NCBI GenBank assembly: GCA_964035545.1 | Contig: OZ037770.1 | Coordinates: 4,992,662-5,056,661 of the forward strand | DNA: 64,000 nucleotides | Direction of reading: 5' to 3' | Source: Bugula neritina | Lineage: Eukaryota; Animalia; Bryozoa | In this document: piece by piece, positions 1-64,000 of the stretch | Position numbering within the stretch: position 1 is the first letter of the stretch | Layout: the number at the start of each line of letters is the position of its first letter | The notes under the pieces: model-generated | Databases searched by the model: none | What the model was told of the DNA's origin: nothing | What the model saw: the letters and a program-made list of their open reading frames with translations, nothing else | Program-made: the position numbers and the translations under genes

Positions 1-619
1 ATTTCCTATCACATAATCATATTATTATATAATATTTTGTCTTCTCACATTACCGTTACATAATCAGTTCACTTCGGAGTTAGTATTTGTGTTTCTATAT
101 AGTATTTTATGCCGTATAGTAGTTATATTAACACTTAAATAAATATTTTTTGCCTTGTAAAACATTAACCATTCCTGCTTATTATATCAGTTATATGGTT
201 TTTAGTCTTTGGTTATCATTTATATTTTGATCTAACATTAAGCACTGACTATGTTGTTTCGGCACATGTTCTAATGGCTATGGTAATATTATTATCATAA
301 TTATAGTAGCTTGCTAGTATATATTGAAGTTTGCTCTTTATATTTTATCAATAAATTTTATTCAAATATTTTATATAAAAAATTTCAATTGCTTTTAAGA
401 TTTCAAGTCTGGAAAATTTTACTTCAATAATCTGTGATTAAAGTAACGAGTACATTATTTACAAATAATGGTTATAAAATTTGTCATTTTCTTATCTGCA
501 TCTGCAAACCAATCATTTTTCAACTAAGCTAATGAAACGACAGCATCATTTTTCACTTAATGCTATTAAGACACTTTGTGCAGATATGACTCATTAGTTT
601 TAGAAGACATATCATTTAG

Positions 620-2450
620 GAGAAGGTAAACTTCAATCTCAACCCTCCGCTGCCAACCAAAGGAAAGGCTTAATCTGACAGTTCATGCAACGACGCTGGT
701 GCCGAACTGTAACTGCTCCTGTAGGTACGCCAGCGACGTGGAGAGTGGGGACATGCTACACGGGCAACAGCCTGTTTTCCGTATGATCAATGCCCAGGCA
801 CACACCTGCACACCACCATCCTTTTCTCACTGGAGAGAAAACTCCGGATTTGCCTTCTGCGGAAACACAACATGTGGAGCGGTTATAAGCTGAAGCTCAA
901 TTTGTGTAGAGCAAGGCACCAGGTGTTGCTTCTGACGGTGGAAGAGGTCTCTAGATCTCGCTGGACAGTTACCACTCGCAATAAGCTGGGAAGCCTCCAG
1001 CCAGTTAAGTGATCTTCTGCCACAGTCCGCCTTCCTCATTGGGCGCAAAGGAAAAAGAGGACAACCGAACAGCAGACTGCAATCTTTTACGGGGCAACGA
1101 AAAATTGAAAATAAGAGACCAGGTCCTGAATTGAAATGTTTGAAGGTCCGTACTTTGCTAACTTTTCTATTTATCAATTTACAGAACATCAAAGACACCT
1201 GAAAATCATCCATCATAAACGATGAATTCAAGAGAATAAGCGTCGACATTACTACCCTTCAAGAAACGCAACTAGCTAATAGTGGCACTCTATAGAAAAT
1301 TACTACACATGTTACTGGCGGGAAAGAAGTTCTAATTAGCCAAAAGTGTATCAAGTTGGCTTTGCAGTGAAGAACAGTTTCTTGAGTATGGTAGAGCCAT
1401 GTACTAGCAGCTCATTGCATAAGAGCAATGTATAAGGGCATCAAGATGGCAACGGGACTAATCCATAGTAAGATGCCTCCTCTCAAACCTTCCACTGGAG
1501 AAGTCATCACCAAAAAAGGAAAGCAGATAGAGAGATGGGTAGAACACTAGACCCACCTGCACTCTCACCAGAAAGTTGTGTCTTCCTCTGCTCTTGATGC
1601 AGTTGAATGTATGTATGTCCACTATTGATGATTTTGATGACGAAACCACTGTAGATGACCTTGATAACGCCATTGATAGTTTGTCCTAAGGCAAGACACC
1701 TGACAGTGATGGAATATCTCCTGATCACATCAAGCGCTGCAAAACTAATCTTTTACATTCCCTGCATGAAGTTCTTTGTCAGTGCTGGGAAGAAGGTGCT
1801 GTGCCACAAGACATGAGAGATGCAAACATCACCAAACTTTACAAGAATGAGAGAGACAAAAAAAAGATCTCAACAATTAAAGAGGCATCTATTTCACTGC
1901 TCAGCATTGTTGGCAAAGTGTTTGCCAAAGTCATCCTGGCTCACCTACAGATACTAGCTAAACGGGTCTACCTGAGTCGCAGTGTGGTTTAAAGAGCAAA
2001 AGATGCCTTTTCATGTTGCCTTTGTCAAATTGACAAAGGCTTTTGTCCTGGTCAACAGAAAGCAGTTGCCAAAAATCCTTCCAAAGATCGGCTGCTCTTC
2101 AAAACTGCAAAGCATGATAGAATATTTCTACATGCAATAACATGAAGGAGACAGCAATGTTTGACAGCAACTTTTTCGGAACCCTTCGACATACGAAGTG
2201 GCGTTACACAAGGCTGCATTCTTGCACAAACACTCTTTGGTGTCTACTTTGCCACGCTCTAAAAGCGCGCTTTTGATAATACATCAGAAGGTATTTGCCT
2301 ACAAACTAAATTCAATAATAAACTCTTTAATTTTGCCTGACTCAGATCCTCCAAAAAGTTTTTCGAATTGTCATCAAAGACATGCTGGTTGCTCATGATG
2401 CTGCTTTGATATGAATAATTGCTTGCAATATAAGATTCCATAACTGTTGG
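620..2450 (+). mobile_element. Degenerate, internally deleted RTE-clade LINE (APE endonuclease and RT remnants)
   Basis: Broken endonuclease-like peptide near 1130-1290 (KVRTLL...NDEFKRISVDITTLQETQLANSGTL). RT N-terminal peptide VPQDMRDANITKLYKN...ISLLSIVGKVFAKVILAHLQILAKRVY at 1801-1990. Many stops and frameshifts; ends approximate. Confidence 0.75.
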
Positions 2451-3368
2451 CATATGCAATGCGTTTTGTTGGTGAAACTTCAGGTTTCGGGGTTGTTTTC
2501 TCTCATAGCCCTATAATTATACTATATCAACTAACTAGGCAAAACTCTGTGGAAATAAAATCGAATGAACAACTAATTGAGAATTATTCAACATTCTTTG
2601 TTTAAAATATTATAATGCTGCTCACTAACACAAACTAACATGCATGTATGTATAACTTTTTAACAGACATTGAGTGTTTTTTTAAACAATAAAAATCCTT
2701 GGTGGTATAAATTAGCAAATTGTTAAACCCCTTAAGGTATTCTGCAGTTATAATCAACTATGACGAAGCCTACAGTTGAACTTAATTCTATTTCCTGTAT
2801 TGTTCATCTAGAACAGGCACATATGACACGCTATAGGACTGTGTTTAAGGTTGGCCAGTGACCCCATGTCTTGATACAACTTACACCATCTTTAAACTCA
2901 ATATAAAATTATCTAGATATAAGAATGTGTGATGAACAAACCAATGTGACAAACATTACCAGATATGAATCAAAACCAGATAGTTTATCTCTCCAGGTCT
3001 GTTAGTTTACTTTGTCTTCATGTTTGTAATGATTAGCTAAAAGCATCATTTTCAATATATAACTTTTTTATTTATCAAAAATTATTAAACTTGCTTTGAT
3101 GTCGATGAAATTATATATATATATTTCAATGTATAATAATGTTTGTGAGAATTGGTGAAAAAATACATAACGTGCAACTTTCTTGCAAAAATATAAATAG
3201 TTATTACAGACAAAAAATGGATCCCAGTGCATATAAAAAATATGTATATAGATCTCGTATATGCTTCGTATTTTCACAAATGATAATATTCTACGCTATG
3301 TGTCCAATACCAAAATATGAACGTGATCAAACAATAATAGAGTATTCTAAAAAAATATTCTTAACTTT

Positions 3369-6300
3369 TCACTCCATAATCCTGTATTTTAATTCAGAGT
3401 TGAGGAGTTGTCGTTCTTGTCTAGAGTTGGCTATCAGAGAGGAATTTTCATGAGACCGTCTAGACAGATATGGCAAAGACTCGCTGATTGTTCCAACAGC
3501 CACTGATTTATACACAGGATATCCCTTTTGACCTAAATACAACAGGATACTGAGAATAAATATTTATTGACAAGCTTCTCGTATAGTTCGATGGAAGTTG
3601 TCTTCTTTTTGAAGAATATTTTTCCTGAAATAGGTATATATAGGTGGCTGAGTATTATAGGTTTAGATAGCTCTTAAGAATTACTAACTACAGATGAAGG
3701 TATATTTAAACCGGTCAGGTTCCGTTGGGTTTTGAATATTTACTGAGTTTAAAACAGTGCGACTTTGAATTTTATTGCACGATTCTCATCTGCATTGAAG
3801 AGTTTAAAGTTGATTTGTAACTTAATAAATTTTCCGGGTTTATGGTCACTAACCCTACAACAGTCCCAGATAGAAAAAGTAAACTACAATTTTCTCTTTT
3901 ATGTTGTAAAAGAAAATTATGACTGAGTACCCTTTTTCAACTCACCAGTGGCCTTTGTATAAGATAGAACTGCTGTCTATATGCTTACTAAGCCTGTGCT
4001 TTAACCACTAGATCATGCTGCAATAGTTACACTTACCTAGAGTATATGTTATGTGGTCACACATTCCATAAACCTGAGCAAGTATCACTTTCCTCTCTTC
4101 ACTTGAAATACCATAACTTCTCATTCTACATGAGAATATTATTACTATAGCTATCTTAAGTTTATATAATACATTATGCATGCACATAGATATAATGTAT
4201 ATGGGCATTGCATCCGAGAGGAATGGATTATGTAAAGTTGTTAGTAATAAAACATTTGATCAGTTTCCACCACAGCATGACCAGCTACAATTAAACTGGT
4301 AAAACTATATCTACCTTTCTACAGCCTGTTTGATGGAATCTTGGTTATGAGAAGCGAGAACAAATCTGATTTGTCTCCCCTGGTTACTGTTATCACGGAT
4401 CTTCTGCAGTAGCCAGTTGGCTGTAGAGTTGTATGAGTTATGTGTAGCCTGTATTCCATCGTGTACAGGACAAGGATGACCTTGACTTTTAGCTCCATTT
4501 TCCTCAGCTACCATGTACGCCCCCCTTACCAACTTAGCTGAAATATCAAACACACAGTTTTTGGAACCTCAGCCTTCTGTTATATAAACAAATTAAATAA
4601 TTCTACATAATATATGTGTGAATCAGTCAAAAGGAAGTAAATAAACATTCCTAAGTAATTAAACAAATATAATATTGAACTATACTCATCTGTTGATAAA
4701 AATTTAAAATTAGCTGTATTTTGTCAAAGTTTATATTATGAACAATCTCATTTTAATATAAGTTAAGTGTTTTGTTTTTTTACAAGAACCCAACATTGTA
4801 GAGTCATTAGAGTATAATTGGATGCATCAATAAATTTTAAAATGCATTTTGAGATATACCAATCAGCTGAAGAAAGGGCATCGGAAGGTCACATGGATCC
4901 ACAGAATATAGTATAAACTGTAATAGATTATCCCAAATCAATCTTTAATCTAATATACAATATGTTGGCAATTGTGAAGTAGAATTTCCTATCAATTATA
5001 TATGGCTTTGCTAGTTCAACATATTGGGAATTTTGATTATTATTTATATACTTGGAAGTTGTTCTCTAAAATGGTGTTGAGGGCCAACGCATAGACAACT
5101 CCGTATGCTAATCAGGTAATCAACCGGAAAACTGACTGACTCACCCCCATAGTGAAGGTTATTCTTCTCAGCAAAATTGAATTCCCACTGCAAGGCCTCA
5201 AATGACTTCTACAATGTGCAAGAAACAACCAACATAGTGTGCACACATGCAGACATCTTTGTAGAATAGGTTATACAATTACCAAAAATATATTTACATG
5301 GAGAAACAAAAACACATCTTCTGCACCTTGAGAACCAATTTGGATCAAGTTTAAATGTTTAATAGAGAAAAAATAATGAAAGAAAGACAACTTTTGTTTG
5401 GTCTGTAAATCCACATTCTGAAACTTATAACTATCTGTAGATAACAGCAGTCTAACCTTGAGGTAGCATTGTGTTGTGTTCCAAACAACAGCCTTAGTCC
5501 TATTACACACTAGACTGAGAGCCATGGCCAAAGCTGTGAGAGCCGGGTTCGTGTTGGTATACTCAGCGTCTACCATCAACACGGTATTCGTGGCGACTGC
5601 TTTCTGTCCCACTTCACCGAGCAGGATCAGCCCCGACAGCAACTCTGGAACAGTGCCGGAAGCCCCAGGTGTCTCCGCTAGCCACTTCAGGGTGTTTACA
5701 GGTGCAGCATAAGTGCTGTATAATGCAGTGGAAGTAATTATGAATGTCAGAACAAATTTTAGTTGATATTTGAACTATTTAAAAGGAGTCAACACAGACT
5801 TATATGACAAAACACACTCAAGTTTAAAGTCCTTATCCTAGATGGACGAGATATTTTAAAAGCTGGCTAAAATCTTAAATTATTATGTAGCACAAGAGTA
5901 ACAACACACATGACCTTTACTAGAGATTGACCCCATGAAATTGGTTTTACTAAGTCAGCAATCTCACTTTCAAACCAATGCTGCTTTCCAACATATTTAT
6001 ATGATAAGCAGAAGGTATAATAATATGCAGATTTGGTGAACATCAATTTTTTGCAGATTAAGGTTTTTGAGCTTCACAATTGGCACGTTGAATATGCACT
6101 CCAAACCAAGACACATGATTACAATATAGGAACTTAAGCTATATCTCATGCGATCCATAGATCTAAAGGACTTATCACTCACACAGATTACAGACTATCA
6201 CTACTTCTCACTGCTACAGGACTATCAGGACTATCAAGAGAAAAGATTTAATGTGAACCAGTTACAACTGGCTTCAACCAAAACATTGCGATATGTATAA

Positions 6301-9300
6301 AAAAAATTTCAATGATGGCTGTCACTGAGACATGAAAATATAATAGCTCATGATAAGCTGACTGACAGCACAATACTATGGAAACTGAAAAACCCATTTG
6401 CTATGAATTATAATATTTATTTTGTAACGAATCTAAAATCTGCCAGCCTACACTGCAAATGCTCTTATATAATTGAGAGCTCCTCCCCCTCCCCCTCCCC
6501 CTACACTATGCCCTTTGTTATAACCCCTTTTCCCCTTCCCACACCACTTACGCTCACTGCATGTCCATCATTGCTTATGTGAATGAATTGTTCATTTGGT
6601 CAACATGCCGAAACAACTACTTTGAATGAAACCACAACCATAAGTTAATACAAACTACAAGCACAATTTAATCTGTTATCATAATGGCAGCCAAGCTTTT
6701 TGATGTAGAATGTTCTAGAAATATAATGAATAAACTATGGGGTTGTTTAAATACACAATGGCGTTGTTTCCATGACAACAAAGTCCATCTACATTCACAC
6801 TAAACATTACATTATCTTGATTGTTATTCTTAAACTTGTGTAAGTCTTGTAAGTCTATGTAAACTCATGTAATTCTTAATTGTTTTTTTTCAAGTTCTCA
6901 AATAGAATTCACACTTTCTATAAAGTGTATAAAGTGTATATATTTGCAGTTGAAATTGAAATTTATGATTTCTAGTTAAAAGTCTGGGTGCAGAGCGAAA
7001 TTAGGTTACTGTTATAGTAATATAGGTGAAAACCAAAATATATAAAAATAACTACAGCCTTAAAAAGGAATCAAAACCTAAATTATAGCCCAAGTCCTAA
7101 CAGACTAAAAGAAATATCAGATGTTATACCAGGGTTGTGGGTGCGCATGTACTCAGCTGAACTATAAATAACTTTCTCTCTCACTTCATCAGACAGTAGG
7201 GACAGTGACTTCTGTTCAAATACAATAATAATATATCTTATAAGTATATCAACAGATGAACAGAAGTCTTAAATTATAATTAGACAATTGCAATTTTTAA
7301 TGCTTTCATAAACATAACATACATAGATTTTCACAGGATAAATCTAATTCCGTTGAACTAAATGCCAAGTTTTACCAATTAAAATACTGAAACCAGAAAT
7401 AGTAGCTAAAACAACAAAGCAAGCAGTGAACTCACCAACAGGTGTGATGTGAACATAGCAGAAATACGAATTTGCATGTAGGAGCCATACGGAGTTATCT
7501 TTTCAGTAATACCTTCCATCATTTTGATAATGTTTTTAGCATTGCCATTAGCTTCCTGAACCCTTTAAAGCAATCTAATTCAATTGCAAAACTGGAATAG
7601 AGCCAATAATAACAAACTGAAAATGAAGTCATTTTTTTATTCTTAGTTTGCAGTCACAGTTGTCGTTTTGATAAAGATACAAAATATTGTTATTAAAAAC
7701 TTTTTTAATAAAAAGATGCTGATATATCACTAATGATAAAGTACATCATATGACCTGTGTGGATCTCAAAAGTAACAGTATAAGATAAAAGTCAAACATG
7801 TTATATAAATTTGAATATGTTATACAACATTTGCTGATACCTTATGACACATTGTCAAGCATACGGTATTGGGCTGCATGCACTGCAAAAAGCTGTAATG
7901 TGAAGCTTGCTATGTTAATTATAATCAGCAAAGTACTGAATCAGATCACATTTCAGATCAAGTCACAGTTCAAGTCAATTATGGCAATGTATGACTTTAT
8001 AGTGTTTAAATGAATTGAAAATACAATATAACCAATAAATTGCTCTAACAGCATTTATCACAGTTTCTAAAATACATTTTTGTAATCATAGACCATAGTA
8101 CCAAAAACGCAATCAACAGATTTTTCAAGTCCTTGCTATATAAAGTTATTAAATTAACTTTTGTTGATTCCATATTCTATAAAATTATTGTCATCACTAG
8201 GAACTGATCCCGACACCCGCCGGTTGCAAGTGCAGACGCACTAACCATACTACACCACAAGGTCTATTGGAAAATCGCAATAATGCGCACTTGCTCAAAA
8301 ATTAACTCATTCCAGAACATTTTTGAAGACAAGTTGCATATAGTCAACACTCTAACTAAGTCCACAGGTGAGTTGAATAAAATCAGCTTGAATAAACTCT
8401 GAGAATTAGTAAGTCATTTAGCTGTCCCACGCATAAAGAAGGCAGACAACTTAAAAATAGTTCTTATGTATTTTATGAACTACACATTTCTACGCTTCGG
8501 GCTGTCATATACCAACCCTCTAATCTACTTGAAAGAGAAAGGAAACTTACTTGTCTATGGCCTCCATTACCATTAGAACAAATGTGCCACTGTTGGCTTT
8601 AGCCAGTTTATCAATATTATATCTAACATCGGCTATAGTCACACCCCCAACAAACTGGTCATAGAACAGAGGCTTTACAAGGGCAGAAGACAGTCTTTTA
8701 CCCAGAATTCTCTGTGTCCTTTCAAATATCTGTAACAAAACAATTGCTGCTCAAGACTCTACAAATATTTTCCAACTGAGAAATAATATATGTACAGAAA
8801 TAACAATATTCTATAACATTGTTCCACCTTTATATTATGTCTGTTTAAATTACTGAGTGAAGCACATCACCAATTGATGTGATGGCAAAGGTGACTGATA
8901 TCATTGACTTCGATAATATTGCTAAAGAATATTTTATTCACTTTTTTATTTACTTTGCTTTCTATAAAACTGCATAATAATTGGCGAATTTTCAAGTCCT
9001 ACTGGTTAAGAGTTGTATGCTCCTGTCACTTATCACAATATTATATTGAGTTATAAGAAGCACACTAAGATGTAAGTTATAATAAACTGTCATATCATAT
9101 TGTGCAATTTTACAACTTCCCTATAATAAGATAATGATGCGCAATATTATATAAAGTTGTGGTGTTTTGTAATACAATACCCTATATAATTTACATAATA
9201 AGTTTCAAAAGTAATGTAAAGCGAGACTTAGTATGTAACACATAACCTCTGCTGATCTGCTGACAAATGTCCTGCTGGAACAGACTCTGAAGACTGTCAG

Positions 9301-9501
9301 AGCTCTCACAATCTCCCACAATGACTTTTCTTTGAAAGCTTGCTTGTGATCAGTGAAATCAAAATCTGCAACTGGAGATGTCGCTGTATCTTCTGCAACT
9401 GTTTCTTGGTCGATTAAAACTGCCTTTTGCTGACGGGGCAAGACAGTTGATAAATATTTCTGCTGCCGAAAATGTCGGGCAGAGAGCTTGAGAAAAGACA
9501 T
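3369..9501 (-). CDS. PRODH2: Mitochondrial proline/hydroxyproline dehydrogenase (PRODH family, PRODH2-like), about 9 coding exons
   Basis: GT-AG exons: 9501-9247 (MSFLKLSARHFRQQ..., basic targeting-peptide-like start), 8729-8551, 7562-7436, 7211-~7130, 5715-5457, 5208-5145, 4537-4315, 4125-4037, 3532-3369 (TGA). Family motifs: LMVDAEYT, VWNTTQCYLK, YGAKLVRGAYM, LASHNQDS, AQVYGMCDHITYTLG, VYKSVAVG, PYLSRRSHEN. Phases match at all junctions except 7130/5715, which needs an alternative donor or a micro-exon (unresolved). Confidence 0.9.
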
Positions 9502-10626
9502 TACTGGACAAGTCAGAATCTGAGTGCAAATTAAACTTGTTTTACAAAACAATGTTGTGGGAGAATCTAATGTCAGCTGTCAAGTGTGGTTACTGCAGAG
9601 TGTGTTGTACTGTGAACAGTAAACTTCTAACACTCAGTTTGATTGGCCTAACAGTAATATCTGGTCAGTTACTTACAACAAACCAGACACTGTGTAACAT
9701 ATTAATATAACACTGAAGTAAAGATTTACACTATAATCTGATTGGTATAGATATATCATTTGCCTACATCAGTGTTGGTATATTTAGCTTGCCTCCAAGG
9801 ACTGCATTGTGCAAACAAATTTCTCATTGACCAATGGAGACAGTGCTATTGCAGGCACAAATTCATTCAAACAGTTCTATCAAATTAAATAAGGGCTTAC
9901 ACTATAATCTGATTGATATAAAAATACATTATTATTTGCATAGGCTTTTTACATATGTCAGCATATTAAACCAGCTGAGCAACTGAAAGTAGGAAAAGAC
10001 AAACATCTGGTTGAATGAAAGCTAATGTTGTCACAAAATATTCCGCTAAAAATGTAAAATGAAACTGAAGTTGCATTTCATACTTTCACAACTTTCAGTC
10101 AAAAATTCAATTTGGTCAAATTAAACATTTTACCAAGTTGAATTGCATTGGAAAAGCCAGTTGCAAAAGTCTTCAATTGTGACAACCTAATTAGCCAATT
10201 TTAAAATAACACTTAAAAAAGAAGATAACTCCTTGTGGATGGTGATATTCAGTTATGACTTTAAAGACTAGATGACATATTTAAAGTATGTTTATAATTA
10301 TATTGGCTACGCCTTTTATTATTACTTTAAATTGCAATCAGCTTTACAAATTAACTACAGTCTCAAATGACTTCAAATAGCAATTAAGTCAGCCATATTT
10401 GACTGTTAGAAAGTGAGTTTCAGCAGCAATATGATTTCAATGGGTTTCAATAATTTATTATAAAAGAGTACTCGCTCAAGTGAAATTGACTGAAACCCGG
10501 CACTTTTTTCAAATAAAAATCAAAACCAGCAACTAGTAGTTGGAGACATCAATGTAGTTGATATTTCAGATGTCAAATCATGGTTATAGTAAAAGAGGGG
10601 TATCGTCACATTGGCAGTGAGAAGTT

Positions 10627-11342
10627 ACAGAGAAGAGGGTACTGAGAGGAGGATACTGAGAGGAGGATACTGAGAGGAGGGTACTGAGAAGAGGGTACTG
10701 AGAGGAGGATACTGAGAGGAGGGTACTGAGAGGAGGGTACTGAGAGGGTACTGAGAGGAGGGTACTGAGAGGAGGGTAGTGAGAGGAGGGTACTGAAAGG
10801 AGGGTACTGAGAAGAGGGTACTAAGAGGAGAGTACTGAGAGGAGGATACTGAGAAGAGGAGCATACTGAGAGGAGGGTACTGAGAGGAGGATACTGAGAG
10901 GAGGGTACTGAGAGGAGGGTACTGAGAAGAGGGTACTGAAAGGAGGGTACTGAGAGGAGGGTACTAAGAGGAGGGTAGTGAGAGGAGGATACTGAGATGA
11001 GGGTACTGAGAGGAGGATACTGAGAGGAGAATACTGAGAGGAGGGTACTGAGAGGAGGGTACTGAGGGGAGGTTACTGAGAGGAGGGTACTGAGAGGAGA
11101 ATACTGAGAGGAGGATACTGAGAGGGTACTGAAAGGAGGGTACTGAGAGGAGGGTACTGAGAGGAGGGTACTGAGAGGAGGGTATTGAGAAGAGGGTATT
11201 GAGAGGAGAGTACTGAGAGGAGGGTACTGAGCGGAGGGTACTGAGAGGAGGACACTGAGAGGAGGGTACGGAGAGAAGGATACTGAGAGGAGAATACTGG
11301 AAGGCGGGTACTGAGGAGAAGGTAATGAGAGGAGGGTACTGA
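10627..11342 (+). repeat. 14-bp minisatellite (GAGAGGAGGGTACT)n, about 50 copies
   Basis: Directly visible tandem unit with point variants; explains the SSQYPPLSTLLSVP pseudo-ORFs. Confidence 0.95.
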
Positions 11343-13508
11343 GTTATTGTTGGAGATCTTCGACTGCTCCATCTGCTTCTTATTCTTTTTTCCTACATAT
11401 AAGATGACATAATTTGATAAATATTGCTGACTTTGTGCTGTCAAAATGTTTAGGAAACTGTGAGGCATACTGCATTATATCACTTACTTGTTTATATTAT
11501 AAACTGTAAATTTTAAACAAACTGCTGACATACAATCATAACACCAGGTGTTATAGCAGACTCCAACTTTTTTGGTCTATAAACTTGGAAAATTGAATTC
11601 TAAGCTATTCAAAAAATTACCTGCAGTGATTAATTAATCAACAGACAACTGCATAGTACATAGCTAAACACTAACGTGTTTAAACAGCTTTGAGTGCCTC
11701 TGAAACTGAAGGTGTCCAACGTTTGCACTGTTCAAACATATATAACCAATGAAAAACAGAACCTAGAGCCGTGCTAGACTCAAACACTGACCGCAATAAA
11801 TAGTTATATTCTTAGAAGGGTATGCCTTACTCACTCCACATAATATTGTATATAACCAATAGAATGCAAAACTCTGGCGGCTATGCTAGACTCAAACATG
11901 AAGACAACAATGAGCATTTTTTAGGAGATTATGCTAAATGTATCAGCACCAAGTAACTGAGATATTGATACTAGTTAGCACTTACTTTATTCTGATTACT
12001 AAACAAAGTATCTACACAATCATTTAACTGAACCCACATACTGGAGAAAGTGAGAAAACATAACTCATACGATTATTTAGTGAGAAATACTTAAAATATC
12101 AAATTGTGCATGATTAATATATGAAATAAACAACATGTCTAGGAAAGTGTGAGGAAGTGAAAATTGGAAAGTTCAAGCAGTGTACTATAATATTGTACAT
12201 TTTCGCATATCTTAAAAGGCTCAGTTCATTTAAAGTTATTGAGAGAATGATTTATATAATTTACCAATAAATAATTTAACATAATTAGTAAAGTATCTAC
12301 TGTTTTCACAGTTATCCATGTTCATAGGATTTGACCTTTGTGCAAAAATCATCCAACTAAGGCAGCAATGATAATTTTATTTATATTTAATCATAACAAT
12401 ACAATTATCAAGTTGAAAGCATTGTAAAATTTAGACCTTTGTTGTAATTTTAGCAAGTAATGATAATATCATTACTTGCTAAAACTAAGAAAAATATTAT
12501 TTTTCTTGTTGCCTAATTAATATCATGTTATAATGTTGCATTTTGTAATATCACAGCGATTTCATGATTTGAGTTTTCATCTATAATTCCTTCAACATCT
12601 ATAACCAGGTGTTTGGCTTAAAAATTCATTCAACTGTTTATTAAAAATAAATTTCAGAGTTACATGTAGTTACAAAATAGGGATTCGCTTGTCTAAGTCC
12701 TACTTATTACCTGTAATCAATTATTGGAATTAATTTACCTTTAACAGAAGGAAGTATATGCACTGTTAGGGCATATATACACTATGTTTCTTTTGTTATT
12801 TTAACTATCTCCCAGGTTGTTACTTGATTTTACACGCTAGCATTCTCTATAGTTGTAACAACAGTAGACTCTACTAACACAGAAAATATCATGATGTTTA
12901 GTAAAATGTCACTTTAAATTCTTTTAACTTCACTTCTAAATTATCTATAAGCAATTGGATAATACATATCTGTAAAATTAGGCTTTTGTTTATAAAAGGT
13001 CACATTTGTATATAATTGTTTATCAGTAGGCTTATATGCAAATATATAACTATAATTCATGCTATCTACAGTTGGTTTGACCTCTCCTGTGTATAGCTGT
13101 CAAACAACTGTCAAATATAGCCATACTGTTATTTCTATGGTATTTGTCATATCAATGACAGTCCCAGCCTCCACAGCATCATTTGATTTTGAAAGTTTAC
13201 TCTATGAGGCAGACTTGTGTTTATCTATCTTATGACCGAGCAATAACACGTATTTACTGAACTGGGTAGTCTTTAGCTTTAGTATGGCTGGAGTCAACTT
13301 GGTGAAGAGCATGGTACTCTAGTTACTCATACAAAACTGTGGAGGTGTCAATGATGAAAAGCGCTGTACTCATGAGCAATAAATACTAGTAGTGTAGGTG
13401 AGTCTATAGCTTACATGATTATATTTTGTGTTCATTGCAAAATGTGAAAAGTGTTTTCTAACAGTATTTTGGCACTTTGTTGTAACAGCTGTCCACATTC
13501 CATTATAT

Positions 13509-13917
13509 TGTGGTAGATTTTAGTGGTGCAAGTATTATGGTATTAATCGAAAAGGTTAACTCTATATTGTTTTATGCATCTTGTGAGTTCGACACTGTCG
13601 GAGTGTAGCTATGGACAGAGTGGCACCACTAGTAGCCACCAATCAGGACAATGACATTAATTGATAGCAGGTGGAGCTAGCTACTCGTAGTGGCAGTGCG
13701 CTGAGTAGCTAGCCGGCAGAGCAACTTGGGACTTCATTTAGAATAGTTGTGTATTAAAGCTCTTTCATTATGTAATCGTTTTTCTATTCATGTCAGCAGT
13801 AATAATCTTCTTGTATTTGTATAATCAATAAAATATCTTATCGTAAACAACCTGTCGCAGTGGCTTTGATTAAGTAGACCCACAAATAATAATAGTGAAC
13901 GGGCAAAATTCACTACA
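13509..13917 (+). repeat. 5' LTR of the Gypsy element
   Basis: Direct repeat of 20703-21111; contains AATAAA and an 11-bp-stem hairpin at 13676-13713. Confidence 0.97.
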
Positions 13918-13918
13918 C

Positions 13919-13936
13919 TGGTGGCAGCAGTGGGAT
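13919..13936 (+). promoter_or_regulatory. Primer-binding site, tRNA-Leu type
   Basis: TGGTGGCAGCAGTGGGAT one base after the LTR; near-complement of the tRNA-Leu 3' end. Confidence 0.8.
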
Positions 13937-13972
13937 CTCACTTAATACAAATGCCCCTAGTCAGGGAGTAAG

Positions 13973-14842
13973 ATGGCCGACGAAGTCGTCGACGCGCCCC
14001 GACAGGAGCCAGCAGCAATGGAGGAGGATCACATAGGCGGCCCAGCGCTGCCTATGGACAGGTACCACTTGCGGGCTCCCACCTTCTCTGGAGAAGAAGA
14101 TGTGGAGCAATTCATCACTGAGTTCAGTGATGTGGCGGACATCTGCGGATGGCCGAACAGGGTTACTCTGATCCAGCTGCGGTTGTGTCTGACAGGGCCG
14201 GCTAAACCCTATGGGATAAGCCAGAATGTCGGTGACATATTTGAAGCAATACGAGCTAGGTTTGGATTAACCGCTCGAGATGCTCGCGTGCAACTGCAGA
14301 GTCTTAGGAGAAATCCTAGGACCAATCTGCGAGAGCACGCTACCGTAGTCGAACGACTGGCACAAGTTGCTTACAGCGACTTGCCTGCCGATGGTCGACA
14401 GAGCCTAGCACTGGATGCATTCCTCCAGTCTATTAACAACCTCGGTCTTAAACAGCATCTGCTGGTGGCCGAAGTTGAGACTATGGAGAGAGCTCTAAGG
14501 CTTGGGAATGCCTATTTCCAAGCCGACAGTGCAAGTCGACCTGGCGCGACAGTACAGCAAGTCGGGGCAGACGACATGTCAACGTCGTCAACGAAGACAG
14601 CTGTACAAGTCGCAGCGGCAGCAGCAGACGAATCTAGCTTAACCACGAGCTTGATTCGAGAACTGCTCGCCGAGTTCAGGCAACTGCGCCAGCAGGCGAC
14701 AGCCGAGAGACCCAAGAGGTCGTCGGTAGCTGTCGCCGACAGGCGCGGCCCCGTATGCTGGGGCTGTGGTAGTGGTGGGCACTTCCTACGAAGTTGCCCC
14801 CGCGGCAGTGGGAGGCGGTTAAACAGCGACGGCCCACGGTAA
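13973..14842 (+). CDS. gag: Gag (capsid-like plus CCHC zinc knuckle)
   Basis: 289-aa ORF after the PBS; CWGCGSGGHFLRSC knuckle. Confidence 0.92.
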   Translation: MADEVVDAPRQEPAAMEEDHIGGPALPMDRYHLRAPTFSGEEDVEQFITEFSDVADICGWPNRVTLIQLRLCLTGPAKPYGISQNVGDIFEAIRARFGLTARDARVQLQSLRRNPRTNLREHATVVERLAQVAYSDLPADGRQSLALDAFLQSINNLGLKQHLLVAEVETMERALRLGNAYFQADSASRPGATVQQVGADDMSTSSTKTAVQVAAAAADESSLTTSLIRELLAEFRQLRQQATAERPKRSSVAVADRRGPVCWGCGSGGHFLRSCPRGSGRRLNSDGPR

Positions 14843-17526
14843 CTTCCGCCTACCGTGGGCCCGAGTTTAACCCCCCAAGGCAAAGGCTACGGCCCCCACC
14901 CCATCGGGTGAGGAGGCCGCCTTCGCCAGAGTGGCAAGTCCCAAGGAGAGTGAGTCGGCCGCAAGGCCCACCAATACCTCCGGCTTGGGCACTCAAAAAC
15001 CGCTTTGAAGGTTTGCTTGATGAGGGAGTGAACGACGAATGGGAGCACAACAGGGATTTTCCTCGGTTGCCCGCACGAGCATCAGTCCGAGAATTCACTC
15101 GGCCGCCCGTGCGTGAGCGAGACCGAGACGTACCCTGCCCGCCCATGCAACGTCGACGACCCCCTCGCAACCGCGAAGCACAGGTGCATCCCCAATTCCA
15201 TGCACATGAGGTGTCGCCTCAAGAGACAAATCGCTCAGTGAGCGCCCAGCCATATGGAAGCAGCTATTTCCTCCCCGGCAAAATTGCTGGTAAAGCTGCC
15301 ACATTCCTGTTGGATACTGGGTGTACCACAAATCTACTGAGTCGACGTCTCTTCGACACTCTCAGTGCCAAGGACAGGGCTAGCCTAGAACCATATGAGG
15401 GGGAGCACGGCACGTTGGCGGACGGGTCGTGTATTCCTTTCTATGGGGTAATCCAGTTGACTGGTAGAGTCCGTGATCAGATGATCAGTGAGACCTTCAT
15501 CGTCAGTCAACTCAAGGAGGATGCCATCTTGGGCATGCCATTTCTGAAGCGACACAGGTGCTACATCGACTTTAGCAAGTTGGCAGTAGTGATGGCGGGG
15601 CGTGAGCTGGCCTGTGTCGACCGATTTGGCCGCCCCTTGGTGGGGGGAGTGCAGGTGGTACAGCGCTGTACTGTACCTGGGCGCTCCCGGGCTACAGTTC
15701 GCTGCAGAGTGAACTGTAGGGAGATCTCCGAGCTCGGAGTGGTGGAAGGTGCACTGGGGGGCGTCCAGCTCGCTAACAGTCTGAATAGACTGGATGAGCG
15801 GAGGGAGTTCCTGGTCCAGTGCGTAAATCCTTTCACGGAGCCGGTAGAATTACCGGCTGGGTCTCTAGTAGGGAAGTTCCACTCCGTGCAAGAGGAGGAT
15901 GTAGGGCCTGCGCTGGAAACAGCGGGCGGTGCCCGGGGAGTACCCACTAGAGACGGCAGGGGGCCGGTGCCTGAACACGTAGCAGAGTTGTACGAGGATG
16001 CCTGTGATGGCTGCGAGAGCAAGCGAGAACGCCTGGAGATGGCGCGGCTACTCTCTGAGTACAAGGATGTGTTCAGTTGCGGCGACCATGACATGGGTCT
16101 GACTGAGACGGTTCGTCATGAGATACCCCTGGCGGCGGGGACGGTGCCGATTCGGCAGCCGACCCGCCGGTTAGGTCCTGAGAAAGAGAGAGAAGTGAGC
16201 CGTCAGGTGCAAGACCTTCTGAACCGGGACCTGATTGAGCCAGGCCATGGGGCCTGGAGTTCTCCAGTCGTCCTGGTTCGGAAAAAGGATGGTAGCTGGA
16301 GGTTTTGCGTTGATTATCGCAGGCTGAACAGCGTGACCATCCAGGACGCTTACCCTCTCCCGAGGATCGATGAGTCGCTCGATGCCTTAGCTGGTAGCAA
16401 GTTCTTCAGCACGTTAGACTTGCTAAGCGGGTATTGGCAGGTGCCCCTGAGTCCTGAAGCACAGGACAAGGCCGCGTTTATAACGCGGGATGGGCTCTGG
16501 AAATGGAAGGTGTTGCCATTCGGACTTACGTCCGCACCAGCCACCTTCCAGCGACTCATGGAGCAGGTCCTGAGTGGACTGCACTGGAAGACCTTGCTCA
16601 TATATCTCGATGATGTCATCGTCATCTCCCCCGACTTCGACACACATGTCAGTCGACTCAGGGAGGTGTTCGACAGACTCCGAGCTGCTAACCTGAAGCT
16701 AAAGCCCTCGAAGTGTGCATTACTGCAACGCGAGGTCAAGTACCTGGGCCATGTAGTTGGTCAAGACGGGGTCGCCACCGACCCCGAGAAGGTACGGGCT
16801 GTGAGGGACTGGGCCGTTCCTGTCGACCTCTCTGAATTGCGGGCGTTCCTGGGGCTGGTAGGGTACTATCGTCAGTACATACCAGGCTTCGCAGGAATTG
16901 CACAGCCGTTGAATCGGCTGACCGCAAAGGGGGTGCGATGGCAGTGGACGCAGGTTGAGCAGAAGGCATTTGACCACCTGAAGGATCGCCTGGTGGAAGC
17001 ACCCATCTTGGCGTATCCTGACCCTGCGAAGGAGTACATTTTGGATACTGATGCCAGTAACCATAATGTGGGGGCTGTGCTGTCGCAGGTCCAAGATGGT
17101 CGCGAGGTGGTGGTGGCTTACTATAGCAAGGCCCTGTCGGCGCCTGAGAAGAACTACTGTACAACCAGGAGGGAACTCTTGGCAGTAGTCAAGGCGGTCA
17201 AACACTTTAGACCATATCTATATGGGCGCACATTCCGGCTTCGGACGGATCATGCGTCCCTGATATGGCTGTGTCGACGGGCAGAACCATCCAGCCAAGT
17301 GGCGCGCTGGCTAGAGATCCTGGCAGAGTTTTCTTATCGGATCGAGCATCGACCCGGTAAGAAACACGGTAATGCAGATGGACTCAGCCGCCGCCAGGCA
17401 GATGGGTGTAAGCAATGCCAGAATATCGAGCGCAGGGACGGTGGACCCCCTCGCTCGGACGTCGAAGCGCAGTTGGGGAAAGCGGGTGTGTACAGCTGGG
17501 AAGAAGGGCAACTCCTGTCCGAATAA
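14794..17526 (+). CDS. pol: Pol: aspartic protease, reverse transcriptase, RNase H (ends at an in-frame TAA)
   Basis: FLLDTGC (protease), RFCVDYRRLN and YLDDV (RT), DTDAS and NADGLSR (RNase H). The listed start is not a real initiation site; expression is probably by frameshift from gag. Confidence 0.93.
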   Translation: MPPRQWEAVKQRRPTVTSAYRGPEFNPPRQRLRPPPHRVRRPPSPEWQVPRRVSRPQGPPIPPAWALKNRFEGLLDEGVNDEWEHNRDFPRLPARASVREFTRPPVRERDRDVPCPPMQRRRPPRNREAQVHPQFHAHEVSPQETNRSVSAQPYGSSYFLPGKIAGKAATFLLDTGCTTNLLSRRLFDTLSAKDRASLEPYEGEHGTLADGSCIPFYGVIQLTGRVRDQMISETFIVSQLKEDAILGMPFLKRHRCYIDFSKLAVVMAGRELACVDRFGRPLVGGVQVVQRCTVPGRSRATVRCRVNCREISELGVVEGALGGVQLANSLNRLDERREFLVQCVNPFTEPVELPAGSLVGKFHSVQEEDVGPALETAGGARGVPTRDGRGPVPEHVAELYEDACDGCESKRERLEMARLLSEYKDVFSCGDHDMGLTETVRHEIPLAAGTVPIRQPTRRLGPEKEREVSRQVQDLLNRDLIEPGHGAWSSPVVLVRKKDGSWRFCVDYRRLNSVTIQDAYPLPRIDESLDALAGSKFFSTLDLLSGYWQVPLSPEAQDKAAFITRDGLWKWKVLPFGLTSAPATFQRLMEQVLSGLHWKTLLIYLDDVIVISPDFDTHVSRLREVFDRLRAANLKLKPSKCALLQREVKYLGHVVGQDGVATDPEKVRAVRDWAVPVDLSELRAFLGLVGYYRQYIPGFAGIAQPLNRLTAKGVRWQWTQVEQKAFDHLKDRLVEAPILAYPDPAKEYILDTDASNHNVGAVLSQVQDGREVVVAYYSKALSAPEKNYCTTRRELLAVVKAVKHFRPYLYGRTFRLRTDHASLIWLCRRAEPSSQVARWLEILAEFSYRIEHRPGKKHGNADGLSRRQADGCKQCQNIERRDGGPPRSDVEAQLGKAGVYSWEEGQLLSE
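14818..14861 (+). promoter_or_regulatory. Putative -1 programmed ribosomal frameshift signal (G_UUA_AAC plus hairpin)
   Basis: Heptamer 14818-14824 is in the correct gag phase; 6-nt spacer; perfect 11-bp stem GGCCCACGGTA/TACCGTGGGCC (14831-14861); pol is in the -1 frame. Confidence 0.8.
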
Positions 17527-19368
17527 CCCAACAAAGCTGTTAACAACCTTCACGCAAACCCCACGTTGCTTCGGAACGTCAGGGAGCTATGTCGGCTCCA
17601 GTCCACGCTACCAGGAGTGGTAGCTGACCTAGTCCGGGCCAAGAAGGAGGGACGGCGGCCGAGTGAGGCCGAACAGCGAGTGAAGAGTACTGAGTTTAAG
17701 TACTTCTGTGACCGCTGGGACTCCCTAAGGTTCAACAGCGATGGGCTGCTAACGATTACGTTGGCAGTCGGCACCAATCGCAGTGAACGAGAGAGGGTAG
17801 TCTGCCCGTCAGCTGTGCGGCGGGAGTTGATCTGGGACACCCATAAGCAAGCTCACGCAGGAGCTAGCCGGGTGATCAGGTGTCTTCAACTCCAGTGGTT
17901 TTGGCCCGGTATGACCCGGGATGTCCAACTCCGGGTGCGGAAGTGCGAGGTGTGCCAAGCTAGCAAGCATGGCCGCCCCACTGAGACCGCAGGGAGGCGT
18001 CGCCTCCATGCCGGTCGTCCGTGGCAGGTGGTTGCTGTCGATCTGGTAGGCCCCATGCCCACTACAGCGAGAGGTAATAACTGGATACTGGTATTAACTG
18101 ACCATTTCACACGGTGGTCTGATGCACTGGCTATTCCAGATGCGTCGGCCCCCTCGGTGGCCAGAGCTCTGGATCAACAGGTGTTCTGCTACTTCGGCTT
18201 GCCGGAGCAGATACACTCTGACCAGGGCGCCCAGTTTCAGTCGCAACTTATGAGCGATCTCTGTAGAACGTGGGGGGTAAACCAGAGTCGGACGACCCCG
18301 TATCACCCGCAAGGGAACGGGGTCGTGGAGCGGAACAACCGAATGCTAGGGGACTCTCTGAGAAGCCTGCTTATCGGTAGGAGCCAGGAAGAGTGGGACT
18401 TGGTGTTGCCGCAGATCATGCGAGCGTACCGTAGTACCCCTCACTCCAGTACACTGGAGACCCCTAATTTTCTCATGCTGGGGAGAGAAACAAGGGTTCC
18501 TGAGCACGTAACCTATCATGTTCCGAATCCAGAGAGCAATGTCCACGACTACGTGGACAAGCTCGTAAAACGCATGGGGACGGCTCACGAGGTGCTACGT
18601 GAGCAGCAGTGGCAGGTCAGGAGTGGTGACTCTGACGACCCACCCTTATACAAGGTGGGGGACTGGGTCTGGATGACCAGTCATCGCCGCAGGCGCGGAC
18701 AGGCAGCCAAGTTGCAGCCGAAGTTCGTAGGTCCCTACTGCGTAATTGAGGTAATGCCAAATCATACATACAAAGTGGAACGGTCTGGACAAGTGTCGGT
18801 CCAGAACGAGGCACGGCTTAAACCTCACTGGGCGAGTCCTGATGCGGCAGGTCAAGCACCTCCTCTCTTAGAGCCAGCTAGGCGCCCTCCTATGAGGGGG
18901 CGACCCATGGCATATCGAGAGATTGAGGAGATACTGCCAGACCAGGACGGGGCGGCTGATGCGCCAGCCGACCAGCCCCAACCTCCTCCACCCCAGGAAG
19001 AGGAGGTCGACACACCTGAAGACCTGTCGGAGCCGGCCCCACCACCTGTGGAGCCGGTCGACAGGCCCATCGTCCCGGATGAGATGGCAATTCCTCAAAA
19101 TCATGAGGAAGAGGCAGCTGGGGGGGGACCACCTGTACTGGTGGACCCCCCCGTACTGGCGACACCACCCGTGGTGGAAGAGTCACCAGTCGTAGCAAAT
19201 TCCCCAGTGCAGTTGGAGCGTAGCCAACGCACTAGGGCGCCTCCATCTTATTTAAAAGATTTCTTGTGTGATGCAGTGGAAAAACATCCATCTGCTATCA
19301 TAAAAGAAATCTGGGGGGACGAGCAATTGAGAGTTGCGTTTCCAAGGTATAAGGAGACGCAATTGTGA
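17527..19368 (+). CDS. Pol continuation: integrase (HHCC, DDE, GPY/F) with Pro/Glu-rich tail
   Basis: Same frame as the upstream pol ORF, separated by one TAA. HKQAH...CEVC; VAVDLVGP, HSDQG, VVERNNR; GPY motif. Confidence 0.9.
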   Translation, partial: PNKAVNNLHANPTLLRNVRELCRLQSTLPGVVADLVRAKKEGRRPSEAEQRVKSTEFKYFCDRWDSLRFNSDGLLTITLAVGTNRSERERVVCPSAVRRELIWDTHKQAHAGASRVIRCLQLQWFWPGMTRDVQLRVRKCEVCQASKHGRPTETAGRRRLHAGRPWQVVAVDLVGPMPTTARGNNWILVLTDHFTRWSDALAIPDASAPSVARALDQQVFCYFGLPEQIHSDQGAQFQSQLMSDLCRTWGVNQSRTTPYHPQGNGVVERNNRMLGDSLRSLLIGRSQEEWDLVLPQIMRAYRSTPHSSTLETPNFLMLGRETRVPEHVTYHVPNPESNVHDYVDKLVKRMGTAHEVLREQQWQVRSGDSDDPPLYKVGDWVWMTSHRRRRGQAAKLQPKFVGPYCVIEVMPNHTYKVERSGQVSVQNEARLKPHWASPDAAGQAPPLLEPARRPPMRGRPMAYREIEEILPDQDGAADAPADQPQPPPPQEEEVDTPEDLSEPAPPPVEPVDRPIVPDEMAIPQNHEEEAAGGGPPVLVDPPVLATPPVVEESPVVANSPVQLERSQRTRAPPSYLKDFLCDAVEKHPSAIIKEIWGDEQLRVAFPRYKETQL

Positions 19369-20065
19369 GTTGCCTACCCCAGTGGTGTGACACGAAACAC
19401 TACCGGGGATAAGAAATGAGCGAAGTCAGCTCGCTAGTGAAAGGGGGTTATACAATCACTTTCACTGCGGAAAGCGTTCTTTTCTGATTCAACTGTCAAC
19501 GTGCACGCATGTACTTGGCAGGCTGGCGCACTACGTAGCCTAAGTGGGCAGCAGACTAAAGTCAGGGCTGTCTTATGGTAAGTCTACTAGTATAATTCTA
19601 TTATTTAAGTAGAATTCAAGCTGGTAGCCTAAATCAGTCTCGCTTTATCATAACGATAAAGTTGATTTCCCAAGTCAGGTGATTCACTGACGACTTGAGT
19701 CGGGCGGTCGACCACATGATTAATTATTAATCAGTGGTTAGTGATTGCGAGACTCAGTCGAGGTGTCGTACTGACAGGTGCAAACCCCTCAACAGTTGTT
19801 GGCATTCTGTTGCAGGTGAGACTGGAATGGCGGGGCCAAATTCCTTCTCATGGCATAGCACAGTCACATTATTCATCTCAACTTTTGGCTAGATGCTGGC
19901 TGCTTGACTTGATTCCTGTAGCAACATGACAGCAGGCTGATGGCTGTCCTAACAGAAGTGCCAGAGACAACTGGCACGTAGCTCTTTCCTCCTCTCCTCT
20001 GGCGATCACGTTCCGGTATAGGCAGAGTAGCTCCTCCCTTTTCTCTCCTGTGGCTACATCCTAAT

Positions 20066-20248
20066 AAGAAGAAGAAGTAATACTAAAGATTCCTGCATGA
20101 AGTTAAAAAGTAAAAATAGAAGTTAAGAAGAAGAAGTAATATTAAAGATTCCTGCATGAAGTTAAAAAGTAAAAATAGAAGTTAAGAAGAAGAAGTAATA
20201 TTAAAGATTCCTGCATGAAGTTAAAAATAGAAATTAAGAAGAAGAAGT
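20066..20248 (+). repeat. About 3 copies of a 59-bp tandem repeat in the Gypsy 3' region
   Basis: AAGAAGAAGAAGT... starts at 20066, 20125, 20184 and (partial) 20236. Confidence 0.9.
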
Positions 20249-20702
20249 CTTCCCCTTCTTCCCTTTGGGAATTCGACGGCGACGAGGTAGACATTGGTAG
20301 TAAAGAGACCAGTCAACCCCCCCCTCCATCTCCCCCCCTTTGGGGAGATTCCTTCCACTCTCTCCCCCCTTTGGGAGAGACTCCTTTGCCACGCTTGATT
20401 CTTCTGGGGACTCATCGTTTCCCCCATCGCTTGGCTTCGACTAGACGAGTGTGAAGCAGTACATCTCCTTCTCACTAAGTTCATGCTACCCTACATCATT
20501 TGGTGAAGAGACCCCCCCCCTACCCTGTGACTGACCCGGATCGATCGTGTACAACATGGACATCGTTTTGAATACATATTTTGTGTTCTCTCATTCCTGG
20601 TGGTTTTGATCTTTTTGTTTTATTTTACCTTTATTCCTTTTGTTATTTTTTTGAGATTATGTGCATCAATTGTAGAGTGTACTTTTCGATAGGTGTGGCG
20701 AG

Positions 20703-21111
20703 TGTGGTAGATTTTAGTGGTGCAAGTATTATGGTATTAATCGAAAAGGTTAACTCTATATTGTTTTATGCATCTTGTGAGTTCGACACTGTCGGAGTGT
20801 AGCTATGGACAGAGTGGCACCACTAGTAGCCACCAATCAGGACAATGACATTAATTGATAGCAGGTGGAGCTAGCTACTCGTAGTGGCAGTGCGCTGAGT
20901 AGCTAGCCGGCAGAGCAACTTGGGACTTCATTTAGAATAGTTGTGTATTAAAGCTCTTTCATTATGTAATCGTTTTTCTATTCATGTCAGCAGTAATAAT
21001 CTTCTTGTATTTGTATAATCAATAAAATATCTTATCGTAAACAACCTGTCGCAGTGGCTTTGATTAAGTAGACCCACAAATAATAATAGTGAACGGGCAA
21101 AATTCACTACA
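20703..21111 (+). repeat. 3' LTR of the Gypsy element
   Basis: Direct repeat of 13509-13917. Confidence 0.97.
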
Positions 21112-21343
21112 ATATTACATTAGTCTGCATGTGTTTATAGTCATGTTATAGTACTTGGTCTATTTATATAAGAGTATGTAATTTGCTGCATGAGTGATGA
21201 TTATTTGATATAGCTGCATGTGTTCAGGGGTAGAATATTGTGTAATATCTCTGTCTTTGAGGAGTTGTTGAATAAAGCTTTAAATTTGTTATCTTATATA
21301 TTATTTTACCTATCTATCACACTGTGCCCTATAATGCCCATGA

Positions 21344-22082
21344 CACACTGCAGTCGAAACTCGACTGTGGCGGCCATTTTGAAGCTGCTCGCGCATACCT
21401 TCAATGTCACGTCCTACTTTTTGCTGGTCACACTACAGTTCACTACGAACGATGAAAGCTAACTGTCTCTAGTCTCGCAGTAAACTTTTAAACCAATAGG
21501 AATGCCATAAATCAAATTCTGCAGTATCCACAGTAACCAACAATCAAATTTAACGCAATTTCTTGAGATTTACTAGCATAATTTAATAAGATTTTCTAGT
21601 TATTTTTATTCTAATTTACTAGCTTCAATTATTCAAAATTACTAGCTTTATTTAATGAAATTACTTAGCTTTATTCAAGCTCATTCACTAGCCTAAAGAA
21701 CTAAATAGTACGCTAATAAAATTCAACCAAATTAGAAAAACTAAATATGCAGATAAAATTCAGCAAAATTTATCTAATGAATACTTATTTTCATGATTTA
21801 TTGAAACTTTCATACATAACTTCATCATAATTATTTTAAAAGTAAAATAATATAATTTTCGAAGAACCAAATCAAATAATAATGCTCGCTAGTAGGGGTT
21901 TACCTGGCCAGTCAGTGATTGGCTGATCGCTCAACTTCAGCGATGACAGTTCGACATGTCGAACTTTCATCGCATCGCTAAAAACTGACAGTTGCGTTCA
22001 GAAATCAGACAGTTGTGACATCACAGAGGTCATCGCTTAGCCTCGAAAACGCGTTCAGGATGGCCGTTTCGACTGTAGTGTG
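21344..22082. mobile_element. Non-autonomous TIR element (MITE-like)
   Basis: Inverted termini CACACTGCAGTCGAAAC / GTTTCGACTGTAGTGTG; no clear TSD. Confidence 0.6.
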
Positions 22083-22189
22083 GCAGCCCCATAACAAGTG
22101 ATTGCAGTATTCTCAAAAGCTCATTATTGAATAAATTCCACTTATAATCAACCCATGTAATGTCTAATAATAAGGTATCATTAGTATTG

Positions 22190-22893
22190 AGTGCCAAATG
22201 GTCGGAAATTTGCTTTTATTGCATTACATAGGCTTATAATAAAGTATCTAACTATATTATTCTCTCTCATATGCTCACAAAACGCTCTCATTGGTCTATA
22301 ATTTGCTCTCATACCCTTATTTTTTGTGCTCTTAGGTCTATTATTTGGACTCATACTGTCATTATTCATTTCCATACCCTTATTTATCTTCCTTTTATGC
22401 TCATTCACTGCGTTTCCATTATCGCATTATGCGAATGGATTTTTTCATCCAGCTAATGGAAACAGTTACATCGGATGAAACCGCAACTATAAGGTAATGC
22501 AAACCACAAACCACAAATAATCCGTACGAAGCATTCATTCGCATTATGCGCAGTCATGGAAACGCAGTGATTATCCTGTCCCATACCTCCATTATGCACT
22601 CTCATGCCCTTCTTATTTGCTCTGTTATAGACATTATTCATTCTTCTTATGCTTATTATTCTCTCTTACACCTCTATTACTGTCTTGCTTTTGCGCCTGA
22701 TTCTGACTCACTAGTATTTGTGTACACTTCAAAATAGTTGAGTGTATGCCAGGCTATTTGGGTCACACTACTAAGCTCCACCCTGTATATCAAATCTGAT
22801 TGAATAACTGCAATGACACTAAGAATAATAATAAATGCTGGGTGGGTGCTTAGGTTTAATTAGCCATTCTTCATTTATATGTATCAGTCTAGG
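22190..22893 (-). repeat. Dispersed repeat (inverted copy of ~24893-25437; partial copy ~27473-27840) with internal ~21-bp periodicity
   Basis: Reverse-complement match to 24893-25437; carries a nested 164-bp MITE. Confidence 0.8.
22406..22569. mobile_element. 164-bp MITE with 3-bp TSD
   Basis: TIR CACTGCGTTTCCAT / ATGGAAACGCAGTG, ATT on both sides; absent from the other copies of the host repeat. Confidence 0.8.
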
Positions 22894-25800
22894 AGTTGCC
22901 AAGTTTTACTAGAATGTTGTGCAGTTGGGTGCAGATATGTAGATTTTGACAAAAAATTCTTCATTAATAATATTTAGTTAGAAGCTCTTAGCTTTTGTTA
23001 GGTGAGCCCTACCAACATATTTGGAAGTGTAGAAAGCCAAGGATACAGCTGTTAGACAAGGACTGAGTAGCATTTTGTATTTGTTGACGGTGTTAGACAG
23101 AGCTGTTAGTATTTCCTAATACTTTGTAGGATTGTTAAATTTTAATGGTTGTATATAGTTGTATGATGTATCGTAAATCCTTATGCGTGGTTTCCAACAT
23201 CTCCATTACTGCACCTATAACCTCATAAAATGAAAAATTCATACTTATAGAGCTAGCTATATAGAACCTATAGAAATTAGTTACATGAGCAAAACAATAT
23301 GGGCTTGGTTTGTGTCACTTAAGACTTTCAAGATAATCACAAGAGAAGCAATTCCAGAAATGTTAAATACATAAGCTACAGTTGATAATGAGTATAAATA
23401 AAACAGAACACCAAAGTAAAAATAGTTAGTCTAATAAAAATAGGGTAATCCCTAAATATTTTTCTCCATCAAACGATAATTACAATATTAAACGCCAAAA
23501 TTTAGCATTTTGCATAATTTACAAATGTGTAGTAGAATGCCTTTAAAGTTTAGGTTAAACTTACTATACTTAAACATAAATAGTTTGTTGACAAATATCC
23601 TTTAACTAACTTGAATATTTATAGAAAGCCATTATGTGAGGCTAAACATTTTTTTGCCAAAGATTATTTAATAACATTTGCTCAGCATTCTCTATTTTCA
23701 AGGGCACTTTAAAATTCAGCTAGTCAACCATTTCATATAGGTATATTTCATATAGCAGCTATTTATAATCTAAAAACCCAGACTGAAATCACAAAACAGT
23801 TGTTATACTTGCTACTTGAACAGTTTTTGGCTGCTGTGCTGTACTTATTGTAGTGTCCTTGATCATAAAAAAATGGATGAATTTAGTTCTGTTAGTTAGC
23901 TTACTGACACTTTGCTGCCAATTTATTGATAGCCACTAGAGTAACCATAGAGCAATATCGCATTTAGCTCAATCATCATTTGCAAAAGCCGTTATGGAAC
24001 TTTACAGACAAATTGCCACACTAAGCATAAATCCACAGCTGTGTTTGTGTTGTCACATGTTTCAACAGCGATGAGTCACCAACTTTTCTCGTATTTTTAG
24101 CACTTGTTTTGTCACTTTTCACATTGAAATATTACTGTTTTTGATCCTCATGACTATTCTAGTAAGTGTAATAAGGTGGATTGCATATATGTGAAAGAGT
24201 AAAATGTTTTATTCTTCACTGATTATAACACTACAACAACTAGCTGACTGCTTTACAATCACGCACATTCTGATATTGCACTCAAAATGAGGAATAAGAA
24301 AATAAATGCATTAACTATTTACATAATGAGTAAAACAGATATACACATTTAGCCAGCCAGGGACACAGCAGTAAGGACCCTTAAGATATTTGCATTTACT
24401 TTCAGCTATTAGCTATTCTCATAATTCACATGGTGTAAAATATTTTTACTTATATTAGCTCTCTCCTAGAAAGGGTGAAAGAGTTTCACAGCGTAAATAG
24501 TGTGAACAACTTTGGTGGAAAATAAACTACACTAAAAATACACCTCCTGTGAAATTTCACGTCAATCTAGGCAGGCAGTGACACTTATGAACTTTATGAA
24601 CCTAATTGTTGCATTTGAAGTTAGTGAAAATAGCCAACTGCTAATTTTAGTACTTTGGCATTGAATTAAAAAGCCAATATTTAACTTGTCAGCAATTTAT
24701 TTTATAAGATGTTTTACCTACAGTAAAAATTTGAACAGTTCTATCTCAAAATAGAAGTTTAAAGCAAACATTATTCGGTTTGAATAGTTATTATAGGAGC
24801 TGCAAGCCCAACCGATCTGTGAATTTGCAAAGGGTGATTTAGCTTAAAAGACTTTAATATTGAGATAAGAATCTAGCTGGTATAAGTTGTTCACTCCTAG
24901 ACTGATACCAATAAATGAACAATGGCTAACTAAACCTAAGCACCCACCAAGCATTTATTATTACTCTTAGGGTCATTGCAGTTATCCAATCAGATTTGAT
25001 AAATCGGGTGGAGCTTAGTAGTGTGACCCGAACAGACTGGCATATACTCAACTATTGTGACATGTACACAAATAGTAGTGAGTCAGAATCAGGCACAAAA
25101 GCAAAACAGTAATAGAGGTATGAGAGAGAATAATAAGCATAAGAGAGTGAATAATGTCTATAACAGAGCAAATAAGAAGGGCATGAGAGTGCATAATGGA
25201 GGTATGGGACAGGGTGATGAGCATAAAAGGAAGAGAAATAAGGGTATGGGAATGAAAAATGACAGTGTGAGACCAAATAATACATGTAGATCTAAGAGCA
25301 CATATAATAAGGGTATGAGAACTAATTATAGACGGATGAGAGAATTGTGTGAGCATATGAGAGAAAATAATGGTTAGATACGTTATTATAAGCATATGAA
25401 ATGCAATGAGAAGCAAATTTTTGACCATTTGGCACTCCATATCTTTAGCAGTTTTTTAATCATACGGCCATAGTATGAAACTGTTGGCTACTTTTTAGTG
25501 CTCGGATAACATTTCTGAGAGCTTAAATTTTACAATTAGTGCGATTTATAAGTTTTTCAATAGTCAATAAGAAGGGCATCCAACCTATGCAGAGCGAGGG
25601 CTACTAGAGTGAAACACTTAATGGCATGGTCCACTTTGTAAAATTTAGCATAAGCTGGGAGTTACAGCAACAGTATTTTTTAATCATTTCATTTTAAGTT
25701 TTAAGCCTACAAATAATTATTGCAGGGTGAATAATTTGTAGCATCTATATAAATAAGACAGTCAGAAGTTGGTTTTCCCACTCTAATTTTTATGCAAGTG

Positions 25801-26095
25801 TGAAATAATTTCATTTGTTATGCCTCTGAATGCCACACAAATGTATAAATGTTTTTGACAACATCATGTTATAGAAAGTATATATTTCATGCTTTGAAAA
25901 CAAGAAACTTCTAAATGGACATCTAGTTTACTTAGCATTGCAAATTGGGTGCCCCAAATTTAGTTTAGTTCGATATATCCGATAGTAAGAATAAAGGCAT
26001 CTTTTGAAATTAAGTTATTTGCAAGAAGAAAAATGAACTTTGGTGAATGCATAGCTTATACATTACGTTTTTCAAAGATTTTTTCAAACCATTAC

Positions 26096-26214
<119 letters not shown>

Positions 26215-27842
26215 CACACACTAAAGAAAGGGTAGCTAGAGCTCCTTCTAGCCATTTGAACAAGACTTTTCACTATTATTTAAGGTAGAAGTAGCTCAGG
26301 CCTGTTCAATTCTATTCATGGTAGCTGCAGTAATATAAGCTCTGAATGCTATTGGAATGAAAGTAATTACAGATATATAATAACAATATTTCATTCTTTT
26401 TTAATTATTATTTTACACGGATTTTATGTTAACTGTGATTTTGGCAAAAAATAAAATCATAAACAAGACCACATGTTGTTCATGTAATTGCTGGTTGTTT
26501 TTTTAACTTTCACTGGGTGTTTTTGAAATTTAATAACCTCAACACACAACTTTTTACAGTTTTTCTTTAAAATATTTAGCCTAATATGCTTCAAAATGTA
26601 AGCAACTTTTTTATGCATCTGAAATTACATAGTGTGGTTAAATTGTGTAAATATTCCATTTAAAATTATTCTGTGATTATTCTGCTTTTTCTGTAACCAA
26701 AGTGTCCTTGTAGTTTTATTTTCACAGTTTTATAGCTCTATGTATCTCTTGCATTTTTTTTATGCACTCGCGTGACATTTTTTTTGGTTTTTTATTGCAC
26801 TGTCCGATTCCAGACTCTATTTTGAGATTTGAGTGCCGAGTCGGCTGACTCGGGTCTATGGCCCTGAGACATATGATTGTAGTAAACCCATTTTAAGCAG
26901 CTTCGTATATATGTGAGGACACTTCTACCAACTACCAAGGGACACAACAGTAAGAACCCTTAAGATATTTGCATTTACTTTCAGCTATTAGCTATTCTTA
27001 CAATGCACATGGTGTAAAATATTTCTTGCTTATATTAGCTCTCTCCTAAGAAAGGTGAAAGAGTTTCACAGTGTAAATAGTGTGTACAACTTTGGTGGAA
27101 AATAAACTAGAGTAAAAATACACCCCCTAAGAAATTTCATGTCAATTTAGGTGGGCAGTTACACTTATGAACCTTATGAACCTGATTGTTGCATTTGAAG
27201 TTAGTGAAAATAACCAACTGCTAATTTTAGTACTTTGGCATTGAATTAAAAAGCCAATATTTAACTTGTCAGCTATTTATTTAATAAGATGTTTTACCTA
27301 CAGTGAAAATTTGAGCAATTCTATCTCAAACTAGAAGTTTAAAGCACACATTATTCTGTTTGAATAGTTATTATAGGAACTGAAAGCCCAACCGACCTGT
27401 GAATTTGCAATGGGTGATTTAGCTTAAAAGACTTTAATATTGAGATAAGAATCTAACTGGTATAAGTTGTTCACTCCTAGACTGATACTTATGAATGAAG
27501 AATGGCTAACTAAACCTAAGCACCCACCCAGCATTTATTATTACTATTAGTGTCATTGCGGTTATCCAATCAGATTTGATAAATGGGTTGGAGCTTAGTA
27601 GTGTGACCCGAACAGACTGGGATATACTCAACTATTGTGACATGTACACAAATACTAGTGAGTCAGAATCAGGTGCAAAAGCAAAACAGTAATAGAGGTA
27701 TGAGAGAGAATAATAAGCATAAGAGAATGAATAATGTATATAACAGAGCAAATAATAGGAGTATGGTAGTGCATAATGAAGGTATGGGACAGAATGATGA
27801 GCATAAAAGGAAGAGAAATAAGGGTATGGGAATGAAAAATTA

Positions 27843-28017
<175 letters not shown>

Positions 28018-29299
28018 GAGGTTACTCTAAAGTTTCATCAACTTAGTATCCAAATCTATATAACTGGTCAGCTCAACTGTTGGGCATGGACTGCTTACTT
28101 AAGAAAAGGTAGTTAGAGTTCCTTGTAGCCATTTGAACAAGACCTTTCACTATTCTTCAAGGCAGAGGTAGGTCAGGCCTGTTCAATCCTATTCATGGTA
28201 GCTGCAGTGATATAAGCTCTGAATGCTATTGGAATAAACGTAATTACAGACCTATAATAACAATATTTCATTATTTATAAATTATTATTTTATATGGATT
28301 TTATGTTGACAGTGATTTTGGAAAAAAAATCATAAACAAGGCCTTATGTTGTTCATGTGATTGCTGGTTGTTTGGTGAACTTTCACTGGGTGTTTTTGAA
28401 ATTTAATAACCTCAACACACAACTTTTTACAGTTTTTCTTCAAAATATTTAGCCTAATATGCATCAAAATGTAAGCAACTTTTTTATGCACCTGAAATTA
28501 CATAGTGTGGTCAAATTGTGTGAATATTCCATTAAAGATTATTGTGTGATTATTCTTTTTTTTCTGTAACCAAATTGTACTCGTAATTTTATTTTCACCA
28601 TCTTAATAGCTCTATGTATCTCTTGCATGTAGTTTTGATGCACTTGCGTGACATTTTTTTTTTTTGATTTTTCTTGCAATGTCCGATTCCAGACTCCATT
28701 TTGAGATTTGAGTGCCGAGTTGGCTGACTCGGGTTTATGGCCCTGAGACATATGATTGTAGTAAACCCATTTTAAGCAGCTTCGTATATATGTGAGGACA
28801 CTTCTACCAACTACCAAGGGATATTTACATTTGCTTCAAACTTAGTATTGAGTATCATAACATATTGCACATTCCGAACCTTACAAATGTACTTATTATC
28901 AAATTTATAACCATAACCATTTCATGAGTCCCTGATTTAATTCCGCTCTTGAAAATATAAAACTATCAAGTTTAGAGGAGCATGGGCAGGGAGATCATTT
29001 AAGCGCACCTTGTAAATGCATTTTGGGATGAGCTTCCTTTTAAATAATGCGACATAGTTGTAGAATGCTTTTTCGAGCAGACAAAGCTGATGCTTTCCTG
29101 ATAGGAGGAAGTTGAAGAATAATCCAATGAGATTAGTACAAGAAGCAAAACTTGATGGTAGATCAGCTTCAGAATGGAGGCTGTTATTCAGCTCTCCAAA
29201 AAGATTGGGCAACCAGACAGGCACCACCTGGTAGCAGGTCTCACTCCAAAGCGCTGATCTTCGATGAAGAATGCATGTTGAACAGTCTGTAAAAGAGTT

Positions 29300-31700
29300 C
29301 CAGGAGATAGCCACCATCACCAAGTAGCCAGCACCAATAGCGCTGCTTCAACTGTCATTCTGCATGCTTGACCAGACATGTTCTCCAGAGTGGGTATTGA
29401 TGCTAACTAAGTTTTTGAAACCATCCGCTCCCGATTCGAGCTGACCGCACATGATGTAAAGGCCTGATTACAGGGACAACGGCGAGGGCCTAGGACATCC
29501 TTACAGGATCATGCCAACACGGTACAGAAGCTCATCTAGGTTGCCTATGGTAACCTAGACTTTGAAACTTGTCTGACTCTAGCCTTTAAAGCGTCTTGAC
29601 AATTACTCAGTAATCGGGACCGGAAGTGACATCTCCTCGTTGGTAAAATATAGGCGACCGAGGTCGCTCTGAACAGATTAAAGGCCTAAGTTTGCAGCGA
29701 AAACTCTCCTAAAGTTGATAGTAGTGCTCAAGAGATGGAGCTAGCATAGAGGGAGACTCTCCCAGCTACCCAGTCAAATATTTTGGTGGCAGCCACTACC
29801 GCAGCCTCGCCAACCCTAACTAAATTTTCCATGTTCCTGGAAGAAGTGAAGAGTATGCAGTAGAGACAAAAAACACACCAGAGCTATGACTAGGCTGAGC
29901 TGACTAACATAGTGTCTCATAGAATCTCTCTGGTCACAGAAACCAGCCCTATACAAGTGCTCATGCAATGACGTAGCGCGGAAAAAGAGAGTGAGGTACG
30001 TCAACTTAAGTACAGCATTCTTTCAAACGAGATAGGTGCTTGAGATTATGCATGGATTATCGCAAGCTTAGCAGTGTCACCATTCAGGATCCTTACTCTT
30101 TTCTCAAAATAAATGAGTCTTTATACTCCCTCATGGGGTGCTGGCACATTATCACAATGAACATTTTGAATGGCCAGTTCTTTTGTGTACTGATGCTCAG
30201 GACAAGGTGGCATTCAATACAGTGAAACGAGCTCTAGAAGTGAAAGGTGCTGCCATTTGGACACGAGTCAGTTGACTTCATTTAGTACACACCAGCAACT
30301 TATGACCTAACATTAAAGTTTGCTCAAAATCAATTGAAATTTACTATACATGCTATTTTTATGTGCTGGTTTTAACTACGCATAACAGAAAAGGCTGGAA
30401 GGGGATTCCCCAACATTAAAGCACAGGTCATTGTCATATGCACTTAATATTCTACATGTGCACCGTTACGACAAAACCGTAACGGTCCGTAACCAAAACT
30501 AGCTGAATAATTAGGAAAAAACATAGGAAATGAAGCAAAATTAAAAAGAACGTTGATTATTTAGGTGTATTTATTGGTGTTTTACTAGTTTTGGCCAAAA
30601 GACCATGTTCATTACCAGCTAAATTATGAAAAATAGCCAAAAACTGAAGATATCCAGTGTGTACTAAATTAAGTAAAATGACCCACACACTTCTGATTCA
30701 AACCCTATCTAATACAACATGGAGTAGCTTCTCAGTAAGCTAAACTAGAAGACACTGCTCCTTTATCTGGATGACTTTTTGCAATATCTGCAGACTTGCA
30801 GACTTATATCAGTTGCCTGTTGGAATGCACTCTAAATACTAATACTAGTGACTACCGTCGCGGTGCTGTGCTGTTCAAAGTACAGGGTGAAACTGATGTT
30901 TTGGTAGCCTATTGCAACAAGGCTCTCTCAATTGCCAACAAAAATTACTGCACTACCAGGAAGGTACTTTAGGCAGGGGTCAAGGCGGCTAACAATTTTC
31001 TGTCAAATTTTTATGAAAAACATTCAGACTAAAAACTGACCCGGTGTTACTTATATGGCTGTGTAAGTGGGCTAAACCTTTTAGCCAATTCGCCCGTTGC
31101 CTGGAAATTCTTAAAGAATTTGCAAGCCGTTTTGAGTGTTGTGCTAGTAAGAAGCCGGAGGACACCGAATAATTAAGGTGTTGTCTGGAAAAGAGCTGCA
31201 AGCAGTGCCTGCATATTTGAGGCATGACAGGGAACTTCCTTTGTCTGATGTTGAATATTAGCTAAGAAAGGCATGCATGTATAGTTGGAAACGGGGTTGC
31301 CTGCAGTCCAGAGCTCCTTCTGATTCTATCCATGCTCTCCAACCCAGCCCATTCTGTCCAGGAATGTCAAGCACTTGTGCCAACCTGTTGAGGTAGTGAA
31401 AATATTCCGAAAGAAAGACGACAATTCAGTAAAGACAAACCGTGGCAAAAAGGTGTTGAGTTTCATCAGTTTTGCCTCCACTGTGACTTCCTTAATACCA
31501 ATCCAGACAAATATTTGCCCATTTTCTTGGCAGCTCACATTCCTCTACATGAATAGAAATGAATGCCAGTCTCATAACATCGCCAGCAAAAGTTGATATA
31601 GAAAACTCATAATCTGGCATTCGTACCTGGGAGTTAAATGAACAGCTTATTACAACCCCTTTTTAGAAGCTGTACTACCCTGTCATTAGACGGAGAGGTT
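29300..31700 (+). pseudogene. Decayed Gypsy gag-pol related to the 13509-21111 element
   Basis: RFELTAHDVKA*LQG...SLQDHANTVQKL aligns to gag RFGLTARDARVQLQS...NLREHATVVERL. RLCMDYRKLSSVTIQDPY (RT) at 30040. RNase H remnants near 30830-31200. YSWKRGCLQSRAPS aligns to YSWEEGQLLSE*PN. Limits approximate; LTRs not identified. Confidence 0.85.
30265..30684. mobile_element. ~420-bp MITE, Sola-like (G.G...CCC ends, 4-bp TSD)
   Basis: TIR GAGTCAGTTGACTTCATTTAGTACACAC / GTGTGTACTAAATTAAGTAAAATGACCC; TSD ACAC; same family at 42395, 47401 and (diverged) 56611. Confidence 0.85.
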
Positions 31701-32425
31701 TCCTATGTATCTGGCAGCATGATGTTGCGATTGGGCGCAGGATAGATCATTGACTGTAATTTCTCAGAGAACAGTGCGAACTACTATTACTACTACTAAT
31801 AGATAATGCTCAGTCCTGAAATTTGGTTAGTAACCAAATCGCTCGATAGCCACATTGCCTGAGCGGTAGATTACCAAAAGAATATCGAATGACGACCCCT
31901 AAACACATGGGCCATTCACTTCGCTAGTGGAAGCAAAGCAAGCCACACATACTCAATCTGTTCTTGACAACTTCATATTGAAAACTACACCAGACTGTGT
32001 GGATATAGAAGATAACTAAAAGATCATGGAAGGCAAGTCTCTAAGATTGAGTACACTTCTGGTATCAAAAAATAGTCTTTTAAGGAATAGTAACAACAGT
32101 CTAGACTCAATCCAACAAATTGAGTCGGCTGACTTGCTGAGTCATGCTTGTAGATCGGTAGAGTTGGGACCGGAGTCAAATATAAATAACGACAGCGGTG
32201 CCACCACACTTGCCCAAAAGCCAACTGTGTCTGGGCGGTCCTCTTTTAGGAAGAGTATGGTTATCAACAAGATTACCTGGTAAAGCATCAGCACATAGCC
32301 GGCTGTCACATGAACAGTTATTTGAAAAATTCCGAGAACTGGTTGCATGCCATGTTGTCAACCCTGGAAGGGAGAGTTGTTATTTTACGGTCCTGTCCTT
32401 AACTATCTAGCTTGAGCAGTTGATA

Positions 32426-33181
32426 CACAGGATAGTTAAGGGCATCCTCACTAAGAATATCATAAATTTCTCTCAAAATGTAGTTTAGGTTCTTGAATAA
32501 TATGGCTCTGTGGGTGGCATGCGTGCTGCCTACTTGTAATTGTTTAGCCTAAGATTAAACTACAACCAATAAGCAGCAACCTTCGTTAGGGCTGCGTTAT
32601 CTATCAACATTCCATTATTGGTGCTACATAAACAAAGTACAAAGCAAGCTATTCATTATAGCCTGCCAGCTAGCTAGCCTGTAATTATGATGTAGGCGCC
32701 AATATCTTCTCTTCCCTACGTGCTCAGTGAAGCGTGAAGCGCTGCGCGCTGCTAGTTTCTTATGAGAAAATATGGCATTTTCAGTGTATAAATCACCAAT
32801 TTATGAGCAATCTAGCAGAGTTATTGAAAAAAGAAAAAAAATTACACTTGAGAAATATCTCAGGATTCCAGCAGTGCAATTTTTATTCAGATATCATGCT
32901 TTGCTGCTGAGATATTTTACTGGTACTAAAAAGTCAGCTTTTCAGGCAAAATTGGCCAAAATTCGGCAGTTTTTTATCTATAACTTCGCAAAAAAAATGA
33001 AAATTGAAATTTCCAAAAAACTTACACTGGAGAAAAAGAAGATCTACAACGTAGTTTTTAAATTTTGACTCTAGCACAATTAGGTGAGATTTTATTTTAC
33101 TGGTACTGAATTCTTATATGATTACAATGCAAACCTCAGCAAGGCAGTTGCAGCTAAAAGGTTGCCCTTAACTATCCTGTG
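32426..33181 (+). mobile_element. ~755-bp MITE with CACAG termini (CMC/EnSpm-like), TA TSD
   Basis: TIR CACAGGATAGTTAAGGGCA at both ends; TA on both flanks. Confidence 0.85.
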
Positions 33182-34423
33182 TAGAGACTTTAACAACAGA
33201 CAGCAATTCCTATTGTTCCCAGACACCCAAACCATGCAAGTAGTAGTGGACAGACTACAAGACAATAAGAAAGATGACGATAATGCACGCTTCAACCCAG
33301 CAGACAGGCCAACAGTCAAAACTAGCCGGGATTTAGCGGCAAGGGCAGAATGAAGGCAAAAGGCTAACCAACAGAAAACAGGTGTCAGACCAAGGTGCCT
33401 AGCATCATTGATATGTTGAACGACCCTCTAGCATATTGCGGCAGCAAGCAAAAGCGCTGGTAGAGGAGATGGAGACTATTTCCCAAGACTGGACACTTGT
33501 ACAGAAGATATTATGCAAATGCGGTGCCTGTTAAGGGCTGTCAGCAGCACTGTGCTAAGAAGTTCTTCCTCTCGTTGGGTCCAAGAAACTCATGACACTA
33601 CTATGACATTACTATGCAATTAGTTACTTGTGCATGTGTCTTACATTTAAATATTATTCATTATTTGCGCAATGTACTTTTCTTTTTTCAATCTTTACTC
33701 AATCTTCTGATGGTTTTCTTTATTTTTGGTTCCTTAACTTGGAAAGCGGGTGATTTCGAACGGAAGAAATGTGTGCTGAAATTTTTGTGCATATTTCTGT
33801 TTGGTGTTATTGTGCAAATTTTTTCTGCACAGTTAAATTGTGTACGTACTCTGATTTTCACAATAATAATAGCTATGCATATTTTTACCGTTTCGTTGGG
33901 TTGCACTTTCATGATATATGTTCTCTTGCTTACTTTTATTGTGTTGTCCAATTCTGGATGCCACTTCAGGGTTAGGGTGCCGATATGGCCGAATAGAGAG
34001 CAAGGGTCTAAGTCATGCAATTCAGAGAAACCTGATTTGGCCGACCAACTTCGGCAACTATAATCTATGCATATATAAGTAGGCGCAGTGTCCAATGCCG
34101 TTGATGAGGAGCTGCATGGCACTGGACAAGACTGTTTTTATCAAGACACAGTTATATCTACCTAAAGTATATGTAGCTCTTTTTTACTACCTTCTGCAAG
34201 AAGTTACATGCTGGATCTTTCTATTTCACCAGACTTGTTTTTGTACATAGACAATAAAACAAAGAGTCACTGTGCTCATGTAATCGCTTCAGCTAAGTAA
34301 CTCACTCAGTTTCATGCAATGAATAATATCATAAAATTAGCATAAATCTACAACAATAGTGTTTAATACCAATTAAATATTATAATAAATTTTAGTGCAT
34401 TAGTGAGTTCTTGTACTTGACCT

Positions 34424-35176
34424 CACAGGATAGTTAAGGGCAACCTTTTAGCTGCAACTGCCTTGCTGAGGTTTGCATTGTAATCATATAAGAATTCAGT
34501 ACCAGTAAAGTAAAATCTCACCTAATTATGCTAGAGTCAAAATTTAAAAACTATGTTGTAGATCTTCGTTTTCCCCAGTGCAAGTTTTTTGGAAATTTCA
34601 ATAATTATTTTTTTTGCCAAGTTATAGACAAAAAACTTCGCAATTTGGCCAATTTTGCCTGAAAAGCTGACTTTCCAGTACCAGTAAAATATCTCAGCAG
34701 CAAAACATGATATCTGAATAAAAATTGCACTGCTGGAATCCTGAGATATTTCTCCAGTGCAATTTTTTCTTTTTCCAATAACTCTGCTAGATTTCTCATA
34801 AATTGGTGATTTATACACTGAAAATGCTATATTTTTTCATAGGAAACTAGCAGCGTGCAGCACTTCACGCTTCAATGAGCACTTAGGGATGAGAAGATAC
34901 TGGCGCCTACATCATAATTACAGGCTTGCTAGCTGGCAGGCCATTATGAATAGCTGGCTTTGTACTTTGTTTATGTAGCACTCATAATGGAATGTTGATA
35001 GATAACGCAGCCCTAATGAGGGTTGCTGCTTATTGGTTGTAGTTTAATCTTAGGCTAAACAATTGCAAGTAGGCAACACGCATGCCACCCACAGAGCAAT
35101 ATTATTCAAGAACCTAAACTACATTTAGAAAGAAATTTATCATATTCTTAGTGAGGATGCCCTTAACTATCCTGTG
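34424..35176 (-). mobile_element. Second copy of the same ~755-bp MITE, inverted orientation
   Basis: Reverse complement of 32426-33181 with scattered substitutions; TSD not preserved. Confidence 0.85.
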
Positions 35177-37554
35177 ATCTAGGAGCTGTGCTATTATGGA
35201 TCCACTCTAGCATGTGTCAAATTGGATTTCGGTCATAAAATAAATCAAGCTGTTAAAGTATATACAGCTATAGAAGTTTCATCAGTGCTGCTTAAGCTAG
35301 GTGTAGTTATTGTACTGTGTTACAGGTTGTTGTGTAGTATTCCTGGTTGGTTTGAGTTATGTTCAAGTATTCTATACCTACATTGCTTGTCTCAATATGC
35401 TATAATATTTTATTCTTAAACATCTATTTGTTTAGTAAATGTAGTATTTGAAGAAACTTGGGTGTAGGAAGTTAAATGAATTAGCACAAGGTGTGTTCGC
35501 AGCTTCATGAATGTTTTGTATGTTTGCTGAAGTTTAGTTTTGCGGCTATTGTTAAAGCCAAAAGTTCACGTCATTTTCATGTAAAGGTTTTCATTACTTT
35601 AGTATCTGTTACAGCTTTCTATGCTGTATTTTAGCAATTTCCCAATCTTGAATATAAGTTGATATTAATTTTCTATTTGTAACAGCTCTATATAATTTAT
35701 TTTAGTAATCTTTTAATCTTGAGTATAAGTTGATTTTAGTTCATCTTCATTTAGAGGCGCAGCTTCTTTAAGGATTTTTCTTTCAAACATATAATCTACT
35801 TTATCCACCAACAAAAAAAGATTTATATCACTGGGAATGGTGGATATTTTTTTGCAACAAGAAAAATGTTACTTAAAATGTATTTAACAACCTGTTTAAT
35901 CAAAATGCATGTGTTGATTGAGTAAGATATTAGATTTGAAGAATCCCTGACACACTTCACTTATGCAGTACTAAAATATTCTTGTGCATATGTTTGTTTT
36001 AATTTGCATAAAGTTTTAAGGTTACATACCTAAACAATTGTGTTATATAATAAATTATGTGTGAGCATGTACTGAAGTGATTTTGAATTTCTAATTGCTT
36101 GGAAATGATGTTGCTGGTAGGCTTTGACTTTACTGCTACTATGAAACTTAGAGTAGTTATAGGTAACTTTCATTGCATGTTTTAGATAGCTGGTGCACTT
36201 TACAGCTTAATCACTGATATGGACTTAAAGTTCAAAATTGAAACTTTCAATCCCTATTGGTGATTAGGCTCTGCAGTGCAGCAGCTAAAAATAGCATAAA
36301 AATTTTACATTTTGCATTACTATGGCTATGGCTGTGCTATATAGTCAAATAAGGATATGCTATATTGTTTGCTCATCCATTACTTGTTTTGACTTCTTTT
36401 GGTTTCACGGTTTGATTCCCTCAGAGATAAATATCCATTAGTTGTTTTAACTACTTATGCGTGCATGGTTTGCTTCTCCCAGAGATGAGTAATATTTTTG
36501 TAGATGACTGTATGTGTTTGAATTTAAGAAAAGATGCAGAATCTGCTGGTTCAGCCTCCAACTGGTGGATCTCTGGGTATGTGTATTTAAACTCCTGAGT
36601 TGACTGGTTGTCACTGTGAATAGTTAGCACCAATATTCCAGCTTGAAGTAATAGTCTAGCTTACACTAATATTCTAGCTTACACTGGGTTAGGTGACTGG
36701 AGGGCGAAGGATTTCTGGTAGTTGTGTAGGTATCTCCTCCTCACTGTCTTACTGTCATCACCCTAAACCCTCCTCTAGTGATCGTCTCTTCCCAGCAGTA
36801 AATACATATTAAGAGTAGAAATAGTAAAACTATGTAAGTCTCTAATTAGTGCTACAGAGTAGAAGATACAGACTACAAATCTCTGTGTATGTAGTCTTGT
36901 TATCTAATGATACAAATTAGGTATAGCAATGCATAGGTATGCTGAAGGGTTGGTTCAGAATGGAACAATGGCAGATCAAATGTGGTTTTTATATAGCTAT
37001 TCTTTTTTCATCATAAGTATAATTATGTGAAAGGATATACAATTTCAAGCTATAAGGATTGTCTTTATTTCTCATTCTATAGAGTTTCTAATAGCCAATT
37101 CATGTTTGGTCTCGTTACACATTATTTGCTATGCTAACTTGACTAAACAGAAAGTGCTATACTACCTATTATATATTATGAGACAATGAAGATGGTAGCT
37201 AAAACTTGTATGTCTTATTGAGTTTAAATAAATTCAAAACACTTAATTTGAAAAAGATGGACATAAGTTACTGGGCCACATATTTCAATAGCACTGCAGC
37301 TAGTAGAGGTCAGTAATCTTGTAGAGTTAGTCATGAATGGTGGAATTTCCACTTCCAATCGTTGTCCAAATCTCTTTAGACTGCATAGCGCTGTGTTTAT
37401 ATTTGGTCATGTTGTAGTACTTGGTCTATTTATATAAGAGTTTGTAAATTGCTGGGAGATATATTATTTGATATAGCTTTGTTCAGAAGAAAATGTATTG
37501 TAATAATTCTGTCTTTGAGGAATTGCTGAATGCATATTAGGATTCTACTGTTAC

Positions 37555-37600
37555 ACTATTATATATTATATATATTATATATTATATATATATTATATAT

Positions 37601-37670
<70 letters not shown>
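37555..37670. repeat. (TA)n-rich microsatellite
   Basis: Directly visible. Confidence 0.9.
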
Positions 37671-37674
<4 letters not shown>

Positions 37675-38243
37675 CTTTGTTCAGGAGTAGAATATTGTGT
37701 AATACTGTTACACTATTATAACTATCTAGCATGTGTATTAAACTATCTAGCTTGTGTATTAAACTACAACTATTGAATGCTGTTACATTGTTATATTATT
37801 TAATTACTTTTTTGTATACAATTATATATGTGACTGTATCTAGCTTTGTTTATCCCACTATATAGGTGATTGAAATATTCTAAAAATTCCTTCGATATGA
37901 GTTCTTTGCATTTTCCGTAAACTGTGTTAAATCTAATAAAAATCACTTTGAGCCACAACTTATTCAACTTTAAAGTGTTTGATGCAAAGGAATATTAGTA
38001 ATGAATATATATTTATATATAATGAATTATATAAGTGTTTGAGAAAGTTGTCAAAGTCCTTGAATTAAATTTGTTGACCTGATGCTTTGTTCAGCCCTTT
38101 CTGAAAAAAATTTATGTACTACAATGCTGAAAATAGCAGGTGACCATATTTTATTACTTCATGTGTAATAAATGTTTTAGATGGAGTTGCTACACCTTAG
38201 CTGATACTTATTACCAAGAAGGACAATCTACTATTTGGTAGCC

Positions 38244-41200
38244 ATGGCAACAGCTGGTGAGTGAATTTAAATACTATTTTATACACTTATTTCTTGGAAA
38301 GTAGAAATGTTTAAACTCTGAAGATATGTTGATATTATGCCACCGCAATATAATATATATATAGAAGTATTTTATTATCACTACTTCCTATGATACTGTT
38401 TTATGTCACCAATTAGTGTATTACTTTGAAAATAGTACAATAGATAATATTATGCAAGCAGTTGGGTTAGAGTTGTCTTATCTCAAAAGAATAAACACTG
38501 AACTATAAACTATACATTAAATGATTATTTAGAAAGAATATAAAGCTATCTAATAAAATATATGTTACTCATGGTTATGATTACTAAAATCTACCATATA
38601 ATTAATTTATTCATTCAGTAGTTGACAGGTGTCAGAATCATAGACAGCACCTGCTAGCACTGTGTAATAATTGAACTGTCACTGTATGATGTTACAGATA
38701 ATATGAGAATCTGGTTCAGACATTCTGGACAGCCTCCTGTAAGCTGGTCAGATGTCCAGTCTGCTAATACCAAGTCATATACTACTGCTGAGGTGAAACA
38801 TGAAGTTGGGAGTTATGATATCACAGATCTTAAACTGGAGGGAACCATTCCAAGTAACATTGGGGAGATTACTGGTGAAGCCCTGTGTCTATGTGTTTTT
38901 AACCTAACTGACAGAGCAAGTCTGGACAAGTGAGTGTCTACTAAGATAGCTGTGTAAATGATAAATGAGTTCAGTTGTGTAATTTATTAAATAATAATCG
39001 ATAATATAAGGTGCTGAAGCTGAGGCATATTTTTGCTCATAATATATTCATACAAAATAATATACATCAACATAGTAATATGTGCAACATTGTATGTAAT
39101 CTAAATGAGCTTATAATTGTAGAAACTAGGGAGTGTAAAACTGCCTGTACTGTTACTCAATATCATTGATTAAATCATGTTTTATGTATATATGTTTTGT
39201 CATCAACTACACAAATTAGTCAATATATTAACTTACATAGCAATTTGGAGTGAGACCTCATGTACTGTAAACTAACAGCTAACCTTGCATAATGAAGCTT
39301 CCTCTCGTTACCTTCAACATAATTTAGCTGAAAATCTTTGCTTTTCTTTGCGACAATATATCTGTTTCTTGCATGTTTTTTTGTTGAATACACAAGCAGC
39401 ATAATATCAGAATATATTTCTCGGAAATGTTGTTAAACAGCATAAAAAGAATGCCGATGCACAATATACTTTACATCTGTTTAGTATCTTGTAATCCGAC
39501 ATAAAATAGTCAAAGTCAAGAATAAGCAGCATATATAGTATATTCATTTTGATGGTGGACATAAACACATGACACACTTTATATTACAGTTTATGTCAGC
39601 TAACTCAGTTAGAGAAACTATACATAGGAGATAATCCTCTCAACACAATACCAGAAGCTGTGTCATCACTCACATCACTTGAAGAGTTGGATATGGAAAG
39701 CTGTGGATTATCTACTCTACCTGAGAGGTTTGTGTGCCAAAATATTTCCTTGGTTTCAAACCCTCAATATTTCACATTTTTAATGCTTATCAAGTAGTGT
39801 TATGCTATGTTATCATATATTGCCAACGTATATTAAAAAACCTAAGTATGCATTTTTTGAACTTATCTAAGAGTTTGTCTTAAGGTGGAAATAATATAAT
39901 TGTATGGTGTGCCATTGTATATCATTATATCACAAGAACTTTTTGTAATTATTAATAAAACAGCGATCTGTAGTTTACGTGCAACCATGGCAATGATCAA
40001 ATTTTTCTTGGGCTCTTGCGACAATCACTTTTGCTATCCATTGCCGCAATGAATTTGTTAAGGCTACTGCATTTTCTCTAGCCTGGTTGACTGCGCCTCA
40101 AGCAATATAGTATGTACGGTGTATATTATTATGACACAGTAAAATACATATATTCTACCCTTTCTGAGTATTGCAGTCTATGCCAGCTGACTCAGTTAGA
40201 GGAACTGAACATAGCAAAGAATCCTCTCAACATAGTACCTGAAGTTGTGTCATCATTCACACCACTTAAAGAGTTGTATATGAGGGTCTGTAAATTATCT
40301 ACTCTACCTGAGAGGTTTGTGGAACACAGTCTTTCTTGTTTCAAACACTCGATAATTCACATGTTGATATAATGCTTAGCAAGTATTGCTAATTAGTATG
40401 TCACTATGTATTGTTGAAAAGCATAAAGCTATAAATTAAAATTTTCTTGAGGCTATATGATATTAGAGTTTCTCAAATAACTCGAAAATAAATATGTTTC
40501 AGTTATCTGGCATTACATTTCCTATTGCTATAAAACCTTCCTTAACAAATACTATAGCACCCACTTTTTATAGTTTACTAGAATCTATTTCAAATTAAAT
40601 GTCTTTTACTTTGAATATACGTTGTCGCAATAAATTTGCTTTTTTTGCATGTTATACTTGATTGAAGACACAAGCATAGTATACAGAGTACATACTATTA
40701 TCCTGATACAGTGGATTACATATATACCATATACTTTATATTACAGTCTATGTCAGCTGACTCAGTTAGAGAAACTATACATAAGAGAGAATCCTCTCAA
40801 CACTGTACCAGAAGTTGTGTTATCATTCACATCACTTAAAGAGTTGGATATGATTTGCTGTAAATTATCTACTTTACCTGAGAGGTTTGTGGAACACAGT
40901 CTTTTTTGTTTCAAACACTCAATAATTTACATGTTGATATAATTCTTACCGTATATTGCTAATTAGTATGTCACTGTGTATTGTTGCAAAGCATAAAGTT
41001 ATAAATTATTAGTTTCTTGAGGCTATATTGTATTAGAGTGTTTCAAAACTTGAAAATAAATAATATATTTCAGTTATCTGGCATTACATTTCCTATTGCT
41101 ATAAAACCTTTTTAACTAATATTATAGCACCCACTTGTAGTTTACTATAGTGTGTATTTCTCATCAAATGGTTATTAGAGCCTTCTGTATTTCACTTTGA

Positions 41201-44200
41201 ATATGCCTTAGCGTAATAAATTTGCTACTTGGGTATTTTACTTGATTGAGTATGCAGTGCATGTTGTGATACAGTAGACTAAATATATCACATACTTTAT
41301 ATTACAGTCTGTGTCAACTGACTCAGTTAGAGAAACTATACATAGGAGATAATCCTCTCAACACAATACCAGAAGTTGTGTCATCACTCACATCACTTGA
41401 AGAGTTGGATATGGAGAGCTGTGGATTATCTACTCTACCTGAGAGGTTTGTGTGCCAAAATATTTCCTTGGTTTCAAACCCTCAATATTTCACATTTTTA
41501 ATGCTTATCAAGTAGTGTTATGCTATGTTATCATATATTGCCAACGTATATTAAAAAACCTAATTATGCATTTGTTGAACTTATTTAGGAGTTTGTCATA
41601 AGGTGGAAATGATATAGTTGCATGGTGTGCCATTGTATATCATTATATCACAAGAACTTTTTGTAATTATTAATAAAACAGCCATCTGTAGTTTACGTGC
41701 AATCATGGCAATGATCAAATTTTTCTTGGGATCTTGCGACATCACTTTTGCTATCCATTGCCGCAATGAGTTTGTTAAGGCTACTGCATTTTCTCTAGCC
41801 TGGTTGACTGCGCCTCAACCAATATTGTATGTACAGTGTAGATTATTATGACACAGTAAACTACATATATTCTACCCTTTCTGAGTATTGCAGTCTATGC
41901 CAGCTGACTCAGTTAGAGAAACTGAACATAGCAAAGAATCCTCTCAACATAGTTCCAGAAGTTGTGTCATCACTCACAACACTTAAGGAGTTGTATATGA
42001 GAATCTGTAAATTGTCCACTCTACCTGAGAGGTTTGTGGAACACAGTCTTTCTTGTTTCAAACACTCAATAATTCACATGTTGATATAATGCATAGCAAG
42101 TATTGCTAATTAGTATGTCACTATGTATTGTTGAAAAGCATAAAGCTATAAATTAAAATTTTCTTGAGGCTATATGATATTAGAGTTTTTCAAAACTTGA
42201 AAATAAATATGTTTCTGTTATCTGGCATTACATTTCCTATTGCTATAAAACCTTCTTCAACAAATACTATAGCACCCACTTGTGGTTTACTGGGATCTAT
42301 TTCACATTAAATGCTTATTAGCTTTCGGTATTTTACTTTGAATGTGCCTTGTCGCAATAAATTTGTTTCTTGAATATTTTACCTGATTGAATACGTGTCA
42401 GTTTACTTCATTTAGTACACACCAGCAAATTATGACCTAACATTAAAGTTTGCTCAAAATCCATTTAAATCTACTATACATGGTATTTTTATGTGCTGGT
42501 TTTAACTACGCATAACAGAAAAGGCTGGAAGGGGATTCCCCAACATTAAAGCACAGGTCATTGTCATATGCACTTAATATTCTATATGTGCAGACCGTTA
42601 CGAAAAATTCGTAACGGTCTGTAACCAAAACTAGCTGAACAATTAGGGAAAAACATGAGAAATGAAGCAAAATTGAAAAGAACTTTGATTATTTAGGTGT
42701 ATTTATTGGTGTTTTACTAGTTTTTACCAAAAAACCATGTTCATTACCAGTTAAATTGTGAAAAATAGCCAAAAACTGAAGATTTCGAGTGTGTACTAAA
42801 TTAATTAAAATGACCCATACACAAGTAGAGTATACACAGTATACAATAATATCTTGGTACAGTGAATTACATATATTATGCACTTTATATTACAGTCTAT
42901 GTCAGCTGACTCAGTTAGAGAAACTAAACATAGCAGATAATCCTCTCAACACAGTACCAGAAGTTGTGTCATCACTCACATCACTTAAAGAGTTGGATAT
43001 AGAGAGCTGTGGATTACCTACTCTACCTGAGAGGTTTGTGGAACACAGTCTTTTTGTTTCAAACACTCAATAATTCACATGTTGATATAATGCTTACCAA
43101 GTATTGTTAATTAGTATGTCACTATGTATTGTTGAAAAGCATAAAGCAAAAAGTTGGAATTTCTTGAGGCTATATGATATTAGACTTTCTCAAAACTCAG
43201 AGATAAATATGTTTCAGTAATCTGGCATTACATTTCCTATTGCTATAAAACCTTCCTTAACAAATACTATAGCACCCACTTTTTATAGTTTACTAGAATC
43301 TATTTCAAATTAAATGTCTTTTACTTTGAATATACGTTGTCGCAATAAATTTGTTTTTTTGCATGTTTTACTTGATTGAAGACACAAGCATAGTATACAG
43401 AGTACATACTATTATCCTGATACAGTGGATTACATATATATCATATACTTTATATTACAGTCTATGTCAGCTGACTCAATTAGAGAAACTATACATGAGA
43501 GAGAATCCTCTCAACACTGTACCAGAAGTTGTGTTATCATTCACATCACTTAAAGAGTTGGATATGATTTGCTGTAAATTATCTACTTTACCTGAGAGGT
43601 TTGTGGAACACAGTCTTTTTTGTTTCAAACACTCAATAATTTACATGTTGATATAATTCTTACCGAATATTGCTAATTAGTATGTCACTGTGTATTGTTG
43701 CAAAGCATAAAGTTATAAATTATAAGTTTCTTGAGGCTATATTGTATTAGAGTGTTTCAAAACTTGAAAATAAATAATATATTTCAGTGATCTGGCATTA
43801 CATTTCCTATTGCTATAAAACCTTTTTAACTAATATTATAGCACCCACTTGTAGTTTACTATAGTGTGTATTTCTCATCAAATGGTTATTAGAGCCTTCT
43901 GTATTTTACTTTGAATATGCCTTAGCGTAATAAATTTGCTACTTGGGTATTTTACTTGATTGAGTATGCAGTGCATGTTGTGATACAGTAGACTAAATGT
44001 ATCACATACTTTATATTACAGTCTGTGTCAACTGACTCAGTTAGAGAAACTATACATAGGAGATAATCCTCTCAACACAATACCAGAAGTTGTGTCATCA
44101 CTCACATCACTTGAAGAGTTGGATATGGAGAGCTGTGGATTATCTACTCTACCTGAGAGGTTTGTGTGCCAAAATATTTCCTTGGTTTCAAACCCTCAAT

Positions 44201-47200
44201 ATTTCACATTTTTAATGCTTATCAAGTAGTGTTATGCTATGTTATCATATATTGCCAACGTATATTAAAAAACCTAAGTATGCATTTTTTGAACTTATCT
44301 AAGAGTTTGTCTTAAGGTGGAAATAATATAGTTGTATGGTGTGCCATTGTATATCATTATATCACAAGAACTTTTTGTAATTATTAATAAAACAGCCATC
44401 TGTAGTTTACGTGCAATCATGGCAATGATCAAATTTTTCTTGGGCTCTTTCGACCATCACTTTTGCTATCCATTGCCGCAATGAATTTGTTAAGGCTACT
44501 GCATTTTCTCTAGCCTGGTTGACTGCGCCTCAACCAATATAGTATGTACAGTGTATATTATTATGACACAGTAAACTACATATATTCTACCCTTTATGAG
44601 TATTGCAGTCTATGCCAGCTGACTCAGTTAGAGAAACTGAACATAGCAAAGAATCCTCTCAACATAGTACCAGAAGTTGTGTCATCACTCACACCACTTA
44701 AAGAGTTGTATATGAGGATCTGTAAATTATCTACTCTACCTGAGAGGTTTGTGGAACACAGTCTTTCTTGTTTCAAACACTCAATAATTCACATGTTGAT
44801 ATAATGCTTAGCAAGTATTGCTAATTAGTATGTCACTACGTATTGTTGAAAAGCATAAAGCTATAAATTAAAATTTTCTTGAGGCTATATGATATTAGAG
44901 TTTTTCAAAACTTGAAAATAAATATGTTTCTGTTATCTGGCATTACATTTCCTAATGCTATAAAACCTTCTTCAACAAATACTATATCACCCACTTGTAG
45001 TTTACTGGAATCTATTTTACATTAAATGCTTATTAGCTTTCGGTATTTTACTTTGAATGTGCCTTGTCGCAATAAATTTGTTTCTTGAATATTTTACCTG
45101 ATTGAATACACAAGTAGAGTATACACAGTATACAATAATATCTTGGTACAGTGAATTACATATATTATGCACTTTATATTACAGTCTATGTCAGCTGACT
45201 CAGTTAGAGAAACTAAACATAGCAGATAATCCTCTCAACACAGTACCAGAAGTTGTGTCATCACTCACATCACTTAAAGAGTTGGATATGGAGAGCTGTG
45301 GATTACCTACTCTACCTGAGAGGTTTGTGGAACACAGTCTTTTTGTTTCAAACACTCAATAATTCAAATGTTGATATAATGCTTACCAAGTATTGTTAAT
45401 TAGTATGTCACTATGTATTGTTGAAAAGCATAAAGTTATAAATTACATATTTCTTGAGGCTATATGATATTAGAGTTTCTCAAAACTTAAAAATAAATAT
45501 GTTTCAGTTATCTGGCATTACATTTCCTATTGCTATAAAACCTTCCTTAACAAATACTATAGCACCCACTTTTTATAGTTTACTAGAATCTATTTCAAAT
45601 TAAATGTCTTTTACTTTGAATATACGTTGTCGCAATAAATTTGTTTTTTTTGCATGTTATACTTGATTGAAGACACAAGCATAGTATACAGAGTACATAC
45701 TATTATCCTGATACAGTGGATTACATATATATCATATACTTTATATTACAGTCTATGTCAGCTGACTCAGTTAGAGAAACTATACATAAGAGAGAATCCT
45801 CTCAACACTGTACCAGAAGTTGTGTTATCATTCACATCACTTAAAGAGTTGGATATGATTTGCTGTAAATTATCTACTTTACCTGAGAGGTTTGTGGAAC
45901 ACAGTCTTTTTTGTTTCAAACACTCAATAATTCACATGTTGATATAATGCTTACCAAGTATTGCTAGTTAGTATGTCACTATGTATTGTTGCAAAGCATA
46001 AAGTTATAAATTATAAGTTTCTTGAGCCTATATTGTATTAGAGTGTTTCAAAACTTGAAAATAAATAATATATTTCAGTGATCTGGCATTACATTTCCTA
46101 TTGCTATAAAACCTTTTTAACTAATATTATAGCACTCACTTGTAGTTTACCATAGTGTGTATTTCTCATCAAATGGTTATTAGAGCCTTCTGTATTTTAC
46201 TTTGAATATGCCTTAGCGTAATAAATTTGCTACTTGGGTATTTTACTTGATTGAGTATGCAGTGCATGTTATGATACAGTAGACTAAGTATATCACATAC
46301 TTTATATTACAGCCTGTATCAACTGACTCAGTTAGAGAAACTATACATAGGAGATAATCCTCTCAACACAATACCAGAAGTTGTGTCATCACTCACATCA
46401 CTTGAAGAGTTGGATATGGAGAGCTGTGGATTATCTACTCTACCTGAGAGGTTTGTGTGCCAAAATATTTCCTTGGTTTCAAACCCTCAATATTTCACAT
46501 TTTTAATGCTTATCAAGTAGTGTTATGCTATGTTATCATATATTGCCAACGTATATTAAAAAACCTAATTATGCATTTGTTGAACTTATTTAGGAGTTTG
46601 TCATAAGGTGGAAATGATATAGTTGCATGGTGTGCCATTGTATATCATTATATCACAAGAACTTTTTGTAATTATTAATAAAACAGCCATCTGTAGTTTA
46701 CGTGCAATCATGGCAATGATCAAATTTTTCTTGGGATCTTGCGACAATCACTTTTGCTATCCATTGCCGCAATGAGTTTGTTAAGGCTACTGCATTTTCT
46801 CTAGCCTGGTTGACTGCGCCTCAACCGATATTGCATGTACAGTGTATATTATTATGACACAGTAAACTACATATATTCTACCCTTTCTGAGTATTGCAGT
46901 CTATGCCAGCTGACTCAGTTAGAGAAACTGAACATAGCAAAGAATCCTCTCAACATAGTTCCAGAAGTTGTGTCATCACTCACACCACTTAAGGAGTTGT
47001 ATATGAGAATCTGTAAATTGTCCACTCTACCTGAGAGGTTTGTGGAACACAGTCTTTCTTGTTTCAAACACTCAATAATTCACATGTTGATATAATGCAT
47101 AGCAAGTATTGCTAATTAGTATGTCACTATGTATTGTTGAAAAGCATAAAGCTATAAATTAAAATTTTCTTGAGGCTATATGATATTAGAGTTTTTCAAA

Positions 47201-50200
47201 ACTTGAAAATAAATATGTTACAGTAATCTGGCATTACATTTCCTATTACTATGAAAACTTCTCCAATAAATACTATATCGCCAACTTGTAGTTTACTGGA
47301 ATCTATTTTACATTAAATGCTTATTAGCTTTCGGTATTTTACTTTGAATGTGCCTTGTTGCAATAAATTTGTTTCTTGAATATTTTACCTGATTGAATAC
47401 GTGTCAGTTTACTTCATTTAGTACACACCAGCAAATTATGACCTAACATTAAAGTTTGCTCAAAATCCATTGAAATCTACTATACATGGTATTTTTATGT
47501 GCTGGTTTTAACTACGCATAACAGAAAAGGCTGGAAGGGGATTCCCTAACATTAAAGCACAGGTCATTGTCATATGCACTTAATATTCTATATGTGCAGA
47601 CCGTTACGAAAAATTCGTAACGGTCTGTAACCAAAACTAGCTGAATAATTAGGGAAAAACATGAGAAATGAAGCAAAATTAAAAAGAACTTTGATTATTT
47701 AGATGTATTTATTGGTGTTTTACTAGTTTTTACCAAAAAACCATGTTCATTACCAGTTAAATTGTGAAAAATAGCCAAAAACTGAAGATTTCGAGTGTGT
47801 ACTAAATTAATTAAATTGACCCATACACAAGTAGAGTATACACAGTATACAATAATATCTTGGTACAGTGAATTACATATATTATGCACTTTATATTACA
47901 GTCTATGTCAGCTGACTCAGTTAGAGAAACTAAACATAGCGGATAATCCTCTCAACACAGTACCAGAAGTTGTGTCATCACTCACATCACTTAAAGAGTT
48001 GGATATAGAGAGCTGTGGATTACCTACTCTACCTGAGAGGTTTGTGGAACACAGTCTTTTTGTTTCAAACACTCAATAATTCACATGTTGATATAATGCT
48101 TACCAAGTATTGTTAATTAGTATGTCACTATGTATTGTTGAAAAGCATAAAGCAAAAAGTTGGAATTTCTTGAGGCTATATGATATTAGACTTTCTCAAA
48201 ACTCAGAGATAAATATGTTTCAGTAATCTGGCATTACATTTCCTATTGCTATAAAACCTTCCTTAACAAATACTATAGCACCCACTTTTTATAGTTTACT
48301 AGAATCTATTTCAAATTAAATGTCTTTTACTTTGAATATACGTTGTCGCAATAAATTTGTTTTTTTGCATGTTTTACTTGATTGAAGACACAAGCATAGT
48401 ATACAGAGTACATACTATTATCCTGATACAGTGGATTACATATATATCATATACTTTATATTACAGTCTATGTCAGCTGACTCAATTAGAGAAACTATAC
48501 ATAAGAGAGAATCCTCTCAACACTGTACCAGAAGTTGTGTTATCATTCACATCACTTAAAGAGTTGGATATGATTTGCTGTAAATTATCTACTTTACCTG
48601 AGAGGTTTGTGGAACACAGTCTTTTTTGTTTCAAACACTCAATAATTTACATGTTGATATAATTCTTACCGAATATTGCTAATTAGTATGTCACTGTGTA
48701 TTGTTGCAAAGCATAAAGTTATAAATTATAAGTTTCTTGAGGCTATATTGTATTAGAGTGTTTCAAAACTTGAAAATAAATAATATATTTCAGTGATCTG
48801 GCATTACATTTCCTATTGCTATAAAACCTTTTTAACTAATATTATAGCACCCACTTGTAGTTTACTATAGTGTGTATTTCTCATCAAATGGTTATTAGAG
48901 CCTTCTGTATTTTACTTTGAATATGCCTTAGCGTAATAAATTTGCTACTTGGGTATTTTACTTGATTGAGTATGCAGTGCATGTTGTGATACAGTAGACT
49001 AAATGTATCACATACTTTATATTACAGTCTGTGTCAACTGACTCAGTTAGAGAAACTATACATAGGAGATAATCCTCTCAACACAATACCAGAAGTTGTG
49101 TCATCACTCACATCACTTGAAGAGTTGGATATGGAGAGCTGTGGATTATCTACTCTACCTGAGAGGTTTGTGTGCCAAAATATTTCCTTGGTTTCAAACC
49201 CTCAATATTTCACATTTTTAATGCTTATCAAGTAGTGTTATGCTATGTTATCATATATTGCCAACGTATATTAAAAAACCTAAGTATGCATTTTTTGAAC
49301 TTATCTAAGAGTTTGTCTTAAGGTGGAAATAATATAGTTGTATGGTGTGCCATTGTATATCATTATATCACAAGAACTTTTTGTAATTATTAATAAAACA
49401 GCCATCTGTAGTTTACGTGCAATCATGGCAATGATCAAATTTTTCTTGGGCTCTTTCGACAATCACTTTTGCTATCCATTGCCGCAATGAATTTGTTAAG
49501 GCTACTGCATTTTCTCTAGCCTGGTTGACTGCGCCTCAACCAATATAGTATGTACAGTGTATATTATTATGACACAGTAAACTTCATATATTCTACCCTT
49601 TATGAGTATTGCAGTCTATGCCAGCTGACTCAGTTAGAGAAACTGAACATAGCAAAGAATCCTCTCAACAATAGTACCAGAAGTTGTGTCATCACTCACA
49701 CCACTTAAAGAGTTGTATATGAGGATCTGTAAATTATCTACTCTACCTGAGAGGTTTGTGGAACACAGTCTTTCTTGTTTCAAACACTCAATAATTCACA
49801 TGTTGATATAATGCTTAGCAAGTATTGCTAATTAGTATGTCACTATGTATTGTTGAAAAGCATAAAGCTATAAATTAAAATTTTCTTGAGGCTATATGAT
49901 ATTAGAGTTTTTCAAAACTTGAAAATAAATATGTTTCTGTTATCTGGCATTACATTTCCTAATGCTATAAAACCTTCTTCAACAAATACTATATCACCAA
50001 CTTGTGGTTTACTGGAATCTATTTTACATTAAATGCTTATTAGCTTTCGGTATTTTACTTTGAATGTGCCTTGTCGCAATAAATTCGTTTCTTGAATATT
50101 TTACCTGATTGAATACACAAGTAGAGTATACACAGTATACAATAATATCTTGGTACAGTGAATTACATATATTATGCACTTTATATTACAGTCTATGTTG

Positions 50201-53200
50201 GCTGACTCAGTTAGAGAAACTAAACATAGCAGATAATCCTCTCAACACAGTACCAGAAGTTGTGTCATCTCTCACATCACTTGAAGAGTTGGATATGTGG
50301 AGCTGTAAATTATCTGCTCTACCTGAGAGGTTTGTTTGTCACAACAAGTTTTATATATCTGTTTTAACATTCAATAACTATTATTTTATAGCAATATTTC
50401 AACACAGTAAATACTATATTAAGATGCAAACCTGCAAACCTACATATGAATCTCACCGTTTCTGGGGATATTGTCAATTAGCACACTATCTATAGAAGTT
50501 TCCTCGACTTCACAAATTACTTTATAGCATTTCAATATTTTTTTGAAATGCTCACCATGATAGGTTGACTAGGCTTTTCTTCAGAAACCGTTTTATTAAC
50601 TCTTTTCATTATATTATAACTATAGCTACTTCTGTACACAAAATTAGTATTTATTATATTATTATACTTACACAATTTGTCATTGTTGTCTCATAAATCA
50701 GGGAACTATTTTCTTATATAACTTCTATAATGCCATCACATAGCAACATACTTGACTCAATCAACTGTATTGTGTAAAGGTTACAAGTAAAAGTAAATTA
50801 AAAAAATTCTTAGTGGATTATGTAGTATTTTTGATTTAAGGTAATTAGGTTATTCAAGTTCTACTTTTAATTATTTCGAAGTAAAAGATCTGGCATTATA
50901 TTGTAAACCAAAGAGAACAAAACAAACCATTCAATATTGCAACTTTGTCTTTTTTTCATGCTTCACTTTAGTTGTCTCTCTCCAATTATCAGTGTAAAAG
51001 AAACCAATTTTTATCCTATACCTGTTCTCAAGCAGCTTGTTAATATATTGTTTCATATTTAATTTACATTCCTAAGTTACAAATTAACCGACCTTTGAAA
51101 GTGTAACAGATTCCTGCGAGACTATGACTTTCCAGAGTTGTATTCTTTCATCGCGAAATAATTCACAACTTCTACTTTCTGTCTAAAAATATACTGCATT
51201 TATTAGAATACTTAGTGAGAAGTTGTGTCAGAAGTATTTTATTTTACTTGAAATTACTTTAATGCCTTATGCAGATGCCACAAAGCTGCAGCCTACCATG
51301 TTCCTATTTGCTGATAACTGTATTATGGCACATACTAGGAATTTTCTACTCTGTAGTATAAAATATTATTCCTTCTAATAGAATACCATTGTGAACAGTT
51401 ACTCAGTTATCTGCCATATAGAAAAAGATTTCTGTATAATAGTATTCTGTCTAGGGTGTGTTTTTATGACAGTACTTAGTACATATGTAGCACTTTTCTC
51501 ACCAAATATACACTTACAATTATACTGTTATATTATATATCTTCATAAAATACTTAAAATGTTATGCATCGTATATATATAATATGATACTTGTACATAT
51601 TTGTGACTTAGACATACTTGTTTTCTTTTCTTAATTAATGTACTAATTCAAGGTATTGTATATAAACTTGCTATAGTAACTGCAACTTAGTACTATATTA
51701 TGTGTTATTATTTGTCACAAAACTGTTGGTAGTAGTGTGACGAGTTCGAAAAGTCTGGTAGTCAGAAGTGTGTAGGCAAGTAGCATACAGCTTGCTAATC
51801 CAGTTGAGAGTAAATAGAGTTGTGAATATAAGTAGACTTTATTCCTCCAGTAAGATATGCACAGATGAACTTATGAAAATGAACTCATTTGTAAACACAA
51901 CTGCCTCAGTATTCATAGTAAACAAAAAAACTCTAGGACATTCTCAAGCATTCTAGTATAGAAAATTCTAGTAGAAAAAATTCCTTACATGCCAATACTA
52001 TTTAGATAGAAAATCAAAACAAAACAAAACATTGGAATTTCCATGGTTATTTCGCAATTATTGCGCAACACCTTGTTTACATTGCTGAGCAGTAGTTAAC
52101 ATGACTAACGAAAACAGTAACAATGAACAATGACCCATCTCTTTGATTAGTCTAGAATATTTATGAACATTCCTGTATAATCATTAGGAAAAACCCGGTA
52201 AGTCTATAGGTATATGTACACTCAGAATTTGTGACAACCCCCCATTCTAAGAGAAATTATCTTGATAATTTCTCCTTACTTCTTAAAATTCTGAGTCAAT
52301 TCGGCTTAGATAATCGGCTCCAACATTGTCATTTCCTTTGATTGACTTCACCTTGCTTCTGAAGTTCTGTAAATACATGGCCAATCTCATCACTCTGCTG
52401 TTTCTTACTATACAGATCCAACAAATTATCTTTGCATTCTTTTCTTTCCTCATCATGATCAATAATTCCAGTACCAGCAGCATCTAAAGTCATCACAGCT
52501 CCAACAGTCATAGGGTCGGTAGGCATCTCTCGCTAAAAATATTTCTTCAGCATGTTGGCATGGTGTGTTCTCCTCTTGCCTCTAATGTTGATAATGTAGT
52601 CACTCAGTCTGACTTTCTCCTCAATATTGAATGGTCCTTGCCAATGCATCAGCAATTTATTTCCATCCCTAGGTAGAAGAATAAGCACTTTGTCACCAGG
52701 TTTGAAGTCTCTCTGCTTGGCTTTCTTGTCAAAATAGTGTTTGTATCTTTTTTGACTGTCTTTCAGCGAAGCTAGTGCCATTTCCATCATGTCATCTAAA
52801 CGCTCTCTCAATTCAAAAACATGTTGATAGCAGGTCTTGACTTCATCGGCAGTGTCTTCTTTTGTCCAAAGTTGTCGCAGGATGTACATTGGTCCACGTA
52901 CAGTTCTTCCATAGAGTAACTCGAATGGGGCGAAGCCTGTTGATTCCTGTGGGACTTCTCTATATGCAAATAGAGCCGCATTGATGAATCGATGCCACTG
53001 TCTTGGCTCTTTAGCACACAACTTTTTTAACATACTTTTGAGGGTTTCGTTGAACTTTCCCACAAGTCCATTGGCCATCGCATGGTATGGTGAGGTAGGA
53101 AGTTGCCGCATGTCAAGTAATCTGGTAAACTCTTTCATGTAGTCCGAGATGAATTGAGTTCCTTGATCACTTATCACCTCCTCTGGTATCCCAACACGAC

Positions 53201-56200
53201 TGTACATGTCAAGCAGCGCTTCAGCTACAGTAGCTGAATCAATGTTCTTCAATGGTGTAGCATAGTCAACTAAAGTTAGGATGTAGCGGTGTCCTTTCTC
53301 ACTTGGAGGGTTAATTGGTCCGATTAGGTCTATTGCACATCTTTTGAATGGGGTGTCAATTAGTGGAGTTTCCTGTACTGGAACTTTCATGACTGAGCCT
53401 TTTTTCACCGTCTTCTGGCAAATGTCACATGACTGACAGAAACGTACGACATCTCCGTTTAGTCCTGGCCAGAAGAAGTTGGAAAGTACTCTATCAGTGG
53501 TTTTCTTTACTCCTAGGTGTCCGCTCATTATTCAGTCATGAGCTTTCTGAAAAACTTCCTTTCTCAGTGAACTGGGTACCATGAGTTGTTTAACAGGTTT
53601 TACACTGACAGACTTCGAGTCGGTGTACTCACGGTACAGAATCCTCTTCCTCACCACAAACCTAGTGGTGCATCCCTTTTTCTCCTTCACTTCTTTTGCA
53701 TCGAAGAAACGTTCCAATGTGGGGTCATCCCTCTGCAGTCTGGCTATCTCATCTTTCGCTATACTTAATGGGTTAGCATTTGAATCAATCATCAGTGGTT
53801 TGTCTCCTGACTTTTCTTTGACAGCTTGAGCTCTTGTGGTTACGGCGCAGTCCTTCCAGTTTTCTAGCAGCTGGTCAGCTGATCTTGCTCCATCCACATT
53901 CCCAATAAGCAGGTCACAAATCGTTTTGTCCATTACTGCAGCTTTGACAACACCATTGTAAAATGGTGAGCGCACTGAGATAAGTGCCCACTGAGCCTCC
54001 CTAACACTTGCATCAGCCATATTCAGATAAACTGATTCTCCAGTTAGGTATTGAGGTTGCACATACTGTGCATTGACTACAATGCAACCACAGCCGGTGT
54101 CGCGCATTACAGTAGCTCGTTGGCCATTAACTTCCGCATCAAATATCGCTGTGCCCCCATCTTTGAATTTAAGTCCATTCTTGCAGACAGCAGCGTTGAC
54201 AAACTTTTTACCATTAACTGTAATTTCCATAAGTTCTTCCACTTTAGATGAGATTCCTGGATCTGTGACCACAGTCTTATTCTGAGTAGTAGCTATTGCA
54301 GCAGCAGCATGCACTGACCTCCCACCATACTTTCTGCAGTCTGAAGTATTGTGGTTGTTCATCTTGCAATGTGAACAGTACTTCTTCCCTCTCTGTGGGC
54401 AGTTACGAGCAATGTGTGACTTATCTTTGCAGATGAAGCATGCCCCATAGCTTTTACTTCCTTGTTCAGCATTCATGCTACCGGCAGGTGTGTTTTCCAT
54501 CCTTTTTGTATTAGTTCTCTTTGTCTTTGCTAGTTTCCTTCTACGAGCGTGCAAGAACAGTGACGCTGCATCACACATATCCTCACTGCTGTTGTAGGAA
54601 CTATGCTTTAAATGCACAGCTAGGTCGTCTGGGCATGATGATACAAATTGTTCAGTCGCCACTAGTTTGGCTATGTCCATGCCCCCTGAAAGCTCCACCC
54701 ACTTGTGCACATAATTTTCTATCCTAGTGAACAGCTGGGCAGGGGTTTCATCCTTGTAAGCTTCTGCCTCTCTGAGCTTTTTTCTGTAGCCCTCTTGTGT
54801 CAAGTTAAAGCGCTCCAACAAGGCTTCTTTAATTTTTTTATAATCTCTACGATCAGGAAGGTGACAACCGGATGTAAGCTTCTGTTGCCGTACCCCATAG
54901 GTACTGACTGAGATGGTAGGGCCAATCTCCCTTGTCCCAGTTACATCCTTCGGCAACCCACTCGAATTGCTCTAAATAGCTATCCATTTCATCCACCTTC
55001 TCATCAAAGAATGGTATTTTTGGTTTTGGTTTGTTAGCTGTTTCTAACCTGGCGCTTTCATGTCTTGAGTGCTCCAAACTTGTGTTATCTTTCAGCTTTT
55101 CCATATCTAATTCATGTCGTTGTCTTCTCTCTTCTGCCTCCTGGTCAGCTTTTATCTTCATCTCCATTAAGGCTTTCTCATTTTCTTGCTTGATCCTTTC
55201 TGCCTCACGCTAATTTACGCTCCTCTCGGTCCTTATCTTTTTTCTCTCGGTCCTTTTCTTTTTCCTCTCGTGCCTTTTCTTTTTCCTCTTGTGCAGCAAC
55301 AATGGGTAGGTTCTTTTCAACAAAAGCTACGAGCTTTTCCTCCACCAAACCAAGATCTTTACCCATCTGTGTCACTCTCTCCAACAACGCCATGATGTCT
55401 CAACAACTGCTAATTAATCCTGTGTATGCTCACGTTGTAACAGATAATTTCTCTGTGTGCGACTGAGACTTCCCGGAGCAGCCCCCAATTGTCACAAAAC
55501 TGTTGGTAGTAGTGTGACGAGTTCGAAAGGTCTGGTAGTCAGAAGTGTGTAGGCAAGTAGCATACAGCTTGCTAATCTAGTTGAGAGTAAATAGAGTTGT
55601 GAATATAAGTAGACTTTATTCCTCCAGTAAGATATGCATAGATAAACTTTTAAAAATGAACTCATTTGTAAACACAACTGCCTCAGTATTTATAGTAAAC
55701 AAAAAAACTCTAGGACATTCTCAAGCATTCTAGTAGAAAACATTCCCCACATGCCAATACTATTTAGATAGAAAATCGAAACAAAACAAAGCATTGGAAT
55801 TTCCATGGTTATTTCGCAATTATTGCGCAACACCTTGTTTACATTGCTGAGCAGTAGTTAACATGACTAACGAAAACAGTAACAATGAACAATTAGTCTG
55901 GCAGAACTGGGGGTTAGGTTCGCAATCTCCGATAAAGTTTTTTTCTCTCTTGATTATTTATCTTGAGGGTCCAGGTAAATGTTTCCAGGTGGGTGTGGAC
56001 CCACCACCCTTGAGCATTTCGAGAAATCCAAGATGGCCGCCAATTATGGAAAAATTGTCATCTAATAGGCATAAAGTTTATATTATGTTGCAAAAACAAA
56101 AGTTTTTTGATGATTCAAATAGATGTGCATTTTTGGAATGAATATGTGCCATGCCAGTGCAAAATTAATCAAAGTTAAGAGCCAAGAGACATGTTGTTCA

Positions 56201-59200
56201 GCTAAAAAATCGAAATTGCTTCAATAAAACAATCACATATAGTGCAAAGAAATGATACAAGGTTTTTAAATAATTGTTTGGACAGATATATTAAGAAAAA
56301 CATTGCTTATTACCAGTGAATAGAAAGTGAAAAAGAGATACAGAGGCATATTGCTCAGCTAAAGTTGAAATGGAACATATTATATATATATAACCATACA
56401 GATGTGACAAACTTTAGCTCATGTTCATATTAAACACCTTTCTCATTTTTTTCTATCATTAGAATTTGTTAGAAATGTTAGTTCATTGCAGCACACTCCT
56501 GTTACTGCTTCACAAGGGCAGAACTCTGTGCATGGGATAGATGTACTAGAATAGCCATATCTCCTTGTTTTGCATGATTGTTGGCTTCCACAGGAGCATT
56601 TAATGAATTTGGGCCATTTTACTTTATTTAGCACACATCAGCAGATTATGATCAAAAATTTTAAAGTTTGCTCAAAATTCATGAAAACTTACTATATAGA
56701 GTAGTAGAATTTGCTAATTCTAACTATGCATAGCAAAAAAACTGGGAAGAGGCCTTGCAACATTTAAGCGCGGCGTCATGTCATACGAGCTAAATATATA
56801 TTTGTGAACCATCACGGTCTATATAATATCTCAATGTACTAATAAATTAGGAAAAAAACATAGAAAATCATGCAAAATTGGAAAAGCCTCAATTATTCAG
56901 TTTATTTGTTAAAATTTTAATAGTTTGAGACAAAAATCTATATACAATAGCAGCTAAATTGTAAAAAATCGCCAAAAACTAATATCATTGAGTGTACACC
57001 AAATTAAGTAAAATGATCTACTTCATAATACTGTCTGGTGTAAGCACAACATCATTTCCGACTCTTTTTGGGAAAAGAGATTCGATTAGATCTCTTTTCA
57101 CCTACCAATGTTCTAGTAGGTTTAATGCCGCAGTTTTATATGGCTCCTGGAGGTGTGCTCTGGTGACATTGTCCAATAGCTTTATCTGTAGGAGGCAAAG
57201 TACATAAGTTAAAGGCACATCGCAAATAGCATTGCTGACCTTAGTTTTCTAAGCTTTTTGTCTTGTAGATGTCATGGAAGAGCACTTTGCATAAGGGTAG
57301 CAACATAGCATAAACCTGGTAGCTTGTATGAATAGTCATCCTGAAAAGAAGCCCTAGTGTCACCAAATTACACTTTTCTTCTACCAAGACATTTAGTATG
57401 ACTCCCTTTCCAATATTTTACATTGTTGCCACTGTATCACACTCTGAGAGGTCATGGGACGGCAGCAAATTGTCTATTATAGGGATTTGTCTCAAACTTT
57501 CTCACCTAGTGTGCTGTGGTCTAGGATGGGTGGCAATTTTGCAGGGCACCAAGTGCTATCAGAGAGTGTCATCTGATTCTGTCGTCAAAATCTTTATCTG
57601 AAAGGCCACATTTCAGTATTTCATCCTTCATTAGATCCATTAACCGTTTCTTTGGCCTCCCTCTCTTTCTCTGTATCTTTATCTCAGCCACCATTATAAT
57701 ACACAGTTAGTTTAAGGTCATAACTTTCCACATTCAGGCACTGCTTTATGTTATATATAAACGGTTTCCAGGGGATAGCTCGAACAGTTTTTGTCTCACA
57801 TTAACAAATTTTACATGAAAAGATGGCTCTTGCATTCCTCTTTCATATACTTTTTTGATTTTTCAATAAAAAATTTTCTGAGAAAGTTGTTGCATAATAA
57901 GTAAAATTTTACACCCTCCATGTTCCACTGCTGTAGCACAGGGGATTCATTTTATAAAGTCTAAAAGTTAAACTTGACATTCCTTGATATGTTTTCTCTA
58001 ATATACTTTCTTTGTTTTTTGAAATTCTGTTTATGCTCTTCACAATTTGGTAAAAACATACACCATATTGCAAGTTTCACTGCAATTATCTAAATTCTTC
58101 ATATGGTGGTTCTAGCTACGCTCCTGTGACTAATTATAACATTCCTAGTACGTTTGCCGCTGTGTGCTATCACAATAACATATAGTACCCTCTCGCACAA
58201 ATTGGCAATCTATTGGATTTCTGCCAATATAATGTTCCCTGTTTTACATTAGCACTTAGCTGAATCATCTCACTATGTTACAATAATATATTGAAAATGC
58301 CTCAGCACAACATAATTCTTTGTTTGTTTGGCAGAGTTAATTTCAGCTAAATCACTTCACTTTGCAGTCTTGTCAGTAAAGGTTTCTCTAATTCACATAT
58401 GATTATTTTAAGTACATTGTATTCTATAAGATCATTTCAAGGTTTAGTCCAGTGTTCAGTATCTAATTATTATGCATGTATGTTGTCTTACTGGTGAACA
58501 AAAGTTAAAAAAAAACTTTACAATTATAGCCATATTTATTATACATGCGTAGGATTTGCATAAGTTGACAAAAAAATTGCAACAAATCAGGGTTGAACCA
58601 TGACCAACCAACTCGTCTCTGACGCCTCTAACGCCTCTAACCTCTGGACCACGCTGTGATCGTAAAAGCGGCGCGCATTATATGAGTAACTATCATTACA
58701 TAAATATTTCGCTCGCAAATGGGTTATAATTATTAGGCTGTCAATTCATGTTGATAGCAGTCAACTGTTGCAATAGTCTCGGGTTACTATCAAAGCTAAT
58801 GGTTTTGAACAAATAACCCAAAAGTTTAAAAATAAGTAGCTTGCGTATTACTAGCTACAAAAACAGGTCTGAAATAGACTGGTAAAGCAAGCTCTTATTG
58901 TAGAGTTTGCAGATGTGCTCTAAAATAAAACTTAAACTGTATGCTATTACATAAGTATTTGTATGCGAGAGATATAAATGGACATTACTGAGTTTCTGGA
59001 AAACAACATACTTGAAGTTAACTTTGACAATGGTGTTTTCTTTTCATCATAGCTAGCCTATAGCATAAATCTCTAATCATATGAATCTTTATGAAGCCCA
59101 CAGCTCATGTAAGGGTGGCAATGTAATTTGAAACGAACAATTATGTTGCTGCATTGTGTCTAAGGTATATTAGAGAGCAGAATTTGGTTTTACTAGCCTA

Positions 59201-62200
59201 CCCCAACGGCATTCTACAATGCAGCTTATATGCTGGCAGTTGTAATAAGTACTGCCAATAGCAAGGTTACTATCACTGCTAGCTCTGTGCAGTATGTAAC
59301 CTCTTGAATAATTGCGCCAATTTTAAACTCTTGGAAGTTGGCCAAGTTATCATATCGCAGCCAGCCACCGGAGACAAAGCATCAGACCTATTCATATAAT
59401 ATTATACTGATGCACTTGGTAGCAGAGTGGCTAATCTAATATAGTTCATAGTTCAACACCCTTTACTTTGGGAATACAGCCTCTTTTTTTAGGTTTACCT
59501 TACAAAGCATGAAAATATCTAAACTGATATTCTGATAATTTAGAGGTACATTTTGAAAACTAGGTTAATTGCACTTGTTTGCACAACAACAATAATAAAA
59601 TAGATATTATGCCGTATAATAAAAACACACATAATACTATATAATATATTATAATGATAATAATATAATATTATAAGTACCATTACTGCATTTTATAAAT
59701 CACATGGTTGCCAAAAAAATGTATCACAAATTTTGTAATTATACATCAAAACTAGAACTAGCTAGGCAGCAGGTTAGAATAGAGTAAATTTTTAAAACAT
59801 GAAATCATGATTTGACTATTGTTTTATTTAGGCCAACCAACCTAGGAATACAAGATTGGGTTTTAGCTGACAGTTTATTATAACATTTAGCTTTTGAGCC
59901 AGCAGCACTGGCACTTTTGAAGTATAGGCAAAGTTAGTGAAGCGAGACTAACAAGCACTCAAATACAAGGCATATTGAGACGCAATAACAAGTCAGGAGC
60001 GTATAAATTGATAAGAATGTGGAAGGGGGACTATGTTTTTCAACAAGCTATAACTTAAACATGAATTGGCTTTTGAAAAAAATAAAAAAGTATATTGGAG
60101 AACATAACTTTCTTTATCTTTTCATATTTTTTTTGTTCCTGTGACATTCAACCTGTTCGAGCTATCAGTGGAACATTGTTCATATAGAACATAAAGCACC
60201 TGGCAAAGAGCCAGAAAATGAAAAGTATGACCTTAAACTAACTGTGTATCTTTTTCCTATCCTTTCTGCGCACATGTCCACACCATTGAAGAGGTTTCCT
60301 CTTCGTGCCTATTGCGATGGTTTTTATTTTGGCCTCCTCTCTTATATTATCACATGTTACATGGTCTTCCCACTCTAAATTGTAAATGTGTCGAAGCATC
60401 CTCATCTCAGTTGCACTTATCTTGTCTTCTTGTCTTTGAGTCAGTGGCCATGTCTGATATCCATACATCAGTGTAGTTTTTATTGCCATCTTGGATAACA
60501 GAACCTCCAGCTTAGTGGAAATTTTCTTATCTTCTTGTCGCGGACTGTTCTGAAAACTCAATTTTCATAGATTTTTTTAAAATTGACTTGGTCTTAGTTT
60601 TTCTTATTTTCCCTGTTTCCTTGAATGTAGAAGGTGGCAATGCTGCAAGTTTATGAGCCATTAAAGAGTCCGCATCCAAATTCTTGGTCTGCTTGAGTAC
60701 AATGGTTCGGGCATATATGACTTCAGTATCATACACAGTGGTATTAAAAACCTTAATATGCCTTTGAGATGATACCATTGTCTTCACTTAAGATATACAA
60801 GGATTTATTTAACCCCTCCGACTAATTCACTTTAAATTCTTGTATAGATGCTTTACCTATAACAAAAATATTGTCAATAATTATTGCTGAATAACTGATG
60901 ACTTTCTCTGTTTCAATATTGACAAGAGCAGCTGGGTGGCATTCTTCTTTGAGTAAGACATTGCAGAGTTCAATCTTCTTTTTGACAAACCTTCTGTTCC
61001 TTGAATCAGATTAGATTCTTGATTGCATCTCTTCCTTATGAGTAGTGGAAGCATTTATTTCAGACTCATCTCTGATGTCACTGAGGCCTTACTGTATCTT
61101 GTTGCATGCAGATCGAAGTGCTATACACCCACACCTTGACAATTTCAGTTTTATTGGTGATGCCAATGGTTCCCCCTTGCTGTGGCCAAATCTCACGAAG
61201 GTCACCTCAATGGTCATGTTTGACCAGATGCCATTGAGCTGGCCGAGTTTATGATGCATTGTGTGATTACCAGCCACGAATTCAATCCTTACATCTTGTG
61301 GCATGATCTACATGCTATACAGATATAAATACATTTCCTCTTCCATTGCTAGGTGTAAGGCCCAGTCTCCTTCTCTATCAGCTATGATGTGGGTGTTGAT
61401 GGTAAAATTTGGTCTAATAAAGCACATGACCCACAGTTTTGCTGTTCTTGAGCTCTCTGAAATCTTAGTCAACATCTTTTCAAGGTTCTCCATGCTAGTG
61501 ATTACACTTTCATCAAAGACTGGCTTCAACAGCTCTCCCACCAATATTCTCAGGCCCAGTACATTCTGGGAAGACTTTTTTTATTTAGCATTTTGGGGAA
61601 ACTGCCAAAAGTAGAATTAAATACTTTTACCAAATCCGTTTCAACCATTAGTGTTCCATTACACTGAACATAGGTCATTAAAGTGGAAAAATTAGTTGTA
61701 ATTTTTTATGAAAGGAGGTTGGTATGAAAAAGGTAGGGAACCATTGTTCTAATGGATGTATCACTTCCCCCAGCATAAAATAGATTCTTATTCATAAAAA
61801 AAACTGTTTACAAATGTTTTTAGAGATAAAGTCATATGTGCTGATTGTAGAAGGAGTTTTTGAAAGCAAAAATGTCAATATTTAGATAAATGATGTGTCA
61901 ATAATAATGCAATTAAATTATGTTAAGAAGTCATGGTGTTGTGTTATTAAGGTTGTTGGCCCCTTTTTCTAACTTTAAAAAACATGGCTAAAGTTTTAAA
62001 ACTGAAAATAACTTTTAAATTGGCAGCTCAACAAACCTTTTTGATAGGCATGCTAGTTTGAAACAAATTGCTATTTAGCACACATGACAATGGCGTTGCA
62101 TTTCAATTTTGCAGAACCGCCTTTAGTTTTATTTGTTGGACATATTTGTAATCAGCATTTAAAATTACCCCATACAGTAAATTTTCATGAATTTAGAACA

Positions 62201-64000
62201 AACTGATGCAGAGATGCAAGGAAATTATAAACACGGCAAGGCTAGGTTAAACTTAAAAAAATGAATGATTAGGGCTTAGCTTAGTTACCCTTAGGGATCA
62301 TTTGCCTATTACTAAAGAATACACATGATAAAGGCACATACATCTTTATTATATTAATTTCTAAAGATTTCAAAGCATTGGAACCTTAAATTTAGCCTCG
62401 GTGGGTAGATACATTTGAATTATAAAGAATCATCTAGTGCCTAGCAGCCATCTTGAATTTCTCAAAATGCTCAAGGGTAAGAAGTCCACATCCACCTGGA
62501 AACATTTACCTAGACCCTATATTTGAATAATCAGAAGAGAAAAAAACCTTTATCCGGGAGTGCGAACCTAAGTCAAAAATTGGTGTTTTTCTGCCAGACT
62601 AAATGACCCATCTCTTTGATTAGTCTAGAATATTTATGAACATTCCTGTATTCTCATTAGGAAAAACCCGGTAAGTCTATAGGTATATGTACACTCAGAA
62701 TTTGTGACATTATTGTTATACTAATATTGGGTATCTGTATGAAAACTATTATATCAATTACCTGTAGTTAGTTCTAATAATAGAAGTACTATATATTATT
62801 AGAATACAGAGACTACAGAAGTTACAGGAACTCAACATTTCACAAAATAACTTCACCAGTCTACCATCTTCAGTGTGTGCATTGAGTAATCTGCACACAC
62901 TAAATATATCCTACAACAGATCCATGAAATCTTTGAACCCTGAGATACTACAGCTAACACATCTTGGGTCCTTCAATACAGATGGATGTAATGCTCTAAC
63001 ATCTCCTCCACAAGAAGTCTGTAAAAGAGGACTCGATGCTGTGCGACAATACTACACAGACTTGGCTGAAGGTGCTGGTAGAAATCTTCCATTTGCGACA
63101 ATAGCAGTGTTGGGGAACACCATGGCAGGTAAAACCAGTCTAATTCGAACATTACAGAGCACTGACAGGAAGAGAGTTCTGACTGACAGAAGTCTTAATG
63201 CAGAGCATGATGAGACCACAAAGGTGTTTAATGTGGAAGAGGTGGAGGTGGATGGTACAACTCTTCGTCTCATAGATATGGGAGGCCAGGAGGTCTACCA
63301 TATCACATACCATTTAACAATGAGACAGAATTGTGTACCAGTCATTGTAGTCAACATGGAGCAGTATGATCAGATTTCGAAAATATCTACAGACAGAGAG
63401 GCTGTGAGAAAGCTGGCTTTTGACTTCATATCTCACCTCTATCTCGCTCATCCATCTCTTGGCCCACCTAAGCTTGTTTTCACACACAAGGACAAGTTTC
63501 CGAGGGAAGTTTTCCAACAGCTTCGAAGAAATTTTCTTGAAGTGTCTGAGCAGTTATGCAAAAATATTCTTGAAGAAGAGAAAAGTTTAGAAGGTGACTT
63601 TGCTCGAATTCAACATTTCACTGAATCAAATGGAAAAATCTTTGAAAAGGAAAGCATCTATGAGGTTGGGAAATTTGATGAGTACAAGATATTCGAATTG
63701 ATTAAAAAATCTCTTCTTCAAAGTTGCCAACAATTTATCAAACTCCTTCCAAAAGTCTGGGAGGATGTCAACACAAAAGTATTGTCATTGCAGTCTGCAC
63801 ACAATACCTTTGATGAAATCTTGGCAGAGATAAAGAAAGAACGGAATGACATTGATAGAAACCAATTAGATACGATTATCATGTACATGCATGATTGTGG
63901 AAAAGTTCTCTGGTATAGGAATATTGATGCACTCAGGCCATACATATTTCACAAGATCACGGAAGTTACCAAACTACTGTGTGTCTTGTATCACCATGAT
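38244..64000 (+). CDS. LRR-ROC-COR (ROCO family, MFHAS1/LRRK-like) gene, 3'-incomplete in this window
   Basis: Model: 38244-38256 (gccATGG, MATA, phase 1), 38698-38929 (ends phase 2), 18 phase-2/phase-2 LRR exons 39590-50329, a 12.5-kb intron, then 62803->64000 (starts phase 2; LRRs, ROC, COR). All phases are compatible except cassette 17 (139 nt). Confidence 0.85.
38698..38929 (+). CDS. ROCO gene N-terminal exon
   Basis: ttacag acceptor, gtgagt donor; open frame (D)NMRIWFRHSGQ...DLKLEGTIPSNIGEITGEALCLCVFNLTDRASLD; phases fit both neighbours. Confidence 0.75.
42395..42816. mobile_element. Sola-like MITE in an LRR-array intron
   Basis: TSD ATAC; the empty site GATTGA-ATAC-ACAAGTAG is visible in paralogous introns near 45100 and 50107. 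Confidence 0.9.
47401..47822. mobile_element. Sola-like MITE, duplicated along with the array
   Basis: Same insertion site and TSD (ATAC) as 42395-42816, 5006 bp downstream. Confidence 0.9.
52283..55393 (-). pseudogene. Disrupted gag-PR-IN-(RT deleted)-RNase H C-terminus
   Basis: Gag fragments with frameshifts; two CCHC knuckles (CFICKDKSHIARNC, CSHCKMNNHNTSDC); protease RDTGC; integrase AHD*..GHLG..CDIC, AIDLIGP, SDQG, GPF; then a jump near 52410 to the RNase H end (RLAMYLQNF...NVGADYLSR). Confidence 0.88.
56611..57019. mobile_element. Diverged Sola-like MITE inside the Academ-like element
   Basis: Termini GGGCCATTTTACTTTATTTAGCACAC / GTGTACACCAAATTAAGTAAAATGATCT; interior resembles the 30265 copy; interrupts ...DSIMK|FIKCSCG. 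Confidence 0.75.
57540..60527 (-). mobile_element. 5'-truncated RTE-like LINE fragment split by a later insertion
   Basis: TTLMYGYQTWPLT...EMRMLRHIY...LQWCGHVRRKD (about 60527-60249) continues as VAEIKIQRKRGRPKKRLMD (about 57699-57570). Confidence 0.75.
57702..60246. mobile_element. 2.5-kb non-autonomous CACAG-ended TIR element, TA TSD
   Basis: TIR CACAGTTAGTTTAAGGTCATA / TATGACCTTAAACTAACTGTG; TA on both flanks; removing it rejoins the LINE fragment. Confidence 0.85.
62803..64000 (+). CDS. ROCO exon: final LRRs, ROC GTPase, start of COR (open to window end)
   Basis: Frame from 62804 without stops: IQRLQKLQELNISQNNFTSLPSSVCALSNLHTLNISYN...LTSPPQEVCKRGLDAVRQYY; P-loop GNTMAGKTS (63113-63139); DMGGQEVYH (from 63275); THKD (63482-63493); COR-type LPKVW and YMHDCGKVLWY. 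Confidence 0.93.

What the first reader, a model, noticed from the sequence alone, without database searches (positions are those of the whole stretch)
39590..50329. Cassette variation concentrates on solvent-exposed LRR beta-strand positions
Seen: framework residues are almost invariant, while x positions of LxxLxLxxN/C vary. Repeat 1 reads L-[Y/N]-I-[G/A/R]-[D/K/E]-N; repeat 2 reads L-[D/Y]-M-[E/R/I/W]-[S/I/V/C]-C-[G/K]. One codon takes GAG, AGA/AGG, ATT and TGG (multi-base changes, charge reversals) in exons that otherwise differ little. Established: these positions line the concave ligand-binding face of LRR solenoids and are the diversified sites in plant NLRs and VLRs. Inference: diversifying selection for binding specificity.
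Basis: partly seen in the sequence, partly recalled or inferred. Interest (0 to 1): 0.78.

Follow-up and report, generated by a model that had tools for sequence, protein, structure and literature searches.

The report
Bryozoan ROCO with hypervariable LRR exons
A gene, likely from a bryozoan (moss animal), builds the front of a GTPase protein from 18 near-identical two-repeat exons whose copies differ mostly at eight predicted binding-face residues, likely because selection keeps changing what the protein recognises, a design so far described in brown algae.

Summary
Observation confirmed; interpretation largely supported. The 18 exons (138 nt, phase 2-2, two 23-aa LRRs each) belong to an LRR-Roc-COR (ROCO) gene. 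The closest named relatives are from the bryozoan Watersipora. The copies fall into only five types, so the window alone is a small sample: dN/dS is 2.0-3.7 at concave codons (p 0.0002-0.06 against 1), 0.34 in the core and 0.75 on the convex side. The stronger evidence is 79 related cassettes from public data. All 79 have a different concave surface. Pairs identical at all 33 non-concave positions still differ at 71% of eight concave ones. Watersipora ROCOs show the same two-repeat unit and variable sites, and several end in a caspase. Against: recent copies inside the array show no concave enrichment (1 of 8 changes), gene conversion can inflate dN/dS, one exon is frameshifted (likely assembly error), and no ligand or immune role is shown. 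Brown algal ROCOs are the published precedent; I found no paper on this in bryozoans. This scan noted similar designs (ankyrin-ROCO, LRR-GPCR) in other animals. New variant of a known kind.

The parts
38244..38256 (+). First coding exon segment (ATG, phase-1 donor)
   Evidence: Sequence; RNA-type contigs join 38256 to 38700 in runs X7, X8, X9 (85% likeness, family level)
38698..38929 (+). N-terminal cap exon (76 codons, W-x-R-H-S-G-Q-P motif), ends in phase 2
   Evidence: Similar to the N-terminal cap of Watersipora ROCOs XP_067945196 (E 9e-5) and XP_067944843 (E 3e-6); joints from 38929 to cassette starts; no Pfam family
39590..50329 (+). Array of 18 symmetric phase 2-2 exons, each two 23-aa LRRs (first ends LxxLxLxxN, second LxxLxLxxC); order A B C A B D C A B D C A B D C A B E; introns 423-449 nt, two of 864 nt. 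Exon starts: 39590, 40177, 40747, 41308, 41894, 42896, 43461, 44022, 44609, 45185, 45752, 46313, 46900, 47902, 48467, 49028, 49615, 50192
   Evidence: Pfam LRR_4 hits on the three cassettes scanned; cassette-to-cassette joints in RNA-type contigs
49615..49753 (+). Cassette 17 (type B), 139 nt, out of frame; likely an assembly error or a private change
   Evidence: the extra base is absent from all contig depth at that place in X1, X7 and X8; X3 covers the place with no such row
50192..50329 (+). Last cassette (type E), carries the TGG codon 36; its upstream intron is D-type (1 of 130 differences from D2) while its downstream intron differs from all (0.28-0.33)
42390..42820 (.). 431-bp repeat inserted in a B-to-D intron and duplicated with the array (second copy 47396-47826); other copies at 30263-30688 and 56615-57016
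   Evidence: very high depth in public runs
50330..62802 (+). 12.5-kb intron between the last cassette and the Roc exon, holding a broken LTR retrotransposon on the - strand (LTRs about 51712-52131 and 55489-55893) and other repeats
   Evidence: ORFs, LTR pair at 93.6%; no stray cassette by tblastn
62803..64000 (+). Large exon: final LRRs, Roc GTPase (G1 GNTMAGKT at 63113, DMGGQ at 63275, THKD at 63482) and start of COR; runs off the window
   Evidence: Pfam Roc E 1.8e-7, 31.8 bits, above the cut-off of 27; COR-A E 0.004, below its cut-off; motifs; GT..AG joint from a cassette end to 62803 in X7 (2 contigs) and X8 (1 contig)

Best explanation
This is the variable sensor arm of an animal ROCO (LRR-Roc-COR) GTPase, likely from a bryozoan, built from frame-preserving two-LRR exons whose predicted concave binding face is likely under diversifying selection. 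Shown: the exon array, its reading frame, the Roc exon, splicing of family members from cap exon to cassette to cassette to Roc exon, and the concentration of amino-acid change on eight positions. Inferred: unequal crossing-over and gene conversion add, remove and reshuffle cassettes and keep the scaffold uniform, while selection favours new residues at motif positions 5, 7, 8 and 10 of each repeat. Inferred: the solenoid binds a fast-changing ligand, most likely from parasites or microbes, and ligand binding switches the Roc-COR module. Untested: signalling to a C-terminal effector; relatives in Watersipora carry a caspase there, but this gene's 3' end lies outside the window.
For: Window codon models: dN/dS 2.03 for the 12 motif x positions (p 0.035 against 1) and 2.63 for the eight (p 0.007), core 0.34, convex 0.75 (14 distinct exons). 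In 10 further fits on 8 representative exons, the eight give 2.6-3.7 (p 0.0002-0.014) and the 12 give 2.1-2.8 (p 0.002-0.059), with and without multi-nucleotide changes, on three tree choices. Concave pN exceeds both flanking introns in 7 of 10 between-type pairs. Related cassettes (79 kept of 93): parsimony changes per site 40.4 concave-8, 6.7 convex, 2.9 core (permutation p 5e-5 for the 12 against other non-core sites); 79 of 79 distinct concave strings; 37 pairs identical at all 33 non-concave positions differ at 71% of the eight; in 156 pairs with alignable translated intron, intron 0.25, convex 0.16, concave-8 0.66. Positions 14, 36 and 37 each take 14 residues. Trp is 12.7% there against 0.5% in translated introns, and Pro is 0 of 474 at six concave positions. 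Predicted strands at 9-12 and 32-35. Four Watersipora ROCOs have near-identical tandem 46-47-aa N/C units differing at 0.54-0.69 of the same positions against 0.10-0.25 elsewhere. Mosaic types and 18 of 91 incompatible site pairs indicate exchange between cassettes.
Against: The window holds only five types. Of 8 amino-acid changes among recent copies within types, 1 is at the eight concave positions, so no enrichment; the five A copies share one concave surface. Exon synonymous divergence (0.03-0.23) is mostly lower than upstream intron divergence between types (0.17-0.41, except D-E 0.01), so silent sites may be constrained or homogenised, which would inflate dN/dS. Recombination is present and is only crudely modelled. 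The broad class with multi-nucleotide changes on one tree is not significant (p 0.059). In 3 of 10 type pairs concave pN does not exceed both introns. The 79 relatives are proteins only, of unknown species, individual and functional status, so no dN/dS was computed for them. Cassette 17 is frameshifted in this assembly. RNA joints are family-level and short-sided (21-25 letters at the Roc joint), so this locus is not shown to be expressed. No ligand, tissue or immune induction is shown.
Confidence: 0.78

Rival explanations
1. Relaxed constraint plus concerted evolution: the concave positions are simply free to drift, while gene conversion and purifying selection keep the scaffold uniform; no selection for new specificity.
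For: Exon silent sites are less diverged than introns and cassettes are mosaic. Recent within-type changes are not enriched at the concave face. One of the window tests is only borderline (p 0.059).
Against: A conversion tract would also homogenise concave codons, which are interleaved with framework codons. Yet pairs identical at 33 other residues differ at 71% of them. Exposed convex residues are far less variable (6.7 vs 40.4 changes per site). Concave divergence exceeds translated-intron divergence (0.66 vs 0.25). The residue spectrum (Trp, Arg, Gly, Ser, no Pro) is unlike neutral AT-rich sequence.
Confidence: 0.12
2. Targeted diversification: a local mutator or short-patch conversion, possibly somatic as in lamprey VLRs, rewrites the two strand patches; selection is secondary.
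For: Concave differences are saturated at every scaffold distance. The two patches are uncorrelated with each other (r 0.04) and patch 1 with the scaffold (r 0.05). Multi-base codon differences are common.
Against: Framework codons between the variable ones are invariant at the DNA level in the window (N15 AAT, L33 TTG, C38 TGT in 17 of 17), which a regional mutator would not spare. The fitted multi-nucleotide rate is small. Every cassette has its own splice sites and no orphan or inverted donor cassette was found in the window.
Confidence: 0.06
3. The family evolved under diversifying selection, but this particular locus is a decayed or over-expanded copy (frameshift, transposon-filled intron) or its array is partly mis-assembled.
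For: Frameshift in cassette 17. Near-identical higher-order repeats of 2.3-5 kb are hard to assemble. The best DNA run holds 0.46 of the sampled words.
Against: 17 of 18 cassettes, the cap exon and 399 codons of the Roc exon are open with intact splice sites. The extra base is missing from the contigs of three of four runs. A frame-neutral neighbour structure lets one bad exon be skipped. Repeat copies carry distinguishing substitutions and an insertion.
Confidence: 0.2

Closest known systems
Brown algal LRR-ROCO candidate immune receptors (Zambounis et al., PMC3341825: abstract and Results parts 2-3 of 3 read; Teng et al., PMC11378527: abstract, Discussion part 1 of 2 and passages read)
   Same: LRR-Roc-COR order; repeats on equal-sized phase-2 exons; exon duplication and exchange; positive selection on a few concave sites (four per repeat there: 15, 17, 19, 20; four per repeat here); large family.
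   Different: Animal, not alga. Unit is 138 nt with two 23-aa repeats (Asn then Cys type), not 72 nt with one 24-aa repeat. No inverted or orphan intronic cassettes in this window. Higher-order tandem expansion of few types. Relatives carry a C-terminal caspase, whereas Teng et al. report LRR-ROC-COR as the only brown algal architecture. Alternative splicing is reported in algae and not shown here.
Watersipora subatra MFHAS1-like ROCO proteins (XP_067935480, XP_067935483, XP_067936773, XP_067932967, XP_067947674, XP_067944843; automatic annotation only)
   Same: Closest named relatives (33-43% identity over the Roc exon). Same alternating Asn/Cys two-repeat unit of 46-47 aa, repeating at the same register, varying at the same positions.
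   Different: 3-6 units in the proteins examined, against 18 here. Their exon structure was not checked (no DNA). Several end in a caspase domain; unknown for this gene.
Vertebrate NLRP3 and related NLRs (PMC11352923, passages read)
   Same: Each LRR exon encodes two alternating repeats (N/C consensus) with a conserved border that permits in-frame skipping.
   Different: 171-nt exons of 28-29-aa repeats, C-terminal to a NACHT ATPase; exons are old and divergent, not a homogenised hypervariable array.
Lamprey and hagfish VLRs (mechanism from PMC13428168 passages; variable concave face as described in PMC3341825)
   Same: Near-invariant LRR scaffold with hypervariable concave residues; VLR structures appear among weaker PDB hits.
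   Different: VLRs are extracellular and assembled somatically from non-exonic cassettes by deaminase-dependent copying. Here cassettes are spliced exons of a predicted cytoplasmic GTPase, and no somatic step is shown.
Bacterial LRR-AP-GTPase(Roc)-COR-effector conflict proteins (PMC8195603, passages read)
   Same: Rapidly evolving N-terminal LRRs, Roc-COR switch and a variable C-terminal effector that can be a caspase.
   Different: Prokaryotic and intronless; no exon cassettes.

Membership tests
ROCO proteins | Roc GTPase domain with G motifs | tested here: met
   Pfam Roc above its curated cut-off; G1, G3 and G4-like motifs present
ROCO proteins | COR domain directly after Roc | tested here: inconclusive
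   COR-A hit E 0.004, below cut-off and cut by the window end; full-length alignment to named MFHAS1-like proteins
ROCO proteins | LRR array and Roc in one transcript | tested here: met
   Cassette end joined to 62803 at GT..AG in two RNA-type runs; family level, short sides; phases compatible
Brown-algal-type exon-shuffling ROCO | Equal-sized frame-preserving LRR exons | tested here: met
   17 of 18 exons 138 nt, phase 2-2
Brown-algal-type exon-shuffling ROCO | One 24-aa repeat per 72-nt exon | tested here: not met
   Two 23-aa repeats per 138-nt exon
Brown-algal-type exon-shuffling ROCO | Positive selection on concave sites | tested here: met
   recombination only partly controlled
Brown-algal-type exon-shuffling ROCO | Inverted or non-coding LRR exons in introns | tested here: not met
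   tblastn finds only the 18 plus-strand cassettes in the window
Brown-algal-type exon-shuffling ROCO | Alternative splicing of LRR exons | tested here: inconclusive
   Joints out of genomic order occur but short contigs from many paralogs and other individuals cannot be assigned to this locus
VLR-type somatic receptors | Somatic assembly from flanking non-exonic cassettes | not testable with these tools
   No multi-tissue DNA; cassettes here carry their own splice sites
VLR-type somatic receptors | Extracellular LRR protein without a GTPase | tested here: not met
   Array is spliced to a Roc exon
NLR (NACHT or NB-ARC) | STAND ATPase N-terminal to the LRRs | tested here: not met
   The nucleotide-binding domain is Roc and lies C-terminal to the LRRs
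Watersipora-type LRR-Roc-COR-caspase | C-terminal caspase domain | not testable with these tools
   The gene runs off the window and no genome is held; six relatives have a Pfam caspase hit

The most novel reading that the evidence does not exclude
Bryozoans have their own variable-receptor system: a large family of intracellular LRR-Roc-COR-caspase proteins, each joining sensor, GTP switch and executioner in one chain, whose binding face is assembled from a pool of interchangeable two-LRR exons reshuffled between colonies or by splicing within a colony, giving individual-specific repertoires for parasite defence or self/non-self recognition.
Probability: 0.25. Interest if true: 0.85.

Novelty: new variant of a known kind. 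Interest (0 to 1): 0.63.

Why it matters
Exon-cassette ROCO genes with a selected concave face were described in brown algae. Finding the same design in an animal, with a different unit (two repeats per exon), suggests it arose more than once and points to ROCO GTPases as variable immune sensors outside algae. My searches found no paper on ROCO or LRR-GTPase families in bryozoans. The family names concrete candidates, eight codons per exon and caspase-bearing relatives, for testing how a colonial invertebrate recognises parasites or non-self. It is also a natural LRR scaffold library with a fixed frame and a variable face.

Tried and rejected
No whole genome is held for the window. The genome index did not answer in six tries, so no paralog DNA and no Watersipora exon structure were obtained. 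A DNA pattern that finds 17 of the 18 window cassettes gave 7 metagenome loci, all 7 chance matches on translation. No run is on record as RNA; X7, X8 and X9 are guessed RNA, and I rely on their exon-only cover and GT..AG joints. Joints out of genomic order were not taken as alternative splicing, because paralogs and other individuals cannot be separated in short contigs. The profile search for stray cassettes printed nothing, not even the true cassettes, so it failed; only the tblastn part is used. The structure prediction covers two repeats only (pLDDT 70, pTM 0.44), gives no surface areas, and no fold search or complex prediction was run. Rows left out of the paralog counts: 12 more distant hits (P0111-P0122), 12 partial or out-of-register rows and 2 further misregistered rows. 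NLR and VLR membership were considered and rejected. No earlier scan note fits this genome or the Roc sequence. Supplements were not read; Figure 2 of PMC11378527 lists about forty animal ROCO architectures that I could not see and may include a caspase fusion.
Full report
What is there. The window is AT-rich animal DNA. At 39590-50329 lie 18 exons flanked by AG and GT: 17 of 138 nt and one of 139 nt. Each begins and ends in phase 2 and encodes two 23-residue LRRs, the first with Asn and the second with Cys at the motif's ninth position. Upstream are a short start exon (ATG at 38244) and a 232-nt exon (38698-38929) that resembles the N-terminal cap of Watersipora subatra ROCO proteins. After a 12.5-kb transposon-rich intron, an exon from 62803 encodes more LRRs, a Roc GTPase (Pfam Roc above its cut-off) and the start of COR (weak hit), then runs off the window. 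With all cassettes included the chain would have 36 cassette repeats and about 1300 residues up to the window end. Named relatives of the Roc exon are W. subatra proteins at 33-43% identity; of 10 top representatives looked up, 7 had names and all 7 were W. subatra. The host is therefore likely another bryozoan.

Splicing. In three runs guessed to be RNA, cover is confined largely to exons. Contigs join the start exon to the cap exon, the cap exon to cassettes, and cassettes to cassettes. Two of these runs join a cassette end to 62803 at GT..AG. These joints come from a large family laid at 85-95% likeness, so they show how the family is spliced, not that this locus is expressed. The extra base in cassette 17 is absent from all contig depth in three of four runs; the fourth covers the place without reporting it missing. 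An assembly error is the likeliest cause.

Checking the observation. But the 18 copies are five types arranged A B C A B D C A B D C A B D C A B E, so the real sample is small. I defined classes from the motif LxxLxLxxN/CxL: 18 core positions, 12 x positions of the strand region (eight of them at motif positions 5, 7, 8, 10 of each repeat), and 15 remaining, mostly convex positions. Among 17 intact exons, 14 of 24 nucleotides vary in the eight codons against 30 of 111 elsewhere (p 0.007).

Selection in the window. A codon model with a shared silent rate gives dN/dS 2.03 for the 12 positions (p 0.035 against 1), 2.63 for the eight (p 0.007), 0.34 for the core and 0.75 for the convex side. On 8 representative exons the eight give 2.6-3.7 (p 0.0002-0.014) across three tree choices, with or without multi-nucleotide changes. 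The 12 give 2.1-2.8 (p 0.002-0.059); 10 of 12 planned fits finished. Silent sites in the exons are mostly less diverged than upstream introns, which could inflate these ratios. Against introns directly, concave pN exceeds both flanks in 7 of 10 type pairs. Recent changes within types show no enrichment: 1 of 8 replacements is at the eight positions. The window alone therefore gives moderate support.

Selection in the family. Protein searches returned 93 close cassette relatives from JGI data, each a gene call over one exon and its intron edges. I kept 79 full-length, in-register rows. Positions 14, 36 and 37 each take 14 residues. Parsimony changes per site are 40.4 for the eight, 29.7 for the 12, 6.7 convex and 2.9 core, on a tree built without the eight (permutation p 5e-5 for the 12). 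All 79 have a different eight-residue surface. The 37 pairs identical at all 33 non-concave positions differ at 71% of the eight. In 156 pairs whose translated upstream intron aligns, the intron differs at 0.25, the convex side at 0.16 and the eight at 0.66; intron and exon are partly decoupled, so this is a rough yardstick. Trp makes up 12.7% of positions 14, 36, 37 against 0.5% in translated introns, and Pro is absent from 474 residues at six concave positions. Neutral drift with gene conversion cannot easily give this, because tracts would homogenise the interleaved concave codons too. These rows are proteins of unknown species and status, so this is not a dN/dS.

Structure. A two-repeat model (pLDDT 70) has strands at 9-12 and 32-35 and a helix at 22-25. 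The best solved matches are the 23-residue LRR proteins LIC11098 and SHOC2, aligned without gaps in most repeats. That the x positions of this strand face the concave surface is established for LRR solenoids (PMC11352923 and PMC3341825, passages); exposure was not computed here.

Array dynamics. Type D pairs a B-like first patch with an A-like second patch. Type E has a D-type upstream intron and a different downstream one. 18 of 91 informative site pairs fail the four-gamete test, though recurrent change at selected sites can also cause this. A 431-bp insertion was duplicated with a 5-kb block. In the family the two patches vary independently (r 0.04). No inverted or orphan cassette lies elsewhere in the window.

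Relatives. Four Watersipora ROCOs carry tandem 46-47-residue Asn/Cys units that differ at 0.54-0.69 of the same eight positions against 0.10-0.25 elsewhere. Six relatives end in a caspase domain, with catalytic motifs in the four full ones checked. At 50% clustering, 107 representatives match the Roc exon at E up to 1e-30; the lower part of that list includes LRR-driven matches.

Mechanism. Most likely the array is the ligand-binding arm of an intracellular sensor. Frame-neutral exons let unequal crossing-over and conversion change repeat number and order. Selection renews four exposed residues per repeat. Binding would switch Roc-COR and, by analogy with relatives, a death protease. The first two steps rest on sequence evidence here; ligand, immune role and effector are inferred. 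Confidence 0.78 that diversifying selection on a binding face explains the pattern.

Comparison and novelty. Brown algal ROCOs have one 72-nt phase-2 exon per repeat, exon shuffling and four selected concave sites (PMC3341825, abstract and Results parts 2-3; PMC11378527, abstract, Discussion part 1 and passages). NLRP3 has two-repeat exons with in-frame skipping (PMC11352923, passages). Bacterial LRR-Roc-COR proteins carry variable effectors including caspases (PMC8195603, passages). A 2026 review of animal immune diversification has no occurrence of 'ROCO' or 'bryozoa' (PMC13428168). Ten searches of the open library found no description in bryozoans; subscription papers and supplements were not seen. 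Four unchecked notes of this scan describe similar designs in acorn worms and feather stars; they are leads, not support. Verdict: real, well supported, a new variant of a known kind; interest 0.63.

Noticed in passing
window 13509-21111: Apparently intact, GC-rich (58%) Ty3/gypsy-type LTR retrotransposon on the + strand: gag-like ORF 13961-14842, protease-RT-RNase H ORF 14773-17526, integrase ORF 17527-19368 (domains read from the translations); two LTRs of 409 bp, 100% identical, so a very recent insertion.
   Followed up: partly
window 51712-55893: Second, broken LTR retrotransposon on the - strand inside the ROCO intron; LTRs 93.6% identical. No RT-encoding ORF was listed for it.
   Followed up: partly
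window 32426-35176: Element with long terminal inverted arms (414 nt at 94%, plus inner arms), likely a non-autonomous DNA transposon.
   Followed up: no
proteins P0009, P0010, P0142, P0146, P0155, P0184: LRR-Roc-COR proteins with a C-terminal caspase domain; five are named Watersipora subatra, P0155 was not looked up. His-Gly and QACxG motifs are present in the four full caspase domains checked. No paper found on this fusion in animals.
   Followed up: partly
proteins P0007, P0009: Both Watersipora ROCOs begin with Met-Gly (one Met-Gly-Cys), resembling an N-myristoylation signal (motif recalled, not tested). The window gene starts Met-Ala.
   Followed up: no
protein P0206 (unnamed, ENA): Another LRR-Roc-COR protein with tandem near-identical two-repeat units varying at the strand positions; organism unknown, so the design may extend beyond bryozoans.
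   Followed up: no
window 10498-11400; 26010-26282; 27777-28040; 37600-37680: A 14-bp minisatellite and long AT microsatellites; 24877-25144 and 27457-27724 are duplicated and inverted relative to 22645-22912.
   Followed up: no

Follow-up and report, generated by a model that had tools for sequence, protein, structure and literature searches.

The 64,000-nt stretch of Bugula neritina DNA analysed here (the window) carries a gene whose LRR domain is spread over a long series of short, near-identical exons, and it raises the question of whether and how such a gene varies its ligand-binding surface: by recombination of exon units in the germline, by choice among them during splicing, or by rearrangement in somatic cells. 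Positions refer to the window unless another locus is named, and all exons of the gene lie on the + strand.

Exon plan of the gene and its continuation beyond the window

The gene opens with a 13-nt start-codon exon (38244..38256), assigned by phase fit and conserved in both neighbour genes; in three RNA runs, family transcripts join position 38256 to the N-terminal exon. This N-terminal exon (38698..38929) comprises 77 codons, runs from phase 1 to phase 2 and is a probable LRR N-cap; Pfam and Atlas searches with it gave no match, and it has 62 matches across the genome. The exon array that follows (39590-50329) consists of 18 LRR cassettes, each flanked by AG...GT and in phase 2 at both ends, 17 of them being 138 nt long (46 codons, or two 23-residue LRRs). 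Cassettes 1-4 lie at 39590-39727 (type A), 40177-40314 (B), 40747-40884 (C) and 41308-41445 (A), cassettes 5-8 at 41894-42031 (B), 42896-43033 (D), 43461-43598 (C) and 44022-44159 (A), cassettes 9-12 at 44609-44746 (B), 45185-45322 (D), 45752-45889 (C) and 46313-46450 (A), cassettes 13-16 at 46900-47037 (B), 47902-48039 (D), 48467-48604 (C) and 49028-49165 (A), and the terminal cassette 18, of type E, at 50192..50329. Cassette 17 (B type; 49615..49753) is the single 139-nt unit: it carries one additional A near 49670, is otherwise identical to its twin, cassette 9, and has a frameshift with an in-frame stop. The modular array of near-identical phase-2 exons described in the first-pass annotation is recovered, as is its in-frame modularity, since the start-codon exon, N-terminal exon, cassettes and following exon join in phase and any subset of cassettes preserves the reading frame. 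The donor site of every cassette departs from consensus at +3/+4.

An exon of 2,003 nt encoding an LRR cap, ROC and COR in an open frame extends from 62803 to 64805, past the window end, where it stops at L011:1466 of the locus in which the gene continues. Two linker exons (L011:1705-1791 and 2357-2508) and five caspase exons (L011:4171-4343, 4585-4798, 4942-5172, 5432-5535 and 5980-6129) follow, placed by their phases and by comparison with paralogues. Because the reading continues past the window into these caspase exons, the gene has the order LRR-ROC-COR-caspase; the layout first proposed holds for the cap/ROC/COR exon but not for a gene end at COR.

Domain searches on the spliced model, run exon by exon, detected Pfam Roc on the central exon at 31-32 bits (cut-off 27), with the G1-G4 motifs GNTMAGKTS, DETT, DMGGQ and THKD in the translation. 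The COR-A match is weak (E 4.5e-5, under the curated cut-off) and lies at the position expected directly after ROC; PF16095 is carried by relatives. NACHT and NB-ARC were not found on the central exon, for which Pfam reports ROC instead. The Roc score, together with matches of this exon to LRRK1/2 and bacterial Roco proteins, confirms the assignment to animal ROCO genes. Peptidase_C14 scores above cut-off on two caspase exons, the His-Cys dyad of the domain being found in the motifs THG and EACSG. Compared with three paralogues, caspase exon 1 is 2 bases longer in an (AG)n run, which shifts the frame; the caspase is not in frame with ROC-COR here, a stop following residue 1623 even when cassette 17 is omitted. 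This second frameshift, the C-terminal caspase outside the window and the family of more than 100 genes described below were missing from the first-pass account.

Duplication history and copy number of the array

The cassettes are of five types, arranged ABC ABDC ABDC ABDC ABE; the earlier count of 18 modules stands, but they are not all different. The five types were multiplied by recent 4-exon and 5,006-bp duplications, which appear in the self-similarity of the array as a 5,006-bp shift at 98.0% and a 2.29-kb shift at 97.1%. The 5,006-bp tandem block duplication (40136..50335; 40136-45328 versus 45148-50335) shows patchy divergence of 0-9%, with some stretches 99.9% identical. Cassette 18 is a mosaic, its upstream intron being of D type and its downstream intron nearest to that of the upstream paralogue's last cassette. 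This terminal module and the block-duplication pattern bear out the proposal that unequal recombination or tandem duplication enlarged the array; PHI, applied to 36 exons, detected no significant recombination within exons. A MITE-like insertion with no assigned strand occupies the intron preceding cassette 6 (42387..42822) and has its block copy at 47393-47828. The last array intron holds a nested transposon insertion (51713..62709, - strand), whose outer part is a broken gypsy-type LTR element with a 5-bp target duplication; the second LTR of this element contains a 6.7-kb element that has inverted ends. A near-identical paralogue lies at C6:4.80 Mb.

An 18-unit array could arise in part as an artefact if two haplotypes or reads had been joined in tandem, a reading suited by the 99.9% identity in parts of the 5-kb repeat and by the two indels, which hint at imperfect polishing. 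In run X1, short-read contigs over the repeated introns have 3.3-3.6 times the depth of single-copy flanks. The ratio expected from the assembly is 3.3-3.5, and from a model lacking one 5-kb unit 1.7-1.9, so that three intron contigs agree with the full assembly and not with the shorter model. One exon contig fits less well and is shallower than predicted (1.6 observed, versus 2.4 from the assembly or 1.1 with one unit fewer). The 5' flank of the array is single-copy, and the divergence between units is graded as well as patchy. Because short-read depth agrees with the assembled copy number, the array is probably not a misassembly, and we consider a partial artefact highly unlikely.

The gene records array growth well, with four cassette types recently amplified. 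Two frameshifts and 11 kb of transposon in one intron make it probable that this copy is decaying or truncated, within a family that evolves by birth and death. Assembly errors may account for both indels, which lie in slippage-prone sequence, and the second frameshift, in caspase exon 1, suggests either such errors or a decaying copy.

Selection, splicing and the possibility of somatic change in a large paralogue family

A genome search for ROC-COR paralogues with cassette exons, suggested alongside the first-pass annotation, returned at least 104 ROC-COR, 128 caspase-exon and 316 cassette-start matches, all three being minimum counts. Members of this very large family lie in clusters, and the neighbour genes, with 14 and 8 cassettes, share the exon plan of the 18-cassette gene. 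At the family level, RNA shows splicing at the predicted sites. Across the genome, exon-wise scans, which may miss genes, returned a single weak match to NACHT and none to NB-ARC. Our literature search found no description of an LRR-ROC-COR-caspase family in bryozoans or other animals.

Sequence-level work on the family covered three full genes. In the 18-cassette gene, concave-face codons have an omega of about 4.6 (p 7e-5), compared with 0.6 elsewhere, and the M1a/M2a comparison restricted to this gene yields only p 0.03; over the three genes the concave-face omega is 5.3 and the selected cassette codons are 11, 13, 14, 34, 36, 37, 39 and 3, all codon tests assuming a single tree, an assumption that recombination violates. 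ROC-COR has a pN/pS of about 0.3, i.e. it is under purifying selection. The predicted ligand face is under diversifying selection, in line with the varied binding surface first proposed. Distinct binding-face signatures number six in 17 cassettes here, and 14 in 14 and 8 in 8 in the neighbours.

With moderate confidence, we read these genes as candidate immune or cell-death receptors, each a single chain, which evolve by birth and death and have diversified in the germline; the 18-cassette gene is probably a decaying or truncated member. Since the two-LRR units are each encoded by a phase-2 exon set in a homologous intron module, unequal crossing-over in the germline gains, loses and swaps units with the frame intact, as the duplication pattern shows; selection then diversifies the concave-face codons, as the codon statistics show. 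By analogy with ROCO proteins and initiator caspases, the LRR arm may bind an intracellular non-self or damage ligand, whereupon ROC-COR would shift its nucleotide and dimer state, the attached caspases would be brought together and cut, and the outcome would be defence signalling, or cell or zooid death. The immune or allorecognition role first suggested for the array gene is putative. Alternatively, the family might be non-immune, its members serving as scaffolds or regulating developmental cell death (in polypide regression, for instance), with the array reflecting neutral tandem-repeat turnover. Neutral expansion of tandem arrays does occur and the 18-cassette copy appears broken, but a concave-face omega well above 1 beside a purified ROC-COR, and the size and clustering of the family, leave this reading only a slim chance.

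Most likely, all cassettes are spliced in constitutively. We consider it unlikely, while giving it the most weight among the alternatives, that cells skip subsets of cassettes and so produce many sensor isoforms per gene. This combinatorial splicing would benefit from the frame kept by any subset and from the non-consensus donors, and omitting cassette 17 would leave the frame open into ROC-COR. LRR splice variants occur in algal ROCOs, including some of Ectocarpus (PMC11378527), and one RefSeq model omits a Watersipora cassette, but two further Watersipora models leave none out. Skip-like RNA joints were present in short-read contigs, which cannot tell skips from paralogue junctions; their short side is just 20-33 letters and exactly matches paralogue junctions, the first cassettes of the neighbours starting like cassettes 5 and 6. 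The joints were rejected as evidence of exon skipping because of these matches, and the earlier proposal of combinatorial splicing gains no support from them. With six face signatures only, the gain would mostly be in length and order. There is no conserved intron structure: flank-to-cassette complementarity of the docking/selector kind was not above chance, with no consensus fold and a mean z of about 0. Palindromes upstream of the acceptors were discarded as RNA structures, having neither a conserved fold nor a z-score excess.

Somatic DNA rearrangement or gene conversion in the style of lamprey VLRs would yield zooid- or cell-specific receptors. The near-identical intron modules would suit homologous recombination, and colonial animals propagate somatically; the germline gene, though, is complete, with splice sites for each cassette, and run X1 DNA depth is near the assembled copy number. 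A scan for RSS-like motifs gave zero matches and, as noted, no docking/selector-like signal was found, so such somatic change is very improbable. Germline diversification remains the preferred reading.

Relation to known receptors and meaning for bryozoans

The brown-algal parallel drawn earlier is upheld. LRR-ROCO genes of Ectocarpus and Saccharina form a large family with many pseudogenes, encode one repeat per symmetric phase-2 exon and show positive selection on the concave face (PMC3341825, PMC11378527), features that the LRR-ROC-COR core, cassette exons, concave-face selection and family size of the bryozoan genes resemble. The algal exons are 72 nt long (one LRR), whereas those of the two bryozoans are 138 or 141 nt (two LRRs); unlike the algal genes, the bryozoan ones carry a caspase after COR and lie in tandem clusters, and splice variants are reported for the algal ROCOs (PMC11378527). 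The two arrays are likely of independent origin. Closer in plan are the 'MFHAS1 homolog' RefSeq proteins of Watersipora subatra (XP_067935483.1, XP_067940460.1 and XP_067935480.1), which have LRR, ROC and caspase in a single chain, the same domain order and two-LRR phase-2 cassette exons, but with cassettes of 141 nt, 2-7 per gene (three loci), at about 32% identity; they come from automatic annotation only, and our literature search found no study of them. Owenia fusiformis has a comparable lophotrochozoan ROC-caspase fusion, a single gene mentioned in passing as a caspase with a ROC pro-domain, for which an LRR array, expansion and selection are not described (PMC11463336). In bacteria, ROC-COR is mentioned in conflict systems, in passages that note no caspase fusion.

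Humans have four ROCO genes (PMC11378527). The vertebrate proteins MFHAS1/MASL1 and LRRK1/2 share the LRR-ROC-COR core, with a kinase or no enzyme where the bryozoan genes have a caspase. We know of no recently duplicated cassette array in them. Lamprey VLRs and arthropod Dscam likewise set variable modules, whether repeats or exons, beside a fixed frame; VLRs, however, are extracellular and somatically assembled from an incomplete gene, whereas here the cassettes lie within a complete gene, and the exons of Dscam are mutually exclusive and rely on docking/selector pairing, which was not found in the bryozoan array. Animal NLRs with their inflammasomes and plant NLRs share the combination of LRR sensor, nucleotide switch and death effector in birth-and-death clusters, but the bryozoan switch is a ROC GTPase, not NACHT/NB-ARC, joined in one chain to the caspase.

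A bolder possibility, which we think doubtful, is that more than 100 one-chain LRR-ROC-COR-caspase receptors have largely replaced NLRs in bryozoans, with cassettes recombined between genes and combinatorially spliced, giving colony- or zooid-specific repertoires for cell death triggered by pathogens or allorecognition. The value of the finding rests with the family; its frameshifts make the 18-cassette copy ill suited to experiments. If the receptor reading is true, the family would be an animal counterpart of the exon-shuffled ROCO receptors of brown algae, whose own caspase would offer a measurable readout, through which the triggers of the ROC-COR switch, and the recognition of pathogens and non-self by colonial bryozoans, could be tested.

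Exon plan and domain layout

The gene opens with a 13-nt ATG exon (starting at 38244) and a 232-nt N exon (38698–38929), followed by the cassettes. A motif scan counts exactly 18 of them from 39590 to 50329, all bounded by AG and GT. Seventeen of the 18 are 138 nt long and encode two 23-residue LRRs apiece, the lone exception being cassette 17, with 139 nt. Every cassette is entered and left in phase 2, which also fits the cap/ROC/COR exon at 62803; the first-pass annotation, which had placed an array of this kind between fixed flanking exons, was right on the anatomy. The cassette donors (39728–50335) read GTTTGT, off-consensus at +3/+4, whereas GTRAGT-like donors are found in the other exons of the gene and in the cassettes of Watersipora. 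The last array intron measures 12.5 kb, most of it an 11-kb nested transposon insertion: a broken gypsy-type element (51713–62709) has its second LTR split by a 6.7-kb element (55894–62601) that has inverted ends and is flanked by a 3-bp target duplication.

The ROC-COR exon runs on for 805 bases past the edge of the window, which lies at G000:C6:4992662–5056661 on its contig in the 216-Mb genome. Further downstream, locus L011 carries two linker exons and then five exons with Pfam Peptidase_C14 matches and His and Cys motifs. In profile and structure searches, run exon by exon on the separate exons of the gene, the Pfam ROC match was above cut-off and a weak COR-A match fell at the expected place. 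The solved structures nearest to the cap-ROC part are LRRK1/2, 6hlu, and 3dpu, the last two being entries for the Chlorobium Roco protein.

As assembled, the gene is broken twice. Cassette 17 has one base too many, giving a stop after residue 848. With cassette 17 omitted, the frame stops after residue 1623, owing to an (AG)n run in caspase exon 1 that is two bases longer than in three paralogues. The other 39 cassettes across the three genes are intact and the majority of the 104 ROC exons have open frames, so the assembly is in general low in noise; both breaks, however, sit at slippage-prone sites and may be assembly errors. In the upstream 14-cassette paralogue (L007, G000:C6:4987054–4989071), the ROC-COR frame is cut at 460 residues, so that two adjacent copies look broken.

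The window also contains, on the plus strand, a gypsy-type LTR retrotransposon (13509–21111) that inserted very recently: its two 409-bp LTRs are identical, its target duplication is 4 bp, and it has long frames for protease/RT/RNase H and for integrase. A MITE-like repeat of 435 bp, with a near-perfect palindrome of 31 bp at its centre, occurs at 30257–30690, 42387–42822, 47393–47828, and 56615–57016, and both DNA and RNA runs cover it very deeply. The remaining features are a minisatellite (10626–11343; 51 copies of a 14-bp unit), a tandemly duplicated segment of about 2.6 kb that contains (TA)n runs plus a 760-bp inverted repeat pair of 93.7% identity (24359–28821 and 32422–35179), and a 167-codon open frame without Pfam match on the minus strand (5274–5774).

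Growth and copy number of the array

The cassettes fall into five exon types in the order ABC ABDC ABDC ABDC ABE. A 5,006-bp duplication (40136–45328 versus 45148–50335) aligns at 98.0% and has the same MITE-like insertion in both copies, while a four-exon shift of 2.29 kb aligns at 97.1%. Divergence within the 5-kb repeat is patchy (0 to 9% per 400 bp), and cassette 18 is mosaic: its upstream intron is of D type, 0.8% from that of cassette 10, and the module including the downstream intron has its nearest match in the final cassette of the upstream paralogue. Unequal crossing-over fits both patterns. The six concave-face positions show 6 distinct signatures in 17 cassettes, against 14/14 and 8/8 in the neighbours; the array thus owes its 18 members to recent amplification and does not represent as many specificities.

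That the array might be a misassembly of a few exons was examined by comparing contig depths in the DNA read run X1 with 31-mer counts predicted by the assembly or by a model minus one 5-kb unit. X1 carries the haplotype of this gene, as three contigs cover its unique 5' part, which is single-copy, without differences and at depths of 119–138. Over the repeated introns, contig depths of 403, 432, and 398 correspond to 3.3–3.6 times single copy, where the assembly predicts 3.5, 3.3, and 3.3 and the shortened model 1.7, 1.8, and 1.9. One exon contig, of whose two differences one is rebuilt, gave 1.6, between the predicted 2.4 and 1.1. Depths of contigs are only approximate, and X1 may come from the very colony that was assembled; the intron depths nevertheless argue against collapse to a few exons, and misassembly is highly improbable. 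Separately, the exon at 62804–64000 shares at most 42% of sampled words with any public run (10–20% in most), which points either to paralogues collapsed in the contigs or to colonies that differ strongly in haplotype.

A bryozoan gene family and selection on its predicted concave face

Genome-wide searches for the subfamily returned at least 104 ROC-COR, 128 caspase-exon, and 62 N-exon matches and at least 316 cassette starts, largely clustered. In contrast to the more than 100 ROC-COR loci, scans of the genome found a single weak NACHT match and none to NB-ARC, both counts being lower bounds. Both neighbours, with 14 and 8 cassettes, share the exon plan. Loci L002 and L003 (C6:4809019 and C6:5109053), separated by 300 kb, are nearly identical in their ROC-COR exons, with 5 differences, but have unlike N exons (84% and 76% to the query) and, judging from match positions, apparently at least 12 versus 8 cassettes, which suggests gene-to-gene recombination within the array.

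The nearest named protein relatives are from Watersipora subatra, whose RefSeq proteins join LRR, ROC, and caspase in one chain and are encoded with 141-nt phase-2 cassettes, 2–7 per gene in three loci examined; the LRR-ROC-caspase cassette design is thus common to two bryozoan families. In one Watersipora locus, a fifth intact 141-nt cassette (L031:28355–28495) is missing from the RefSeq model XP_067935480.1, whether because of a splice choice or as an artefact of prediction. The ROCOs of brown algae have LRR exons of 72 nt in phase 2, with selection on the concave face, numerous pseudogenes, and splice variants (PMC3341825; PMC11378527), and a ROC-caspase has been noted once, in the annelid Owenia (PMC11463336). 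The open-access literature searched contains no description of bryozoan ROCO or ROCO-caspase families with cassette arrays.

Among the five types, the two LxxLxLxxN motifs have six concave positions with a pN of 0.39, compared with a pS of ~0.1 in the remainder of the exon, and these positions account for half of the amino-acid differences (permutation p 0.001). They are assigned to the concave face by the LRR consensus; the modelled structure of a Watersipora homologue has the strand-helix repeat that would be expected. Codon models, in which recombination can inflate tests of selection, gave omega of 4.6 at concave sites versus 0.6 for the rest in the 18-cassette gene (LRT 15.9, p 7e-5) and 5.3 versus 0.5 over three genes. 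Without prior choice of sites, an M2a-type model picked codons 11, 13, 14, 34, 36, 37, 39, and 3 over the three genes and codon 36 only in the 18-cassette gene alone (p 0.03). ROC-COR is under purifying selection relative to its paralogues (pN/pS about 0.3).

Splicing and mode of diversification

Three runs that are probably RNA cover the exons and the MITE but hardly any other intron sequence, and joints occur at donors 38256 and 38929 and at cassette boundaries: the family is spliced at the predicted sites. Some joints that resemble skips, linking the N exon with cassette 5 or 6, were rejected as evidence of skipping, their 23–27-letter short sides being the exact start of the two neighbours' first cassettes. 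At site 38871, every covering RNA contig, from two runs, differs from the 18-cassette gene. The RNA contigs of the three runs show neither cassette skipping nor expression of this gene itself, and substantial combinatorial splicing, one source of variation proposed in the first-pass annotation, seems unlikely. An RSS-like motif, docking/selector complementarity, and a conserved intron fold were looked for at the array and none was found; somatic rearrangement of cassettes appears very improbable.

The analysis shows exons that are modular and in frame, duplication in the germline, selection acting on a single face, and an LRR-ROC-COR-caspase layout throughout the family. A non-immune role is rather improbable. 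Ligand binding to the LRR arm would shift the ROC-COR dimer or its nucleotide state, the attached caspase could then be activated by proximity, and this may lead to defence signalling or local cell death. The family probably diversifies in the germline, with mainly constitutive splicing.
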